From Candidatus Bathyarchaeota archaeon (GTDB lineage Archaea > Thermoproteota > Bathyarchaeia > Bathyarchaeales > Bathycorpusculaceae): a stretch of DNA of 64,000 nucleotides. The first letter of the stretch is position 1; each line of letters opens with the position of its first letter. The notes beneath the pieces were generated by a model. It saw only the letters and a list, made by a program, of their open reading frames with translations. It did not search any database and was not told the DNA's origin. The stretch covers positions 32,001 through 96,000 of the forward strand of contig CAWDYC010000004.1 in assembly GCA_963806535.1 (NCBI GenBank), written 5' to 3'. Positions 1 through 64,000 of the stretch are shown here, piece after piece. The position numbers and the translations under genes are program-made.

Positions 1-422
1 TCCCCAATGGTGTCCCATGCGTTTCTGACGCAAGCCAAAGCAGATGGATGGAATATGTCTATCAGCAACAACCAATGCCAACCAACACAACAGGTGTTCC
101 AGTGACAATCAGCGTATTGGACTCCAACAACAACTTCAGAACAATTGGAACAACCACAAGCTCCGCAAGCGGCTTCTACAGCTACGTTTGGACACCTGAC
201 ATTACAGGGACATTCCACATCTATGCATCATTCGCAGGCTCTAACTCCTACTATGGTTCATCAGCTGAAACATCCATTAACGCAATCCAACCACCCACAA
301 CAGCGCCAACACAGCAAGCAGTGCAACAACAAGCCGACTATAACATCCCAATTATTGGGGTGGGAATCGCAATGATAATTGCGGTTGCATTAGTAGGTTT
401 GATACTCTACAGGAAACATTAA
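1..422 (+). CDS. C-terminal part of a PQQ-like beta-propeller surface protein (paralog 1, 5' end outside the window)
   Basis: PNGVPCVSDASQSRWMEYVYQQQPMP...WTPDI...FAGSNSYY block shared with four other paralogs in the window; T/Q-rich linker, C-terminal TM helix and basic tail. Confidence 0.85.
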   Translation, partial: PNGVPCVSDASQSRWMEYVYQQQPMPTNTTGVPVTISVLDSNNNFRTIGTTTSSASGFYSYVWTPDITGTFHIYASFAGSNSYYGSSAETSINAIQPPTTAPTQQAVQQQADYNIPIIGVGIAMIIAVALVGLILYRKH

Positions 423-965
423 ATAGAAAAATCAAAAATCTTACTTCCCTTTTTTTTGGATTTTCAGTCCAGTGTGAACTCTAAAATATTCAGTTCTTTT
501 TGCATTATACTATTAAAAAGTCCACTGTGACAAACAGATTTTAATGTTTATGGAGTTTTCAAGAAAAAGAAAATACATGCCAATTAGCTGCCCGATTTCT
601 TTTGTTTTCAAAACAAATTATGCTTGGTCTTAAAGGGCTAACCGCGAGAATCTAGTTGAAAAAGCAGCGTTTTTTTGGGTTTGTAAGCTTACAATTTTCG
701 GAATGATGTTTATTAGCGGGCGCTTCGGCAATAGATTGGAGAAGGCAGAAGTGTATATTATAATTGAGAAGTGCTGGAAGGTTTTGAAAAGCGAGTTTTC
801 CGAGTATTATCTCGCCATTTTTTCTAGGAAGGAAGGAGCTCCAATTTGCATAGTCTTATGCTTAATGACAATTGGGTCTTACGTATTAATGCACATTTAA
901 TCTCTATTGCTCAAAAGAATTGAAAAAAGAAAAAAGGGCTGTTTGCTAGTTTCGAGTTTTTTATT

Positions 966-3900
966 TTAGGGTGCTTTAGTTGGGTGCTTTCTTTTTTGCA
1001 TTAGCCCCATTGTAACTGCACCGAGGATGATTATGGCTGCTATAACTGTAACGTATTGGCCTATTGTTGCAAGCGTTATTGTCGGAGTTGGGCTGGGATT
1101 AGTGGTCGAAGTAGGTGTAGCTGTTGGTGAAGGTGATGGAGTTGGTGATGTTGTGGGATGTGACGAGTTTATTGAGGGTTGGCTTATTGTCCAATAGAAT
1201 CTTGGTATTGAAATTGTTGATGGATATGTTTGAGTGGTGAATACGACATCTATTTGATGAGTGCTGAAATGAGTTGTGTACGTTATGTAGAAGTTGTCAG
1301 AGTCTTCAGTACATAATTGGTTTTCAGCAACTACGCCGTCTATGTAAACTACTGGATTCGTTCCGAAGGGTATGGCTATTTTTGGAAGGGTTAAGTAGCA
1401 GAAGCCTTCTGTTCCGGCAGGTCCAGTTAAATTAAAGTTTACTGTGGTAATCTTAAGGTCTTGATTTGGCGTAATTGTCATGTTAGAGAACTGATCTACA
1501 GTTACATTGCCACCGATCTGCACAGCATAGGTTGTATTGTCTGTGGTTTCAGTTGCGATAATAGTATTGCTGTTACTTTGGGTGAAAGCTATTGTTTTAG
1601 AAATATCGGATCCTGCAATAGTCAATGTTCCTGAATAATCAGCAGTTGCGTACCCATTTGGCGCTGTCAATGTGTAAGTGTAGTCACCGTCAGCATAGCC
1701 GGTGAAGGTTATGGTGTCTGTAGTTGAAGTTTGAGTTACTCCGTTAAAAGTTACGCTCCAACTTGTTCCTGAGGCTAAGCCGTTTTGGTTGAAAATCACA
1801 TTGAAGACATTTGGTGTATTGTTGGACTCTTCGATGAACACTGGCGTTAGGGTTAGGTTTGAGTCCAATGTTAGAGTTATTGGGTTGCTTGAGTTTGTTT
1901 CGTCGCCAATTATCCAATTGGAGAAAATGTATCCTGGCGCTGCGGTTGCGGTGATATTTACTTCTGAACCATAGGGGTAAATGTGTACTCCAGAGGTTAG
2001 ATTTGTTGCTCCGCCTACTGACTCTGTGATGTTAAGTTGCAGACTTGTGGTGACATCGAATACCTCAATTAAGTGATCTTGGTTCATGGTTACTGAAAAT
2101 GAAATGTCAGTGGTGTTTACGCCGTCAATACCTAAGTGGTCAAATGTCCATTCCGGCGGCATGTTGTCTAAGTCTACTTCGCCGCTAAAAACTTGCCCTT
2201 CAACGAATGTCATCGTCTCATTATCAGTTAATACATCATCAACGAACAGTCTGACTGTTAGGTTGTAGGTGCGCGTGAAGTTAGCAGTAATGGTTTTGTC
2301 GCTGTCTATGGTTATGGAAGTGTTTGTTGCGCCTGATGCGTCTCCGCTCCAACCGCTAAAAATCCAGCCATCAGCAGGAATCGCTACAAGGTCTACGTTG
2401 GTTCCTAACGGATAACTTTGGTTACCAGGTAAAACGGTGCCTTGACCGACCGTGATTATGGTTAAGCTGTAGGTTTCTTGAGTAAATGTGGCAGTTACTG
2501 TTTTATCGGTATCGATGGTTATGGAAGTGTTCGTTGTGCCTGATGCATCGCCGCTCCAACCGCTAAAAGTCCAGCCGTCAGCGGGTATTGCTTCTAAATC
2601 AACGTATGAGCCTACGGCGTACGTTTGGTTGCCTGGGTTAACTGTTCCTTGTCCCACAGTGTTCATGGTTAAGGTGTGTTGGTCAAGTGAACCGTATGCG
2701 TTTAATTCGCCCCAACCTGAGGATATGTAGAGTATACCGTTGGCGATAACTGGAGAAGTGCCTTCAGATTCAAACATGTCCACATATTGATTCCAAATTT
2801 CTTCGCCAGTGAATGCATTTACCGCATGTAACTGCATGAAGTCGCTGTAATAGAGCATGCTGCCTGCAACGACAGGTTGACCTCGTGTATAGTCCGATGT
2901 CGCGCCCACCCATATTTGGCTGCCAGTGGTTGCATTCAAAGCACACATGGAACCGCCATAAACACACAAATAAACCATACCATGAGCTATAGCCACACTG
3001 CCTAAATCGACCATAGAGCTAGTCCATATCTCCGCCCCAGTTGTTACATTGAGAGCAACTGTCATGCCAACGCCATTTCCATCATAAAAACTTGAATAAA
3101 CAATGCCGTCTGCTACAGCAGGTGAAGTTACAGAGTCCCCTGATATTCCATAGTGCCAGAGTTCTGTGCCGCTGGTTGCGTTTAAAGCGTAGGTGTTTCC
3201 ATCATTTGAACTGATAAAAACTATACCGTAAGCAACTGCAGGTGAAGACGAAACGGCTCCGCCTGTTGTATGGCTCCAAAGAAGAGTGCCGTCGGCTGCG
3301 TCAAAAGCGTATGCTTTGTTATCGTCTGAGCCTATGTAGAGAACGCCATTATCTACGGCTGGAGATGACTCGATTGTGCTGCCTGTACTGTAAGTCCAGA
3401 CTGAGCTGCCTGTACTATCATTTATGGCTAAAACTGTGCCATCGCCTGCGCCAATATATATTATGCCATTGCAAACAGCAGGTGAAGAAGAATCAATGTA
3501 TGTGCCTACATTGTATGTTGTAATCAGGGCGCCTGTAGTTGCGTTAACAACATCCAGATTGTCAAAATCGCCATTCGCCAAGTACAAAATGCCGTCAACA
3601 ACTGCAGGACTTGACCCCATCATTCCCATCATAAAACCCCCTATCGATTGCGTCCACAAAAGGTTGCTTGTTAGGGGCGCCGGGGAAGTCGAGTATCCGT
3701 TGTGGGTTACGCCGTTTCCAGACATCCACCAATTGTACGATTGCGCAGTGAACGTCACTGAATGCTGGCTATTGGCGCCGTTTACAATTAGTGTGTCTGA
3801 TGTAGTTGATGTATCATAGCCTGTTGGAGCATTGATGATGTAGCTGTGTGTGCCATCTGCAATGCCTTGGAACATGACTGTGGAAGTTGTGCTGGTTACG

Positions 3901-4070
3901 GTTGTGTCGTCTAAGGTGACTGACCAGCTAATGCCTGAGGCTAAACCAGTCTCGGAGAATGTCACGTTGTATGCAGGTTCCGCTGAAGCGGTCGTTGTGT
4001 ATAAAGCTGCGTAGAAAGCTAAGCATAACAAACTGATTATTACTATTGATAATGATTTATTTTTGTTCAT
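966..4070 (-). CDS. Mosaic surface protein: signal peptide, thermopsin-like repeats, PQQ-like beta-propeller, InlB-B/Flg_new-like repeats, TM anchor
   Basis: Repeated SSPAV.DG.LY propeller motifs; two near-identical 69-aa repeats (PADGW.FSGWSGDASG); YNVTFSETGLASG.SWSV repeats; PT-rich linker and TM; ATG at 4070 chosen. Confidence 0.85.
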   Translation of the reverse strand: MNKNKSLSIVIISLLCLAFYAALYTTTASAEPAYNVTFSETGLASGISWSVTLDDTTVTSTTSTVMFQGIADGTHSYIINAPTGYDTSTTSDTLIVNGANSQHSVTFTAQSYNWWMSGNGVTHNGYSTSPAPLTSNLLWTQSIGGFMMGMMGSSPAVVDGILYLANGDFDNLDVVNATTGALITTYNVGTYIDSSSPAVCNGIIYIGAGDGTVLAINDSTGSSVWTYSTGSTIESSPAVDNGVLYIGSDDNKAYAFDAADGTLLWSHTTGGAVSSSPAVAYGIVFISSNDGNTYALNATSGTELWHYGISGDSVTSPAVADGIVYSSFYDGNGVGMTVALNVTTGAEIWTSSMVDLGSVAIAHGMVYLCVYGGSMCALNATTGSQIWVGATSDYTRGQPVVAGSMLYYSDFMQLHAVNAFTGEEIWNQYVDMFESEGTSPVIANGILYISSGWGELNAYGSLDQHTLTMNTVGQGTVNPGNQTYAVGSYVDLEAIPADGWTFSGWSGDASGTTNTSITIDTDKTVTATFTQETYSLTIITVGQGTVLPGNQSYPLGTNVDLVAIPADGWIFSGWSGDASGATNTSITIDSDKTITANFTRTYNLTVRLFVDDVLTDNETMTFVEGQVFSGEVDLDNMPPEWTFDHLGIDGVNTTDISFSVTMNQDHLIEVFDVTTSLQLNITESVGGATNLTSGVHIYPYGSEVNITATAAPGYIFSNWIIGDETNSSNPITLTLDSNLTLTPVFIEESNNTPNVFNVIFNQNGLASGTSWSVTFNGVTQTSTTDTITFTGYADGDYTYTLTAPNGYATADYSGTLTIAGSDISKTIAFTQSNSNTIIATETTDNTTYAVQIGGNVTVDQFSNMTITPNQDLKITTVNFNLTGPAGTEGFCYLTLPKIAIPFGTNPVVYIDGVVAENQLCTEDSDNFYITYTTHFSTHQIDVVFTTQTYPSTISIPRFYWTISQPSINSSHPTTSPTPSPSPTATPTSTTNPSPTPTITLATIGQYVTVIAAIIILGAVTMGLMQKRKHPTKAP

Positions 4071-4446
4071 TTGTTCAATCAACTTTTTATTACTTGTTGG
4101 ATTTCGTTAGAAGCAAAGTGGCGTCCGACCTATTTATGCTTTATTAACTCTTCATATACAATACAACATATTCGGCGAATTTACAACAAGAAGACCGCCA
4201 ATAAACCCCTAAGCATCTTTAAGCCCAGCGCATTCATTATAAATCTATTAACCCTCAAAGCTAAGCTTATCATTCAGGTTAAGTCGAGATATCTGTAGCT
4301 TATTATAATGCTCTTTTAGATTCAGTAATGTCAGACAAAACAAACTCAGTTTTAAAAGAAATGGCTCAGAGTAATATGACTGAGATCCCAGTAGTGTTTC
4401 TTATAATTCTGGCAAAAGTGAATTATTCGGTGTCAAAAGCATGGCT

Positions 4447-4510
4447 GAGTAGACCGAGGGATTTGGACACGGCCCATAGTGGAGATATCACCAGCAGTAC
4501 CTCTTTTTTT
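4447..4510 (-). repeat. Degenerate tRNA-Ala 3'-end att-like site with conserved arm (copy A)
   Basis: GAGTAGACCGAGGGATTTGGACAC, 9 nt, TGGAGATATCACCAGC, AGTACCTCTTTTTTT. Confidence 0.7.
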
Positions 4511-4584
4511 GAATTATACTTTCTTTGAAAATGTCTTAATTTAGCTCCACCATAAAACTAAAATCATCGAAAAGATTACAGGTA

Positions 4585-5139
4585 GTGGTGCTAAGATTGT
4601 TTATTTCAGGTAAGTCAAATTTAACACGAAACATAATATCCCTTGCAATATTTGTTTTCATCATAATGGTTGTCGGACCAATAACAATGCAAGGAGCGTA
4701 CGCAGCTCCCACTATAACGTTAAACCCCACAAGCGGACCAACAGGCACAACCGTGCATATTTACGGTTCAGGATTCACACCGAACGGTCAAATACAGAGC
4801 CAACTTTGGAACGGAACAAGCGCCTACAGCTTCACCGCTGATGCAACTGGGAACCTAAATACGACCACCGTAGTTCCCAATGTAGAGTCAGGACCTTATG
4901 TGTTTATAGTAATAGATGCGTCGAGCCAAGGTACAACGCAAACACAATTCACAGTAACTCAATCATCAACTTCTCCTACGCCAACCACAACCTCTTCTAC
5001 GTCAGCATCGCCCTCACCAACGCCCAGCGTTCCAGAACTTCAGTTGCCAGTTGTTGTTCTAATCCTGTTCATTGCAACATCTAGCTTAGCCGTTTCGACG
5101 GTTAGAAAACGCAAGACGGTTACCATCCAAAGCATTTAA
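4585..5139 (+). CDS. Small secreted Ig/IPT-like protein with PEF-CTERM-like sorting signal
   Basis: Signal peptide; PTSGPTGTTVHIYGSGF motif; S/T/P linker; VPEL + TM helix + RKRK. Confidence 0.75.
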   Translation: MVLRLFISGKSNLTRNIISLAIFVFIIMVVGPITMQGAYAAPTITLNPTSGPTGTTVHIYGSGFTPNGQIQSQLWNGTSAYSFTADATGNLNTTTVVPNVESGPYVFIVIDASSQGTTQTQFTVTQSSTSPTPTTTSSTSASPSPTPSVPELQLPVVVLILFIATSSLAVSTVRKRKTVTIQSI

Positions 5140-5201
5140 AAAACCTATTTTGTATTTTTTTATAATAAACTTGTAAGAAGCCAAAGCCCCACTATACCAA
5201 G

Positions 5202-5265
5202 TGGTGGACCGGGGGGATTTGAACCCTTTCCCGTGCCGTGATTTCATTCGCAAAACCCCTTTTTT
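5202..5265 (-). repeat. tRNA-Ala 3'-end att-like site with arm (copy B, includes CCA)
   Basis: TGGTGGACCGGGGGGATTTGAACCC, 9 nt, degenerate palindrome, AAAACCCCTTTTTT. Confidence 0.85.
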
Positions 5266-5359
5266 CTTTTGTGCATACTTAGCGAAGGCGAACAAAATGT
5301 ACAAAATCGTTAGTTGCCCTCATTGCGGCAAAATTATCCCGGAGCATACACTCAAATGA

Positions 5360-5491
5360 GGATCAACACGAAAGATCGTAACTGGTCCAGAGTGTGGCAG
5401 TCAAAGTAACTGCAAAGATGAGGAGGGAAATACACGAATAGGAAAAATTCAGACCTACCTCTGCTGTGATTGCAGCCACAGGGTTTCTTAA
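5360..5491 (+). pseudogene. Remnant IS1-InsA-like zinc ribbon (N-terminus of an integrase or transposase)
   Basis: Hand translation: IVTGPECGSQSNCKDEEGNTRIGKIQTYLCCDCSHRVS*, resembling CPxCGS....KDG......QRYLCxxCG.RF; no in-frame start. Confidence 0.6.
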
Positions 5492-5718
5492 TAAATTGGT
5501 ATTTTCCAAGATTCTATAGAAAAATTTTCGCTTTTATGAGCGACTTAATAATCTGTTCGATTTCTTTTTCATTTAACATTAACTTAAACTTGATTCGACT
5601 TCGGGCTTTTCCACAAATATTTTCCAGAGGGCGATAATTGTTTACTGGCGCAAAGTAAAGAAAAACCAGAAATTGACAGCGTTTAAACAGCTCAGTCTAA
5701 AGCACAATTTAATTCTGG

Positions 5719-8700
5719 TTAGGTTGGTTCGATTCGATAGTTTTCTTTTCCATTCCTGTTTAGTTTTGGAATCGTCAGGGTGAATTTAGCTCCGTTTCCG
5801 GGGGTGCTGTTTTCCTCAATTTCCCATCCATAAATGTCCATCATTTTTTTGATCAAAAATAGTCCAAATCCTGTGCTGCCGCCTGTGCTATACCCTTCCT
5901 TGAAAAGAAACTGTTTATTCTTAGAAAGTACACCCACTCCATTATCCTCATAAACCAACTTAAGACAGTCCTGACCATCTGTATTTTCAAAGTGAACTCT
6001 TATAGTCGTGGCTTTTTGGCCGTATTTTCGGGTATTGTCGATGAAATTGTAGAACATCTGTCTTAGAAATGAATCAGCTAGAATTTTCAGACCATTGCAT
6101 TCATTAATTATATTGGGAAGTGAACCGGAAAAGAGTGAAACAGCTTCTTTTAGCTTGATCTCAACATCTATGTAAACCAAATCTTCTATTCCTAGTTGTT
6201 CATACATTTTTGCGAACTCAAAGATTTTCACAGATTCTGCCACGGCTCGCTCCATAGTGGTAAGCCCATCCACCACATCTACTAAATCACTGTGCTTTTT
6301 CTTGAGAAGATATGCACAACCATTTACTACTGACAATTTATTGCGAACATCATGTCTAGTTAAACTGCCCACGACACCTAATTTTTCGTTAACTAATACT
6401 AACTGATCCACCATCTGGTTTACTTTTTCTTCAGCTTTTTTGCGCTCAGTAACGTCCCTAGCAATGGCTGCAAAACAACGGGTCTCATTAATTCGTAGCT
6501 CGGTCATAGATATCTCTATTAAAAGTTCAGACCCGTCTTTTCTAAGGGCAGGGAGTTCTTGAATTTCGCCTGTAATCTGTATGTTTTCAGCTAAACTATT
6601 GGTTGAGGTTAGATTAGCATGGTTATTGCGAAACTTTGTCGATGGTATTATTTCGTTTAGTTTTTTGACAACTGCTTCTTCTTTTGTGTAACCAAAAATT
6701 TGTTCAGAAGCTGGATTCCAATATATTATTCGGTCTTTATCATCAAACAGAAATATTGCGTCAATTGCCGATTCACTAATGGCTCTAAACTTAGCGTCAC
6801 TTGCCTAGTAAATCTTGTTCCATAGACTTACGTTTAGTAATGTCTATACTTAGCTCCGATACAGCGATAATTTTGTTATTTTCATCTTTAATTGGTGTGG
6901 CAACGATTTCGACCCAATAGGGCTTGCCATCCACAGTAGTGGAGCAGTACTCATGTGAATCAGAAGTTGTTTTTCCTGCAAAAACCTTCGCAACACCACA
7001 GTCTGGACAAGGTGCCTCCAAAGTGTTTAGTGTCGAGTAGCATAGTTTTCCATTTACATTGCCTTTGTATCTTCTAATAAAGTCGTTTTCCCATAAAATA
7101 TGGTAGTCTTTGCTAATAATAACAAGACCGGCATCAATGCTTGCTGTAACTGACTCAAGCTTTTCTCGCTCTTGCCAAAGAGCACCGTTTGCTTCGATAC
7201 GTTCGGTAATGTCATTGTAGATTGCAATAATGTTTCCATTCGGTAGTTTGTATATCCAGTTTTCGCGCCAGCTACGAATGGTCTTTGTCATCTTTGTAGA
7301 GTGTCGCTGGATAATATTCTGGTTTTCCTGTTCGCCACACTCGTTTAAAAACCTCGAAAATACCAAAACTTTTTACGCTTGGAAAGACTTGTGTCACTCG
7401 CTTGCCAAGAACTGTATCCTTGCCTATTTTCTCGATTTTTTCTGCGGCAGTGTTGAAATTTCTAAAAATAAAATCTTCTCCGTTTTCAACCGCCTCATAA
7501 ATAGCAACTCCACTTGGCATGCTTGAAAACAATTGTCTAAATTGTTCTTCGCTCTGACGCAATGACGCCTCATTTCTTTTCCGTTCAGTGATGTCGGTTA
7601 CTAATTCCAAGTATTGCCGTCTGTCCATTATAATCTATCAACTTCGAATTAATTATTGCTTCAATTTTTCCACCATCTTTAGTGACGAGCTGGTATTCGT
7701 ATGGAGAAACATCTTCTCCTCTCATGTGCTTTGCATAAGACGCCTTCAATAAATCGACGCTTTCGGGACTAGCAATTGAAAGAAAGTTGAAGTTAGGAGA
7801 GTAGAATTCTTTTTTTGAATAGCCCAACGTGTCTTCGCATTTCTTGTTAGCATAAACCACTCTACTCTGAAGATTTATGAAAATCATATTAGGTGATTCT
7901 TCAGCAAGATTTCTGAATTTTTCTTCGCTTTCTTTCAAAGACTCTTCAGTTTTCTTGCGTTCAGTAATATCTGAATTGTAACCACTCCAAAGAATGCTGC
8001 CATCTTCTAACTTTTCTGGAGCAGACTGCCCCCACATCCAACGTATTTTTTGACCTGGAAGTTGTATTCGATACTCACATTGCCAAAGAGATAGATTTGC
8101 TGCCGATTGCTCAATTGAGGCGATTACTTTTTCCAAATCTTCTGGAACTATTGCTTTGGTGATCGGTGAAAAATCTTTTCGAACTTCCTGAGGCGAGCAA
8201 CCAAAAACATCGCGTATCTTGTTAGTTGCAAATGGTACACAAAATGTGCCATCAGGGCTTCTTAAAAACTGAAAAAGCATTCCAGGCGTTTGAGCAGCGA
8301 GTTTCAAAAAGCGAGTTTCGTGATCTTCTAATTCTTCTTTTGTTTTATGACGCTCCACAACTAGTTTGATGCTGTGTGCAAGTTCTCCATAAACGGTTTC
8401 TGGTGAGCCCTGTTTGTTATGATATCCATCTGCGCCAAGGTTTAGCGCCTTGATAGCTACTTCTTCCCTGCCTTTACCAGTAAATAGGATAAATGGAATT
8501 TGATTATTTTGTTCTCGAAGCTCTTTTAGAAATTCCAATCCATTCTTCTGAGGCATTTCATAATCACTAATAACAATATCAAACTTCGCAGATCTTATTT
8601 TTCTGAAGGCCTCATCAACACAACTTGCATGTTCAATTTCGAAGTTGCCTATTTCCAAAAGGATCAACTTTGAGATTTCGAGGATGGAAGAATCATCATC

Positions 8701-8790
8701 AACATGCAAAACTCGAATAACCTTTTCCTTATTTAGGGCAACTAAATCAGTTACTTTTACCTGTATTCCATTCTGGTTGAGGGTTTGCAT
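5719..8790 (-). CDS. Hybrid receiver-multiPAS sensor histidine kinase (frameshifted into several ORFs)
   Basis: N-terminal REC (VLHVDDD, SDYEMP), several PAS/PAC ends (DITERK), H-box RHDVRN, G-boxes DNGVG and GTGFGL-like. Confidence 0.9.
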
Positions 8791-9048
8791 CGTCTATACC
8801 CCCCGGACTAAAATAGTTGCTGAGTCAATAATAAGTCATTTATGAATTTAGAATACTAAAAAACTTGTTGATATCATGAAGTGGGACTTCCATTCTTCAT
8901 CATGATCTTTTATGTCGAGAGGATTATCTGTGTCCCAGCATCTTTTCAAAGTCAGGGCATGATTCATTTAATTTGCTAACAGAGAATTTAAGCCAATCCT
9001 ACAAAATTACAGGAGCCAAAGATGGTTCACAGATTTCTGGTTTATCTG

Positions 9049-9200
9049 CTATTTCTTGACCTGGAGAAGCTTATCTTTGACTGCTTCGGCAACAAACTCT
9101 GTCTGATTCCTTTATTCCAAAAGATTCTTCTCTAAGATCTTATCGACCTCGTTTCGTCAAGCTCGACAGGCAGTTTTACGTTGACATAGCGCTTCGTCAT
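9049..9200 (-). pseudogene. Ribbon-helix-helix (CopG-like) regulator remnant
   Basis: MTKRYVNVKLPVEL.. then, after a frameshift, EVDKILEKNLLE*RNQTEFVAEAVKDKLLQVKK*; has an in-frame stop as well as the frameshift. Confidence 0.65.
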
Positions 9201-9413
9201 AGGTACGGATTTAGCGGAAGCTTCTACGTCCTCACAATGTACGTTGTATTCTGGCATGCGTAAGGTCTTCCAAAATAAGGGGTATAGAGGAAGAGGTCTT
9301 TCGAGTTTTGTCTTATCATCAGAATCTATAAAAACAAACCTAATAATTCTAAGCCACTTCTTTCTATACCAGCCAATCCATGGAAGACCTTGGTGTTTGT
9401 AAGCGAACCGCAT

Positions 9414-9475
9414 GTGGACCGGGGGGATTTGAACCCAGGCAGAAGTGGAGATGTCACCAGCAATTCCCCTTTTTT
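9414..9475 (-). repeat. tRNA-Ala 3'-end att-like site with arm (copy C)
   Basis: GTGGACCGGGGGGATTTGAACCC, 9 nt, TGGAGATGTCACCAGC, AATTCCCCTTTTTT. Confidence 0.85.
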
Positions 9476-9604
9476 CTTCGGCGCACGCGCAGATGTATCA
9501 AAAATTACAAAACTTTTTTGGAAAAATAATAGGGAAAAAAAACAATTTGCTATCTTATAAGGATTTAGCAAGTTATAAGAATAAAACATCATATATAGAT
9601 ATTA

Positions 9605-9670
9605 TTGAGCGAAAGTGCAGTTTACGTTTTTGCTCTCGCTCAGCAAATAAAGGCTTGTGCTTTCGTTCAA
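9605..9670 (+). promoter_or_regulatory. 5'-UTR stem-loop of surface-protein paralog 2
   Basis: TTGAGCGAAAGTGCA pairs with TGTGCTTTCGTTCAA (with G-U pairs); lies between a TTATAA box (about 9573) and AAGGAAAGAA/ATG. Confidence 0.55.
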
Positions 9671-9693
9671 ATAAAATTAAAGGAAAGAAAAAA

Positions 9694-12438
9694 ATGAAAA
9701 TTTTAAAAAATAAAACCGCGACTATATTAATTGCAACATTTCTAATGATTTCAATGATGGCTTCATTAGCCTTAGTGCCTGTAAAAGGACAATTCGCAGA
9801 AATAACCCCTCCAGCAGGATCTACAGTGCCATCATATGCTTTTCTTAACATAGCACCTAACCCAGCAGGTGTAGGCCAAACAGTGACCCTAGACATGTTC
9901 CTTGCATCGCCTCTACTCACAAGTGAAGGCGCAACGAATATGACGATAGTAGAAACAACACCAAGCGGAACGACAACTACGCTAGGACCATTTACTTCTG
10001 ATGCTACCGGCGGAACATATACAACAATTGTACCTGAAACAACTGGTAACTATACGTTCCAGTTCTTCTATGGTGGACAATTAATGTTCAACGGTCTTTA
10101 TACAGGACCGAGCCATACGGGCGTAGAAACACTTGTAGTTCAGCAAACTTCAATACCATTAAGCTCATATCCAATAACGCCGCTTCCAACGAATTACTGG
10201 CAGAGTCCGGTCACAGCAGAGAACAGTCAAAACTGGTACGCAATTACTGGACCTTGGCTTGGCTACGGTTCCGTTACATTCGCTTCAACAGGTGGCTACA
10301 ACAATACTGGCAACTTTAACCCATACACCCAAGATGTTCTGTCTGGACATGTTCTTTGGACAAAGCCTTGGGCAGTAGGCGGTCTAGCTGGTGGAGACCT
10401 AGGCGGAACTGAACTCAGTAACTTCTGGTCAACCTCTCAGTATTGGCCAAAGTTTGCCCCAGTCATAATGAACGGCATACTCTACTCAACCTGGTACACA
10501 ACAACCACAGGATACTCAAACGGCATCATTGCAATGAACTTGTACGATGGACAAACCCTATGGACACTAAACACCACTAATCCGTTGCTTTGCGGCATGG
10601 AAACTCAATGGAAAACAATTAACATGTACGGCGTTATAGGTCCGTACATCATTACATCAGGAACTCTACCTGGCGTAAATGATGGATTCGGAACAACCGT
10701 CGGGATGTTCGGTCCAACCCTTGGACCACTGGCAGAGTTTAACCTGTATGATGCCTTAACTGGAACATACGTTCTTAGCATTGTCAATGGCACCGCAACT
10801 CCAACATTTACGACAGATGCCAACGGAAACATAATCGGCTACTACACTGATTCTACCCCTGGTACAATCACTACATATGGAACCACAGCCGCAATGGGTG
10901 GATTTCCAACGGTGACAGGGAAAGTGACCATTACGCCTACTAGTCCTCCTTATGTGGTTGAGTGGAACATGTCAAATGCCCTTGCCGCAATAGGAGCCCC
11001 AGGCCAGAGTCAAGCTTGGGGTTGGTCGCCACCAGCGGGCTCAGTGGCTAACTTCGATTACGGAAATGTGTGGGCCACACCGATGGCTAATGTTACTACA
11101 GACACAGGCGCTCCTCTAAACAACGGACAACTAGCTTACGCTACGCAAATAAACGGTATTGGCGGTATGCTAACTAACAACGCAGTGGTATTGACTGGCG
11201 GATTCACTACTGGACAAGGGACTGGAGGCGAGCAAGATGGCTGGCTAATTGTAAGCGCAAAGGATGCAACCACTGGAGCTACGCTATTTGCCAAGAACTA
11301 TACATATCCAAATGTTGAGGCTTTGTTACCTTTCACGAGGACAATAGTGCAAGTCACAGACGGAGAGATAATAATATGCAACCAGGTAAACAATCAGGTT
11401 GACGCCATTAATGCACGTACTGGTAATATCGATTGGAAGACAACACTTCAAGGGTCCAGCGGCGGAACTCCAAATCTATATAACGTCTTTGGCATCGCAA
11501 TTCGCAATGGTCCAGGCATGTCCATCTATGAAGGCTTCGGAGGAGACATATGGGGTGTAAACGATGCGACTGGAAACATAATGTGGTACACGAATACAAC
11601 TGCAATCTTGGGCAATCCAGGGATTGAAACTCCGTACGGCATATGGCCACTGTGGGTCTTCGGTTGCACTTGCGTATCCAACGGTATTGCATACCTGGCT
11701 GTCGGCCATGAGTACAACCCGCCACTATTCCACGGAGCACAACTGCTAGCATTAAACTTGACAAATGGAAATCTAGTATGGAGTGAACTAGACTTTTCCG
11801 TTGAATCCACATCAATTGCACAAGGCATCGTACTGACGCGCAACGCTTACGACAACCAACTCTACTCCATGGGCAAAGGACCAAGCGCAATGACAGTCAC
11901 TGCACCAGATGTCGGAGTCACAACTGCTACTCCAATAACAATAACTGGCACAACAATGGATGTCTCTGCAGGCGCATCGCAAGAAGCGGTCAAAGCAAAC
12001 TTCCCCAATGGTCTACCATGCGTTTCCGATGCTAGCGAGAGTCACTGGATGGAGTATGTATATCAGCAGCAACCGTATCCGACCGGAGCAACAGGTGTTC
12101 CAGTCACTCTAAGCGTAATAGACGCCAACAACAACTTTAGAACCATCGGCACAACCAAAACCGACGCTAGCGGACACTACTCCTATACATGGACACCTGA
12201 CATACCAGGAAACTACACACTCATAGCGGCATTCGCAGGCTCCAACTCATACTACGGATCATCAGATGAAACGAGCTTTTATGCTAGCTCGCCACCATCA
12301 ACACCGACACCCACCGCAACAACAGCCTCTAACTTGGCAACAACATCAATGCTAGAACTTGGAATTGTAGCCATCATAATCGTCATCATCATAATCGGCG
12401 TCGTATTGGCGTTGCTGATGATGAGAAAACACGCATAA
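9694..12438 (+). CDS. PQQ-like beta-propeller surface protein (paralog 2)
   Basis: True start MKILKNK with signal peptide; APNPAGVGQT, GHEYNPPLFHGAQL and PNGLPCVSDAS motifs; C-terminal TM. Confidence 0.9.
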   Translation: MKILKNKTATILIATFLMISMMASLALVPVKGQFAEITPPAGSTVPSYAFLNIAPNPAGVGQTVTLDMFLASPLLTSEGATNMTIVETTPSGTTTTLGPFTSDATGGTYTTIVPETTGNYTFQFFYGGQLMFNGLYTGPSHTGVETLVVQQTSIPLSSYPITPLPTNYWQSPVTAENSQNWYAITGPWLGYGSVTFASTGGYNNTGNFNPYTQDVLSGHVLWTKPWAVGGLAGGDLGGTELSNFWSTSQYWPKFAPVIMNGILYSTWYTTTTGYSNGIIAMNLYDGQTLWTLNTTNPLLCGMETQWKTINMYGVIGPYIITSGTLPGVNDGFGTTVGMFGPTLGPLAEFNLYDALTGTYVLSIVNGTATPTFTTDANGNIIGYYTDSTPGTITTYGTTAAMGGFPTVTGKVTITPTSPPYVVEWNMSNALAAIGAPGQSQAWGWSPPAGSVANFDYGNVWATPMANVTTDTGAPLNNGQLAYATQINGIGGMLTNNAVVLTGGFTTGQGTGGEQDGWLIVSAKDATTGATLFAKNYTYPNVEALLPFTRTIVQVTDGEIIICNQVNNQVDAINARTGNIDWKTTLQGSSGGTPNLYNVFGIAIRNGPGMSIYEGFGGDIWGVNDATGNIMWYTNTTAILGNPGIETPYGIWPLWVFGCTCVSNGIAYLAVGHEYNPPLFHGAQLLALNLTNGNLVWSELDFSVESTSIAQGIVLTRNAYDNQLYSMGKGPSAMTVTAPDVGVTTATPITITGTTMDVSAGASQEAVKANFPNGLPCVSDASESHWMEYVYQQQPYPTGATGVPVTLSVIDANNNFRTIGTTKTDASGHYSYTWTPDIPGNYTLIAAFAGSNSYYGSSDETSFYASSPPSTPTPTATTASNLATTSMLELGIVAIIIVIIIIGVVLALLMMRKHA

Positions 12439-12510
12439 ACACAAGCAAGCCAAAAAATCAATTTCCCCTTCCTTTTTTTCTTCTTAAAAATCATATACAT
12501 AAGGGTATGG

Positions 12511-12568
12511 ACAGAGTTTTCATTTGGCGTTTTTCTTCCTTCAGTTTGTCCAGAGCCTCAGCAAACCC
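12511..12568 (-). repeat. Orphan leader-like repeat module, copy 1
   Basis: 12537-12568 is identical over 32 bp to 19827-19858; minus strand reads GTTTGCTGAGGCTCTGGACAAACTGAAGGAAGAAAAACGCCAAATGAAAACT. Confidence 0.8.
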
Positions 12569-12602
12569 TCAACGGCAAAATGAAATTAAGCAAATACAAG
12601 TC

Positions 12603-12638
12603 TTTTGACAAAAAGTGGTCTGGAGGGATTTTGCACTC
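12603..12638 (-). repeat. Highly degenerate tRNA-Ala 3'-end att-like copy
   Basis: TTTTGACAAAAAGTGGTCTGGAGGGATTTTGCACTC aligns with TTTTGACAAGAGTGGACCGGGGGGATTTGAACC at 20022-20054, in the same context. Confidence 0.5.
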
Positions 12639-13023
12639 TTGCCACAAAATACGATGAAATTACTGTTAGCGGAACTCAAGTACAATCCTGCAAAGAAACT
12701 AAGAAGGTTCTCAAATGCCTGGAACTCATTAAGCGTCTCAAAGGTGTACTTTTAAACGTAGTAGCATATGTATAAGTATATATACATTGTTTTTTGGCGC
12801 ATCTCCCCCAAAATCCCTTTTCTTTTTGATTTTTCAGCGGATAATTAGCGAACCGAATCATAGATATTTCCGAAAGGAGAACGGCCGAAAAGACTATCTC
12901 TTTACATAAAGAGGGAATCACAATTAAACCAATTGTTCCAGTAAAGAATTGCCTTATGAGGCGGTTTTTTTGGTCATTCGCCTTAGCGCATAAACCATTT
13001 TGTTTCTGTTCTGAGCCAAGATT

Positions 13024-13812
13024 CTAATGTGTTCTATCCCACAAATCGTCAAAGTAGTGTGTGGCTAGTTTTACAACATGCAGGTTGTTTGACCATAACG
13101 AGGGTAGACCATTTTCCTTACATACGGCTAAGGTTACTTCTTTTCTGTCAAAAATACGCATTCCATCTGGGTCAAAGTTGGACAGGTATTTAATTTCAAA
13201 GAAGGGATTTTTCGCTAAGGCTTGCGGCTTTCTCAGTGCTAAATCTCCCTCCGCCTTTTGTGTCATCATCCGAATTTTTACGCCTCTCCTCATTGCCCTC
13301 TTGTGAAATTGGAGATCGCGAAATAACGTTTTCTCAACGGCTTTCAATGGAATAGCGATATCTATACTGGTTTGAGCCGACTGAGTTAGCCTTTCGAATA
13401 TTTTTAGAAGAAGTGTTTTTTCTGAAGTAATTATGAACTGTGACTCCTCTTCATGAGGAGCTATTTTAGCATTATTGTTGTGAAAATTATTAAGTAGCGA
13501 GCTTGTTTTCTTTTGTATTTCAGCATATTCCTTTTTTCTTTTTTGAAGCAGAATTGAAATGCCTTCCTCTAGCGGCGTGGCTCTGTATATGGTCGGTTTA
13601 GTTATGATTTTTTCTGCAAGTCCCAGTTCTTGCAACGTAGGCATTATTCGGTAGATATCTTGCCGAGCCATGTTTGAAGCCTTTGCAATTGTTTGAACAT
13701 TTGCTTTGCCAAGATTTAAAAGATTTAGATACATTCTAGCCTGTAAAAGGCTGAGTCCGCAATCGATTATTGTTTGTATGTTTTCGTCCTGAATCATGGA
13801 AACCCTTTCCAA
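13024..13812 (-). CDS. TrmB-family transcriptional regulator
   Basis: GLSLLQARMYL..L wHTH, RQDIYR..LQELGL; PLD-like C-domain (IFDRKEV, FDDLW). Confidence 0.9.
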   Translation of the reverse strand: MERVSMIQDENIQTIIDCGLSLLQARMYLNLLNLGKANVQTIAKASNMARQDIYRIMPTLQELGLAEKIITKPTIYRATPLEEGISILLQKRKKEYAEIQKKTSSLLNNFHNNNAKIAPHEEESQFIITSEKTLLLKIFERLTQSAQTSIDIAIPLKAVEKTLFRDLQFHKRAMRRGVKIRMMTQKAEGDLALRKPQALAKNPFFEIKYLSNFDPDGMRIFDRKEVTLAVCKENGLPSLWSNNLHVVKLATHYFDDLWDRTH

Positions 13813-14255
13813 TTAGAAATCCTATATTTCAACCAGAGCTTGCTCAGCCCTATATCTTCTTAATCCATTGCACTCTAAAATTAAAAAAAAGGATAGGAAA
13901 ATTTTGTTTGACATTTTTCTTTTCACTTTAATTTTGTGGGTTAGCATTTAATTAAGAGCGCTAATAAGACTCACTCACTTATCGTGAATATAAAAAAGCG
14001 ATAATCCTTTTTTGAGATCACAACCAGCATTTGAGTTTTAGACACTTTTATCTGAAGAAGGAGAAAATATCATAGAAAGAATGCGCAGGGAAGAAAAACG
14101 CAAAACGAAAACTCTAACTTTCAGCGTAATATTGTCACTATACTCAATTCTTTTCACTTTATCTGAAGAAGTATGGATTACATAGGCTTAAACCTCTTCA
14201 AAATGATTAATCCACAAAAAACAGATAGAGAAAAAGTGGGAATGCGTGGTTGTGA

Positions 14256-14308
14256 TTTTCACTGTCTTTTCTTCCTTTGTATATCCAGAGCCTTAGCAAA
14301 CTTTTGAC
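14256..14308 (-). repeat. Orphan leader-like repeat module, diverged copy
   Basis: TTTTCTTCCTTTGTATATCCAGAGCCTTAGCAAAC similar to 12531-12566. Confidence 0.65.
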
Positions 14309-14450
14309 GTAGCGTTTTTTGAGCTTAGAGTGGCAGACTGTTTTTACTGAAATTTTACTGGGTTGATTTGTAAGAAGAAGTTCTTGTTACAAGTGTTTAA
14401 AACCAAAATGGACCGATGTTAGGCGCACAGAAAATAAGGAAAGAACAAAC

Positions 14451-17156
14451 ATGAAAATTGCTAAAAATAAAACTATAGTTATTACGATTGCTACATTCCT
14501 AATACTCTCAATGACAGCTTCAATGATACAAGTACCAAATGCTAATGCACATACACCTGCATGGCAGGTTCCAACATACGCCTACATAGCTGTTGCCCCT
14601 AACCCTATAGGGGTTGGTCAGACAGCGTGGATATATGTTTGGATTGACTTATCTTTTCCGAATGCACAACTAGCAAACAACTATAGATGGCATAACTACA
14701 AACTTACCATTACAACACCTAACGGTACAACTGAAACAAAGATATGGGATGTTGTCTCGGACACTACGTCAAATCAGGGTTATTCATACACTCCTACCGA
14801 AGTTGGAACGTACACCCTTAACTTTACTTTCCCAGGACAGGACTACAACACATACAGCCGTGACACCACCTTAGCATTGGTTAACGATACTTTTCTGCCC
14901 AGCACTGCGTCAACGACGCTCATTGTTAAGCAAGAGCCAATACCTGCTGCAATAACAAGCTATCCATTGCCGACTAACTACTGGAGTCGCCCAATATATG
15001 GTGAGAACACTGACTGGTGGTCAATTTCGTCAAACTGGCTAGGTAGTGGTTCACCAGGATCTGGTAGCATGATCGGACCAAATGCGCAGATGTCTCCAGG
15101 AGATGCCGTAGGCTCTGCCACTAATCATGTCATGTGGACATACCAGCTTCAAGAAGGAGGAGTCGTCGGAGGAAGCACTGTCGCTCAAGGAGCCAACTGG
15201 TTTGGTGGGACTGCCTACAATCCTAGATACCAGAATCCAATAATAATGAATGGATACCTATACTACACGAAGCCAGTAAACTGGGCGCCCAGCGCAGGAA
15301 CTGGAGGGCCAACTGTCTGTCAAGACCTATGCACAGGACAAATTATTTGGTCTCGAGATGATGTACCTCAGCTTTCATTCGGCTACATATATAACGTTTG
15401 GACCCCCAATTACCACGGCGTTTATGCAGGAATTTTATTCACTGCTGGATGGGCCCGCGCTTTTGATGCATACACTGGAGACCCACTGTTCAACGTAACT
15501 GGCGTTCCCACAGGCGCAACAGTACTCGGTCCACAAGGCGAACAATTGAAATACGTCATGGCGAACGCAGGTACCATTAATGATCCTGATTGGCGTTTGG
15601 GTCAATGGAACTCGTCCAAACTATTTTTCATCTCTGGATCCGCATCACCAGCAATTACAAACATGACTGGAACAACTGTTACAATCGGGTCAGTAGTCGG
15701 TTCAACTCTCACTGGAACCCTAATAGTCGACGCAAGCATTTCAAATTCGAGTTTATCTACATGCCGTTATGACTGGAACACTTCCATACCATGGCTCAAC
15801 ACAATGGGTGCCACCACAATTGGGTCAAGTCCCGGAGCAAATCCCGTTACAATACTTGCGGCTTTCTACGGAAATATGTTACTTTGCAGAAACGGCACAT
15901 ACCCCACTATATCTCCAAGTTCAGTACCCACAGCAACTTGGGCTCCGTACACATACTTCGCCGTTAACCTCAATGCATCTAGGGGTGCAATTGGTTCGAT
16001 ACTGTGGATGCAGACATATAACCCCCCACCAGGCAACCTTACTGTAATATTTGCCGGAGCAGATCTGAAGACTGGTGTCTTCGTTGAAAACTATAGAGAA
16101 GGTATGCAATATGTTGGATACAGTCTGTCAACAGGGCAGAAATTATGGGGTCCAACTGCGTCTCAAGCTGACTGGGACTATTATGGTAGCCCAGGACCTG
16201 GCTCTTTAGACAACCAAATTGCTTACGGGAGACTCTATAGCGATGGAATGGCAGGGATACTTTACTGTTACGATTTGACGAATGGAAACCTATTGTGGAC
16301 GTATGGTAATGGCGGAGAAGGCAACAGCACTTACAGCGGCTTTAACACAGTTTACGGTAATTATCCAACAATGATAACTGATGTAGGCAACGGGATAATA
16401 TACACGGTTACCTGTGAGCACACTATCACTGCCCCAATCTACAAGGGTGCATTGGCGCGTGCCATTAATGCAACTGATGGAACAGAAATCTGGTCTCTTT
16501 CAGATTTCACCGGTGCATTCTCTGCTTCCCCAGGCTACGCTATCGCAGATGGCTATTCAACATTCTTTAACGAATATGACAGTCAAGTGTACAGTCTTGG
16601 TAGAGGACCTAGTGCTACTACAGTTTCAGCGCCAGACATCGCTATATCATTCGGGGCATCCATAGTAATCAAAGGTACAGTCACTGACATTTCTGCTGGT
16701 ACAAAGCAGAGCCAGCAAGCAGCTGACTTTCCAAATGGTGTTCCAGTTGCATCTGATGATAGTATGAAAGATTGGATGGGTTATGTTTATCAGCAAAAAC
16801 CGCTGCCGACCAACGCAACCGGCGTTACGGTGTCCATTAGTGTATTGGACTCTAACAACAACTCTAGAACTATCGGCACTACAACAACTGATCTCAGCGG
16901 AGCTTACAGCTACCAATGGAAACCAGACATACCAGGGAAATACACGGTTTACGCTTCTTTCGCTGGAACTAATGGTTACTGGCCATCATCTTCAGAAACA
17001 AGCTTCGCAGTCGACACAGCAATCCCAACACAAATTCCGATAATAAATGCGTCATCCAACGACTCAATGTATTTCGTAGCTAGCACAGTTGCTATAATCG
17101 TTGCAATAGCTATAGTTGGTGCTCTAATACTGATATTAGTTAGGAAGCGACCGTAA
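14451..17156 (+). CDS. PQQ-like beta-propeller surface protein (paralog 3, more divergent subfamily)
   Basis: Signal peptide MKIAKNK; APNPIGVGQT; PNGVPVASD..WMGYVYQQKP; TM + RKRP. Confidence 0.9.
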   Translation: MKIAKNKTIVITIATFLILSMTASMIQVPNANAHTPAWQVPTYAYIAVAPNPIGVGQTAWIYVWIDLSFPNAQLANNYRWHNYKLTITTPNGTTETKIWDVVSDTTSNQGYSYTPTEVGTYTLNFTFPGQDYNTYSRDTTLALVNDTFLPSTASTTLIVKQEPIPAAITSYPLPTNYWSRPIYGENTDWWSISSNWLGSGSPGSGSMIGPNAQMSPGDAVGSATNHVMWTYQLQEGGVVGGSTVAQGANWFGGTAYNPRYQNPIIMNGYLYYTKPVNWAPSAGTGGPTVCQDLCTGQIIWSRDDVPQLSFGYIYNVWTPNYHGVYAGILFTAGWARAFDAYTGDPLFNVTGVPTGATVLGPQGEQLKYVMANAGTINDPDWRLGQWNSSKLFFISGSASPAITNMTGTTVTIGSVVGSTLTGTLIVDASISNSSLSTCRYDWNTSIPWLNTMGATTIGSSPGANPVTILAAFYGNMLLCRNGTYPTISPSSVPTATWAPYTYFAVNLNASRGAIGSILWMQTYNPPPGNLTVIFAGADLKTGVFVENYREGMQYVGYSLSTGQKLWGPTASQADWDYYGSPGPGSLDNQIAYGRLYSDGMAGILYCYDLTNGNLLWTYGNGGEGNSTYSGFNTVYGNYPTMITDVGNGIIYTVTCEHTITAPIYKGALARAINATDGTEIWSLSDFTGAFSASPGYAIADGYSTFFNEYDSQVYSLGRGPSATTVSAPDIAISFGASIVIKGTVTDISAGTKQSQQAADFPNGVPVASDDSMKDWMGYVYQQKPLPTNATGVTVSISVLDSNNNSRTIGTTTTDLSGAYSYQWKPDIPGKYTVYASFAGTNGYWPSSSETSFAVDTAIPTQIPIINASSNDSMYFVASTVAIIVAIAIVGALILILVRKRP

Positions 17157-17163
17157 AAATGCC

Positions 17164-19686
17164 AAGCCTATCGGCGTTGGACAAACAGTAAACGTCAACT
17201 TCTTCCTAGCAGTACCGATACAATCCAGTGAAGGACCAACAAACATGACTGTCAAAATCACAAACCCAGACGGTAGCACTGAAACCAGAGGTCCATACAC
17301 AGGCGACGCAACAGGCGGGTCCCACTTTGACTTTGCTCCAGATAAAGTCGGCAATTGGACTTTCCAGTTCTTCTACGGGGGGCAAACAACAACAACCGGC
17401 GTCGGATTTACAGACCTTAAAGAGATGCCCAGCCAAAGTGAAGTCTATACACTCGTAGTGCAACAGGAACCGATAACTCAAAGTTCATACCCAATAGCAC
17501 CGCTACCCACAAAGTACTGGGAAACCCCAGTCTCAGCGCAAAACGTCCAAGAATGGTACAAGATCATGGGTCCTTGGCTTGGAACCGGATTAGTTGGGTC
17601 AGCAAAAACTGGGCTATACAATGAATCGAGCACTTACAATCCATACACTGATTCAGTACTTTCGGGGCACGTTCTCTGGACTAAACCTTGGTGCGCAGGC
17701 GGTGTGGTTGGTGGAGCCGCAGGCGGAACAGAAGACACAGGAAACTACTGGTCAACAAGGCAGTACATGCCTCAATATGCCCCCGTGATAATGAATGGCA
17801 GGATGTATTCTACGTGGTATGCAGAAACACAAGGGTACTCAGCTGGCATTGTTTGCACGGACCTCTATACAGGTGAAACACTGTTCACAATAAACACAAC
17901 TAGTGTGTTGCAATGCGGAATGGAAACCGAATGGAAGACAGCTAACATGTATGGCGTCGTTGGTCCATACCTTATTACTGTCGGCACTCTTTCAGCATCC
18001 GAAACTGGCGGGACTAAACCAGCCAATGTTGGAACACAATACAACATGTATTCTGCCTTTACTGGCAATTATGTCCTTAGCATTGTTAACGGTACTTCAC
18101 TGACGCTTAAGACGGATGATAATGGAAACTTGATAGGTTACTACATCAACAGTACTGTTGGCACAATGAACATCTATAATCAAGCAGGTCTCAAAGCGAC
18201 GGTAAACATCACTGCAAGCCAACCCTTCCTATGCTGTTTCAACATGTCGCAAGCACTCTGGCAAAGTGGCAGTAGTTTTCAATGGAGTCCATCCCAAAAT
18301 GCAGTTGTTAACTTCGGGTTGGGAGTTATGTGGGCGAAACCAGTACCTACCCAAATTAACGGCGTACCTATAAACAACCCCCCTCTCAACTTAGGTATAT
18401 CCCCATGGTGTGCGCTGACTGGCAATTCAGTGATATTGACTTCTGGAATCATTCACATGGCAAATCAACAGCCAGGCTATATAGTCTTGTGTGGCATGGA
18501 TCAAACTACCGGCGAAGTACTAATGTGCAAGAACTACACCTATCCAGAGTGTCAGTCATTACAACCCTTTACTAACGATCAATACATCGTCATAAATGGA
18601 CTCGTGGTCTTGGTTAACATGGAAAATTGGAAATGCGACGCTATCGACTTAAGCACCGGCAACATAGCATGGAAGACAACTCTCACAACTCCATACGGTG
18701 ACGGAACACCAAACGTATACTCAATACTTGGTGGCATAAACTTCATCGGACAAGCAAATGGCAGGCTGTTTATTGAGGGCTTTGGCGGAGACATGTGGGC
18801 TCTTAACGCAACGACCGGAAACCAACTGTGGTATACCAACACAACAACTCTCATTGGAGCTCCAAGCCTTGAATCACCATACGGCGTCTGGCCGTTGTGG
18901 CCTTGGTCTGGTACCCTGTGTTTCTCAAATGACGTCGCTTATTGTGCTGTAGGTCATGAGTATGATCCGCCGCTGTTCCATGGTGCACAACTTCTCGCGG
19001 TGAACCTAACTAGCGGAGAGCTAGTCTGGAACGAATTAGGCTTTTACGATGTTAGTCTTTCAATTGCTTATAACACTCTGCTGACGCTGAATTGTTACGA
19101 CAATCAGATATATGCCTTCGGCAAGGGACCAACCTCTACCACTGTTAATGCCCCCAGCGTTGGAGTGACAACCGCTACGCCGATAACGATTACGGGCACT
19201 GTGATGGATGTTTCCGCTGGTGTACAGCAGTCTCAGGTTGCAAAAGACTTCCCCAATGGGCTTCCATGTGTTTCTGACGCAAGCCAGAGCAAGTGGATGG
19301 AATATGTCTACCAAGACCAAGTAATGCCGAGCAATGCTACAGGCGTCACCGTTACACTAGGCGTTCTTGACTCTAACAATAACTTCCGACAAATCGGCAC
19401 GACAACATCCGATGCTAGTGGTAAATATGGTTTCACTTGGACTCCAGATATACCAGGCAATTATACACTCTATGCAAGCTTTGCAGGCTCCAACTCTTAT
19501 TATCCATCGTCAGCTGAAACATACATCTATGCCAGCACTCCAGCACCAACAGTATCTCCGTATCCTGTGCAATCGAATCCTTTGCCTTTAACTGAAATGT
19601 ACATTGCTGCAGCAGCAGTTGCGATGATAGTTGCAGTAGCTATAGTCGGCGCTCTACTACTTGTAGCAGTTAGGAAACGACCATAA
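17164..19686 (+). CDS. PQQ-like beta-propeller surface protein (paralog 4) lacking promoter and signal peptide
   Basis: Homology starts at KPIGVGQTV 7 bp after the upstream stop; first in-frame ATG at 17245; rest intact, ending TM + RKRP. Confidence 0.8.
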   Translation, partial: KPIGVGQTVNVNFFLAVPIQSSEGPTNMTVKITNPDGSTETRGPYTGDATGGSHFDFAPDKVGNWTFQFFYGGQTTTTGVGFTDLKEMPSQSEVYTLVVQQEPITQSSYPIAPLPTKYWETPVSAQNVQEWYKIMGPWLGTGLVGSAKTGLYNESSTYNPYTDSVLSGHVLWTKPWCAGGVVGGAAGGTEDTGNYWSTRQYMPQYAPVIMNGRMYSTWYAETQGYSAGIVCTDLYTGETLFTINTTSVLQCGMETEWKTANMYGVVGPYLITVGTLSASETGGTKPANVGTQYNMYSAFTGNYVLSIVNGTSLTLKTDDNGNLIGYYINSTVGTMNIYNQAGLKATVNITASQPFLCCFNMSQALWQSGSSFQWSPSQNAVVNFGLGVMWAKPVPTQINGVPINNPPLNLGISPWCALTGNSVILTSGIIHMANQQPGYIVLCGMDQTTGEVLMCKNYTYPECQSLQPFTNDQYIVINGLVVLVNMENWKCDAIDLSTGNIAWKTTLTTPYGDGTPNVYSILGGINFIGQANGRLFIEGFGGDMWALNATTGNQLWYTNTTTLIGAPSLESPYGVWPLWPWSGTLCFSNDVAYCAVGHEYDPPLFHGAQLLAVNLTSGELVWNELGFYDVSLSIAYNTLLTLNCYDNQIYAFGKGPTSTTVNAPSVGVTTATPITITGTVMDVSAGVQQSQVAKDFPNGLPCVSDASQSKWMEYVYQDQVMPSNATGVTVTLGVLDSNNNFRQIGTTTSDASGKYGFTWTPDIPGNYTLYASFAGSNSYYPSSAETYIYASTPAPTVSPYPVQSNPLPLTEMYIAAAAVAMIVAVAIVGALLLVAVRKRP

Positions 19687-19750
19687 ACACTTTAACAAAA
19701 CAAATTTCCTTTCCCTTTTTTTGGGACTAAAATAATATGAGTTTAAGATT

Positions 19751-19987
19751 GGGGGCTGAGTGGGCTTTGGATAATATTTATGTAGTCGCGGTTAAGAATG
19801 GTTTAGTTTTCATTTCCATTCTTTTCTCCTTCAGTTTGTCCAGAGCCTCAGCAAACCCCCTTAGAATTAATGGTGTGTGATATGGGGCTGACTAGGTTTT
19901 GGTTAAAATATGATCTCTATTCAATTTTGCGAAAAGCGCATTTGCGATTGCGTTCCTTTCCTTAGGTTTGTCCAGAACTTCAGCAAA
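19751..19987. repeat. Degenerate tandem duplication (about 130-bp unit) containing two leader-like modules
   Basis: GGGGCTGA..TTTGG.TAA at about 19752 and 19884; CCTT..GTTTGTCCAGA.C.TCAGCAAA at 19827-19856 and 19959-19987. Confidence 0.65.
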
Positions 19988-20031
19988 TAAATGAATAATC
20001 AAAAAATTGAGAAGATCACTTTTTTGACAAG

Positions 20032-20090
20032 AGTGGACCGGGGGGATTTGAACCTACTATCAAATGGAGACATTACCTGCCCTCTTTTTT
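20032..20090 (-). repeat. tRNA-Ala 3'-end att-like site with arm (copy D)
   Basis: AGTGGACCGGGGGGATTTGAACCT, 9 nt, TGGAGACATTACCTGC, CCTCTTTTTT. Confidence 0.85.
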
Positions 20091-20258
20091 CTTTTGTTTC
20101 TCGATTTTAATGCTTAAGAGTTGATAACACCAAAGGAATATACCCGGAAACGCAAATAGCGATCACACCGAAGTGCAGAGTGAAGTCTCGTTGCGATATG
20201 AACAAAATTCTTGTTTTTAAGTTTGGATAGATCCAATCACCTAGTTTTTTATAATCTG

Positions 20259-22316
20259 CTAACGCGCTTCCCTTGCTCGAGGTGGGTACATGGTTATAAC
20301 TATATCTCTGCCAATTGTTCCTTCAGTTCCGGGGCCGGAATATTTTGACGCAGGATGAAAGAAAGTTACGAACGCGTCTAAACCATTGTACTCAATATTT
20401 GTTTTTACGCCGGAAGGTAGCATGTACTCAACTACCCCGCTTCTGAGTTCACTGTAGCCTTCGAGCAGTATGCAAGCAGGCGGCAGACTAAGTGATGAAA
20501 GAAGCGGGATAGGCTTAGTCCATCCAGCGAAAACAATGTTCCCTTGAACTCGTACCTGGAGCTCGTCTTTTTTGACGAGATGTACGTTTTTTTCGGCAGG
20601 AGTGCCTGCATTTTGTGTTTTCTCAAGCTCTACAGCTCTGGGATTGTCTGTAACGATAGCTGCTGGTACGTAAGCATAGCCTTTTGGCGTTTCAAGCCAC
20701 AAGTAAACCACTAGCCTGTTACCACCACCTTGCTGGGATTGCTCGTTGAAATGGTTGACCCAAATCATCATATCAGGCAGGTTAAAGCTGTCTGGCGGAT
20801 GGATAACGGCGTGTCCGCTGCTACCGTAGACTCTTGTTATGTCCTTGAGCCAGTTTTTGCCTGGGCATTTCTTGGCGTTGCCAATCGTGTTCAAAATGTC
20901 TTTTTCGGTGATTATACCCGGTTTCTCCACGACTTCATGGATCATTTTCTGGTATGCCCCATCTGGCTTGGACCAAACGTGTTCTTCTTCACGAAGAGGA
21001 GTGCTTGCACGTATAGGCGGTTTCAGGATAGAGTCCAGAGTGATGACTGAAGGAACGGATGCTTTTTTCCAAACTTCATTTAACATCTTTTTAGTCTTTT
21101 CCACGTATTCAAAATCATCAGTATAGAAATGCCGCGTTAAGGCGGATTTCTGATTGGGGGAAACTTGAGACTGGAAGAGGGTTTTTCCATCAACGATTAC
21201 AGTGTCAAAGTAGCTTGTAGACACATGCTTGACAGCACAGCATTTCATTAGTTCTTGAGCAGCAATCAAGTTTTCCTTGATTATGGGCGACATAATTTTA
21301 ACGGAGATTCCTCTTTCAATCTGTTCTCTCAGCAGGGAAATATGTTTCCAAGATTCAATGAGACCTTTTGAAGAGATCATCATCATGATTTCCTCTTGAG
21401 CTGACTTTAGAGCCTCATTGTAGGTCTCAAGGGCAGTGTGAGCGTCACTGATAACGCGTGTTGTCGGTGTTGGTTTACCAGTTTCAATCTCCGAAATTTT
21501 CATATTTATGTCTGTGGAGTCGATCCACAAATCCTCAAAGACAGCCGTAAACGCTTGTACCAGAGACTTACAGTTCGTCCAAAGGCATACGTCATCCTTT
21601 TCTGCCTTTTCCGTTCTTGGCGTGATGAAGAACAATATTTCTTCGTTATCTCTTGCAACCATTCTGGGAAAAAGGCTTAAACCTAAATCAGGGTTTCTTG
21701 CCTTCAGGTTGAAGTTGGTCTTAGATGTTCTCTTGAGAATTGTTTTCATGATATTCAGATTTTTTTCTGACAATTCGGTGAGAAAACGATACGTAATTTG
21801 TGACCTCAAAGGATGACTAAAGGCCACATCGAAAATGCCAAATTGATCAGCACGCATCATGCTTGGAACAGTGGTTGCTGTTAACAGTTGATGTTTAGTA
21901 TCTAGAATCATCTTAGATATTCTTGAGTAGATTCTTTTGTTTCCTTTGATTACAGCAAATTTTTCTAAAGAAGGTTCTAACTCTGTATTGTGTTTTTTCT
22001 TTAGGTAGTCAAGAAGTTCTTTCCTGCTTTTCTCTATCAGGGCAACTTCCTTTTGCCTAGCTCCAATAATAGAATCTAGAATGTTCTCGAAGGGAACTAC
22101 TGTGAAGTGTGTGGGAAACTCTACAGTTGACTCCGCAAAACCCTTGGCTTGAAGCCTATTTAGAATGCGAAAAACCTGCGCCTTATCTTTCCCAAGAAGT
22201 CTGGCGATTTCGTTAACTTTCATCGCATCGTGTTTGGCGAGGAAAATGTACACCTCTGCCTCTTTTTCGGTCAAGCCAGAATTAATGAGAACCTTTTTTA
22301 TTGTTTCCTCGCTCAA
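20259..22316 (-). CDS. Large TrmB-family regulator (wHTH, two PLD-like domains, extra C-terminal domain)
   Basis: GLTEKEAEVYIFL wHTH; two TrmB sugar-binding-like domains (FEDLW; IVDGK..LNEVW). Confidence 0.85.
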   Translation of the reverse strand: MSEETIKKVLINSGLTEKEAEVYIFLAKHDAMKVNEIARLLGKDKAQVFRILNRLQAKGFAESTVEFPTHFTVVPFENILDSIIGARQKEVALIEKSRKELLDYLKKKHNTELEPSLEKFAVIKGNKRIYSRISKMILDTKHQLLTATTVPSMMRADQFGIFDVAFSHPLRSQITYRFLTELSEKNLNIMKTILKRTSKTNFNLKARNPDLGLSLFPRMVARDNEEILFFITPRTEKAEKDDVCLWTNCKSLVQAFTAVFEDLWIDSTDINMKISEIETGKPTPTTRVISDAHTALETYNEALKSAQEEIMMMISSKGLIESWKHISLLREQIERGISVKIMSPIIKENLIAAQELMKCCAVKHVSTSYFDTVIVDGKTLFQSQVSPNQKSALTRHFYTDDFEYVEKTKKMLNEVWKKASVPSVITLDSILKPPIRASTPLREEEHVWSKPDGAYQKMIHEVVEKPGIITEKDILNTIGNAKKCPGKNWLKDITRVYGSSGHAVIHPPDSFNLPDMMIWVNHFNEQSQQGGGNRLVVYLWLETPKGYAYVPAAIVTDNPRAVELEKTQNAGTPAEKNVHLVKKDELQVRVQGNIVFAGWTKPIPLLSSLSLPPACILLEGYSELRSGVVEYMLPSGVKTNIEYNGLDAFVTFFHPASKYSGPGTEGTIGRDIVITMYPPRAREAR

Positions 22317-22446
22317 ACCAGCTGCTCCAATGGTTGTTGGTGATAGACTTTGTCACTCGTACAAGTTTAAGTGACCTCATGGGCTTAATTGTTTTTTGAT
22401 GGTTTGAACCGAATTTCGCATTAATCTGGTAGGGAGGTGAGAAAAA

Positions 22447-23037
22447 ATGAAAAAGAAGACTCTTTTGATCTGCATCATCGTATTAACGACTATACTCATG
22501 ACTTCATCGATGATATCATTGTCCCAAGCAGGTTTGCTCTTTAAACCCAAGCAAGAATATGTGATCTACGACTTTAGAGTAAGCATTAACCCAGCCGGTG
22601 TTGTCAATACTCTTACGGATACCAGCGCTTTCCCAGTCGTCGTCCAAGAAATCTACAGCACAGATGCAGCTATAGTATCGGCAAGCGTCACAATAAACGG
22701 GGTGGCATATACTTATCCTAAGGATTTCGACTACAGTTATACCGGCCATATGGAACTCAATTATGTTACGGGATATGGCTTGGATATAATTCAGGAGAAG
22801 CTTACCTTCAAAAACTTGCCTGGGCATCCAATTCTGAACGGGCGAGCAGAAGAGAAAGTTAGTGGCTTAATTCTCTCTCCCACTATGGACATCAGTCATT
22901 GGGAAGAGTTTGGCAATTTCCAACTGAGCGGTACTAAAATGTTCAGTATTGTACACGGCGACGGGGCTGCAATGGGTGGAGTTTCAACAGGTTATGTCGT
23001 ACGCCACTTCGGCCTAATTAGCGACTGGCCTCTCTAA
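22447..23037 (+). CDS. Secreted hypothetical protein
   Basis: GGAGGTGA RBS; MKKK + hydrophobic signal peptide; 196 aa. Confidence 0.75.
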   Translation: MKKKTLLICIIVLTTILMTSSMISLSQAGLLFKPKQEYVIYDFRVSINPAGVVNTLTDTSAFPVVVQEIYSTDAAIVSASVTINGVAYTYPKDFDYSYTGHMELNYVTGYGLDIIQEKLTFKNLPGHPILNGRAEEKVSGLILSPTMDISHWEEFGNFQLSGTKMFSIVHGDGAAMGGVSTGYVVRHFGLISDWPL

Positions 23038-23106
23038 CAAACATAGAGCTTACAAATTTCGTTCCTCTTTTTTTCAGTTTCATCTTTCTAGAAGGGTGCG
23101 GTTCGA

Positions 23107-23460
23107 TTGAGTAAAGAAAAGATGCTCAAAACACTCGTAAGTTTAGGGTTCACAGAAACAGACGCCCAGGTCTACTTCTATCTCACAACCGAAGGTCTCC
23201 AAAAAGCTGCAGACATAACTGAAGCACTGAAACTTCACAAGCAGCAACTCTACAGAAGCCTGAAACGTCTGTTTAGGAAAGGCATAGTAAAGACTACTCT
23301 TGAGCGTCCTTCACGGTTTTCGGTTGCGTTATCGATCGAGAAAACTTTAGACTTGTTGATCGAAACCAAAAAGGAACAAACTTTGGAGTTGCAAGCAAGC
23401 CGCGAAGAACTCCTTTCTTCTTGGAGATCTATGATTGAGAAGCATTCTTCAGACAGCTGA
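23107..23460 (+). CDS. Stand-alone TrmB-type wHTH protein
   Basis: LGFTETDAQVYFYL...QQLYRSLKRL..KGIV. Confidence 0.85.
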   Translation: MSKEKMLKTLVSLGFTETDAQVYFYLTTEGLQKAADITEALKLHKQQLYRSLKRLFRKGIVKTTLERPSRFSVALSIEKTLDLLIETKKEQTLELQASREELLSSWRSMIEKHSSDS

Positions 23461-23602
23461 CATATCTGCATTTTTTGGTTGTAAACTATCTCAATTGCTC
23501 CAAGACGAGCAAACCATTGTCTGCAACAGCAACCCAGAGAGCATTAAGCCTCCAACAATGATCATTTTAGTCAAATAGAGCTGAATTGAGGTTGAAGTGA
23601 AG

Positions 23603-23676
23603 TGGACCGGGGGGGATTTGAACCCCCGACCTCTTGAGTGCAAGTCAAGCGTTCATACCAGCTGAACTACCGGCCC
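23603..23676 (-). tRNA. tRNA-Ala(UGC)
   Basis: Cloverleaf GGGCCGG/CCGGTCC with G3:U70; anticodon arm CTTGA-CTTGCAC-TCAAG; T-loop TTCAAAT; CCA not encoded. Confidence 0.97.
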
Positions 23677-23780
23677 TTGCTTTTCCCAATTGATAAACTA
23701 ATCAATGATATTTAGCTTTTGTTCGCAGCAAACCCAGTCATAGAGTAATATCTTTTAAAAGTGCAGTTAAATCATTAATT

Positions 23781-24283
23781 ATGGAGGTTCAACCTTTGGA
23801 GTTAAAAACAGTCAAAATTGACCCGCCAAAAGATTGCAACATCATTATTGGCATGGCACATTTCATAAAAACCGCTGAAGACCTCTATGAGGCAATGGTT
23901 AATTCTGTGCCAAACATTAAATTCGGCTTAGGTTTCTGTGAAAGCTCAGGACCTTGTTTGGTTAGGCATGAAGGAAACGATGAAGAGCTACGGCGACTGG
24001 CGGCAGAGAAAGCATTTGAAATTGGTTGCGGTCACAGTTTTCTAGTTTATATCAAAAATGCCTATCCACTTAACGTGCTTGATAAAATCAAGAAGGTGCC
24101 TGAAGTATGCACAATTTACGCTGCCACAGCTAATCCGCTAGAAGTTTTAATTGCTGAAACCTGCTCAGGGAAGAGGCATTATTGGGGTTGTCGATGGGTT
24201 AAAAAGCAAAGGAATAGAAACTGAAGCAGACATTAAGGAGCGGCGTGAGTTTTCTGCGGAAAATAGGCTACAAACTGGGCTGA
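23781..24283 (+). CDS. Adenosine-specific kinase (DUF355 family), frameshifted near the 3' end
   Basis: [39 protein letters not shown] motifs. Confidence 0.9.
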
Positions 24284-24359
24284 TCCAGTCAGGTAACCAT
24301 AAACTATTTTAGTTTACTTAAGAATCAAAACTTAGCAACTCGTGCAAATTGGTGTTTTA

Positions 24360-25207
24360 ATGGCTTTAGAGAGAAACATGGCTCAGCTTGAAGCTTACAA
24401 GCAACAACAATCAGAAGAGCAGCAGAACCTAAAAGATAGAATGGGCAAAATTAAACATAAAATCGCAATTATAAGCGGCAAAGGCGGCGTAGGAAAAAGC
24501 ACTGTAACTGTGAATCTTGCGGCAGCTTTTGCGCAGATGGGAAACAAAGTTGGCATTTTAGATGCTGATATTCATGGCCCGAGTGTTCCTAAGCTTCTTG
24601 GATTAGAAGGGCAGCATGTTAAGATTGGTCCATCAGGGGCTTATCCAGTCGAGGGACCCTCTAGGCATGGAGGTTATGTCGATTGACTTCTTTTTGTCTG
24701 AGGATGCCCCGACGATTTGGCGTGGTCCATTAAAAATGAAAGCGATCCGCCAGTTTCTCTCAGATATTGTTTGGGGAGAACTTGATTTTCTTGTTTATTG
24801 ATTTGCCTCCTGGAACAGGAGATGAACCTCTGAGCATTGCTCAGCTTTTGCCAGAAATGGATGGAGTTGTAATTGTCACGATGCCTACTGGCTTGTCTAG
24901 TTCGGTGGTTAAGAAAGCAATTACTTTCGCTGAAAGACTAAACATGCCGATTATTGGCGTTGTTGAAAACATGAGCGGATTTGTTTGCCCACATTGCGGC
25001 AAAAAAACTGAGATTTTCCAGTCAGGCGGCGGAAAAAAGATGGCTCAAGAAGTCGGTGTTCCTTTTCTAGGCAGCATTCCGATTGATCCCACAGTAGGTC
25101 AGGATTCTGATAAAGGAAATCCGTTTGTTATTAAACATAAAGATTCAACTGCGGCTAAGGCTTTCACAGAAATTGTTGAGAAAATCAAGATCTACTTGAA
25201 AAAATAA
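24360..25207 (+). CDS. mrp: Mrp/NBP35 Fe-S cluster carrier ATPase (frameshifted)
   Basis: [39 protein letters not shown]. Confidence 0.93.
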
Positions 25208-25280
25208 TCGCGAAAAATTTTATATGTAAAAAGATTGGAGAGGTTAAAACTCCCAGGTTAATTTTTTTGTTCGCCATGGT

Positions 25281-25571
25281 TTACTCTTTTGTAAGAGTTA
25301 TTTCTATCGTTGAAACCATTCGAGACCTGTTTTCGCCTTCTCTTGGTGGCATCTCTGCGGTACCGATTGCAATTTTTGTTACTTTGAGGTCTTTTAGGAA
25401 GCGGCTTCTTGTAATTTCTGCAACGTCAACGGCGGTGGTTATTGCTTGTCCTCTTGCTTTTAGGGTTATTTCTTTTCCTGCGCCTGAAGAGAATGCTGTT
25501 ATGATAGCGAGTACATAGCTCATTGGTGGTTTGTTTCCAACGAAGATTACATCATTTGGTTTTTCTGCCAT
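25281..25571 (-). CDS. albA: DNA/RNA-binding protein Alba
   Basis: VIFVGNKPPMSYVLA, KARGQAITTAVDVAEI, VSTIEI. Confidence 0.95.
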   Translation of the reverse strand: MAEKPNDVIFVGNKPPMSYVLAIITAFSSGAGKEITLKARGQAITTAVDVAEITRSRFLKDLKVTKIAIGTAEMPPREGENRSRMVSTIEITLTKE

Positions 25572-25861
25572 ATATATCAACTCCTTTTTTTGTTTTTATT
25601 GCGGTAGTAACGTTCTTTTTGTCTTTTGGACTGGGAACGTTACTGCATTACTACGGCAAACTTCCTAATAAATCAATTCAGAATCCCACCTTTGGATTTT
25701 AGTGTCTAATCAGAACTAAATAATGTACTCTAGTGGTTTGGCAAAAAGTTCATTAATAGATTTTGCCACTCAGTTTAGTTTCAGGATGACGTTCAGCGAA
25801 GAAGCGGTATAGTTTTATACCTCAACCTTAAAGGGAACAGTAAAAGCAGGAGAGTTATTTC

Positions 25862-26637
25862 ATGTCTGTGTCGCCTGGTCTCAGAGAAGTTTTAGCGAAG
25901 AAGAATTGCTGGAGAAATAATTCTTTCAAGCAAACCAGGCTCAACGATGCGAAAATGGCGGGAACTCTTCGCCGTTTCCCAAATGACACTTTCGGAAACA
26001 ATGGGTTTGTCTTCTTCAACAGTGATCAGCGACTATGAAAGCGGACGACGAAAAAGCCCAGGCGCCAAATTCATCCGAAGATTCGTGCTCTCGCTTGCTG
26101 CACATTGACGAAACAAAAGGTAGCCGCTTTATCAGAGAATTCGCAAAACTAACCAGTTCGCCAAGCATGGCTGTTGTCGATTTACGTGAATTCCCCATAC
26201 CAGTGCGGGTTGAGTACCTATGCAAGGCTATTAGCGGCGAAATTGTAGCTGTCAAGGACAAGTACGTTAAAGAAGTTAACGGGTACACAGTTATTGACAG
26301 CACCAAAGCAGTTGAAGCGTATTCAGGGTCGGAGTATGCGCAGCTGTTCGGGGCGACGACTGAGCGGGCACTGATTTTTACAAATGTAGAAACCGGAGCC
26401 TTGCCCATGATGATTGTCCGCGTTAGCAGTCTTAAACCGCGAATTGTGGTTTTTCATAAAATTCCGCCTGATGCGGAAGCTATACGAATTGCGGAGTACG
26501 AGCAGATACCGCTTATTTACTCTTCTGCGCCAACATTGGAGCAGCTGGTGAAATCTCTGCGAAAGCTATACCGTATTGCGTTGAGGGTTAAACTTGGTAG
26601 GCGCCGGGTACGTGCACCCCCAAAAATAAGCGCATAG
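25862..26637 (+). CDS. XRE-HTH + DRTGG-like transcriptional regulator (frameshifted)
   Basis: 5' part reads IAGEIILS..PGSTMRKWRELF...SSTVISDYESGRRKSPG; 3' part GYTVIDS..A, ALIFTNV..G..PM..VRV..LKP. Confidence 0.85.
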
Positions 26638-26639
26638 AG

Positions 26640-27042
26640 TCAACGTATTCTTAAAAGTTCAACATCTAAACTGTTAAATTCTTTGTCACTGCCCACTACA
26701 AGTTTGGTATTTATGCTTCGAGCTGTAGCCACCGCGAAGGCATCTGCAAGCGACAATGAATGTTTGGCATTTGATTTTTCCAGCTTCACGCCATAGACCA
26801 TTATCTTCAATTGGAACAACTTTGAGACCGAATGAACGCAGTTCCTTTTGGGTTTCTTCAGCAACCAAAGGGCTTCCTCTTGATAAAATATAGTAAATTT
26901 CAGTTAAGCTAATTATATTTATGTAACCTTCAGCTTCGCCTTTTTGAATTTTCTTAAGAAATTCGTTGACTATTTCGCCGCCTGTTTCACCCAAGTAGAA
27001 GGCTAAAATAGGTTCGGAGTCAAAGGTTAGCCGCTCTAGCAC
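26640..27042 (-). CDS. vapC: VapC/PIN toxin (frameshifted)
   Basis: TFDSEPILAF, INLTEIYY-like and SLADAFAVATA..LVVGSDKEF PIN motifs. Confidence 0.85.
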
Positions 27043-27289
27043 GTTTAATCCACTTCTCATCTTGCGCAATCTCTTCTTTTCTTGCTTCTTCGAGTAATTC
27101 CTTTGCTGTTTTTCCTTCGAACATCGATTTTAATGAACCATAGGCTTCATCTGGCGATGGAAGAGGCTTTATTATTATTTCTTTTCCATTGTCTTCTACC
27201 AAAATTTTGTCTTTGATTCCGTATTTTTTTCTTAATTTTTTGGGTATTGTTGCTTGTCCCTTTTTTGTTACACTTATAACTTCGACCAA
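27020..27289 (-). CDS. AbrB/MazE-family antitoxin
   Basis: VTKKGQATIPKKLRKKYGI. Confidence 0.9.
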   Translation of the reverse strand: MVEVISVTKKGQATIPKKLRKKYGIKDKILVEDNGKEIIIKPLPSPDEAYGSLKSMFEGKTAKELLEEARKEEIAQDEKWIKRARAANL

Positions 27290-27390
27290 GATAGGCCACC
27301 ATTAATACCCATTATCTCAGTAATACTTAACTTTGTTGGTCTTACCTCTTACGGCTGCATTACTGAAAAAAACTATAAATGAAAAAATAT

Positions 27391-28910
27391 TTAATGGCTG
27401 TTTTTGTTGTTGTAGTCTGTTGTTAGTACGTTCATTGCGCTCAGGACTGCTTCCATGCTTGCTTTAACGATGTCTTCGCGGACTCCCATTGCTGTGACTA
27501 CTCTGTCGCCTTTCCGCATTCGTACGACCACTTCAACCATTGCATCTGTGCCTCCAGTTATTGCTTTGACATTATATTGCTCAAGTGTGATCGGCTCAAC
27601 CTCGGCTATTGCGTTTTTGACCGCATTTATAGCTGCGTCCACGGGTCCAACGCCGACAGCTGCCCCCCAAACATCCTTGCCATTTAACGCTAAACGTACT
27701 GAGGCTGTTGCGGTTACTTTGTCGCCGCCAACAAACGTCATTTCTTCAAGCCGTATTGGTTTTGCTTTGCTCAAACCCATAACATTCTCCGCTATTGCAA
27801 GAACGTCGGCATCCATGACGGTTTTGCCTTTGTCACCAAGCTCTTTGATCCGCTTGAATATATCTTTAAACTGTTCATCAGTGGGTTTAAGACCCATACT
27901 TTCTAAATCTGCTCGTATTGCGTGAGATCCAGAGTGTTTGCCTGGAGATATCCGTCGTTTGCAACCAACTAGTTCAGGAGCAATAGGTTCGTAAGTCAAA
28001 GGGTTAGCAAGCATTCCTTGAGTATGTATTCCTGATTCATGAGTGAAAGCATTTTCGCCCACAATTGCCTTGTTAGGTTGTACATAGACCCCTGTCAATC
28101 TGGAAACCAGTTGCGAAGTACCGTACAACAATTCCGTTTTAATATTTAAGTCCATTTTGTAAAGCGATTTTAAGGTCACAACTACTTCTTCAAGTGAAGC
28201 GTTTCCTGCTCGCTCACCTAACCCATTTATGGTTGCATGCACTTCTTCTGCTCCAGCGCCTAAAGCAGCAATTGTGTTGGCAACAGCCATCCCAAAGTCA
28301 TTATGGCAGTGCACACCTACTGGCACTTTTATTTTCTCTTTCAATTTTGTGAAGAACTCTGCAGCACGCTCTGGAGTTAGGATACCCACGGTATCGCATG
28401 GAATGACTCTATCTACTTTGGCTTCGACAGCTGTTTGAAAAACATTTACGAGATAATCAAATTCAGACCTAGTTGCATCTTCGGCTAAGAGTTCAACTGT
28501 TAACCCATGTCTCTTAGCGTAACTCACACATTCGTCTGTCGATTTGAGGATTTGTTCCCGTGTCTTGTGTAATTTACATTCGATATGCAAGTCAGATGTT
28601 GGGATAATCATGCTTATTGTTGAAGCCCCACTTTTAAGCACAGCATCAATATCATTTTTTGTTCCTCTTGCTGCGCTGGAGATATGCTGCTTTCAAGCCC
28701 TGTTTAACAATTAATTTTACGGCTTCCATTTCGCCTTCAGAAACAGCTGCGAAACCAGCCTCAATCACGTCCACACCGAGCTCATCTAAACGCTCGGCTA
28801 TTCGCAATTTGCTTTCAGGTACAAGTGATACTCCAGGTGTTTGTTCACCATCTCGCAGGGTGGTGTCTAAAAATTTTATGTTTTTAGGGAAGCGGTTGGA
28901 TAAAGCAATA
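27391..28910 (-). CDS. 2-isopropylmalate/(R)-citramalate synthase (LeuA/CimA family), frameshift near 28660
   Basis: [14 protein letters not shown] upstream of the listed ORF; HCHNDFG, GERAGN, HESGIH; regulatory domain G.GPVDA; start codon uncertain. Confidence 0.9.
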
Positions 28911-29067
28911 CCCCATTTAAAGTCACTCTGTTTTCAAGGCGTTAGCCTTAAATATAAAGTTTCTTTTCGAGAAGAAATTTTTAGTTTAGAGATTTTTGCT
29001 AGAGCGTTAAATATCTATCAAGAAACCCCAAAAACCTTTAAATTAGCTATCCCAGAGGTGGTTCTTA

Positions 29068-30373
29068 GTGTCTAAATTGGATGACTCAAACTTAGCATGG
29101 CTTCTCAGTTTTGAAAGTGGCAGAGCGTTCTTTAATGCAAAAATGAAGAATAGTCCAGTCACTAGAGATAACTATACTGGATGGTTGAAAGTTTACTGTG
29201 AAGATTTAGGATTAAATCCTGACGAGTTAGCTCTCTTAAAGCCTAACATGGCAGATGTTATGAATGCTTTTCAAAAAGGCGATAAAATCCCTGACCCTAA
29301 CCAAGCAGATAAAACCCTAGAGGATTATCTCGGTTTTAAAATGAATGAGTTTCACTTGAAGAATCCACAAACTCACCTTAAAGCAACAGACAGCAACAAA
29401 CTAAATCTAATGATAACGATAAGAAGCTTTTATTCTGCTAATCTTAGAGATTTATGCAAACAGACAGGCAAGAACATTGAGAAACTAAAAAGCAAACAAA
29501 GAACCCCAACCGTTGAAGATTGCACTAAGTTGGAGCTAAGCTATGGGTAACAATATGAGAAATAAGTTTCTGGTTTGGTTCCTTGAATCTTGCCCCGTTC
29601 GTGTCGGCACACTAAAGCTTTTGAAATGGAAGGACTTGAAACCTCTCAATGACTCACAAGTGCCATATTGGATATACGTTAAAGCTGATAGGTTGAAAGG
29701 TCAAGGCAAAGGGAGATATTCAAAAGCTAAACATGTTGGATTCTTGCACAAATATGCAGTTCAAAAACTTGAAGACTACAAACAAGAATTGAAGCAAAAA
29801 GGCATAGAATACAATCAAGATTCACCTTTGTTCTTGAGTTACCGCACTAACCAACATAGCAAAAAAGCCGAAAAAAACTTAAGAATGGTCAATTTCAACG
29901 ATGCGCTAGTTAACGCTTCAATTGTAGCTTTTGGCGATAACGTCAATAAGCATTATAGCCCACATGATTTCAGGGACATCCTAAGTTCTGTGTTAGGTAA
30001 ACCCCAAATTAATGCAGATGACAAAAATATTGCTAAATCGTTAGTCAGTCATTCACCTAAAGGAATAGAAAGCACATATGAAAACTTTGACGGTAAAGAT
30101 GATAAACCCAATGAAGACCTCTTAGCTTTGTTTAAACAATGCATACCGTTCTTAATTCCAGAAACAACAGGAGAGCTTAAAGCTGAGCTAGAGCAACAAA
30201 AGACCGAGAACATAAGCCAAATTGAAGAAATGAAAAAAGAGATTGAACGCATGGAAACGCGACATGAGGAAGAAATCCAAAATATGAAACAAGCTGTCAC
30301 CAGAGATGTGCAAGAGGTATTGGCTAGCCTTAACCGATTCAAAGAAGATAGCCAAAACAAAACAGAATCTTAA
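29068..30373 (+). CDS. Tyrosine recombinase/integrase (frameshift near 29545)
   Basis: SAM-like N-domain (SPVTRDNY..WL); catalytic R (PVRVGT), K, HDFR, H (VSHS), Y (ESTY); coiled-coil tail. Confidence 0.9.
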
Positions 30374-30938
30374 TTTTTTTCTTCTTTTCTTTCCTTATTG
30401 GAATCTTGAGATATTAACTCTCTTTTTCAATAAACTTAGCTAATTAGGTCTACATTATACTGTTAACTGTAAATATTAACGTGCTACTACCATAAATAAG
30501 CACTACTAACATTAATAGTAGAATTAATAGAATCATATTAGTATAAAATTGTACGTACATTGTATTACCCTAATTAATTGGTTTTTGTCATTTCTGTTTC
30601 TTTTGAATCAATCTTCAATTAATAATTGATGCTGAGACCTTGAAATCTCAAGTTTCCAGCCGCAAAACACGCTACTATTGCCAATAGTAGGTACTTCGAT
30701 TTAAAACGAGGCAGAACAACCACACACGACCAAACCGATATAGCCAAAACTCTTCATTTTAAGGCGCATTAGCCAAATAGAGGACTCCCCTGCCTTCTAT
30801 AACGCTTTTATAAACCACATCGGCATCCTACTCCGTCAGAACAGCTAAGAGCTAATCAGCAACTTTATTGTCTTTTCATTAGGTAATGAAACAAATTATT
30901 GTGCAATTAAAATTCTGTATAAAAAGGATTCCAGAAGG

Positions 30939-31091
30939 TTAAGGACTCGATGTTTTGGTTTTAAAAAGAATAAAGACCGCGCCCATCGGCGTTACTGAGA
31001 CGCTTATTGGCTCAAATCCGTTTGTTTCCTCTCTCGCTATTATGTTGTTCATTTCTTTTATTGATGTAGAAATAATTTTAGAGTTAACCAT
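30939..31091 (-). CDS. Small hypothetical protein (50 aa)
   Basis: Hand translation MVNSKIISTSIKEMNNIIAREETNGFEPISVSVTPMGAVFILFKTKTSSP; follows the 31150-31957 minus-strand run. Confidence 0.5.
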   Translation of the reverse strand: MVNSKIISTSIKEMNNIIAREETNGFEPISVSVTPMGAVFILFKTKTSSP

Positions 31092-31149
31092 ATTTTACAC
31101 CGTTTCAAGTATATGTTTTAATTTTCACACTTCTAAAAATAGTGGTTCA

Positions 31150-31332
31150 TCAGGAATAATTAGCCCAGTTACAATTAACGTCTATTAACGCATCTTGAAA
31201 ATCTTCACGTCCTAACATCAAATATTTAGCCTTCCAGCGGTTAGGCAAGGTCTTAAAATAATGGCTTTTTGTTACTTCACAATCAATTAAATACTGTTCA
31301 AACTCACTTTTTACTAGCTCTTTTATGGACAT
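31150..31332 (-). CDS. Small hypothetical protein
   Basis: 60-aa ATG ORF overlapping the end of the upstream gene. Confidence 0.5.
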   Translation of the reverse strand: MSIKELVKSEFEQYLIDCEVTKSHYFKTLPNRWKAKYLMLGREDFQDALIDVNCNWANYS

Positions 31333-31957
31333 GTAAGGTTTTAGTTATTTGAATTAAATTAAGGTTAGAGTTAGGATTATTGGAGCTATTAAGGTTATTA
31401 GAATTAAGATTACTATTGCACTGACTTATACTATCATACTTACTCTTAGATTTACTTAATGATGCACTAAAAAAAGGTCGGCTAATTTTACGTGGTTTAG
31501 ATATGCTTAATTTGCCGTTAGATTTGATTTTTAAGCTTGATTGGGCGGTTTTTGGTTTAGCGATTACCTTAAGCAATCGGTATAATGGGCTAGTATATAG
31601 CGTTTTTATGGCTTTTTTATAATCGTTTCTCACGCGGTAATCAACGTGAAAACCCAGCTCATTAACGATTATGTTATTTGCTTTTATGAACTCTTTAGCT
31701 TCTTTGCCGACTGCTTTTAAAAATGTACAATTAAATATCCAATATAGTTTGTGTTCTGGGTCAGCTTCACTGAAATGCAAAAGTTTCTTCATGCTATCAT
31801 CTTTCTTAAAATATGTGTCGGGTTTAGTGTTGGTGTCTTCCATTATGGCAAAATGTTTTCTTTCATGGTAGATAAAATGGTCTACTCTAAGCCCTTGACT
31901 TATTGGATAACCATGTTCGCTAAAATCGTTTGATTCTACAATTAATCCTAATGCCAT
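31304..31957 (-). CDS. Hypothetical protein, possible PD-(D/E)XK nuclease-like domain, N/S-rich tail
   Basis: GLRVDHFI...FAIMEDTN pattern; low-complexity C-terminus. Confidence 0.55.
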   Translation of the reverse strand: MALGLIVESNDFSEHGYPISQGLRVDHFIYHERKHFAIMEDTNTKPDTYFKKDDSMKKLLHFSEADPEHKLYWIFNCTFLKAVGKEAKEFIKANNIIVNELGFHVDYRVRNDYKKAIKTLYTSPLYRLLKVIAKPKTAQSSLKIKSNGKLSISKPRKISRPFFSASLSKSKSKYDSISQCNSNLNSNNLNSSNNPNSNLNLIQITKTLHVHKRASKK

Positions 31958-32000
31958 AAGAACAATTCATTTTTCCTTAAGACCGTTTAGTCAAAAGGCT

Positions 32001-32210
32001 ATGGAGAGCGGAGATTTTCTTACCTACATGCTAACAGCTAAAGGTGACATCCGCGCAGACATCATAAGTGGACAATTCAGTTGCGGAATAAATGACGATA
32101 CAGATGCTAAAAGAGACCTATTAATTGACCAACAATTTTTAGAACTTGAAGCAATTAAAGAAAAGCGCAAAAAAGAGTTTGCAGAAAAGGCGCTATCAAA
32201 CCATGATTAA
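32001..32210 (+). CDS. Small hypothetical protein
   Basis: 69-aa ORF, first of a tightly packed plus-strand run. Confidence 0.55.
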   Translation: MESGDFLTYMLTAKGDIRADIISGQFSCGINDDTDAKRDLLIDQQFLELEAIKEKRKKEFAEKALSNHD

Positions 32211-32307
32211 CTGTGTCGTATGTAACTCTCAATTTGTGCCGATTGAGGGAGAAGATGTTTGCTCAAAATGTCGGCATGATTTCCGAGAGTTTGTTAAATC
32301 TTGGTAA
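32203..32307 (+). CDS. 34-aa zinc-finger microprotein
   Basis: MINCVVCNSQFVPIEGEDVCSKCRHDFREFVKSW; two CxxC; overlaps the previous stop. Confidence 0.6.
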   Translation: MINCVVCNSQFVPIEGEDVCSKCRHDFREFVKSW

Positions 32308-32325
32308 TCTTTAAGCTGTGAGATT

Positions 32326-32526
32326 ATGACATACGAACAAGTAGTAAATCATAAAAAAGACCCTATAGAACATGTTAGAAATTTAGAATATTGTCCCAAG
32401 TGCGGACGTACATTAATGGAACTGGATTTGAATGCTCCAAACGGAATCATAAACGACAAAAACGATGAGTTCCCATCTCTTAGATGTACAAGCTGCGGTT
32501 TTGTAATCGCTCCAAAAATTTACTAG
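32326..32526 (+). CDS. Zinc-ribbon protein
   Basis: CPKCG...CTSCG. Confidence 0.7.
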   Translation: MTYEQVVNHKKDPIEHVRNLEYCPKCGRTLMELDLNAPNGIINDKNDEFPSLRCTSCGFVIAPKIY

Positions 32527-32538
32527 GTTGATAAAACA

Positions 32539-33078
32539 TGACTGAAAATTTTGATAATCCCAATAAAGTAACAATTAAGGTGGACACCTCATTAATTGAG
32601 GAAAAATTTGAGGCTAGTAGAAGCTTTGCTTCAAAAGGAAGTTGATGAATTGAAAGAGTACAAATTGCAATCACGTAAAAGCGCTTTATTACCCAAATAC
32701 CAGGATGAAGCAACAATTCAAAACATTGATACACTAGAAGCAATAAGCGAAAAAGAAAGGTTAGAACAACAATCAATTCCTAAAAAAGTATATGGTAACG
32801 TACCGCCAAATTCAACTCAAGGCGGTCAAGGCGCTCCACAGAAAGGTTTTGAATCATACCCAGAAATGTATCTTAGCTTAAAAAATAAAGAAGCCATTGG
32901 AGACCCAGAAAGCAAAGCAATTCTTGATAAGATGTTTGGTAAAATGCTTCAAGAAACCAAACAGTCAGGTATGCCCCTTAACATAGGTGACTTATCAGGT
33001 TTTAGCGACTTACCACTATCTCAATTACTGACAGAAAATTTTAGGTCAAAAATAAAACTATCAGGTGTTTTAGAATGA
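32539..33078 (+). CDS. Hypothetical coiled-coil protein (probable frameshift near 32600)
   Basis: ATG at 32539 (MTENFDNPNKV) probably joins the 32596 frame; stop overlaps the next gene start. Confidence 0.55.
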
Positions 33079-33449
33079 AAGATATGAATGGAAAATATTA
33101 TATAAACTCGGTTGATGCACAAAACAATCAATGTAAAGATTACGCGCTTGAAAAGCATGGTTGGGTGGAAAGTTTTTCATCCTATGTTGTCATTGAGGGT
33201 GAAACTCCAGTCTGGATTCCAGAGAAAGGTTTTCCTTCAAAGTTGCGGCAGAAATCTAGCTATTTGAAACGCGTCTTTTCTGTTTCTGCTCCTAAATGCC
33301 CAGTTTGCGCCGAGAAAGCCGAAAGAAAATTAATTAAAACGGCTGACTGTGCAAGGCTCAGAACGCTTTCATTGAAAACTGGTATCTACGTTCGATTTTT
33401 CTGTGGGGGTAGCAACGGCGGCGGCGATTTCGTAACTTGGCTTAGGTAA
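33075..33449 (+). CDS. Hypothetical Cys-containing protein
   Basis: 124-aa ORF with CPVC; ATGA overlap with the upstream gene. Confidence 0.55.
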   Translation: MKDMNGKYYINSVDAQNNQCKDYALEKHGWVESFSSYVVIEGETPVWIPEKGFPSKLRQKSSYLKRVFSVSAPKCPVCAEKAERKLIKTADCARLRTLSLKTGIYVRFFCGGSNGGGDFVTWLR

Positions 33450-33623
33450 TACTGATTCACCATGCTATCATTTAATCAGTGAAACTTTAATCTCTAAAGA
33501 AGAAATTTTCAATTTGTATCTTGAAGGCAAAATAGATTGGATTCGTGATTTTGCAATTTGCTTGATGATAGAGGAAAGGTTAGGAATCAACTTATGACCT
33601 CTACAGTCTAAAAATTAACGGTT

Positions 33624-33740
33624 GCGGGGTAGTCAAGTTTCTTCAGCTATCCCGCGCCAAGTCCTTTCTCTTAAGCTGTAGGTAGGATTACGGCACATCG
33701 TCATACACCACCTTTTGCCGTAATTCCTACCTTAAGCTGT
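33624..33740. other. Two GC-rich hairpins; the second is flanked by 10-bp direct repeats CTTAAGCTGT
   Basis: GCGGGGTAG/CTATCCCGC; AGGTAGGATTACGGCA/TGCCGTAATTCCTACCT; direct repeats at 33670 and 33731. Confidence 0.7.
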
Positions 33741-33778
33741 TGAAAAAATTGACTAATGTAAGACAAAAGAAATTAGAT

Positions 33779-33883
33779 ATGCCTAAAGATTCAACATGTC
33801 CTTATTGCGGAAATGAAATTAGCCCAGCTGAATTTAGGAACTTAGGCGTTTGTAAAACTTGCTCAATTTTGAATTTCAGTTAA
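33779..33883 (+). CDS. 34-aa zinc-finger microprotein
   Basis: MPKDSTCPYCGNEISPAEFRNLGVCKTCSILNFS; two CxxC. Confidence 0.6.
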   Translation: MPKDSTCPYCGNEISPAEFRNLGVCKTCSILNFS

Positions 33884-33891
33884 TTTCGCGG

Positions 33892-34068
33892 TTATATATA
33901 CTCAAGTTGTTTACCGCACATAGGGCAAACTATTGGATATGTGGTTTGTTTCATCATTAATTCAAATGTGCAAAGAAAACATAAGTAAATTTGGCATTTA
34001 GGACAATACTTGAAGCCACCGCCAATGAATTTTCCACATGCGTCACATGGACGCGTTAAATCTACCAT
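33892..34068 (-). CDS. Double zinc-finger small protein
   Basis: CDAC, CPKC, CFLC, CPMC; TATA-like box directly upstream. Confidence 0.7.
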   Translation of the reverse strand: MVDLTRPCDACGKFIGGGFKYCPKCQIYLCFLCTFELMMKQTTYPIVCPMCGKQLEYI

Positions 34069-34291
34069 GCACATTTTGGCATTTATATATCATTTAAATT
34101 AGGCGTTGAAACGATATTCTTGAGGAGCGGAGAGCTAAGTGAAAGTGAAAGAGTGGCAAAAAAGCAAATGGTGGAGAAGTTATGATAAAGTCAAATCTCT
34201 TGAACAATCAATTGATCTCTTAATGTAGTGCCTGAACCTACGAAAGGGTCAAAAACCTTTTTAGTAAAATCAATGTTTATAATATTTTAAG

Positions 34292-34365
34292 CAGGGGTGG
34301 CGGGATTTGAACCCACGTCATAGGCTTAGCATGCCAATAGTCTGTCCGAGCTAACCTACACCCCT
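34292..34365 (-). tRNA. Atypical tRNA, anticodon GCU (Ser) with a short 4-nt variable loop
   Basis: AGGGGTG-TA-GGTT-AGCTCGGACA-GACT-A-TTGGC-ATGCTAA-GCCTA-TGAC-GTGGG-TTCAAAT-CCCGC-CACCCCT-G; U8, A14, G15-C48, GG, U33 and TTC conserved. Confidence 0.7.
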
Positions 34366-34510
34366 GCATTTCTTCTATTTGAACTCTTTTTTTCAGTCCT
34401 TCTGACTAATTTAAGCGATATTGTGTTGGGATTATTTAAAACAACCGAAATTTGCAAAAAAAGCGCAAGAGAGCAAAAACTAAAAGCTGAATTGCTCATA
34501 CTCGTTATGC

Positions 34511-35020
34511 TTGGCAGGTTGGAGAGAGAAGGTATCATTGAAACTTGACGATAACTATCTTTTGAGTCTTTTCTGCGTGACAATCTTTCTAATTCTGTCA
34601 TATAACTTACTTTTGTTTTCAGAGTTAGGGTTACTTGTAATTCCAGCAACTTTTGTTTTATTTGGTTATGTTCTTACGCTCATTTCTGCAACAAGAGCGA
34701 TTTATCCACAAGTCAGGAATCATAAATCTTACAAAATGCTAATGCTATTTGATGTTACGGCACTTGCTCAAATAGTTAGAAAGAAAATGAATGAAGTAAC
34801 GGGAGAAGGAAGAAAACATCGGCAAGATGCGATGGTCTATGGTACTGGTCTGCTTCCTTTTAGTGCCTTTTTCATAGCTACTTCAACTGAGGAAAAGACA
34901 AACGCCTTTTATTTCATTTTTTCAATTTCTTGGATTCTGTTTGGCTTCTCTATTCTTTTAATTGGTTATGGTTTTTATGATTCTGAAAAGTGCAGAAAAT
35001 GGTTGCATATTGACAGTTAG
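34511..35020 (+). CDS. Multi-pass membrane protein
   Basis: About 4 hydrophobic helices. Confidence 0.65.
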   Translation: MAGWREKVSLKLDDNYLLSLFCVTIFLILSYNLLLFSELGLLVIPATFVLFGYVLTLISATRAIYPQVRNHKSYKMLMLFDVTALAQIVRKKMNEVTGEGRKHRQDAMVYGTGLLPFSAFFIATSTEEKTNAFYFIFSISWILFGFSILLIGYGFYDSEKCRKWLHIDS

Positions 35021-35144
35021 AATCAAAAGCTTCAAGAAGAAAAATATTAGATGCAAAAACTTAAAATCGTATATCAAAAATTCATCAAATATAAATACTT
35101 AAACAGATAATATCGTGAAACTAACAAGATAGGGGTAGATAAAA

Positions 35145-35642
35145 TTGAAAAAATCCGTCTTACTAATTATTATTGGGCTATTGACAGTAATTTTATTTTC
35201 ATGTAGTGTACTAAGTGTAAATGCCTTACAATCGAATGAATGGAGTTGGACATATACTCTATCAAGCACAACGTATTATCAAGGAGATAGCGGAACTATC
35301 ACTATTACTTTTACAAGCAATTGTCCTGACCAATTGCAATTAAGTTCTTTAAGCGTTCAATTTGACTGGATGACAACACCAATCACTGAGACAGTGAATT
35401 CACCATACATTGCAACTGGCAATCAATATACTTTCTCTGCCATTAGTTTCAGCATTCCTTCCGATGCAACCGTAAAAATAAAATTAGGAATTATTTTTAG
35501 CTCGAAACCGCCTTATGTATTGCTTTTTGGTGTTTTTGCATGTATTTATAAGAAAAATATGGCAAAAAGCGTAATTATTCGAAGCAATTGTTTAAGTTCA
35601 TTCATATTTTCTATATTACACACTAGTTTAAGATGGAAGTGA
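35145..35642 (+). CDS. Secreted Ig-like protein, probably 3'-truncated
   Basis: Signal peptide; S/T-rich beta domain up to IPSDATV, then sequence that looks non-coding. Confidence 0.55.
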   Translation: MKKSVLLIIIGLLTVILFSCSVLSVNALQSNEWSWTYTLSSTTYYQGDSGTITITFTSNCPDQLQLSSLSVQFDWMTTPITETVNSPYIATGNQYTFSAISFSIPSDATVKIKLGIIFSSKPPYVLLFGVFACIYKKNMAKSVIIRSNCLSSFIFSILHTSLRWK

Positions 35643-35646
35643 AAAA

Positions 35647-36686
35647 ATGAGCAACCAAAAACCGAAAGAAGCATTGAATTACAATTCATTGATAAAAAAA
35701 ATTGCTGAAAATGGGGATTTGTGCGTTTTAGGCATGAAAGGCTGTTGTAAAACGACTTTGTTAATGCACTTAGCGCGGACGATAAGAGAAGATAGCAAGA
35801 ACCGTTTAATCATATTTGAGACCTTCCCAAAATGGTGCAAGGAATTTGATAAAATAGCCTACATGACAATAAGAGACAGTGACATTCAAGAAAAAGAGAA
35901 TTTGCCGTTCTTGGAAGAAGACAAATCTTATATCATGTGGTCTAAGGATTTTACAGTTTCAAACGCTGAAGGAATAACGGAATTTCTGAAGACAAACAAA
36001 GACGTTCTTTTCTTAATCGAAGCTGAAGACATGGAGCGCATAAGCGCTTTCATGACGTTCATTATTTATAGCATCTACAGAAAGCAATACTTGAGAGCTA
36101 AAGCTGGAAACTTAGAGATCGTAATGAGAATTATTAGTTTATTTGTGAGGAAGCGCATAATTTACTTGATTCAACAGTTCTAGCTAAGAAGACTTTCAAC
36201 CGCTTAAGAAAGATGCAGGCGGAATTTAGAAACTTGAAAATGCATTTAATTTGTGTGACCCTTCGCTTACAGTCTCTTAGCCCTAAGATAAGAAGCACAA
36301 TGTCAATTTTATGCTCAAGAGTAAGCCTAGATGACTATCAGCTTAAAGTTCGTAATCTCTTAAGAAACAGCGAATACAGAGATGTTATTACAGAATTGCC
36401 AAAAGGTCAATTTGTCTTTCCAGAATTAGACCTTCTTTTGACTACAGAACCCTTTAAGCAAGTCGGCGCGCCTTATGAAGTTAAAGCACAGATTCAACAG
36501 TCACAACCACAAAAGAAAGTAGGCTTTTGGAAAGCTTTATGGAATTTCGAGAAAGCCAATTATGAAGCGGGCAAAAGAAAGTATGAAGCTACACACGGCA
36601 ATCGAGAACCCTTACAAAGTGAAGAAGAGCAAGAATCTGAAGACGAGGAAATGGACGATTTACTTCTTGGAGAAGTAGATGAATAA
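35647..36686 (+). CDS. FtsK/HerA-superfamily P-loop ATPase (frameshift near 36140)
   Basis: Walker A-like GMKGCCKTT; Walker B FICEEAH in the shifted frame; arginine finger EFRN; hydrophobic strand + TLR; acidic tail. Confidence 0.75.
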
Positions 36687-36887
36687 TTCAAGAGTTTTTT
36701 GTTACGTAACATTAAAAAAGGATGTATGAAGAAACATGAACCAAAACAACCAAAATAGAAAGCAGAATAGAAGGTAAAAGTATGATATTTGCTGAAGCAT
36801 CAAATATTAAAAACATAAATCTTTGCTTTAGAAATATCTTTAAATATAAAATTATTGGTGACTAAAGTGCACAGAAGGTTAACCTGT

Positions 36888-38516
36888 ATGCGAAGCGACG
36901 AAATAAAAAAAGGAATAGAAAAAGCGCCCCACCGAGCGCTCCTAAAATCATTAGGTTTACAAGACGATGACATAGCAAAGCCACTAATCGGTGTAGCAAA
37001 CAGCTACACAAACATCGTTCCTGGGCATATCCATCTCCGAACTATAGGTGAAGCTGTAAAAGAAGGCATCCTATCTGCAGGAGGAATACCATTCGAATTC
37101 AGCACAATCGCAGTATGCGATGGCATTGCAATGGGGCACGAAGGCATGCGTTACTCCCTACCTTCAAGAGAAATAATCGCTGACTCCGTAGAGATTATGC
37201 TTCAAGCCCATAGCTTAGACGGGCTGGTCATGATTTCAAATTGCGACAAAATCACCCCCGGCATGCTCATGGCAGCTGCAAGAGTCAACGTTCCATCTAT
37301 AATGGTTACAGGTGGACCAATGGCGGCAGGCCATCACCATGGGAAAAAAATAAGTTACTCAAATATGCCCGAAGCGCTTGGGCAAGTAGCCGCTGGAAGA
37401 ATGTCCAATGGTGAACTGCTTGAGATGGAAGAAAACGCTTGTCCAGGATGCGGTTCCTGTAGCGGAATGTTCACTGCAAACACGATGTCCTGTATGACCG
37501 AAGCACTTGGTTTGTCGTTGCCTTACTGCGCAACTTCTCTTGCAAATAGTGCATTCAAGCTTCGATTATCCAGAGCTACAGGCAAACAAATCATAAAACT
37601 AGTCAAAGATGACCTTAAACCTTCACAAATCCTGACCATGGAAGCCTTTGAAAATGCCATTGCACTGGATATGGCACTAGGAGGTTCAACCAACACAACT
37701 CTGCATCTGCCAGCCATCGCCAAAGAAGCAGGCTTAACTCTGCCGCTATCAACCTTTGATGCAATCGGCAGAAAAGTTCCCCACCTATGCAGTATGATTC
37801 CAAGCGGAGACTTTGCGCTTGAGGATTTGGATGCAGCAGGTGGAGTTCCAGCAGTTATGAATGAACTCAATGGTTTGCTTCACTTAAAACTACCCACCGT
37901 GTCAGGTAAAACTGTCGGCGAAAACATCAAAAACGCACAGGTTCTTGACCGAAATGTCATCCATTCCTTAAAAGACCCTGTTCACAAAGAAGGTGGCATC
38001 GCCATCTTAACGGGTAACCTCGCACCAAAGGGTTCAGTTATCAAGACTGCAGGTGTATCACCTAAAATGCAGAATCACACAGGTCCAGCCAAAGTCTATG
38101 ACTCAGAAAAAGAAGCCCTGACTGCTATCCGCGCCAACGAAATCAAACCAGGCGACGTTGTGGTCATTCGCTATGAGGGTCCCCGTGGCGGACCCGGTAT
38201 GCCTGAAATGCTATTTCCAACAGCAACCATCGCAGGGATGGGGCTTGCCGAAAGCGTTGCCTTAATCACGGACGGACGCTTCTCAGGCGCAACCCACGGC
38301 GGAAGCATCGGACACGTTGCCCCAGAAGCTTTCGATGGTGGTCCAATCGCGGTTCTCAAAAATGGAGACACAATAACTATCGACATTCCGAACCGAACTC
38401 TAAGAGTTGAGTTAACCGACAAAGAGCTAAACACACGTCTAGCAGCTTGGAAACCCAGATTACCAAAAATAACAAAAGGCATTTTGTCCAGATACAAGCC
38501 AATTTCAATTGAATAA
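36888..38516 (+). CDS. ilvD: Dihydroxy-acid dehydratase
   Basis: CDGIAMGHEGMRYSLPSRE, CDKITPG, CSGMFTANTM, LITDGRFSG. Confidence 0.97.
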   Translation: MRSDEIKKGIEKAPHRALLKSLGLQDDDIAKPLIGVANSYTNIVPGHIHLRTIGEAVKEGILSAGGIPFEFSTIAVCDGIAMGHEGMRYSLPSREIIADSVEIMLQAHSLDGLVMISNCDKITPGMLMAAARVNVPSIMVTGGPMAAGHHHGKKISYSNMPEALGQVAAGRMSNGELLEMEENACPGCGSCSGMFTANTMSCMTEALGLSLPYCATSLANSAFKLRLSRATGKQIIKLVKDDLKPSQILTMEAFENAIALDMALGGSTNTTLHLPAIAKEAGLTLPLSTFDAIGRKVPHLCSMIPSGDFALEDLDAAGGVPAVMNELNGLLHLKLPTVSGKTVGENIKNAQVLDRNVIHSLKDPVHKEGGIAILTGNLAPKGSVIKTAGVSPKMQNHTGPAKVYDSEKEALTAIRANEIKPGDVVVIRYEGPRGGPGMPEMLFPTATIAGMGLAESVALITDGRFSGATHGGSIGHVAPEAFDGGPIAVLKNGDTITIDIPNRTLRVELTDKELNTRLAAWKPRLPKITKGILSRYKPISIE

Positions 38517-38890
38517 ACCAAAATTAATAAACAAATATGAGAAAGGGCTGCCACATGCTCCCTTTTTTTACCAGAGGCTGCACATGCCCCTGCCATAGAC
38601 GTATTGGTAACTGTTCTGCGTTGAACCGAAGGGTTCTATTTTTGCTGTGGGTAAACGTCGTTTGTTTTTGTGTTTCCTTTGCTTTGTTTGAAATGTAATG
38701 TTGTTAATACATTAGTTTGTGCCCCCAACTCCAGATGTCACGTTTCCCTTCTCAACATGCCTAGCAGTTGTTGTAGTGCTGTAACTACTGCAAACACTTT
38801 TACAATTAAAAACTTCTATTTCTTGTGTACGCTTAAATCCAAGAACGTTACGATTCTTGATGAAAAAAATATCGGGTTGGAAGTGATTTT

Positions 38891-39241
38891 GTGGTTTGCG
38901 TTGAAGGTTTCCAATTAGATGCTACACAAATAAACGAAAAAAAACTCATTAAGGCATGGAAGACTATATCGAGCAAGCCACTGCCTAAAATTAAAGCACT
39001 CAAATTAAGCGATGAGGATTTTGAGCACATAATTCATCAGAGGCGCTGCATCGAAGATGAATGTCGAGAAATTGAAGAGTGGGGCAAAATTCTTCCAGCC
39101 AAAGGCACAGATGCCTGCGTCTTTAATGCTCAAGAAACCAAAGACGCCGAATACATCATACTGGTCAGGGAAAATCCATATCACAGTTTAGATGAAATTA
39201 TTGTCCACGAATTATCGCATATTGCGCGCGGAGACCTCTAG
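38891..39241 (+). CDS. Small HEXXH-motif (zincin-like) protein
   Basis: IIVHELSH. Confidence 0.65.
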   Translation: MVCVEGFQLDATQINEKKLIKAWKTISSKPLPKIKALKLSDEDFEHIIHQRRCIEDECREIEEWGKILPAKGTDACVFNAQETKDAEYIILVRENPYHSLDEIIVHELSHIARGDL

Positions 39242-40212
39242 CTCATTTTGTCAATAACCTCTTCAGCAAATAGTTTAAGCCCATCGAGCTTTGGCAACTC
39301 ACTGAAAAACAGCATAAAGCAGGTCACACCTAAATCGACATAAACTTTTAACTGCTCAATGCATTCATCAGCCGTTCCAGCCAAGACGTTTTTTCTAAAA
39401 TCTTCTAACTTGACATTTGCAGGCTTTTGCTCAGAAATCTTTTCATTTAACTCTTTATGGTTATGTGCAATTATCACTTGCCCGCCAGGCCAGCAGGATT
39501 TCTCAATGTTATTAAAATTTCTGCCAACTGCTTCGCATTGTTTCTTCAAAACCCCGAGTTTACGCTTATACTCTTCAGTAGATGGCAAGAAACCCCAATC
39601 AAACCTATCAGCATACGGCGCAGTCGCTTTCTGCATTAACAATTCACCGCTGCCGCCAACAGTTATAGGTGGATATGGTTTCTGCAACGGTTTAGGCTCG
39701 CAAACCGCATTTTTCAGTCGGTAATATTTTCCTTGATAATTTGATTTCTCTTGCGTCCAAAATTGCCTTATTACTTCCAACGACTCTGCTAATCGCTCAA
39801 TTCTAACTGTGGATGTTGAAAAATCAAAACCATACGCGTCGTGCTCGGCTTGTTGAGTGCCTGCTCCAATGCCGAATTCTAACCTGCCGCCTGATAAGAA
39901 GTCAAATGTTGCAGCCATCTTTGCAAGCAATGCTGGATTTCGGTGTGCGGTGCACGAGACCATCGTTCCCAATCGAATCTTGCTGGTTAATGAGGATAGT
40001 GCGGAAAGGGTTGTCCAGCACTCAAGAATAGACCAATCATTGTACATTAGATGGTCGTCTAGCCAAATTGAGTGATAGCCTAAACGTTCACACTCTAAAA
40101 CAATGTTGTGGATGAGATGGAAATGTTCGTTGGGCTCTTTAGCTTGGAATGTGTAGAATGGAAGGAACACTCCGAATTTGAGTTTGCCCAAGCCATGCCT
40201 CCAAGCTGACAA
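39238..40212 (-). CDS. LLM-class (probably F420-dependent) oxidoreductase
   Basis: WLDDH, RNPALLAKMAAT, SGGRLEFGIGAG. Confidence 0.92.
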   Translation of the reverse strand: MSAWRHGLGKLKFGVFLPFYTFQAKEPNEHFHLIHNIVLECERLGYHSIWLDDHLMYNDWSILECWTTLSALSSLTSKIRLGTMVSCTAHRNPALLAKMAATFDFLSGGRLEFGIGAGTQQAEHDAYGFDFSTSTVRIERLAESLEVIRQFWTQEKSNYQGKYYRLKNAVCEPKPLQKPYPPITVGGSGELLMQKATAPYADRFDWGFLPSTEEYKRKLGVLKKQCEAVGRNFNNIEKSCWPGGQVIIAHNHKELNEKISEQKPANVKLEDFRKNVLAGTADECIEQLKVYVDLGVTCFMLFFSELPKLDGLKLFAEEVIDKMS

Positions 40213-40268
40213 TTTATAAATTAAGGTTAATTGGGGGGCAGGAAAGTAATTAGGCTTTAGATAGCTGC

Positions 40269-41726
40269 TTAAGATTTAGCGGGTGCCTGTTTTCTTACGT
40301 CCCTTCCCCTAATGTAGGAGAATACCCCCGCAATCGCCAAAATAGCTATAGAAGCGTAAAACGCATGGTCTATGCCCGATATGAAGGCTTGGCTTACGCT
40401 GCCCGATAGGCTTTTTGTTCCGACAAACACTTCAAAAGCAACTTGCCTAGGTATCGACGCTGCAGCAACCGAGATTGCTAAAACATAGCTGCCGACTAAC
40501 CCAATGTTTTGTACGGTTCGCAATAAGCCAGAGATGCTGCCATATGAACCTGCTCTTGCATTCGCCATTACAGCACTGTTGTTGGCTGGGAAAAACATAG
40601 AGGTTCCAATGCCTGAAATTGCTGAAGCGAGAAGCACAATATAGAGCGGGGAAGTGGCTCCCAGAGTCAAATAAACGAAGACCGCTACGGCTAAAAAGAA
40701 TATTCCTAATGTTGCGATTTCTCTTGAACCGTATTTGTCAGACAGTCTGCCCATTATTGGACCAAGAAAACTGCCTGCGACATACCCAGGAACCAATAAC
40801 AATGAGGCGTTGAGCGGTGTGAGAGCTCTTATTCCCTGCAAATACATTATTACAAGAAATATCACAGAGAAGTAGCCAACGCTGGTGAAGAAAGCTGACA
40901 AGATGGCGTTCCGCAAAACCTTGATTTTTAAGGCTTCAAAATCAATTAAGGAATTTTCAATACTTCGGTCATACAATATGAAGACAGGTATCAGGGCTGC
41001 TCCAATAACCGCTAAAATAATGCTTAAAGCGCTGATTCCGTTTGCTGCGAAATCTACCAATCCAAAAGACAGTAATACTAATGCTGACGCAAGCAGTCCC
41101 ATTCCAACAAGGTCTAGTTTGGTTGCGGGTCTTTTTTCTATATCTTTGAGGTATTTTAATCCCACAATTACTGCGACTATGCCGATTGGAATGTTTATGA
41201 AGAAAATGAATTGCCAGCTGATATAACTGGTAATTATTCCGCCTAGTACAATGCCAAGTAATGCTCCGGCTGTGAAGCCCAGTGAGTTGTAACCGTAGGC
41301 TCTGCCGCGTTTTTCCCTGGGAAAATAATCCGCTATTATTGCACCGCTGGTTGCTTGCATGATGGCTCCACCTACCGCCTGCACAACTCTGAAGCCAATT
41401 AGTGAGTAAATGTGAGGTGAGAAGCCGCATAGTGCTGAACCAATGGTGAAAATTACAAAGCCTGAGTTGAATATTTTGCTTCTGCCGTATATGTCTCCTA
41501 TTCTTCCCATCTGAGTGGTTGCAACGGCAAGGACGAGTAAATAAGCAAGAATAATCCACAGTGACGTGGCTAGGTCTGATTTTAGGCTGTCATTTATGAC
41601 TGGAAAGGCAAGTAGAACGATGGTGCTGTCCAATGCCCCCATAAGCGTTCCAAGCATGACAATACCTAACACTATGTTGCTATGTTTGGGCGAATTGGAA
41701 ATCGGTACATTAGGTGCTTGTTGCAT
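40269..41726 (-). CDS. MFS transporter (DHA2/EmrB-like)
   Basis: LDSTIV..AFP, GRIGDIYGR, WQFIFFINIPIG. Confidence 0.93.
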   Translation of the reverse strand: MQQAPNVPISNSPKHSNIVLGIVMLGTLMGALDSTIVLLAFPVINDSLKSDLATSLWIILAYLLVLAVATTQMGRIGDIYGRSKIFNSGFVIFTIGSALCGFSPHIYSLIGFRVVQAVGGAIMQATSGAIIADYFPREKRGRAYGYNSLGFTAGALLGIVLGGIITSYISWQFIFFINIPIGIVAVIVGLKYLKDIEKRPATKLDLVGMGLLASALVLLSFGLVDFAANGISALSIILAVIGAALIPVFILYDRSIENSLIDFEALKIKVLRNAILSAFFTSVGYFSVIFLVIMYLQGIRALTPLNASLLLVPGYVAGSFLGPIMGRLSDKYGSREIATLGIFFLAVAVFVYLTLGATSPLYIVLLASAISGIGTSMFFPANNSAVMANARAGSYGSISGLLRTVQNIGLVGSYVLAISVAAASIPRQVAFEVFVGTKSLSGSVSQAFISGIDHAFYASIAILAIAGVFSYIRGRDVRKQAPAKS

Positions 41727-41986
41727 TTCGTTCACTGAACTTTTAAACGTTGTAAACAAAATGGACGAGTTGTTTAATAAATAGCTGTTTAAAACACTGA
41801 AGGCAAATGAACATTTAGAATATTCCTTCAATGCTTTCCGGTGTTGTCCTCGTAGGTGTAAAAATCTGATGAAACCGTTTGGTTTATTTTAATAGAAAAA
41901 GTTTCAATTAAGGTGCAAACAATCCTAATAAACTTTTTCCCGTATTTATGCAAAATTATAAATACAGTTAATTTGATATAGCCGCC

Positions 41987-42031
41987 TGAACGGAAGTGAG
42001 GGCTTGATTAGAAAGCTTGCTTTTCCGTTTA
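41987..42031 (+). promoter_or_regulatory. 5'-UTR stem-loop of surface-protein paralog 5
   Basis: TGAACGGAAGTGAG pairs with CTTGCTTTTCCGTTTA; homologous to 9605-9670; TTATAAATA box about 41956. Confidence 0.55.
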
Positions 42032-42058
42032 ACAAAACTTAAGGAAAGAAAAACAAAA

Positions 42059-44745
42059 ATGAAAACATTAAACTTTAAAACAATAAAAAATAAAACCGCG
42101 ATTGCTTTGATTTCTATATTACTAATGCTCTCGATGACTATAGTTACAATTCCATTAATACATGCAGACGCCCTTCCCGCACCAGGTACTCATATGACCA
42201 CTTATTCATATCTCAACGTGTTTCCGAATCCCGCAGGCATTGGCCAACAAGTAACTCTTGGCATATTCCTTTCAAATGTCTTTCCGACCAACGAAGTCGC
42301 GAAGAACTTCTATGTTGACATTACGGACCCCAATGGAAAACTAACCACGCAAGGACCATATACTTCCGACCTTACTGACGGTACAGTTGCTTACTTTACC
42401 CCTGACACAATTGGGAACTATACAATTGTATTCAGATACGGAGGACAAATGCTGACCAACACCATGGGCTACGTTAATATCACCCAAGACCCTAGCCAAA
42501 GCTTGCCAACTACGCTGGTAGTGCAACAAGAACCCGCAGTACAACACGTGTTTCCGTTCACTCCGCTTCCAACATCATGGTGGCAGACACCAGTATCAGC
42601 TGAGAACTCTCAAAACTGGTACACTTTAACAGGAGCTTGGCTTGGATTACGTGGAAACGATTTTGCATCAACTGGAGGGTACAACGCCTCTGGCTACTAT
42701 AACCCATATACCGAATCGGTAAATGCTGGGCACGTCCTTTGGACGAAGCCTTGGCTAGCGGGCGGTGTAGCAGGAGGAATAAACGGTGGAGGAGAAGTCA
42801 CAAGTCACTATTGGTCAACGTTCCAGTACACACCAAGGTATGCACCAGTCTGCATCAACGGAATACTCTACTCAACGCAGTATAGCTTCGGCATGAGCTC
42901 TGGCGCTAATAACGGCATCGTTGCAATGAACTTATACACTGGAGAAACTCTATGGACAATAAACACTACTAACGCGTTGCGCTGCGGTAGCATATTCTAC
43001 ATGTATACGATTAATGACTATGGTGTTCGTGGTCCGTGGCTTTGGACTACAGGCACTCTTCCAGCATGCGACACGGGTGGAAACTTTCATTGCTGGTCCA
43101 GGTCAATCATCAACTTATATGAACACTACAGGAACGCAATGGAACCTCTATGATGGCGTAACTGGGCAATACGTTATGAGCGTAGTCAACGGCTCCTCTC
43201 TGACACTCGGACAAGATCCCAATGGCGACTTGATAGGCTATTTCACGAACAGCACTGCTGGCACACAAGTCATCCATCCGACGGCTGGAACAACAGCGTT
43301 GGCAACAACCACTGGAACCCACGTGACAGCTGTCAACCTGACGACATGCATGGGAGTAACCGCCGCTATGAGTCCGACCAACCTTAACAGGAACACCGTA
43401 CGAGCCATGCAAACAGGATACATATTTGACGTAAATGTGCCAACAAACATGAGCGGCGTAGTATTTTCCCCAGCTCTGGGCTTGTCTTCAGTAACTGGCG
43501 ATGCTTTAGTATTCACTGGAGGATCTATTATGGCTGGAACAATGGGCTTCGTCACTATGGCAAGCTTGGATGCCTTTACTGGTCAATACTTAAGCGCGAC
43601 AAACATAACGTATCCTGGAACGAAAGCGCTGCTCCCATACACAAGAGAGATGTCAGGAGCCGGCGACGGACTATATATTATGGGCAACGACGTTAACATG
43701 GACATTGTAGCTTACAACGCACGCACCTGTACTAAAGCATGGGACACACAATTGTTTGGAACCAATGGCGCTACACCTAACATCTACGACCTATTCCAGA
43801 TAAAACCCTACTTTGGAAAGGGTCTTAGCATCTGGGAAGCTTTAGGAGGCGATATCTGGGCAATAAATACTACAACAGGAGCCGTGGTTTGGTATGCAAA
43901 CACGACAATGTGGAGCGGTTCATCTGGAATTGAGACTCCCTACAACGTATGGCCAGTATGGGTCTTCAGTAGCAGCTGCGTTTCTAACGACGTTGGATAC
44001 TTTGCTGGAGGACATGAATATAACCCGCCGCTATTCCACGGAGCACAACTATATGCAGTAAACATGACTGATGGCTCGCTGGTATGGAAAGAACTAGACA
44101 CAAGCGTTACTTCGACGATTATTGCTTACGGAAAGGTAGTGTCTCTAAACGCTTATGACAACCAGTTGTATTGCTTCGGCAAAGGTCCAAGCGATTTGAC
44201 TGTGGAGGCTCCAAGCGTGGGAATTACAACGGCTGCACCAATAACTATCACAGGCACAATAACCGATGCGTCTGCGGGCACAAGCCAACTGTTGGTCAAA
44301 TCTAACTTCCCCAACGGTCTACCATGCGTCTCTGATGCAAGCGAAAGTCAATTCATGGAAGCTGTCTACCAACAACAGACAATGCCAAATAACATAACTG
44401 GTGTACCAATAACAATTAGTGTTCTTGACTCCAACAACAACTATAGGGTTATCGGCACAACGACGAGCGATTATACAGGACACTTTGGCTTAAATTGGAC
44501 ACCGGACATCCCTGGCAACTACACAGTCATTGCTAACTTCCAAGGTTCGAACAGCTACTATCCATCGTCTTCTTCAACTTACTTCAGCGCTATCTCACCA
44601 GCGACAGTAACATCCACACCGCAAGCAGTTCAACTAGGCTTAGCAACAACTAACGACTTAATGATGTACATGACAATCAGCGTTGTCGCCATCATAATTG
44701 CAATAGCAATAGCCGTATTATTGATACTCAGGAAAACAACCTTAA
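42059..44745 (+). CDS. PQQ-like beta-propeller surface protein (paralog 5; frameshifts near 43080 and 44735)
   Basis: Signal peptide; FPNPAGIGQQ, GHEYNPPLFHGAQL, PNGLPCVSDAS; restored end RKQP* matches the paralogs. Confidence 0.9.
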
Positions 44746-44920
44746 ACACAAAACAATTTTCCTTTTCTTTTTTTTAAAGCCAAATCAAAACTTTAACCTT
44801 AAAGTTGCAGCCCTAAGCTTAAGAAATATGTATTATAAATCGAAAACTATGGGGATAAGTAATTATAATTCATAAAGCGTATTTTTAAAACAAATCCATT
44901 TCCAGTTGGGATTCCCCTAA

Positions 44921-45481
44921 ATGCCAGAAAAAAACGCTTCTGCCATCGACATATTCGGCATGCTATCAGAAGACAGTCCTGAAGAGGCAAAAAAGAAGCG
45001 TAGGCAAGAACTTTTGGCACCAACAGGCGTAAAAGAACTTTTCAAAGAAGGCAAAATAAACATAAACAAATTTACTTGCGTTGGCGGCCAATGCAGGTTA
45101 TGCGTTAATGCTTGCCCAACTAACGCTCTCTACTGGGGAACAGGAGAAGTAGGAATCAGCGAGGACTTATGCGTTTACTGCGGTGCATGCGTTTCTAACT
45201 GCATGGTTGATGACTGCATAAAAATCGAGCGAAAACGGGAAGACGGCAAAATTGAAAAATTCAGCAAGCCAAACGATGTCGTCATGCTTGACGAAAAAAT
45301 AAGCGGAAAAAAACGTTTTGACCGTGTAAAAGCAATTTTTCCAACTATATCAAAGTACTGTGAAAATTATTGTAATACGCCAAAGGATGAACATGATTTT
45401 TTTGGTTACGTTAATAAAAGCACTAAAAAGCAAACGCAAAAGCAACAAAAACTAAGGCGGCATAATCGAGGCAACCGTTGA
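44921..45481 (+). CDS. 4Fe-4S dicluster protein
   Basis: CVGGQCRLCVNACP and CVYCGACVSNC; 3' end possibly frameshifted. Confidence 0.85.
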   Translation: MPEKNASAIDIFGMLSEDSPEEAKKKRRQELLAPTGVKELFKEGKININKFTCVGGQCRLCVNACPTNALYWGTGEVGISEDLCVYCGACVSNCMVDDCIKIERKREDGKIEKFSKPNDVVMLDEKISGKKRFDRVKAIFPTISKYCENYCNTPKDEHDFFGYVNKSTKKQTQKQQKLRRHNRGNR

Positions 45482-46607
45482 GCTTCGGGTAGAAAGCTCC
45501 ATTTTGTCCCCGTACCCCTTTTTCACAAAAACATTTTCTAAACGCAGTTTATCTCCAATCTTTAATGCATTAAGGGCTTCTGCATGTTGTCGCCAAGCTG
45601 AAACTCTGATTATTGCCTGACTCATCTTTTAGTTCAAAAACCAACAACTTCACTGTTTCGCCTTTCGCTGTGGTTACTTCTTTGCTTTCAAGAATCGCTG
45701 AAACAACGCCTTCAACATTGGCGCTAAGGTTCTCAGTTAAACTGTTTATTTTCGCAAACTTCATCTCAGCAGCTTGAACATTAACAAAACTTGTGAAATC
45801 AACATGGACTTCTATGCCACCGTTTTTGGTTTCTTTCACTTTAGCGTTACCCAACTGCAAACATGCGTTTGCTTTGAGGGTTTTTTCAAGTTCTTGTGCT
45901 TTTTCATTCCAAGCAACCACAGTCACTTCTCCCGAATCATCGGCTAAAGTGAACCGCATGACGGTTCCGTCGCTTTGATCGCTTCGAGTGAATTTGGTTA
46001 ATCCTAAAACCGCTTTTACTGTGCCTGAAAGATGTACATTTCCAGATGTTTTGTTTAGGCAGCTTATTTTGGTGGCAAACTTGTCGATGGCTACGTATTC
46101 GCAGGCTTTTTCTTGAGGCTCCACTTCAATTTGGCTTTTACCGCCAATATGCAACTCAACTTTGCCGTACAGATCCTGCCGAGTATACCCATGAAGAAGC
46201 CGAATTGCTTGTCCAACTTTTAACTCGCCCTTCTCAACTAAATCAGCTTTATCATTCCACAAAACCACCCTTAAAATGCCATCATTATCCGCAATCATTA
46301 AAGTGGCAAATTTACCTGGTTTTTCTCCTTCAAAAGTTCGAGCTGGAAAAACAGCAACTAATCGACCCGCCACAGTAACATCATTTAGTCCAGCAAACAA
46401 ACGGCTTATGGATAAATTTCCATCATTATGAATTGTGTTTTGCTGCACTTCAACGCCGTATTTTGCTGCAATTAACCTCAAAAGCGTTTCATCGCCAAGC
46501 AACCCGCCTGTTCTGGATTTTTCAGCTTGGAGCTTTTCAAGCACCTGCTTTTCTGTAATTTCAGGGTTTTTCGCGAGAATGCTGTCGATGATTTCTTGAG
46601 TGGTCAT
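45452..46607 (-). CDS. Replication protein A-like multi-OB-fold ssDNA-binding protein (frameshift near 45610)
   Basis: Three OB folds (IADNDG.LRVVLWN, LADDSGEV.VVAWN, LKDESG..VSAW). Confidence 0.88.
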
Positions 46608-46729
46608 TTTGCGCCGACACGATAAAGATATGCTGGCGCTTTTAATTTTTTGCATTTTATGCCATTACTTATTATGTTTATTAAAAACGCTGTTTCTTTT
46701 TTAGTTTGGATCGCTGGAGGAAAAAACGG

Positions 46730-46990
46730 GTGGACGCAGCAATTTTTTATTCACTTGGCGTGGCGTTAATTGCTGTTGGAATAATCATTATTGTTGTAGC
46801 AATCATTTTAGCGTCGATGCGTGGTGCTGGGAAGGGAAAGGTGAAGGGTGCAGGTGTAATTATGATTGGTCCTGTGCCGATAATTTTTGGAACAGACAAA
46901 AAATCGGTCAAAACCGTTTTGGTGCTCGCTTTAGCCCTTACTGTAGCTGTGATTATTGCCATGGTAATTTTCTATTGGCTATTGAGGTAG
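46730..46990 (+). CDS. DUF131 (TIGR00304) membrane protein
   Basis: GAGVIMIGPVPIIFGTD. Confidence 0.85.
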   Translation: MDAAIFYSLGVALIAVGIIIIVVAIILASMRGAGKGKVKGAGVIMIGPVPIIFGTDKKSVKTVLVLALALTVAVIIAMVIFYWLLR

Positions 46991-46996
46991 AACGGC

Positions 46997-47317
46997 ATGT
47001 TACGAAGCACGCAAGAAAATGAAGATGAAGGCATTGAAGTGTCTAGCAGGCTTTTCGGCTTTTTGATTTTAGGGGTAGCTTTGATTTTTATTGGCATAGT
47101 CGTTTTGGTAGTTGCTTCAGTGGTTTTAGGCGGTTCAGGAAGTGTTGGAGTTGTTATTTTTATTGGGCCATTTCCCATTGTTTTTGGTAAAGGACCTGAT
47201 GCTGTTTGGCTAATTTTGATTGGAATAATAATTGCTGTTTTGAGCATTGTGCTCTTTTTAATAATGAATAGAAGAATGGGACGGTTTCGGCGATTAGAAG
47301 TAAAGGAAATTTATTGA
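46997..47317 (+). CDS. DUF131-like membrane protein (tandem paralog)
   Basis: GVVIFIGPFPIVFG. Confidence 0.8.
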   Translation: MLRSTQENEDEGIEVSSRLFGFLILGVALIFIGIVVLVVASVVLGGSGSVGVVIFIGPFPIVFGKGPDAVWLILIGIIIAVLSIVLFLIMNRRMGRFRRLEVKEIY

Positions 47318-47436
47318 GTCTCTGTCTCTTCTTCTTCTTTGCCGTAATACACGTAAAGGAAGATCAGGGTTAATGCAATAAATATTGAGCCCATGAGGAC
47401 ATATTGTAAACTTACGAAGTATGCGCCTAAATCCAT
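47311..47436 (-). CDS. 41-aa single-TM microprotein
   Basis: MDLGAYFVSLQYVLMGSIFIALTLIFLYVYYGKEEEETETQ; AAGGA-like RBS upstream. Confidence 0.55.
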   Translation of the reverse strand: MDLGAYFVSLQYVLMGSIFIALTLIFLYVYYGKEEEETETQ

Positions 47437-47482
47437 AGAGATTCATCCTTACATTTTGTCATATTCTTATACCTCTTAATAT

Positions 47483-47895
47483 TTAAGGAGTAGCTTTTTT
47501 CCACTCATTCATCAACATATCATAAGTATCATCATTTTCATCTATTGTTTCAAACCAGTTTAGGTTCTGCGCAACCTTCTGCGTTAACAAATGATAACAC
47601 ATATGCACTTTTTTATCTAAAACCCGAAAGTAAAAATCATCACACGTACAGAATTCGGCTTCAGGCATAATCAAATAGTCCCGCTCTCTTCCAACAACAA
47701 TCCAAACAATTCTCCCACTTGGCTTGAAAACATACTTTTTCACCCGATTCTCTTTTAGATGCATCTAAGGCTTTTGTGAATCTTGACCCAAAAAGCTCAT
47801 AGAGTCTCCGTTATGTTGGTTCCTGACAGTTTGCCTTCTGCCTTTGCTTCTCGACAAATATCGTTTAACGTATCTATTTCTGAATTGCCGCTCAT
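47483..47895 (-). CDS. SWIM zinc-finger protein (frameshifted)
   Basis: FCTCDDF...CYHL; ATG at 47895. Confidence 0.8.
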
Positions 47896-47940
47896 TTCTA
47901 CACTCGCTACTGAAAGATAGGTGGAAAGTGAATTTAGCTT

Positions 47941-48536
47941 TTAGCCTATGTCGATTGGTTCGCCTTTCGGCTTGTTTTCTGTTTCGGCCTTAGGAAGCAC
48001 TACTTCCAAGACGCCGTTTTTGTAGGTTGAATTTGCTTCTTTAACCTTTACTTTTGACTGGCAACTCAACTTCTTTGAAGTACTTGTATTGAGGAGTATC
48101 AACTGAAATTGTTAGTGAATCTTCTGTGCCGTAAAGTTTTATGTCGGTTTTTTCTACTCCTGGCAACTCCGCAACCACATGAACATCTTCGTTTGTTTCA
48201 ACAATATCTACAAGTGGCTCGCGTTCTTCCTTAACCTGAGGTGCCCCTTTCAAGTCCTTTTTTTATGTTGCCGAACTCTTGAATTTCAGGTTTGCCGTCA
48301 GGACCAATCTTCATGCTGTAACCGTAAACGAAGGGTCCAAGCTCTTTGACGGTGCTTCCGTCGGGAAGTTTGCGTTCCTTAACGTATTCTTTAGGCACTT
48401 TGTCCGTGAAATTTTTTAGTTCTTCATCCATCATTTTTTCCATTTCACGGAACATGTCATCTATGTCACCGAAAAACGGGTCTTTATCCCGCCGTTTCTT
48501 TGACCATTCAGGATAATCCTCGTTATCTGAAGACAT
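47941..48536 (-). CDS. hsp20: Archaeal small heat-shock protein Hsp20 (frameshifted)
   Basis: GPFVYGYSMKIGPDGKP, EREPLVD, AELPGVEK, YKNGVLEV. Confidence 0.93.
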
Positions 48537-49122
48537 TTACACTCACCAACCCTAGTTTATGTTTTCGCTCCAATAAGTTTTATGTAAAACAAAATGCCTA
48601 TTTTATGATGCAGAAAGGTACTTTTGACGATGGCACGCTTCCGAGAATGAGATTGAGACGAAGAAATTGCCTGCTTCTCATAGAACTGCATCTGGAACAT
48701 ACGTGACCCAATCAGGAACAAGGAAGCATTAAACTTTCACAAAAGGTCAGATTTTCAAAAACTCATTAAATTGCAGAAGTACACTCGTGCTCGATACTTT
48801 CACGGCATAAAAACGTCGTGCAAGTTCAATCGCACATAAAATTCATGGAAAAATGGTTCAAAACTTCACACTGCTCCAAGCCATTTCCACAAAGATTTAG
48901 TAATTCTAAGCCTTTTTTAGACGTTTTCCAAGTTAAAAAATAAGAACTTTTTGAACCCTCAGGTTCAATTTAGCCCAGCAATGCTTCTCAAACTTCATCC
49001 ACGGCAAACTACTTGCGACCTACTTAACGCAGCAAGCAAATCTTTGAGGTCTTTTTAAAAGTTTAAATGATGGAAAACAAACTAAATCTCTTCAGCCACC
49101 AAAAAACGGTGGCAATTTGTGT

Positions 49123-49231
49123 GCCGGGGTAGCCTAGCCTGGCTAGGGCGCCAGACTCATAATCTGGAGTTTGTAAGGGGCAAGCGCCTTACGACCAGAA
49201 GTCACGGGCTCGAATCCCGTTCCCGGCACCA
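49123..49231 (+). tRNA. tRNA-Met(CAU), elongator type, with a 31-nt intron at position 45/46 (49170-49200)
   Basis: GCCGGGG/TCCCGGC-A-CCA; intact anticodon arm CCAGA-CTCATAA-TCTGG; bulge-helix-bulge CTGG-AGT...CCAG-AAG; splicing restores the AGGTC variable loop. Confidence 0.9.
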
Positions 49232-49321
49232 ATTTTTACTATTTCCCACCTGATTTTGCGAGAAACCAAAAATCTTAAACCAATGACATCTCAAATAACT
49301 TTTTAACGGTTGAAGTGAAAC

Positions 49322-49678
49322 ATGAAAGACTACGATAACTTTTTTCTTCCAAGCAGCGACTTAAAAAAGGGCAAAGAATTCTACCAAGACATGCTAGGAA
49401 TGCCTGTTAAGTTTGATTTCTCAGACATGGGCATGGTCGCGTTTAAAGTCGGCGATAATGAGCCTGCAATTATCTTAAAAGACACCGCCAAGTTTCCAGA
49501 AACAAAACCGACCATCTGGTTCGTGGTTGACAATGTGCAGGAAGAATATAAGCGCCTTAAAGCGAAAGGGCTACAGTTTCTGTCTGAACCTTTTGAGATT
49601 CACACTGGAATGGCGGTTGAGTTTGAAGATCCATTTGGCAACAGATTGGGCTTTACAGATTATACAAAAAGAAAGTAG
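49322..49678 (+). CDS. VOC/glyoxalase family protein
   Basis: EFYQDMLG, WFVVDNV, FEDPFGNRL. Confidence 0.9.
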   Translation: MKDYDNFFLPSSDLKKGKEFYQDMLGMPVKFDFSDMGMVAFKVGDNEPAIILKDTAKFPETKPTIWFVVDNVQEEYKRLKAKGLQFLSEPFEIHTGMAVEFEDPFGNRLGFTDYTKRK

Positions 49679-49689
49679 AGTCAGTAAGT

Positions 49690-50928
49690 TTATGACGAAT
49701 TAGTTCTTCTGCGTGTCGCCCGATACACAACTAATATGGCTACAATGACAATAATCGCAATTACAATGGCAATATAAATTACCAAATTAGCGCTAGGACC
49801 GATCGACCCCGGTATTGATGTGTGTGTTGGTGTTGGGCTTGGAATTGGGGTTGAGCTAATGACGAGACTACTAGTACCGGTACTCGACAAATAATCGGTG
49901 CTACCACCAAACGATGCACTTATAACGCAAGTTTGAGGATCGATATTAACATTATATGACATTACTGCTTTTCCTGAAGAGTCGGTGTTTGATAAGCCTA
50001 AATCTGTTTGAAATATAGAGAAACTTATTTGCTGATTGATTAATGGGTTACCGTTATCATCTAAAAGCTGGGCAGTTATCAGAGTCGAGTCCCCTTTCTC
50101 GGTCACTGATGGATTTACATTAACGGTGATTTTTGTTCCTAAAGGTGTTATATTTACCGGAGCATTCACATTTTCGATGTGCGATGTTCCCCTAAAGTCG
50201 TTGTATGTTATTGTAAAACTGACAGTGGCAGTGCCTATTGATAATGTACTTGGTGCTACAACTGAAAAGCTTGTGGATTTCGTTCCCTGACTTGATATAT
50301 CCCCTAAATCGGACGACATGGGCAATGTTTGTAGACCGCTTGAATCAACAATTGAGATGGAAGCCTTATACATAACATCGTTTCCGCCATTTTGGAAGCT
50401 GACGGACCAATCGGTAGCTGATGTTTTTCCTTTTTCAGTGGAAATCTGGGTTGGTTGCCAATTTGCCACGAAGAGTTTTACAACTTGAATACTGAAAGTT
50501 TTGGAGTCTTCCAAATAGTTTGTTCCAGAACTATCCCACCATAATTCTACTCTGCAGTTTAAAGTGGTGGGGCCAGACGGATTAAATGTCCATTGTCGTC
50601 CATCGGCGGTTCCTCTAAGGTCATAGTTTTCATTAGAGGTATAAAACAAAGCATTGTTTTCATAAAATTTAATGTAAATATTAGCTCCTAAAACACCACA
50701 TTTACTATTTTGATATGTTGCATGTATTGTGGTAAGTTGTCCATCATAAACTTGAGTAGTTCCACCATTCAAAATATTAATTGAACTATTGCCATTGGTA
50801 ACGTTTATGCCGTTAAAGGAAGCGTCATAATAAGGCTGAGCATAAGCAAATTGCACTATGCCAAAAACTGAACTTAACGTGATTAATGAAATTATTATGA
50901 TTGCTGACGTTAACAATTTGCGTTTCAT
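49690..50928 (-). CDS. Membrane-anchored Ig-like surface protein
   Basis: Signal peptide, S/T/N-rich beta domains, PT linker, TM + RRR. Confidence 0.8.
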   Translation of the reverse strand: MKRKLLTSAIIIISLITLSSVFGIVQFAYAQPYYDASFNGINVTNGNSSINILNGGTTQVYDGQLTTIHATYQNSKCGVLGANIYIKFYENNALFYTSNENYDLRGTADGRQWTFNPSGPTTLNCRVELWWDSSGTNYLEDSKTFSIQVVKLFVANWQPTQISTEKGKTSATDWSVSFQNGGNDVMYKASISIVDSSGLQTLPMSSDLGDISSQGTKSTSFSVVAPSTLSIGTATVSFTITYNDFRGTSHIENVNAPVNITPLGTKITVNVNPSVTEKGDSTLITAQLLDDNGNPLINQQISFSIFQTDLGLSNTDSSGKAVMSYNVNIDPQTCVISASFGGSTDYLSSTGTSSLVISSTPIPSPTPTHTSIPGSIGPSANLVIYIAIVIAIIVIVAILVVYRATRRRTNSS

Positions 50929-51133
50929 TATATTTGCCCTATTCTTTATTCGATAGAACTTAACTTAAAACTTGTGAAGCGCAAATATGTAAAATGCTAA
51001 AGTTTTAATTTAATATATGATGTGGGTTTTCATATTAGACAGTATAGGTCCATGTAACTTAAAACTAACATAATTGCTATTTAAGCCAAACTCTTTTTTT
51101 ATTTCTAATCTTTAACTAATTAGGCGGTCTGAA

Positions 51134-52753
51134 TTGCACATCAAAAACAAGATTTGGCTTAATGCCTGGCCTGCCGAGGTGCCCAAGCACATAGATATCC
51201 CGCGAGTTTATCTCCAAGATATCCTGCAAAAAAGTACTAAGGAATTTCCACAAAAAATCGCCATTGTTTTCGGTGACCGAGAAATTTCCTATGCTCAGTT
51301 GGATTTGCTCTCAAACAAATTTGCTAATTCCCTTGTTAAGTTAGGCGTAAAGAAAGGTGAGAGAGTTGCGATTTTTCTGCCCAATATCCCGCAGTTTATT
51401 GTTGCTTATTTCGGAATTCTCAAGGCAGGCGGGGTGGTAACAGCCATAAGTCCGTTGCATCGAGAGCGCGAAGTTGAGTACCAATTGAAAGATTCAGGCG
51501 CACAAAGCATTGTGGCGCTGGATTCCCTTTATCCGATTATAGCGAAAGTTAAACAAAAAACACAGCTCAAAAACATCATAATAACAGGACTCGACGAGTA
51601 CTGCTATAAAAAAACGCCTCCCCCAGACGTTCCACACACTTTTCCTTTTCAGGTTTTGTTAAAAAAAGCCCTCTGTAGCTCTCCCAACGTGAAATTAAAT
51701 CCGAATGAAGACTTAGCAGCATTGCAGTACACAGGCGGTACTACTGGAACAGCCAAAGCCGCCATGCTGACCCACACAAACCTCGTTTCAAATGCTCTTG
51801 CCTTCGCCGCTTGGATAAAAGGTACAGCCGCCCAAGAAACCTTTCTGACGGCGTTGCCCTTATTCCACATTTACGGCATGACTACCAGCATGACCGTGCC
51901 CATCAGTTTAGCCGCAAAAATGGTGCTTATGCCAAGGTTTGAGCCAGCAAAAGCGTTAGAAGCGATTCAGAAGCACAAAGTCACGGTTTTTTGCGGTGTC
52001 CCAACCATGTACGCAGCGCTACTAACCAACCCCGAATTAGGGAAATACGACTTAACATCGATTCGCGTATGTATTTCGGGTGCTTCTGCTTTGCCGCCAC
52101 AAATCCAAAATCAATTCATGCAAATTACAGGCGGATTCCTCGCGGAAGGCTACGGGTTAACCGAAGCGTCTCCAGTTACACACTGTAGCCCCGTCGACAG
52201 GACCATGAGAACTGTGAAGGTTGGTTCAATCGGCTTGCCGCTGCCCGACACAGACGCGCGGATAGTTGATTTGGAAATAGGCGAAAAAACGCTTGGCGTA
52301 GGAGAGACGGGTGAGTTGGCGGTGAAGGGTCCACAGGTGATGAAGGGTTACTGGCATAAATCCGACGAAACCGCTTTGGTTTTGCATGACGGGTGGCTTC
52401 TAACAGGCGACATCGCTCACATGGATAAAGACGGCTACTTCTATATCACCGACCGCAAAAAAGACCTTATAAAAACCAAAGACTACAGCGTTTACCCACG
52501 CGAACTTGAAGACATCTTCTACGAGCATCCAGCCGTGAAACTGTGCGCGGTCGTAGGAAAACCAGACAAATGGGCAGGCGAAGTGCCAAAAGCTTACATC
52601 GTGCTCAAAGAAGGCATGGTTGTGTCGGCAGAGGAAATAATGGCTTTTGTTAACGATAAAGTTGCACCTTACAAGTCAATCCGAGAAGTCGAATTCAGAA
52701 AAGAATTACCTATTAGCTCAGCAGGCAAAGTTCTGAAGCGTTTGCTTAGTTAA
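51134..52753 (+). CDS. Long-chain-fatty-acid-CoA ligase
   Basis: YTGGTTGTAK, EGYGLTEASP, TGDIA, DRKKD, GKVL. Confidence 0.95.
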   Translation: MHIKNKIWLNAWPAEVPKHIDIPRVYLQDILQKSTKEFPQKIAIVFGDREISYAQLDLLSNKFANSLVKLGVKKGERVAIFLPNIPQFIVAYFGILKAGGVVTAISPLHREREVEYQLKDSGAQSIVALDSLYPIIAKVKQKTQLKNIIITGLDEYCYKKTPPPDVPHTFPFQVLLKKALCSSPNVKLNPNEDLAALQYTGGTTGTAKAAMLTHTNLVSNALAFAAWIKGTAAQETFLTALPLFHIYGMTTSMTVPISLAAKMVLMPRFEPAKALEAIQKHKVTVFCGVPTMYAALLTNPELGKYDLTSIRVCISGASALPPQIQNQFMQITGGFLAEGYGLTEASPVTHCSPVDRTMRTVKVGSIGLPLPDTDARIVDLEIGEKTLGVGETGELAVKGPQVMKGYWHKSDETALVLHDGWLLTGDIAHMDKDGYFYITDRKKDLIKTKDYSVYPRELEDIFYEHPAVKLCAVVGKPDKWAGEVPKAYIVLKEGMVVSAEEIMAFVNDKVAPYKSIREVEFRKELPISSAGKVLKRLLS

Positions 52754-52836
52754 TCTTTGACTGTGAGTGTGGGTGTAAACTGGTTCATTGCGGCAATTTT
52801 TAAATTTGAGGGCTTTTGTTAATTATTGGGGATTTA

Positions 52837-53085
52837 GTGTCGGTTGTAGAAATTGATGAAAGAGGCAGAATGACTATCCCAAAAAAGATAGGCGTAAAAA
52901 AGTCCAGAGCTATCGTTATACCTGCAGGCTCATTTTTCATAACCATACCCCTTTCAAAGGCACCAGAAAAAGAAGCACAAAACTGGTTGTCTACCGAGAA
53001 AGAAAGAACGGAGTTAAAGATCGAAGCTGAAAAACTTGCCAGAAAAGATGCAGTAAATAGAGCAAAAAGGCGACGACAGCTTTGA
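52837..53085 (+). CDS. AbrB-like antitoxin
   Basis: EIDERGRMTIPK. Confidence 0.85.
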   Translation: MSVVEIDERGRMTIPKKIGVKKSRAIVIPAGSFFITIPLSKAPEKEAQNWLSTEKERTELKIEAEKLARKDAVNRAKRRRQL

Positions 53086-53498
53086 TTATTGAGACAGATA
53101 TGTTGTACGCTTATGTTAAGAAAGAGGACTGGCTTAAGGAAACAGCAAACAATCTGATCTCTCGGATAATTAACGGAGACTTTGCACAAGTCTACGCTTC
53201 GAGAGACTGTCTTCACGAATTATATTATGTCTCAAAAGAGGAAGGCGTAACAACTGATGAAATAATTGCTCGATATGCTGCACTCACTGCCATCCAAAAC
53301 CTTACTTTTCTTGAAACCACTTCAGAAATAGACCTCTTGGCGCTAGTATTAATGAGGCAATACAGCTTCGGCTCTATTTTCGACGCTTATTACGCTTCCA
53401 CAGCACTCAACCAAGTAGAGGATCACACAATAGTCTCAACGGACAAAGTGTTTGACTGCATCCCAGGATTAATTAGAATAGATCCACGAAAAATTTAA
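53082..53498 (+). CDS. vapC: VapC/PIN toxin
   Basis: IIETDMLYA, HEL, FDAYYA, IVSTDKVFD. Confidence 0.88.
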   Translation: MIIETDMLYAYVKKEDWLKETANNLISRIINGDFAQVYASRDCLHELYYVSKEEGVTTDEIIARYAALTAIQNLTFLETTSEIDLLALVLMRQYSFGSIFDAYYASTALNQVEDHTIVSTDKVFDCIPGLIRIDPRKI

Positions 53499-53539
53499 TC
53501 GAATATTAGCCCAATAAAGAAAACCGCCGATGATTAGAT

Positions 53540-53749
53540 CTACAATTTTTTATTTCGTATTTTTAAAACGATTTTTTCACCTATCCACGCAAAAAACAGT
53601 AAAACAAAAAATGGACCTAGGAAAAACCCGAAAACAAATTCGTTATTGTAAGCTGCTGCTTGTCCCAGAATGTTCGGGTAGAGCGCAACGCCGCCTATTA
53701 CAAAACAAGCTGTTAAGATAAATGCGATTGCAAATGTTATGCCCTTCAT
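53540..53749 (-). CDS. Small 2-TM membrane protein
   Basis: 69 aa, two hydrophobic helices, TATA-like box upstream. Confidence 0.6.
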   Translation of the reverse strand: MKGITFAIAFILTACFVIGGVALYPNILGQAAAYNNEFVFGFFLGPFFVLLFFAWIGEKIVLKIRNKKL

Positions 53750-53950
53750 ACATATCTATGCATGTCTGTTTGTTTTAAATGTTGCCGGAAATTCTTCGAA
53801 ATGTATAAGAGAAAACTTCAATGTTGAATAAGGTAAGGCAGCTATCTTTGCGCGTTGCTTATTAGTTCTGCCGGCAAGGTTTGAGGCGTTTGCTGATAGA
53901 GAAGGCTTAACTCACAATTTTTGTTTCGAATTTGAGAAATATTTTTGTTC

Positions 53951-54034
53951 AAAAAGCGCAAAAACGTCAAAAACACGCAAAAACACGTCAAATATGCGCA
54001 AAATCACGTCAAAACAGCGCAGAAACACGTCAAA
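53951..54034. repeat. Four imperfect 21-bp tandem repeats
   Basis: CGTCAAA at 53965, 53986, 54007 and 54028; unit about RCGCARAAWCACGTCAAANNN. Confidence 0.85.
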
Positions 54035-54229
54035 TTTCTTCACAACTTCAAAAACATAAAGCCCTCATTTCCGAGATTTTACAAAACTAAGCCTAAACCA
54101 AACCCCTTCAAAAATGATGAGCTGCAAAAATTGAAGAATTAACTTCAAAATAACAAAAATAATTTGCAAATTATTCTTCGAAACATATAAGAGAAAAACC
54201 TGTTTCTCAAATAAAGCAGGCTTTGGTCT

Positions 54230-56520
54230 TTGCGCGTTAAAATCAATGTTACTGGTATTGTTCAAGGTGTCGGTTTTCGACCGTTCATCTATCGGATTGG
54301 CAGTGAAAAATGGTTTGGCAGGATACGTTCGCAACAGGGGTGATGCAGGAGTCGAAATTCTTTTGGAAGGCGAAGCGCAAAACATTGAAAATTTTAAGCA
54401 TGATTTGAAGGAGAAGAAGCCGCCGCTAGCCCAAATAGATTCGGTTAAATCTGATTAGAGCTTTCAGGCAAAAATGAATATGACAAATTTACAATTATCA
54501 AAAGCTCTGAAGAAGCGGAGCTTTCTGGATCAATTATTCCGCCAGACATAGCCATATGCAACGAATGCCTCGCTGAACTTGCGTGACCCAAAAAACCCAC
54601 GATACGAATACTTCTTTATCACCTGCACCAATTGTGGTCCACGCTTCACAATTATCGAACGACTTGCCATACGACCGCGAAAACACCACCATGCGTGAGT
54701 TTCCACTCTGTGGTTTCTGCCAAAAAGAATACAGTGACCCATCGAACAGGCGGTTTCACGCGCAAACCGTGGCTTGTCCACCATGTGGTCCAAAAGCCTA
54801 CTTAACAACAAAAACTGGCGAACCAATCAATGTCAGAAGATCCTGTGCGTGAAGCTGGCAAACTGTTGTCTGAAGGAAACGTGCTTGCCATAAAAGGGTA
54901 CGGGGGCTTCCATATTGCATCCTCAGTTATGCTGGAGGCTCCTTTGGAGAGGCTTCGAGCAACGAAGCATAGGCGCGAAAAACCTTTCGCAATCATGGCA
55001 AAAAGCTTAAAGGCTGCAAGAAGTTTTGCCGAAGTAAGTTCGAAGGAGCAGGAACTGCTATCTTTCCTCAGCACGCCCAATTGTTTTGCTAAACAAAAGC
55101 CCAAACTACAATTTGTCGCCTCTTGTTGCGCCGAACCTGCATAACGTCGGCGTCATGTTGCCCTATACAGGCTTGCACTACATGCTCTTTGACCAAGTTG
55201 ATGACCCAGCGTTTGTGATGACCAGCGCCAACCCGCCAAACCAACCCATCGTAAAAGACAACGACCAAGCACTCAAAACATTAGGTGGAACAGTTGATTA
55301 TTTTTTGTTTCACAACCGCAAAATCGCCCATCGATGCGACGACTCGGTCATGCGTGTTCATGGAAACCGCCCAGTGTTTCTTAGACGAAGCCGAGGCTAT
55401 GCTCCAGCACCAATCAGGCTCAAAGCCAAATCGAAACGGTGCGTCGTCGGTTTAGGCGGCGAACTAAACAACACAGCCTGCGTACTGCTTGATGACAAAG
55501 CCTTCATCAGCCAACACATCGGCGACGTAGAAAACGTGGAAACCCGAACATTTCTGCAAGAAGCAACCAATCACCTCTACCACTTAACCAATTGCCACTC
55601 CGAAATTGTCGTTTGTGATTTGCACCCGAAATTTACAACAACTTTGCTTGCCCAAGAAATGGCTGAAGCAGACGGTTCACCCCTCATTCAGGTGCAACAT
55701 CATCATGCACATGCTGCGGCTTTGATGGCTGAGCATAACTTGGAAGAAGCTGTTACTGTGGTTTGCGACGGGTACGGCTACGGAACCGACGGTGGTGCTT
55801 GGGGTGGCGAAGTTCTATTTTGTAATCGTGAATCACGCGAATTCATGCGTCTTGGGCATCTGGAACCTCAGCCACTTTTAGGCGGAGATGTGGCTAGTCG
55901 TTTTCCCGTTCGTGTAGCCGCTGGAATGCTCGATAAAGCAGGGGTAAACGTTGAACCTTGGCTGATGCAGAACCGAGGGCATTTGCCGTTTGGCGAAACT
56001 GAAGCTAAATTGATTCTGGACCAACTTGAAAAAGGAATTGGAACAGTTGAAACTACGAGTTGTGGCAGAGTTTTAGATGCTGTTTCAGCTGTTTTAGGCG
56101 TTTGTTTCGAACGAAGTTATGAGGGGGAGCCAGCTATGAAACTTGAATCAGTTGCCTTAACTGGAAAAGATGTGTTAAAACAAAATCCCCTTTTGCATGA
56201 CGATATGCTTCATACTTCTAATTATGTTGAGGGCAATTTTTGAAAATAAACAAAAATTTTCTATTGCAGATTTGGCTTATTCTGCACATGCTTATTTGGC
56301 AAGAGGTTTAGCTGCCTTGGCAACTGAAAAAGCCCAAGAGCTCGGTGTTAAAGATGTTGGGTTTTCAGGTGGCGCTGCCTGCAACCAGATACTTGCAAAA
56401 GTCATGCGTGAAGCTGTTGAAGCGGCTGGGCTGCGGTTTTGGGTTCATGAGGCTGTTCCAGCAGGCGACGGCGGAGTATCATTTGGTCAGGCAGTTGTAG
56501 GTGGATTTTCACGGTTTTAA
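54230..56520 (+). CDS. hypF: Carbamoyltransferase HypF (several frameshifts)
   Basis: [10 protein letters not shown], two CxxC zinc fingers, [33 protein letters not shown]. Confidence 0.95.
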
Positions 56521-56569
56521 ACCAATTTCTTTTTATCGCCCTTTCAAGCCTCCTTATTAATTGATAGTT

Positions 56570-56794
56570 ATGTGTTTAGCAATTCCCGCTAAAATAATGA
56601 ATATTGACGGCACCAAAGCCAACGTGGATTTTGGTCAAGGCGTTTTAAGAGAAGTTAACGTGTCGCTTGTTGAAGCCAAAGTCGGCGACTACGTTTTGGT
56701 TCATGCGGGATACGCCATTACAGTTATTGAAGAACAAGAAGCCAAAGAAACCCTAAGTTTATGGAATAGCGTTCTTGAAGCTGGCCAACAATAA
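56570..56794 (+). CDS. hypC: Hydrogenase assembly chaperone HypC
   Basis: MCLAIPA...DYVLVHAGYA. Confidence 0.96.
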   Translation: MCLAIPAKIMNIDGTKANVDFGQGVLREVNVSLVEAKVGDYVLVHAGYAITVIEEQEAKETLSLWNSVLEAGQQ

Positions 56795-56815
56795 ACGGCA
56801 AGTTGAGCGGTCAAC

Positions 56816-57904
56816 ATGGCTGAAAACCTAAAATTCAGAAACCCCGAATTAGCGCAGAATATAGCGTCAAAAATCAAAAGCTTGGCGCCGAAGGCTGGAA
56901 AAATCAAGATTTGCCATGTCTGCGGAACGCATGAATGGACGATAACGCATTTTGGTTTGCGTAGTCTTTTGCCAGAAAACGTTGAAGTTATTGCTGGTCC
57001 AGGCTGCCCTGTTTGTATTGTTCCTGCAGCTGAAATTGATGAAGCTGTACAGTTAGCGCAGATGGGCAATGTGGTTACCTGTTTTGGCGATGTGTTGCGT
57101 GTTCCAGGCAGCAAAATGTCGCTTCTAGAGGCTAAAGCGGCAGGCGCTGACGTCCGAATTGTCTATGCGACTTCGGATGCGGTTGAAATGGCTAAACGTG
57201 AACCGAACAAACAGTTTGTGTTTTTCGCGGTTGGTTTTGAAACTACTGCTCCTTCAACAGCGGTTGAAGTGCTTGGGAACCCGCCGAAAAACCTCAGTTT
57301 CTTGGTGTCTCATCGTCTGATTCCTCCTGCCATGGAGCTTCTGCTTGGCGTCGGTGACTTGGAGATTGACGGTTTCATTGCGCCAGGGCATGTGAGCGCG
57401 ATTATTGGCTTGAAGCCTTATGAGTTGTTTCCACGGGTTTATCGGATGCCAACTGTTGTGGCTGGTTTTGAGCCCATTGATGTGTTGATGTCGGTTTACA
57501 TGATTGTTAAGCAGCATGTCGAAGGGTCACCTAAGTTGGAGAATGAGTATCCCCGTGTGGTTAAGCCTGAAGGCAACCTTCGAGCGCTTGAGGTGATGAA
57601 TAAAGCCTTCACTGTTACAGGCGGCAACTGGCGCGGAATCGGCAGACTTCCAGACTCAGCACTGCAACTACGCAAAGAACTTGCAGATTTCGATGCACGA
57701 TTAAAATACAATGTCCACGTAGAACAGGGCAAAGACATCCTGCTTGGCTGCGAATGTCACCTTGTAATCATCGGAAAAATAAAACCCAACCAATGCCCAA
57801 TGTTTCTGAAGGCTTGTACACCCGAGAAACCTGTTGGCGCATGCATGGTCAGCAGTGAAGGCACCTGCAGGGTTTGGGCAAAAAACGTGGCTGTCCAGGC
57901 TTAG
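56816..57904 (+). CDS. hypD: Hydrogenase formation protein HypD
   Basis: CGTH, GPGCPVC, GFETT, PGHVS, CMVSSEGTC. Confidence 0.97.
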   Translation: MAENLKFRNPELAQNIASKIKSLAPKAGKIKICHVCGTHEWTITHFGLRSLLPENVEVIAGPGCPVCIVPAAEIDEAVQLAQMGNVVTCFGDVLRVPGSKMSLLEAKAAGADVRIVYATSDAVEMAKREPNKQFVFFAVGFETTAPSTAVEVLGNPPKNLSFLVSHRLIPPAMELLLGVGDLEIDGFIAPGHVSAIIGLKPYELFPRVYRMPTVVAGFEPIDVLMSVYMIVKQHVEGSPKLENEYPRVVKPEGNLRALEVMNKAFTVTGGNWRGIGRLPDSALQLRKELADFDARLKYNVHVEQGKDILLGCECHLVIIGKIKPNQCPMFLKACTPEKPVGACMVSSEGTCRVWAKNVAVQA

Positions 57905-58974
57905 CAGATTCTTGGCACTGGGTCACCGATCGGGTCTTGCAATTATTCTTTTGCCGCCAACCTCTGTTTGCATGGCTACTCCTTTGAATTCTGATGTTGC
58001 TTCCCCGATTATCTGCGCGTTTTTGCCTTCTTCTGTTTGCTTCAAAAATTCCAATGCCTCCTCAGCTTTTTCGGTGAACAACTCCGATGATGTATTTGCC
58101 TTCATTTCCAACTTCTAAGGGGTCTAAACCAAGCATGTCGCATGCAGCCTGAACGTCTTTTCGAATTGGCACTTTGTCTTCTTGAATTAATATGCCAACT
58201 TTGGATTTTTCAGCCCACTCATTTAAGGCATCAGCTAAACCGCCGCGAGTGGGATCTTTTACAGAAATAACCCCCCCTATCTTCAGCAAATAATCGTTGA
58301 AGCATGCGATTTAATGGTCTAACGTCAGATTTTATTTCGCTGCCAAACTTTAATCCCTGCTGGGCTGAGAGCACGGCTAATCCGTGGTCGCCAATGGTTC
58401 CTGTTAAAATGATTTTGTCTCCTAACGGCAAGGTTTGAGTCCAGCGTCCAGCGAGCAGCATTACTGTTCGGTACTTGCCTTGCCACTGCTAAGATTGCTT
58501 TCTAAGGCTGCTGTTCTTTTGCCGATTCCTGAAACATTCATGACAAGTCCACCTAAACTGCCCTTCTCCACCACCTTCGTGTCGCCAGTAACAATGCCGA
58601 CACCTGCTTCAACGCATGTGTCATGCATGCTGACAAGAATTTTTTCCAAATCACTAATGGGCAAGCCTTCTTCTAAAATAAACCCGCAAGCCAAAGCGTA
58701 AGGCTCTGCTCCCATGGCTGAAATATCGTTTACGGTGCCTGAGATTGATAAGCGTCCGATGTCTCCGCCTGGGAAAAAATATCGGTTTAACCGCGTGGGA
58801 ATCACTTTTAAATACTATATCGCCAATTACTGCGGCGTCATCCATGGCTTCCAATGGAACTTCTGCAATGTTGCCCAAGCCGCCGAAATATTTTACGATG
58901 TAATTTTTGACCAAGTTGTGCATGACTGTGCCGCCAGCGCCATGCAGCATGGTAATTTTTTCGTTTGTTGACAT
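57901..58974 (-). CDS. hypE: Hydrogenase formation protein HypE (several frameshifts)
   Basis: HGAGG, FFPGGDIG, GDTKVV, DPTRGGL, C-terminal PRIC. Confidence 0.95.
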
Positions 58975-59054
58975 TTAGCTGCTTCCGTTTAACAAATTCT
59001 AATAGCACAATGAAGTAAAACATAAACAAATCGCAGAAGCGTCTTATCTTTTTG

Positions 59055-59243
59055 CTGGGCACACTGTAACCAACAATTCCCTCAGGGCACCATATTAAAA
59101 AGCAGAAGAAGAAGTGTGCCCCTGCAGGTTTTCTTCTTCTTTCTGAAACTGGGATAGAAGTAGGATGGTGCTATTTCCAGCCTTCCTTCTTCTTCTACCA
59201 GAAAAGAACAACAACAGCTGCCATTAGCAACTGTTGTTATTCT
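59055..59243. ncRNA. Candidate structured non-coding element (three hairpins, possible pseudoknot)
   Basis: AGAAGAAGAA/TTCTTCTTCT; CTGGGATAGAAG/CTTCTACCAG; AGAACAACAACAG/CTGTTGTTATTCT; GGGCACAC complementary to loop GTGTGCCC. Confidence 0.35.
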
Positions 59244-59538
59244 CTATAAATAACAAAGATTTTCAGCTGTCGAGTATCCTTTTTCATTAACTTATTAAAT
59301 AGCATAATAGACTGCTAAGTTTCAAAAACGGCTATTAAGTCAATTAATTTTCTAGTCATAACTTTTCTTTGGAAAACTATAAAAGGGAAAAGCTATATCC
59401 AAAACTGTACACCTCACGCGTTCGAATTGTTCCTTCGCAGGAACGTTAACTAGTCAATTTAATCGAAACTTTTAGTTTTGATACGGAAAGCCATATAAAT
59501 TGCTTTTACGTGTTTGATTGCGCATCGGAGATGTAAAA

Positions 59539-60024
59539 ATGCCAAAATGGGGATACTCAATAATCGAAGAAATGCTTAATCCAGAAAAAACAGCGAAAGC
59601 CAGCGGAAGAGAACTTAAGGTATCCCATAAAGCAGCCAGAGAAGTCTGCAAAGCCATCAAAGGCATGATGCTAAACGATGCAAAACAGTATTTACGGGAT
59701 GTTGCAGCTAAAAAGAAAGCTGTACCCTATACACGATACAATAAAAAACTGCCTCATCGTCATGGACTTGTAAACGCTTTTTGTGGCAGGTACCCAGTTA
59801 AGCCATCTGAACAAATTTTAGATGTCTTACAATCGGCTCAGGCAAACGCTGAAAATAAAGGTTTAGACGTGGATCGATTGCGCATAATTCATGCAGCAGC
59901 TTATCCCGGCATGAAACAGAAACGTTACACTCCAAGAGCCCACGGCAGTGCTTCACCAAAATTTGAAATCACGACACATGTCGAAATAGTCCTCGACGAG
60001 AAACCGACCCAAGGAGAGCAATAA
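59539..60024 (+). CDS. rpl22: 50S ribosomal protein uL22
   Basis: SHKAAREVC, GRYPVK, PRAHG. Confidence 0.96.
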   Translation: MPKWGYSIIEEMLNPEKTAKASGRELKVSHKAAREVCKAIKGMMLNDAKQYLRDVAAKKKAVPYTRYNKKLPHRHGLVNAFCGRYPVKPSEQILDVLQSAQANAENKGLDVDRLRIIHAAAYPGMKQKRYTPRAHGSASPKFEITTHVEIVLDEKPTQGEQ

Positions 60025-60795
60025 ATGAGTATAGTTAAACGTTTTATAACTGAATCTATTAAAAGAACAGAAATTGATGAATTTTTACAGAAAAAACTTG
60101 ACCGAGCTGGATACGGCGGAGTCAACATTTCTAAAACCCCGCTTGGCACGCACGTCGTTATTTACGCTATGCGTCCAGGCTTAGTTATTGGCAGAGGCGG
60201 AGAAACCATAAAAGAACTCGCTTCAGCCTTAGAGCAAAACTTCAAAGTTTCTAATCCTCAAATTTCAGTTTCAGAAATTGAAGTTCCAGAATTCAATGCT
60301 TATGTCATTGCGTCACGAGTCGCCTCAGCACTTCAGCGAGGTGTTCACTTTAGGCGCGCAGGTTTTTGGGCATTAAACCAAGTTATGGAAGCAGGTGCAC
60401 TTGGCGCTGAAATAGTTATTAGCGGCAAATTAACAACCGAACGTGCACGCTTCGAAAAGTTCCGAGCTGGATACTTCCCAAGATGCGGAGAACCAGCATT
60501 AGTTTCTACAAGAAAAGCCGAAGCTCATGTTCAACTAAAACCAGGCATTATCGGCGTAAGAGTAAAAATAATGCCGCCAGACGCATATTTCCCAGATAGA
60601 ATCACAGTTGCCACCGCAATGCCTGAGGAAGAAAAAGTCGCCGTTCCAGCGCCACCACCGGCAGCTGCACCAGTAGCACCTAAACCGGCAGAACCGCAGG
60701 CACAAGTTCCAGCTGAAAAAGCACCAGAGCCAGAACCTGAAGTAAAAGCAACAGAAGTAACAGATCAACCAAAAACTGAGGAGAAAAAAGAATAA
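60025..60795 (+). CDS. rps3: 30S ribosomal protein uS3
   Basis: RPGLVIGRGG KH motif, HFRRA, GAEIVISGKL. Confidence 0.97.
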   Translation: MSIVKRFITESIKRTEIDEFLQKKLDRAGYGGVNISKTPLGTHVVIYAMRPGLVIGRGGETIKELASALEQNFKVSNPQISVSEIEVPEFNAYVIASRVASALQRGVHFRRAGFWALNQVMEAGALGAEIVISGKLTTERARFEKFRAGYFPRCGEPALVSTRKAEAHVQLKPGIIGVRVKIMPPDAYFPDRITVATAMPEEEKVAVPAPPPAAAPVAPKPAEPQAQVPAEKAPEPEPEVKATEVTDQPKTEEKKE

Positions 60796-61121
60796 TGGCA
60801 ATAATGCGGATTAAAGAAATCGTTTCCATGTCTTCTGAGGACAGAGCATCAAAACTTGTGGATTTACGCGCAGAATTAGCCCGCATAAGAACCATGATTA
60901 ACGCAGGCGGCGCTGTTGAGAACCCAACACGCGTTAGAGAACTGCGCAAAACAATTGCTCAAATATTAACAGTTGAAAACGAAAAGAAATTGGGCATTAG
61001 ACAAGTAGTTGTGGAAGCGAGTGAAAAGCCAAAAAAGAAAACGGAGAAAGCTCCTGCTGCAAAGAAAGCAGCAGCAAAAAAGGTTGAAGCTAAAGAAACT
61101 GAGGAGACAGCTACCCAATGA
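60795..61121 (+). CDS. rpl29: 50S ribosomal protein uL29 with C-terminal extension
   Basis: ENPTRVRELRKTIAQILT; operon position. Confidence 0.93.
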   Translation: MAIMRIKEIVSMSSEDRASKLVDLRAELARIRTMINAGGAVENPTRVRELRKTIAQILTVENEKKLGIRQVVVEASEKPKKKTEKAPAAKKAAAKKVEAKETEETATQ

Positions 61122-61399
61122 AAATAACTCCAGATATTATCCGATATGAGTTTATTGGCAGCGGCGCTGAAATCACAAGAAGTCCCCATGGGGGCTATGT
61201 TGGTTTAGGCGGCATAGTTGTAGGTGAAACAAAAAATACTTTCACTTTGATCAGCCAAGGTCAAACAAAGAATGTAATTAAAGATCAAGCCGTTTTCAAC
61301 TTCCAGTTTAGCGACGGCTCAGTTGCAGAAATTGACGGTAAACTTTTGGTTGGAAGACCAGAGGATCGGCTTAAAAAAAGCATTAAGAGGTTATGGTAA
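61118..61399 (+). CDS. rnp1: RNase P protein component 1 (Rpp29/Pop4)
   Basis: EFIG, ETKNT, GRPEDRLK; operon position. Confidence 0.92.
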   Translation: MKITPDIIRYEFIGSGAEITRSPHGGYVGLGGIVVGETKNTFTLISQGQTKNVIKDQAVFNFQFSDGSVAEIDGKLLVGRPEDRLKKSIKRLW

Positions 61400-61720
61400 A
61401 TGTCTCTATCTTTCAAGCAACCTAAAAAAACATGTGATGACCGAAACTGTCCATTCCACGGAACTCTTGCAATAAGAGGACGTGTACTAGACGGTATAGT
61501 TCAGACAGCAAAAATGGATAAAACCGTTATAGTTGACAGAAAATTCTTAGAGTTCTCATCAAAATTCCAAAGATATGAACGAAGACACGGTCACATTGCA
61601 TCTCACAACACACCATGCATCGACGTTAAAGAAGGCGACAGAGTAAGAATCGCCGAATGCAGGCCAATCAGCAAAACTGTTTCTTTTGTTGTTGTTGAAA
61701 AATTAGGAGAGGAAAAGTAA
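61400..61720 (+). CDS. rps17: 30S ribosomal protein uS17
   Basis: CDDRNCPFHG, ECRPISKT. Confidence 0.97.
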   Translation: MSLSFKQPKKTCDDRNCPFHGTLAIRGRVLDGIVQTAKMDKTVIVDRKFLEFSSKFQRYERRHGHIASHNTPCIDVKEGDRVRIAECRPISKTVSFVVVEKLGEEK

Positions 61721-61721
61721 A

Positions 61722-62163
61722 ATGGCGGCGAAGGCAAAACAGAGAGCACTCGTAGCAAAAGGAATGCTTTCACACGGACAAAAAATTAGTCGAGGTCTAT
61801 TATCAGGTTCAGAAATGAAATGTGCCGATAACACTGGTGCACGAGTATCTACGTTTAATTCAAGCTATGGGCTATAAAGGTCGACTGCGACGTTACCCAT
61901 CTGCAACAGTAGGCGACAAAGTAACAGTTTCAGTTAGGCAAGGCTCACCTGACATGAGGAAAAAGATTTTCCAAGCAGTAATTGTTCGCCAAAGAAAAAC
62001 CTTCAGACGCATCGACGGTGTTTGGGTTCAATTTGAAGATAACGCAGCAGTAATCATTACTCCAGAAGGCGAAATGAAAGGCTCTGAAATCAGGGGTCCA
62101 GTCGCAAGAGAAGCAGCTGAAAGATGGCCAAGAATCGCAAGCGCTTCAAGCATAATAGTGTAG
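61722..62163 (+). CDS. rpl14: 50S ribosomal protein uL14 (frameshift near 61845)
   Basis: CADNTGA in the 5' frame; [19 protein letters not shown]. Confidence 0.95.
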
Positions 62164-62173
62164 GTGCAAGATA

Positions 62174-62895
62174 ATGCAAGAAACTAAACGAATAAAAAAC
62201 CCGAAGAAACAGCGTAAAAGACTTTTTAACGCTCCTGCTCACATTCGCCACAAACTTATGGCAGCTCACTTATCAAGCGAGCTTGCTGCTTCAAGAGGCG
62301 TAAAAACTCTTCCAGTAAGAAAAGGCGATACAGTCCGAATTGAACGTGGCGATAACAAAGGCTTTGAAGGCAAAGTTTCACGTGTTGACCTAAGTAATTA
62401 CCGAATATATCTTGAAGGATTAACACGCGAAAAAACCGATGGAACAAACATCTTCATCTCAGTACACCCATCCAAAATTCAAATAAGAAACCTTAACCTC
62501 GACGACAAACGCCGAAAAGATATCCTTGGCAGAAAGAAAGAAATAGAAAAGCCTGAGCGCGAAGAAAAACTAAAGGCAAAAGCAGCAAAGAAAGCTGAAA
62601 AACCAAAAGAAAAGCCAGAAGCAAAAGTTGAAGAAATCACAGAGAAAAAACCTGTAGAAGCAGCGCAGTTGAAGAGAAAGCAATGCCGGAAGTTGTAGAA
62701 GAGCAAGGTCCAATTGCAAAGAAACCAGCAGGCAAGAAATCTGCAGCCAAAAAAGAAGCTGCAAAGGAAGAAGTTCCTGTAGAAGAGGAAAAGGCACCTG
62801 TTAAGAAAGTAGCAGCAAAGAAAACCGCAGCATCAAAAGAAGCACCCGCGAAAGAAACAGCAGAGAAGAAATCGGCTTCTAAGCCTCGTGCGTAA
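62174..62895 (+). CDS. rpl24: 50S ribosomal protein uL24 with long K/A/E-rich tail (frameshift near 62670)
   Basis: KQRKRLFNAP.H, VRKGDTV, HPSK; tail continues in the 62683 frame. Confidence 0.93.
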
Positions 62896-62927
62896 ACGTA
62901 AAACTTCTGAAGAAGGAGGACAATAAT

Positions 62928-63692
62928 TTGGGTAAAAAAGGAAAAACTGCAAGGATGAAACGTAAGCCAGCTCCAAAGTTCTGGCCAATTCATAGAAAAG
63001 AAATGCCTTGGATAGTGAAGCCCTCAGCTGGTGCTCACTCGCAAGATAATTGTCTATCATTAGCTCTTGTTCTTCGAGACATGCTTGGTATTGCACAAAC
63101 AAGAAGAGAAGGCAAACTGATACTTGCTCAAGGCAAAGTGTTAGTTGACGGTAAAGTTGTTGCAAAAGATGATTTTCCAGTCGGTATAATGGATGTTATC
63201 TCCATGCCTGACGCAGGCAAATATTACCGTATAATGCCCTCCAATAAAGGGTTGGTTTTGAGTCCAATAAGCAAGGAAGAGGCAGCCTTCAAACTAGTTC
63301 GAGTTGAAGATAAAACTACTGCTCAAAAAGGCGTACAAATTGCCCTTCATGACGGCTCAAACCTGTTTGTTAAAGTTGCAGACCCAAAGCACCCTGATGA
63401 AGTTACCTACAGCTCATTTGATATCCTAAAGATGACATTGCCAGAAAAACAAGTGGTTCAAAGCATAAAAACCAAGGAAGGAAACTTGGCAGTGATTACT
63501 GGCGGAAAAAACATTGGCAAACAAGGAAAAATCGTGGAAATCGAAAAGACTGTCGCTAAAAAACGTCGTCAAGCCCTAGTCGTAATTGAAGACGCGAATG
63601 GTGCTCGTTACCAAACAATCTTAGACTTTATCTTTTCCATAGGCGAAGCTGAACCGCTTATAGCTGTACCGGAGGCATCTGAAGTTGTCTGA
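62928..63692 (+). CDS. rps4e: 30S ribosomal protein eS4
   Basis: APKFWPIHRKE, FPVGIMDVI, LHDGSN, ITGGKN. Confidence 0.97.
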   Translation: MGKKGKTARMKRKPAPKFWPIHRKEMPWIVKPSAGAHSQDNCLSLALVLRDMLGIAQTRREGKLILAQGKVLVDGKVVAKDDFPVGIMDVISMPDAGKYYRIMPSNKGLVLSPISKEEAAFKLVRVEDKTTAQKGVQIALHDGSNLFVKVADPKHPDEVTYSSFDILKMTLPEKQVVQSIKTKEGNLAVITGGKNIGKQGKIVEIEKTVAKKRRQALVVIEDANGARYQTILDFIFSIGEAEPLIAVPEASEVV

Positions 63693-64000
63693 AGAAGAAG
63701 CAATAATTAAGACTTGGGAAGAGCATCCGATGCTTAAGCCCAAAATTGAAAAAGTTGTGGTTAACCTTAACGTTGGAAAATCAGGAGAACCACTTGAGAA
63801 AGCTAACAAAGTGCTTAAAGAAATAACAGGTCAGACACCAGTCAAACGAAAAGCCAAAAAAACTATCCGTGACTTTGGCATACGCGAAGGAGAATCAATC
63901 GCCGTTGTCGTAACATTGCGAAAGCAAAAAGCAATTGATTTCCTCAAAAAAGTCTTGCCAGTTGTCGATAACAAAGTTTCAAAAAACTCCTTTGACGTAC
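63685..64000 (+). CDS. rpl5: 50S ribosomal protein uL5 (runs off the window)
   Basis: Hand translation MSEEEAIIKTWEEHPMLKPKIEKVVVNLNVGKSGE...KTIRDFGIREGE. Confidence 0.93.
   Translation, partial: MSEEEAIIKTWEEHPMLKPKIEKVVVNLNVGKSGEPLEKANKVLKEITGQTPVKRKAKKTIRDFGIREGESIAVVVTLRKQKAIDFLKKVLPVVDNKVSKNSFDV

Follow-up and report, generated by a model that had tools for sequence, protein, structure and literature searches.

The question raised by this locus is why the 3' end of a tRNA gene recurs several times in the DNA downstream of it. In a window of 64,000 nucleotides from a Candidatus Bathyarchaeota archaeon (the whole stretch of DNA that was analysed), an initial annotation had proposed that repeats derived from tRNA-Ala divide positions 4447–23676 into modules, an integron-like array built by repeated capture of surface proteins and regulators by one element family. 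The repeats and the division into modules behind tRNA-Ala are real, while the first interpretation as a whole is partly supported. The features are as follows (window coordinates, strand, feature).

23602–23676, minus: intact tRNA-Ala(UGC) gene, target of integration on the attL side (ARAGORN; Rfam tRNA, 70.7 bits)
20098–23601, mixed: module A, about 3.5 kb with arm, without integrase (Pfam, translations)
23107–23460, plus: TrmB-like protein of 117 aa, module A (Pfam, translation)
22447–23037, plus: signal-peptide protein of 196 aa, module A (Pfam, translation)
20259–22316, minus: TrmB-like protein of 685 aa, module A (Pfam, translation)
20033–20097, minus: att copy 1, exact 22-mer core (20033–20054/55) and arm to about 20097 (arm profile E = 2.4e-4 genome-wide)
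12637–20032, mixed: module B, two surface proteins, a TrmB-like protein and one ORF (Pfam)
17245–19686, plus: beta-propeller/Ig-like surface protein, module B (Pfam)
14451–17156, plus: beta-propeller/Ig-like surface protein, module B (Pfam)
13024–13812, minus: TrmB-like protein of 262 aa, module B (Pfam)
12676–12921, minus: ORF of 81 aa, module B
12614–12636, minus: possible decayed att core, uncertain (15/22 core bases)
9483–12613, plus: module C, a single surface-protein gene (9694–12438) with conserved 3' flank (12515–12568)
9414–9482, minus: att copy 2, exact core and best-preserved arm (arm profile E = 5e-15)
5273–9413, mixed: module D, hybrid histidine kinase, ORF of 93 aa and zinc-ribbon relic (Pfam, translations)
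9132–9413, minus: ORF of 93 aa, module D
5722–8793, minus: hybrid histidine kinase (REC-PAS-HATPase) in four frame segments, module D
5297–5490, plus: relic of the arm-proximal small zinc-ribbon gene with in-frame stop, module D (match 5372–5488, E = 2.4e-6)
5204–5272, minus: att copy 3, exact core and diverged arm (arm E = 0.015 genome-wide, 2.2e-4 within the island)
4518–5203, plus: module E, a single gene for a small surface-anchored protein (4585–5139; translation)
4448–4517, minus: att copy 4, degenerate core and well-kept arm (arm profile E = 1.7e-9)

A search of window positions 1–26000 against Rfam returned tRNA-Ala as the sole match besides one sub-threshold overlap. Downstream of this gene lies a family of 48-nt direct repeats with copies at 4448, 5204, 9414 and 20033. 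Their first 22 nt are identical among the copies at 5204, 9414 and 20033 and equal the 3' end of tRNA-Ala, the block of identity reaching from within the T-stem to the last tRNA base; the copy at 4448 is 67% identical over 48 nt. These three copies carry a run of six G versus seven in tRNA-Ala, and because of this difference an ungapped search with up to three mismatches found the tRNA alone. A fuzzy search of all 12 contigs of the 2.95-Mb assembly located the exact 22-mer only at the same three positions, the remaining matches being tRNA-Ala with one inserted base and the 3' ends of other tRNAs. Each of the four copies is followed by a conserved arm of about 45 nt; the strict arm pattern finds only the copy at 9414 in this genome. 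The proposed origin of the repeats in tRNA-Ala is thus borne out by exact cores and a shared arm, and the exact sites lie downstream of tRNA-Ala rather than scattered over the genome.

The weak fifth copy proposed at 12614 fares less well. Its 15 of 22 matching core bases are about what chance would give in 20 kb alone by a rough binomial estimate, and the nearby arm-like stretch (12786–12829, E = 7.2) is not significant. A motif alike in 12515–12568 and 19805–19858 was considered as a 'P-prime arm' of the att site and rejected, as it is the 3' flank of surface-protein genes: it lies about 100–150 nt past 13 of 24 such genes genome-wide, on the gene's strand. The case for 12614 is weakened by this, since the motif belongs to the surface-protein genes and not to the att site. 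The only points that lend the position some weight are its usual distance past a surface-protein 3' flank and the shared TTTTGACAA.AGTGG stretch.

The gene content of the modules is as first described, except that the 'RHH relic' of module D turned out to be a relic of a zinc-ribbon gene (5297–5490). The module C protein has a signal peptide and a C-terminal membrane anchor, and that of module E a signal/TM segment, a Thr/Ser/Pro linker and a C-terminal TM segment with RKRK. The modules carry genes on both strands and their own TrmB-type regulators. No match to PF00589 was obtained in 4447–23676, although there are eight in the genome, in agreement with the earlier statement that the array holds no intact recombinase. 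The loss of mobility genes suggested at that time is likewise supported, the zinc-ribbon relic being the only trace of an integrase element inside the units. We therefore class the units as decayed or integrase-less derivatives, since the integrase is missing here and present in relatives at tRNA-Ala.

These relatives define a family of tyrosine recombinases of about 385–440 aa with an N-terminal InsA-like zinc ribbon. Family members are present at tRNA-Ala in the genomes G013, G014, G139 and G136; in G013 and G014 full-length genes adjoin this tRNA (PF00589 E about 1e-22, plus the zinc ribbon). A search of genome_contigs gave 335 integrase relatives, with Bathyarchaeia titles among the best 80 of the 335. 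At 60 of 78 loci the distance from the integrase stop to a tRNA is at most 110 nt, the tRNA being convergent at 57 of them and a tRNA-Pro(GGG) on the integrase's own strand at three; of the remaining 18, four are at contig ends. Intact integrase genes end 26–93 nt from the tRNA. A 38-kb IMG/VR contig has a 45%-identical integrase at its end.

The intact elements are of different kinds. In G014, 32.8 kb between tRNA-Ala and its repeat form a tailed provirus with genes for the major head, scaffold, tail, neck and large terminase proteins. The 11.4-kb element of G139 encodes an intact integrase, a primase and a methylase and has no surface-protein gene, and it carries the arm at its far end (profile E = 2.4e-13). 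The far ends of the intact large elements of G013 and G014 have different arms and G136 has a variant arm, so that the arm is not universal for the integrase family. In G013 and G139 the units that come after the integrase-bearing element carry either relics of an integrase or none. The order in L045 is tRNA-Ala, a C-terminal remnant of the integrase, a small zinc-ribbon ORF, arm and core, and G013, G127 and G100 show similar arrangements of integrase or zinc-ribbon relics by the arm. Units of about 0.6–1.3 kb in L045, G013 and G127 were at first taken for 'integrase-only mini-elements'; they are derivatives with internal deletions, in which the integrase C-terminus and, as a separate frame, the small zinc-ribbon ORF are retained, the latter ending at RFS-stop in three loci. 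The genome under study has no intact family integrase in its 92%-complete assembly, the best match (C3:472426–473634) being 32% identical with internal stops, and for this reason present-day activity cannot be claimed.

The strict arm pattern was found in 43 of the 120 genomes that represent the genus (79 matches listed), whereas a reversed-pattern control gave no match in the same 120 genomes; a search of viral_contigs with the arm pattern, for free attP forms, gave none. At least two matches within 20 kb on one strand occur in six of the 43 arm-positive genomes. The tRNA tails fused to the arm at 30 loci belong to tRNA-Ala (11), tRNA-Leu (5) and tRNA-Arg(CCT) (2), with 12 unassigned or degenerate, and the roughly nine bases that separate the arm from the T-arm are free to vary. 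Arrays in which neighbouring sites enclose one or two surface-protein genes were also seen in G016, G092, G074, G100 and G127. Together with the shared cores and the integrase relatives at tRNA-Ala, the shared arm bears out the claim that one tyrosine-recombinase element family has repeatedly used this tRNA gene, and the repeats are attR-type junctions of a Bathyarchaeia zinc-ribbon tyrosine integrase family.

The clearest case of a unit at a second location is module A. Its 3.5 kb are 89% (G127) and 89–91% (G078) identical to a precise 3.4-kb insertion at tRNA-Leu(GAG), which lies between this tRNA and a 16-nt repeat of its 3' end, the homology with module A starting right at the tRNA end. 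The syntenic core genes of the two relatives are 80–82% (G127) and 75–82% (G078) identical to those of this genome. Here the tRNA-Leu(GAG) site is empty and is followed directly by the flank that in G127 comes after the repeat. The occupied Leu site and its empty counterpart indicate that integrase-less modules behave as discrete mobile units, an idea that is thereby upheld for at least one of them.

The array forms the tRNA-proximal half of a variable island that extends beyond the left edge of the window. The island is bounded by conserved Fer4 and glutamine-cyclotransferase genes and measures about 39.5 kb here versus 9.5 kb in the relative G003. Homologues of module E lie beside degenerate arms only 2–3 kb from tRNA-Ala in G101 and G009 versus 18.5 kb here, a shift that fits insertion of newer units beside the tRNA. 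The assembly carries indels in conserved genes: the reading frame of the kinase shifts three times, and the Mrp/ParA-like gene has two extra single nucleotides when compared with two relatives. This makes both the six-versus-seven G difference and the pseudogene calls unreliable. One public run, with 8% of the sampled words, gave 13 short contigs on 4000–23900 with no joints and no core covered. Contigs of this run, which is independent of the assembly, matched eight listed pieces of the region, four of them without difference and none spanning a core.

That the array serves as a shuffling platform for surface variation, as the initial annotation inferred, would be conjecture. The surface-protein family itself has more than 20 paralogues dispersed throughout the genome, mostly without recognisable sites, and the pairing with TrmB is also genome-wide. 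Of the 15 arm-profile matches in the genome, four precede a surface-protein or TrmB–surface-protein unit by no more than about 400 nt and in the right orientation, against a roughly estimated chance expectation of 0.02.

Our preferred explanation, to which we assign a probability of about 0.8, is that the island arose by tandem accretion and decay of integrative elements through repeated integration at tRNA-Ala(UGC). The attP site would comprise the conserved arm (an A-tract, a GGGG-type box and GGTGAYATCTCCACT), about nine variable bases, the target tRNA from T-arm to 3' end, and a short TTCAAC-type flank. Integration would regenerate the tRNA and leave 'arm plus tRNA 3' end' at the far side, and newly arriving elements would displace older units outward. 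The array studied here has lost its integrase genes, together with most of the small zinc-ribbon gene next to the arm. The remnants are att-bounded, integrase-less modules with surface proteins, TrmB-type regulators and a sensor kinase. The zinc ribbon may be the arm-binding domain.

Besides the lack of an intact family integrase in the assembly and the differing arms of some family members, three observations fit this scheme poorly. Crossover at the T-loop, which the initial annotation named as known for some tyrosine integrases, agrees with an identity block that starts in the T-stem/T-loop, and strand exchange probably occurs in or near this loop. Each displaced copy should then carry the old tRNA tail, yet the perfect cores share six G; either the assembly is in error, or one copy gave rise to another, or attP was their source. 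The decayed site at 12614 between perfect copies speaks against a simple oldest-is-outermost order, and the order of arrival suggested by module E can be only provisional. The presence of module A at two intact tRNAs, finally, is beyond explanation by a fixed attP core.

In a second reading the integrase-less modules are functional units rather than debris and are excised, moved and reshuffled in trans, through arm plus core, by the integrases of resident or visiting proviruses and plasmids. Such arrays could do in archaea what gene capture by integrons or CIMEs does elsewhere, here for surface proteins and their regulators; we put this forward only tentatively. The precise integrase-less insertion of module A at another tRNA in two relatives argues for it, as do the greater similarity of module A than of core genes between species, the arrays with one or two surface-protein genes per interval in five further genomes and the four upstream arm placements; the decayed 12614 site inside a unit with perfect end sites would fit composite excision. 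The arms are well kept where integrases are gone, although this may reflect young age alone. A second location is seen for one module only, the assembly has no intact family integrase, the surface-protein genes are a dispersed family mostly without recognisable sites, and the short contigs of one run, none of which covers a core, contain no circular form, empty Ala site or reordering. We thus regard living cassettes as doubtful, and hold with similar reserve that zinc-ribbon integrases move arm-plus-tRNA-tail modules in trans even between different tRNA genes, a virus-driven exchange. Any mobility of the units today would be conjectural.

That the arm and T-arm serve the surface-protein genes as a regulatory or RNA element, for example a promoter-proximal operator or a tRNA-like small RNA that has spread together with these genes, and are not a recombination site, appears very unlikely. 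Several surface-protein genes not located at tRNA-Ala do have arm-like sequences 200–350 nt upstream, and on the gene strand the arm is succeeded by a T-tract. The same arm, however, is also found next to remnants of the integrase, next to the small zinc-ribbon ORF and at the far end of the 11.4-kb element of G139, it is fused to the tail of a nearby or known tRNA (12 of the 30 loci being unassigned or degenerate), and the bases separating it from the T-arm vary freely. An RNA gene was rejected, as Rfam at E values up to 0.1 matched only tRNA and no RNA family at the arm or core. Still less credible is the idea that the copies stem from misassembly of a long-read metagenome bin, or from simple duplication of a segment around the tRNA. 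The indels in the kinase and Mrp/ParA-like genes and the public reads, which gave only fragments of the region, would be in keeping with it, but the modules between the copies all differ from each other, the same architecture recurs in independent assemblies including the single-contig genomes G003 and G014, and the pieces matched by the independent run agree with the assembly, half of them fully. Accretion and decay at tRNA-Ala(UGC) therefore remains the explanation that we favour.

Little has been described of the mobile elements of Bathyarchaeia, an abundant class with hardly any cultured members. The consulted sections of one virus survey mention integrases and contain neither att sites nor integration targets. 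The locus and its relatives define an integrase family with its tRNA targets and a hotspot for the turnover of cell-surface proteins and regulators between species, and the recognisable arm-core site offers a means of marking off proviruses and islands in metagenome bins. Should integrase-less units still move in trans, genes could be exchanged by a tractable route in a lineage for which genetic tools are lacking.

Among known systems, integrons and CALINs share with this array the arrangement of short units in rows, the occurrence of single-gene units, the repeated recombination sites and the recombinase-free units. attC sites are imperfect palindromes recombined as folded single strands, and integron cassettes are mostly promoterless and in one orientation. 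The sites here appear to be tRNA tails with an arm rather than folded attC sites, with genes on both strands and regulators borne by the units, and those family members that are intact represent entire viruses or plasmids. An intI/attI/Pc platform is lacking: the array has no flanking integrase, the PF00589-like ORF closest to it (29543–30373; 22 bits, below cut-off) lies on the other side of the tRNA, and the zinc-ribbon family scores far below the cut-offs of the NCBIfam integron-integrase models. The term 'integron-like' in its strict sense is accordingly abandoned.

SSV-type ('suicidal') integrases carry attP inside the integrase ORF and are split on integration. A coding-like frame through arm and core was considered as such a split integrase and rejected, since sequence conservation does not extend past the A-tract and the intact integrases are in one piece; in this family the gene stays whole after integration, ending before the tRNA. 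The CIMEs of streptococcal ICEs are att-flanked units without integrase, in tandem with integrase-bearing relatives, that arise by site-specific accretion. The integrase-less units of the window and the mixed rows of G013 and G139 are of this type, with composite excision as a possible route of gene capture, but conjugation machinery is absent here. In the tycheposon islands of Prochlorococcus, hypervariable and tRNA-anchored, newcomers push older elements inward (bioRxiv 10.1101/2020.12.28.424599). As far as the consulted part of that report goes, they share the tRNA anchor, the scattered fragmented integrases and partial extra tRNAs and the niche-adaptive cargo, and differ from the present case with its archaeal host, unrelated integrase lineage and cargo of surface proteins and TrmB-type regulators, and also in that their activity has been demonstrated experimentally.

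She et al. (2001–2004) reportedly spoke of 'gene capture' at archaeal integration sites. As in Islander-type and other archaeal integrated elements, an intact tRNA here faces displaced 3' copies, three exact and one degenerate. Tandem arrays of tyrosine-recombinase elements, 'cryptic integrated elements' and integrase loss after integration are described for archaeal tRNA genes in the consulted sections of a review (PMC8371274) and of a survey of Thaumarchaeota (PMC6563490). Common to these and to our locus are the 3' part of the tRNA as target, displaced tRNA fragments marking unit ends, re-use of the site leading to arrays, units without integrase, and one integrase family serving both proviruses and plasmid-like elements. 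The words 'Bathyarchaeota' and 'zinc' are absent from the 2021 review (PMC8371274), and the present elements differ in their Bathyarchaeia host, in the N-terminal zinc ribbon of the integrase and in an arm of about 45 nt conserved across units with different tRNA targets. The locus is thus a largely familiar kind of integration hotspot, which here collects surface-protein and regulator genes.

The genome under study (G000; 2.95 Mb in 12 contigs, the window being C4 32001-96000) carries behind its tRNA-Ala(UGC) gene a series of att copies, each consisting of a core, i.e. a copy of the tRNA 3' end, and an arm, a conserved stretch of ~45 nt beside it. A repeat search of the window identified a direct-repeat family of 48 nt with copies at 4448, 5204, 9414 and 20033. 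The first 22 nt are identical among the copies at 5204, 9414 and 20033 and correspond to tRNA-Ala from the T-stem interior to the final base, one G short of its 7-G run; because of this missing G, an ungapped search matched the tRNA only. In the whole genome the exact 22-mer occurs at these three positions only, confirming the initial annotation, which had described the tRNA-Ala 3' end as recurring downstream of the gene, degenerately at 4447. In the copy at 4448 the arm is good and the core mutated. For the further copy proposed at 12614 a weak resemblance stands (15/22 bases), but not significance on its own. The arm common to the att copies reads GTGGAGATRTCACC, a short spacer and CCCCTTTTTT on the plus strand, and occupies the side of the missing tRNA remainder. 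With the weak 12614 site counted, the att copies delimit five modules.

tRNA-Ala(UGC) and the modules behind it (TrmB-like proteins named by length in aa)
23602-23676, minus strand: tRNA-Ala(UGC)
Module A, nearest the tRNA: TrmB-117, signal-peptide protein, TrmB-685
Module B: two surface proteins, TrmB-262
Module C: one surface protein
Module D: sensor kinase and small zinc-ribbon gene relic at 5297-5490 (tblastn E = 2.4e-6; in-frame stop)
Module E, outermost: one small surface-anchored protein

The hybrid sensor kinase (5722-8793, minus strand) falls into four frame segments requiring three frame changes, and the conserved Mrp/ParA-like gene at 24342-25207 (plus strand) has two 1-nt insertions relative to the relatives G013 and G127. 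These two genes make indel errors in the assembly likely; the 6-G run, pseudogene calls and single-base differences across the window are accordingly unsafe.

In the related genome G003, the array is flanked by a Fer4 protein and a glutamine cyclotransferase, whose G000 orthologues are located at C4:13085-16111, so the island measures ~39.5 kb in G000 versus 9.5 kb in G003; no recognisable att sites were found in its outer 20 kb. The module E gene lies 2-3 kb from tRNA-Ala in G101 and G009, adjoining degenerate arms, and 18.5 kb away in G000, as expected if newer units enter beside the tRNA.

A pattern search found the arm fused to a T-arm in 43 of 120 genus genomes (79 matches among those listed), while the reversed arm pattern, used as a control, gave 0 matches in the same 120 genomes. 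The spacer between arm and T-arm (~9 bases) is freely variable. At the 30 arm-carrying loci included in the tail assignment, the tRNA tail following the arm was that of tRNA-Ala (11), tRNA-Leu(UAG/CAG) (5) or tRNA-Arg(CCU) (2), and was decayed or unassigned in 12. Arrays anchored at tRNA-Ala are common. Related records carry Bathyarchaeia or Bathyarchaeota MAG titles.

Arrays behind tRNA-Ala in related genomes
G003: 3-4 copies in 9.5 kb
G016: 2 copies
G100: at least 6 arm-profile matches in one stretch, the best-preserved four with tRNA-Ala tails
G092: 3 copies
G074: 2 copies
G127: 3-4 copies

At one G092 locus (L138, on C8), two inverted surface-protein 3' motifs lie just inside the arm at ~14180-14400 and 3930-4130, with no gene between them; this could represent an emptied unit or a pair of binding sites.

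No match to PF00589 was found in the array by profile search, in agreement with the earlier observation that it holds no intact recombinase. Beside tRNA-Ala, G013 (442-aa ORF) and G014 (421 aa) encode full-length integrases that combine a CxxC...CxxC ribbon with a tyrosine-recombinase catalytic domain and a conserved tail. In G102 (L045), 0.6 kb separates tRNA-Ala from an arm-core copy; this interval retains an integrase C-terminus remnant (PF00589 positions 121-168), and a 43-aa zinc-ribbon ORF adjoins the arm. A scan of species-representative genomes returned 335 relatives, and the distance to a tRNA was determined for the 78 best loci with an aligned C-terminus. In 60 of these, no more than 110 nt separate the integrase stop from a tRNA, which is convergent in 57 cases and in the other three is a tRNA-Pro(GGG) call on the strand of the integrase itself. 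By target, the 60 divide into Cys (23), Ala (16), Arg (8), Leu (5), Pro (5), Ile (1) and two odd calls; of the other 18 loci, 4 reach a contig edge. As the integrase gene is left unsplit on integration, the family is not of the SSV type. In G000 the integrase has been lost: the only close copy, on C3, is stop-ridden, and short C-terminal relics lie near other tRNAs. A 276-aa ORF at 29543-30373 (plus strand), 6 kb beyond tRNA-Ala on the opposite side, shows a sub-threshold PF00589 match (E = 2e-4), a weak DUF4391 match and no NCBIfam match, and falls outside the zinc-ribbon family.

Whole elements bounded by such sites are present in relatives. In G014 (L018/L019; C1:962,772-995,523), the 32.8 kb from tRNA-Ala to its repeat, which form the att ends, encode scaffold, major head, neck, tail, large terminase, methylase and helicase, and thus correspond to an apparently complete tailed provirus of a Bathyarchaeia genome; at its far end the arm differs and the small zinc-ribbon ORF is the same. 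This small gene is positioned just inside the arm. An 11.4-kb unit in G139 encodes an intact integrase next to the tRNA as well as PriCT primase, methylase, BrxC/D-like and Csa1-like proteins, and bears the arm at its far end (E = 2.4e-13 versus the arm profile); G136 contains a primase element of 14.7 kb whose arm is a variant. Since intact elements such as the G139 unit end in the arm, it serves as the attP arm in at least a part of the integrase family.

Module A has a counterpart at G127:C4:865675-869030 with 89% identity and matches two G078 contigs at 89-91% identity. In these relatives the homologue lies behind tRNA-Leu(GAG) rather than tRNA-Ala; the G127 tRNA-Ala carries a different array. 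Homology begins immediately past the final base of the tRNA and ends ~60 nt beyond the stop of TrmB-685, where 16 nt of the tRNA-Leu tail are repeated. The G000 tRNA-Leu(GAG) (C7:259048-259135) directly abuts the sequence that follows this repeat in G127 and is an empty site. Core genes beside tRNA-Ala share just 80-82% identity with those of G000 in G127 and 75-82% in G078, so the unit is more alike than its hosts. Module A thus provides one case (n = 1) of an integrase-less unit present elsewhere as a precise insertion. In G078, a second Leu-tail repeat lies 2.5 kb farther out with a second arm type, TTTTTACCGGWAAAATA..GCGGATGT, which is joined past the T-loop to the tail of the tRNA.

Second att type at tRNA-Leu(GAG)
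L133 (G078:C70): 6291-6306 and 8819-8834, in tandem
L131 (G127): 19091-19106

In the interval 20094-20258, from the stop of TrmB-685 to the Ala-type arm, alignment detects a faint likeness to this Leu-type arm and core, which may be a trace of the module's earlier site and is too weak to call.

The surface proteins (~900 aa, beta-propeller/Ig-like; 24 detectable 3' ends in G000) are often encoded beside a TrmB-262-like gene. Four of 15 arm-profile matches (E up to 1) lie within ~400 nt upstream of surface-protein units in the right orientation, three of them far from tRNA-Ala, against a roughly estimated chance expectation of 0.02. A ~70-nt block ending TCCAGAGCCTCAGCAAAC occurs ~100-150 nt behind 13 of the 24 genes, on the gene's own strand. 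It was rejected as a part of att, as it belongs to the surface-protein gene family, and could be a 3' UTR element, a terminator region or an operator.

The ~70-nt block, and displaced tRNA 3'-end copies elsewhere in G000
Block, window: 12515-12568, 14265-14301, 19805-19858, 19958-19987
Block, genome examples: C4:404782, C4:431516, C5:65341, C7:149154
Displaced tRNA 3'-end copies: C3:142770; C3:193839 and 195644; C4:168484; C5:158117; C3:386320 and 388231

The genes followed by these displaced copies are tRNA-Thr(GGU), Val(UAC) (two copies, at distances of 9 and 10.9 kb), Arg(UCU) and Cys; another two copies, of Arg(CCU) type, are found at a distance from their gene. Because displaced copies lie behind other tRNAs, integration scars are genome-wide and not special to tRNA-Ala. 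At C4:431,570-431,640, a T-arm/acceptor-like fragment of another tRNA stands in reverse complement ~55 nt behind a surface-protein 3' block, the geometry seen at 12614 and 20033. Degenerate arms with tRNA-Ala-type cores also occur far from tRNA-Ala at C7:152390-152455, C10:19021-19090 and C4:79-132, in one case just upstream of a gene for a surface protein; these could be relocated pieces of an old array or secondary sites.

Strand exchange would take place within or close to the T-loop, the stem of which offers a natural inverted repeat; the integrase may bind the arm through its zinc ribbon, and the stand-alone zinc-ribbon protein may act as an accessory or directionality factor. The array would have grown by accretion, older units being displaced outward, composite excision may explain the decayed site inside unit B-C, and units may have been mobilised in trans. 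That units are still being exchanged in trans is a minority reading, which we consider rather doubtful.

A 2021 review on the tyrosine recombinases of archaea (PMC8371274) contains neither "Bathyarchaeota" nor "zinc", and the parts consulted of a Bathyarchaeia virus survey mention integrases and give no att sites. The tRNA-Ala array is not an integron. Repeated use of tRNA sites in tandem, loss of the integrase and partial tRNAs dispersed through islands have been described both in archaea (PMC8371274, PMC6563490) and for the tycheposons of Prochlorococcus (bioRxiv 10.1101/2020.12.28.424599).

Follow-up and report, generated by a model that had tools for sequence, protein, structure and literature searches.

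In lambda-type systems, the core of attP is identical in part to attB, conserved sites outside the core are carried by the element only, and the integrase carries one further domain, N-terminal to its core-binding and catalytic domains. The bacterial 'accretion' or CIME concept is a related idea of tandem arrays. Lambda Int binds the arm sites (PMC8371274). In the SNJ2 type of haloarchaea, the core overlaps the 3' end of a tRNA, the P and P' arms are conserved and the integrase gene abuts att with its 3' end (PMC5861418). The archaeal 'suicidal' integrases of the SSV type target tRNA genes and are found as decayed remnants after integration (PMC7253208). Tandem integrated elements that re-use one att site have been described, loss of the integrase after integration being common (PMC6563490, PMC8371274), and archaeal integrons carry arrays of attC cassettes (PMC9668308). 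In a 2021 review of archaeal tyrosine recombinases, arm binding is treated for lambda only, and the terms 'arm-type', 'arm site', 'heterobivalent' and 'zinc' do not occur (PMC8371274). No prior description of the arm or of the zinc-ribbon integrase reported below was found for Bathyarchaeia in the main texts of Creative-Commons articles in PMC and bioRxiv.

The window, a 64-kb stretch of a Bathyarchaeota genome, contains four units on the + strand that share one layout: the tRNA-Ala(TGC) 3' end is copied first, and an unrelated 9-nt spacer, a GGNGAYRTCNCC palindrome, a C-run and a T-tract follow. Unit A (4447-4510) consists of a degenerate tRNA copy (4447-4470), a spacer (4471-4479), the palindrome TGGAGATATCACCAGC (4480-4495), CCTC (4500-4503) and T7 (4504-4510), and is the oldest-looking scar of the four. 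In unit B (5204-5265), an exact core (5204-5226) and spacer (5227-5235) precede a degenerate palindrome (5236-5251), CCCC (5256-5259) and T6 (5260-5265); a variant arm resembling it (CCGGTGATTTCACTCGCAA) is present in G038, a genome of the same genus. Unit C (9414-9475) comprises an exact core (9414-9436), the spacer AGGCAGAAG (9437-9445), the palindrome TGGAGATGTCACCAGC (9446-9461), CCCC (9466-9469) and T6 (9470-9475), and its spacer and arm are near-identical in G038 and G352. The core of unit D (20033-20090) ends in GAACCT (20033-20055) and is followed by a spacer (20056-20064), the palindrome TGGAGACATTACCTGC (20065-20080), CCTC (20081-20084) and T6 (20085-20090). The positions given by the sequence-only reading for the four palindromes, including the degenerate one at 5236, were thus confirmed, as was the 9-nt spacer between GAACCC (or its variant) and the palindrome. 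Exact copies of the 20-nt core GGACCGGGGGGATTTGAACC lie at 5206, 9416 and 20035 (0 expected, 100 shuffles), and the rest of the genome has none. With up to two mismatches, TGGAGATRTCACC was matched seven times in the window against 1.72 expected, a number reached in none of 100 shuffles; three of these matches are arms A, C and D, and another is arm A on the opposite strand. Further patches said to be shared by the flanks of units B and D proved to be chance, since local alignment of 5262-5520 with 20092-20350 scored 18, against a shuffled mean of 17.5 (sd 2.2), a score equalled or exceeded in 95 of 200 shuffles.

The presumed target of these units is the intact tRNA-Ala(TGC) at 23602-23676 (- strand), on the attL side. 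It is the sole tRNA-Ala(TGC) that ARAGORN found in the genome; in the window, the program called two real tRNAs and none at the units. This tRNA lacks the arm, as had been claimed, the tRNA body lying at the corresponding place. The adenosine-kinase gene beside it (23781-24224, + strand) is a conserved chromosomal neighbour and marks the fixed side of a hot spot. The hot spot is dynamic, because in G352, G187 and G038 the same tRNA-Ala/adenosine-kinase locus holds different cargo between such units. Matches between the window modules and these three genomes were limited to the tRNA/adenosine-kinase side, the units and paralogous propeller genes.

Of 401 genomes of the class, 125 contain the core plus arm when up to two mismatches are allowed, a single genome having as many as 19 copies; the reversed pattern, as a control, matched two genomes once each. 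The exact pattern retrieved at least 124 stretches when one genome per prokaryotic species was searched; among the matches listed, 74 of 80 were titled Bathyarchaeia, Bathyarchaeota or Bathycorpusculum, and the arm is thus almost confined to Bathyarchaeia records. Arms adjoin 3' fragments of many tRNAs: 45 of 81 arm-bearing fragments could be assigned, to 11 tRNA genes, using the tRNAs of the window genome itself as reference. Over the genomes as a whole, the spacing is close to constant but not exactly 9 nt everywhere. In 23 matches, the gap between GATTTGAACC and TGGAGAT, allowed to range from 4 to 16 nt, was 10 nt in 15, 9 nt in seven and 11 nt in one, so that spacing is conserved within ±1 nt. 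The refuting conditions set by the sequence-only reading, a palindrome common away from the tRNA core or a spacing that is not conserved, were thus not borne out: 25 of 39 arm-only matches had an exact T-loop complement 12 nt upstream (accepted at 10-14 nt). A logo built from 81 arms places the T5-8 tract among the best-conserved portions; conservation stops there and is absent to the left of the core. No consistent gene was shared downstream of the arm. At the units, Rfam gave no family at E≤1 other than a chance-level CRISPR-DR10 match (5174-5224), and 52 arms gave 0 conserved pairs in RNAalifold, so a structured-RNA or tRNA-like reading was rejected. An apparent covariation between core and C-run in copy A (GAGG/CCTC versus GGGG/CCCC), noticed by eye, was dropped as it is broken in copy D.

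At the locus level, the arm is linked to a family of tyrosine integrases of about 430 aa, encoded at the tRNA-proximal junction (attL). These proteins begin with an N-terminal zinc ribbon, continue with a XerA-like core-binding and catalytic part and end in a tail of about 45 aa, with domain matches to PF00589, to the XerA-like part and, weakly, to an IS1/IS1595-type zinc-binding domain. The zinc-ribbon residues C37, C40, C64 and C67 are invariant in all ten aligned integrases. NCBIfam integron-integrase models gave sub-threshold matches (56 bits against a cut-off of 265). The family was detected in 196 of 401 genomes of the class (E≤1e-25). Its genes adjoin intact tRNAs in convergent orientation, and their stop codons lie 46-68 nt short of the tRNA 3' end or the core. 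Six attL/attR pairs with matching direct repeats carry the arm at attR (G217, G352, G320, G318, G324 and G383:C22); the G217 pair lies at tRNA-Ala with a 33-nt repeat, and the G352 pair at tRNA-Leu CAG. In these pairs, as in the window, the 3' part of the intact tRNA is directly repeated at the far end of the island. The sequence-only reading had proposed to look for an intact integrase near the motif, and two relatives, G217 and G038, have one beside tRNA-Ala(TGC). At L008, L020, L027, L035 and L069, and in three of 80 metagenome loci, the core and arm are immediately preceded by an integrase or by a remnant of its C-terminal part. Within the genus, 19 genomes have both motif and integrase, four the motif only, 14 the integrase only and three neither. 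There is no genome-level association in these counts; therefore, the link between arm and integrase rests on the locus-level pairs, which are related and not independent of one another.

On the integrase side of the core (P'), a plain regular expression finds a second box, N[AG]TC[GA]CC-N5-14-CCC, situated at -37 to -41 in 14 of 21 attL regions; the reverse strand gave one in 21, and shuffles expect 0.06. This box is related to that of the P-arm, and nearly all its carriers are of the tRNA-Leu type. It is absent from the two tRNA-Ala attL sites, the window's own type, as well as from tRNA-Ile and from two tRNA-Pro sites, which weighs against the main reading given below. A C-run and then T-rich sequence follow the integrase stop directly in the P' region.

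Taken with their pairing in relatives, the four units are very probably attR scars of the zinc-ribbon integrase family. The earlier proposal of a recombination-site architecture, with the signature of one recombination system in four modules, was therefore borne out in that the arm marks the attR of islands of this family. The fuller explanation, in which the arm is also the P-arm of the family's attP and probably a protein-binding site, is likely, with appreciable room for doubt. The incoming attP would carry a core copying the tRNA from the T-loop region to just beyond its 3' end and, on one side, 8-10 free nt, the GGNGAYRTCNCC palindrome running into CCCGCAA, the C-run and the T-tract. Integration would restore the tRNA beside the element, and the element's own arm, fused to the core copy, would land at its far end. 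Later integrations at the restored tRNA would push older scars outward, giving the array A-B-C-D-tRNA. One observation counts against the scar model: the G-run is seven long in tRNA-Ala and six in units B-D, which is unexpected for displaced ends of a working tRNA unless the crossover was 3' of the run or the run shrank later.

The centres of palindrome and core are about 22-23 bp apart, or two turns; a protein presumably binds the palindrome, which would be kept in helical register with the core. The integrase is the most likely binder, perhaps through its zinc ribbon; we put the chance that the integrase itself binds this putative site at about even. No free attP was seen. The IMG/VR scan gave a single match, at a contig end with no integrase adjoining, and none of the 80 metagenome loci was a circular contig or had terminal repeats, which is weak evidence on free circular forms, the loci being mostly fragments.

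Alternatively, the arm could be bound by an island-borne accessory winged-helix protein of the TrmB/MarR type, acting as an architectural or directionality factor. A near-perfect palindrome suits such a dimeric protein, and TrmB-like genes are present in modules C and D (13024-13812 and 20259-22316), next to the tRNA (23107-23460) and in islands of relatives. A MarR-like protein, Orf3, has been proposed as the binder of the SNJ2 P and P' arms (PMC5861418, PMC8371274). However, these regulators belong to large, dispersed families with at least ten paralogues outside islands in the genome, no single winged-helix family is common to all islands examined, and the integrase is the sole protein consistently found at the sites. 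We consider this explanation unlikely, although it is the best placed of the rivals.

The arm might instead be mainly transcriptional, its C-run and T-tract terminating the integrase transcript, which crosses attP in the excised form, or insulating the island, with the palindrome secondary. The conservation of the T-tract is consistent with this, as are the direction of the integrase gene, which reads toward the core and arm, and the similar C-run and T-rich sequence past its stop in the P' region. Termination nevertheless leaves unexplained both the palindrome and its ±1 nt spacing from the T-loop, and the 52 arms yielded no conserved pairs; as the main role of the arm it is improbable. As an addition to the P-arm reading, the T-tract may also terminate integrase transcription in the excised form.

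It is just as improbable that the integrase-less modules are live cassettes that a trans-acting integrase captures and shuffles at the tRNA, the 65-bp unit serving as cassette site, after the manner of an integron or of cis-mobilisable elements. The tRNA-Ala locus of four genomes in the genus does hold series of short modules (0.3-10 kb) whose cargo is unrelated, and most units have no nearby integrase: none is found near the arm in 74 of 80 metagenome loci, or in 25-26 of 30 loci with ±1.5 kb flanks, which weighs against the main reading as well. Against live cassettes, integrase remnants at every stage of decay are found beside units, the modules hold several genes on both strands, and Rfam and RNAalifold found no attC-like fold. 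The window and its genome also argue against live cassettes: no conserved P' arm was found in the modules, and the family is represented in the genome by a broken integrase gene and no intact one. No family integrase is encoded between 4447 and 23602. The ORFs at 29068-30373, named earlier as a candidate mobilising enzyme, are not of the cognate family, having a weak PF00589 match below the cut-off and no significant family tblastn match. A probable remnant of the N-terminal zinc ribbon, interrupted by stops, lies directly after arm B (5348-5488, + strand), beginning in a small ORF (5297-5359); it gave the window's best, marginal tblastn matches (E 0.03-0.05, integrase residues 38-86), and L025 shows the same arrangement. 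The modules look like fossils because they contain no family integrase and the genome's copy is broken, and current mobilisation is doubtful as they also have no conserved P' arm; they are most likely immobile relics. A bolder proposal is that Bathyarchaeia use the hot spot near the tRNA as a working platform for gene capture. The integrase-less modules would then be true cassettes, and zinc-ribbon integrases encoded elsewhere would recognise in trans their composite sites of about 65 bp, made of a mimic of the tRNA 3' end and a phased palindrome, so as to insert, excise and reshuffle them. This too we regard as improbable; if true, the platform would be an archaeal, double-strand, tRNA-anchored functional analogue of the integron, and the palindrome a second, non-cleaved recombinase site setting directionality without a separate excisionase.

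That the arm is coding, as a piece of an SSV-type partitioned integrase gene spanning att, is barely credible and was rejected on both strands: G-D-I/V-S/T can be read through the palindrome on either strand with wobble-like variation, in frames open across all four window copies, yet no long ORF crosses the unit on either strand in about 30 loci, the spacer has in-frame stops in about ten of 31 copies (tRNA-sense frame) and in two well-conserved copies (other frame), and real integrases stop ahead of the core.

With the units read as attR scars, the practical message for the window is ordinary, that of fossil integration scars. For the class it is broader. Nearly all knowledge of Bathyarchaeia comes from metagenome bins, in which the limits of islands are hard to draw; the arm, about 50 bp long, provides a simple and specific marker for the distal border of their tRNA-integrated islands. 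Cargo at sites so marked includes secreted propeller proteins, regulators, restriction systems and even a cbb3 oxidase cluster. The arm also defines a likely attP layout for an uncharacterised, very common integrase family with a zinc-ribbon N-terminus, and through it the use of arm-type or accessory sites by archaeal integrases can be put to a concrete test.

Compared with archaeal integrons, the islands described here likewise form arrays of cargo modules, each of which ends in a recombination site of about 60 bp, often with no integrase nearby; they differ in the tRNA fragment within the site, the multi-gene modules on both strands, the absence of an attC-type single-strand fold by Rfam and RNAalifold, and an integrase whose matches to integron-integrase models stay below the cut-off. 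The SSV type has att inside the integrase ORF, whereas the Bathyarchaeia integrase ORF ends before the core. Relatives have the tyrosine integrase next to att that is typical of islands, and the window does not. The likeness to the heterobivalent lambda type lies in the attB-like core, the conserved outer sites on the element only and the extra N-terminal domain of the integrase. Of the candidate arm sites on the two sides of the core, the P-arm box is general here and the P' box is present in the above 14 of 21 attL regions, none of the tRNA-Ala type. In contrast to lambda, the arm is palindromic and lies a mere two or so helical turns from the T-loop, its binding is putative, the extra domain is a conserved zinc ribbon with a putative arm-binding role, and no IHF- or Xis-like partner is known. 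The SNJ2 type is likewise archaeal, with a core at a tRNA 3' end, a core-flanking arm and an integrase 3' end beside att, but has another host class and differs from the Bathyarchaeia family, in which the integrase has an N-terminal zinc ribbon and one arm is common to elements targeting many tRNAs. As in known tandem arrays, serial integration at a regenerated tRNA would give arrays of direct repeats; those of Bathyarchaeia are distinguished by very short, integrase-less modules and by a class-wide conserved arm that is kept in every scar.

Downstream of the 3' terminus of the tRNA-Ala(TGC) gene (23602-23676, minus strand; detected by ARAGORN and Rfam), the only one of its kind that ARAGORN calls in the genome, the window holds three exact copies of the 20-nt antisense tRNA 3' end GGACCGGGGGGATTTGAACC, at 5206, 9416 and 20035 on the plus strand. 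Shuffled sequences predict none, and no further exact copies were found elsewhere in the 2.9-Mb genome. A fourth, degenerate copy occupies 4447-4470. Each core spans from 1-2 bases past the discriminator base into the 5' strand of the T-stem and is followed by 9 unrelated nucleotides, a 16-nt palindromic block (TGGAGATATCACCAGC, CCGTGATTTCATTCGC, TGGAGATGTCACCAGC and TGGAGACATTACCTGC in the window), 0-4 nt, CCYC and a tract of six or seven T. Re-inspection bore out the coordinates and the description of these four units (A-D; 4447-4510, 5204-5265, 9414-9475 and 20033-20090) given by an earlier sequence-only reading; the additional patches it saw as shared by B and D, at a distance of 100-150 bp, do not exceed chance level. 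The real tRNA gene has no arm and carries a run of seven G, whereas copies B-D have six. This difference may reflect a crossover on the 3' side of the run, or slippage at a later time.

The core-arm unit is confined neither to tRNA-Ala nor to this genome. Allowing up to two mismatches, GGATTTGAACC-N10-TGGWGANNTYACC is present in 125 of the 401 sampled genomes of the class, with up to 19 copies per genome, while the reversed pattern matched once in each of two of the 401. The exact form of the pattern, run against prokaryotes with a single genome for each species, retrieved at least 124 stretches; among the matches listed, 74 of 80 are titled Bathyarchaeia, Bathyarchaeota or Bathycorpusculum, and the remaining six loci belong to five records, four of them short contigs in otherwise-named bins and one named only 'archaeon'. 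The sequence left of the T-loop varies between copies and corresponds to 3' ends of numerous tRNAs; comparison with the tRNAs of this genome traced 45 of 81 arms to 11 tRNA genes. The logo of the 81 arms reads GGtGGGATTTGAACCC-N8-GTGGAGATaTCaCCCGcaaa-cccc-TTTTTT, with no conservation past the T-tract or left of the core, and variants occur, such as GGCGACATCGCC versus GGAGATATCACC. A minority of arms (loci L107, L108, L121 and L153, and similar ones) have CCCGAAGACTTAACTATTAAT...GATATACC after the palindrome in place of the C-run and T-tract, and those of L116, L117, L138 and L161 have a second CCCGCAA box some 20 nt beyond the first.

The fixed spacing between core and palindrome proposed by the sequence-only reading holds as a tight and conserved one but not as an absolute one: among 23 matches (gaps of 4-16 nt allowed), the gap was 10 nt in 15, 9 nt in seven and 11 nt in one. 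When the arm was searched alone (TGGAGATRTCACCCG) in five genomes, 25 of 39 matches had an exact ATTYGAA 12 nt upstream (10-14 allowed), and at least two others had a T-loop with one mismatch. The palindrome is therefore not common without the tRNA core, the situation which that reading had named as refuting its proposal.

Relatives encode a tyrosine recombinase (about 400-445 aa) directly downstream of intact tRNA genes and convergent with them, its stop codon falling 46-68 nt short of the tRNA 3' end. It contains PF00589, with an XerA-like core-binding and catalytic part, a conserved C-terminal tail and an N-terminal CxxC...CxxC zinc ribbon that weakly resembles the IS1/IS1595 zinc-binding domain; all four cysteines are invariant in 10 of 10 aligned members. 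The family was found in 196 of the 401 class genomes (E<=1e-25). Within the genus, 19 genomes contain both motif and integrase, four the motif only, 14 the integrase only and three neither, and this co-occurrence, which is not above expectation, weighs against linking the two.

Serial integration at the tRNA, site-specific and carried out by this zinc-ribbon integrase family, explains the array, and the arm is part of the element side of attP. In six islands, the tRNA next to the integrase has its 3' end repeated in an arm-bearing copy on the same strand, 6-24 kb upstream of the integrase. These attL/attR pairs (tRNA-proximal and far junctions) are in genomes G217 (tRNA-Ala(TGC), 33-nt repeat), G352 (tRNA-Leu CAG), G320 (85-nt repeat), G318 (tRNA-Pro), G324 and G383:C22. 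In G038, from the window's own genus, an intact integrase adjoins tRNA-Ala(TGC), and the arms are closely similar to those of units B and C. In every case the attL/attR repeat stops, on its right, 0-8 nt past the end of the T-loop, which places the crossover in or 3' of the T-loop of the tRNA; the palindrome is not part of the identical stretch and is therefore an element-specific arm. An integrase or its C-terminal stump stands directly upstream of a core-arm unit in tandem elements at L008, L020, L027, L035 and L069, and in three of 80 metagenome loci. From the tandem elements, the order of attP would be integrase 3' end, P' arm, core, 8-10 nt, palindrome, C-run and T-tract; the last may additionally terminate the integrase transcript.

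The core also has, towards the integrase and in unchanged orientation, a further copy of a box made of the right palindrome half plus C-run (AYATCRCC..CCCC). Of 21 attL regions, 14 contain it as N[AG]TC[GA]CC-N5-14-CCC, at positions -37 to -41 relative to the tRNA end; these are 13 tRNA-Leu sites and that of G320, which are mutually related. The reverse strand gave one of 21, and shuffles predict 0.06. The full box was absent from two tRNA-Ala, one tRNA-Ile and two tRNA-Pro attL sites. Direct repeats to either side of a core are typical of arm-type sites, a reading that these boxes support in part. In attL regions of tRNA-Ala, -Ile and -Val (L067 in G217, L077 in G038, L290 and L264), the interval from the integrase stop to the tRNA end carries a partial second acceptor/T-arm copy in place of the ATCGCC box.

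The palindrome, whose centre lies about 22-23 bp from that of the T-loop core as counted on the sequence, would be a protein-binding site held in phase with the core. Of the proteins at these sites, only the integrase is consistently present, and its zinc-ribbon domain is the natural candidate binder. The main alternative is that a TrmB/MarR-like island protein binds the palindrome instead, and an arm-binding role of this kind has been proposed for Orf3 of SNJ2 (PMC5861418; PMC8371274). In the window, module C-D carries a TrmB-PLD regulator together with three large secreted PQQ-propeller/Ig-like proteins, and module D-tRNA carries TrmB-like regulators; the cargo of A-B is a small secreted protein, and that of B-C comprises a histidine kinase, PAS proteins and a response regulator. 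Large secreted PQQ-propeller/Filamin/Ig-like proteins are a recurrent island cargo, both in the window (9445-12438, 14451-17156 and 17245-19686) and in relatives (L047, 13174-15777; L210, 9093-11625).

Pfam identified no integrase between 4447 and 23602. The sole trace among the modules, at 5348-5488 directly after arm B, is marginal and interrupted by stops; it matches the zinc-ribbon N-terminus of the family (tblastn E 0.03-0.05, the best in the window). The enzyme suggested by the sequence-only reading, at 29068-30373, is not of this family: its two overlapping plus-strand ORFs (29068-29550 and 29543-30373) match PF00589 weakly, under the Pfam cut-off, and have no match to the zinc-ribbon family. 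Adjoining them is an HMGL/LeuA-like gene (27391-28641, minus strand) whose match begins at profile position 84, so that its N-terminus looks cut or frameshifted. Further on, ARAGORN calls a 75-nt 'Ser' tRNA with anticodon GCT (34291-34365, minus strand; Rfam 55 bits), too short for the long variable arm of the serine type; a regular tRNA-Ser(GCT) of 87 nt is encoded on a different contig of the genome.

The only member of the family in this genome, C3:472426-473628, lies outside the window and is riddled with stops, and C-terminal stumps occur at two other places. It adjoins a tRNA-like sequence not called by ARAGORN, possibly an intron-bearing tRNA. Elsewhere, most arms have no nearby integrase, and stumps of every length stand beside core-arm units. 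For these reasons, we read the window modules as fossils of decayed islands rather than live cassettes. Mobilisation of the modules in trans appears improbable. Weighing against the integration reading, no free or circular element was seen in an IMG/VR scan or among the 80 metagenome loci, which are mostly fragments. At the tRNA-Ala/adenosine-kinase locus of G352, G187 and G038, different cargo lies between the units, including a cbb3 oxidase cluster, a nitroreductase, a CBS protein, a signal-peptide peptidase and a PIN protein. Across the genus, therefore, this site is a hot spot of a dynamic kind. The oxidase cargo, at this locus in the same-genus genome G352 (L036, 10593-16536), comprises a cytochrome c assembly gene and a cbb3-type cluster (COX1, FixO, FixP-like) between two units. 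The array of G187 (L038) contains a second near-full-length tRNA-Ala copy (17152-17224; 93% identity over 74 nt) on the strand opposite to the functional gene.

The arm is neither coding nor a structured RNA. Because the palindromic block reads G-D-I/V-S/T on both strands, with wobble-like variation, we tested it as part of a partitioned (SSV-type) integrase; across about 30 loci, neither strand shows a long ORF running through the unit, and one frame is interrupted by stops within the spacer in about 10 of 31 copies, the other in two well-conserved copies. Rfam recognised no family at the units, and RNAalifold found no conserved base pair in 52 of them.

No description of the arm or of the zinc-ribbon family in Bathyarchaeia was found in the open-access literature searched, including passages on viruses and proviruses of this class. 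The finding is not a new principle. Earlier reports describe archaeal arrays that arise from att-site re-use, integrases lost after integration (PMC6563490, PMC8371274), and conserved P/P' arms in SNJ2-type elements (PMC5861418). The core-arm unit has its use as a marker, and it offers a case on which to test whether archaeal integrases have arm sites.
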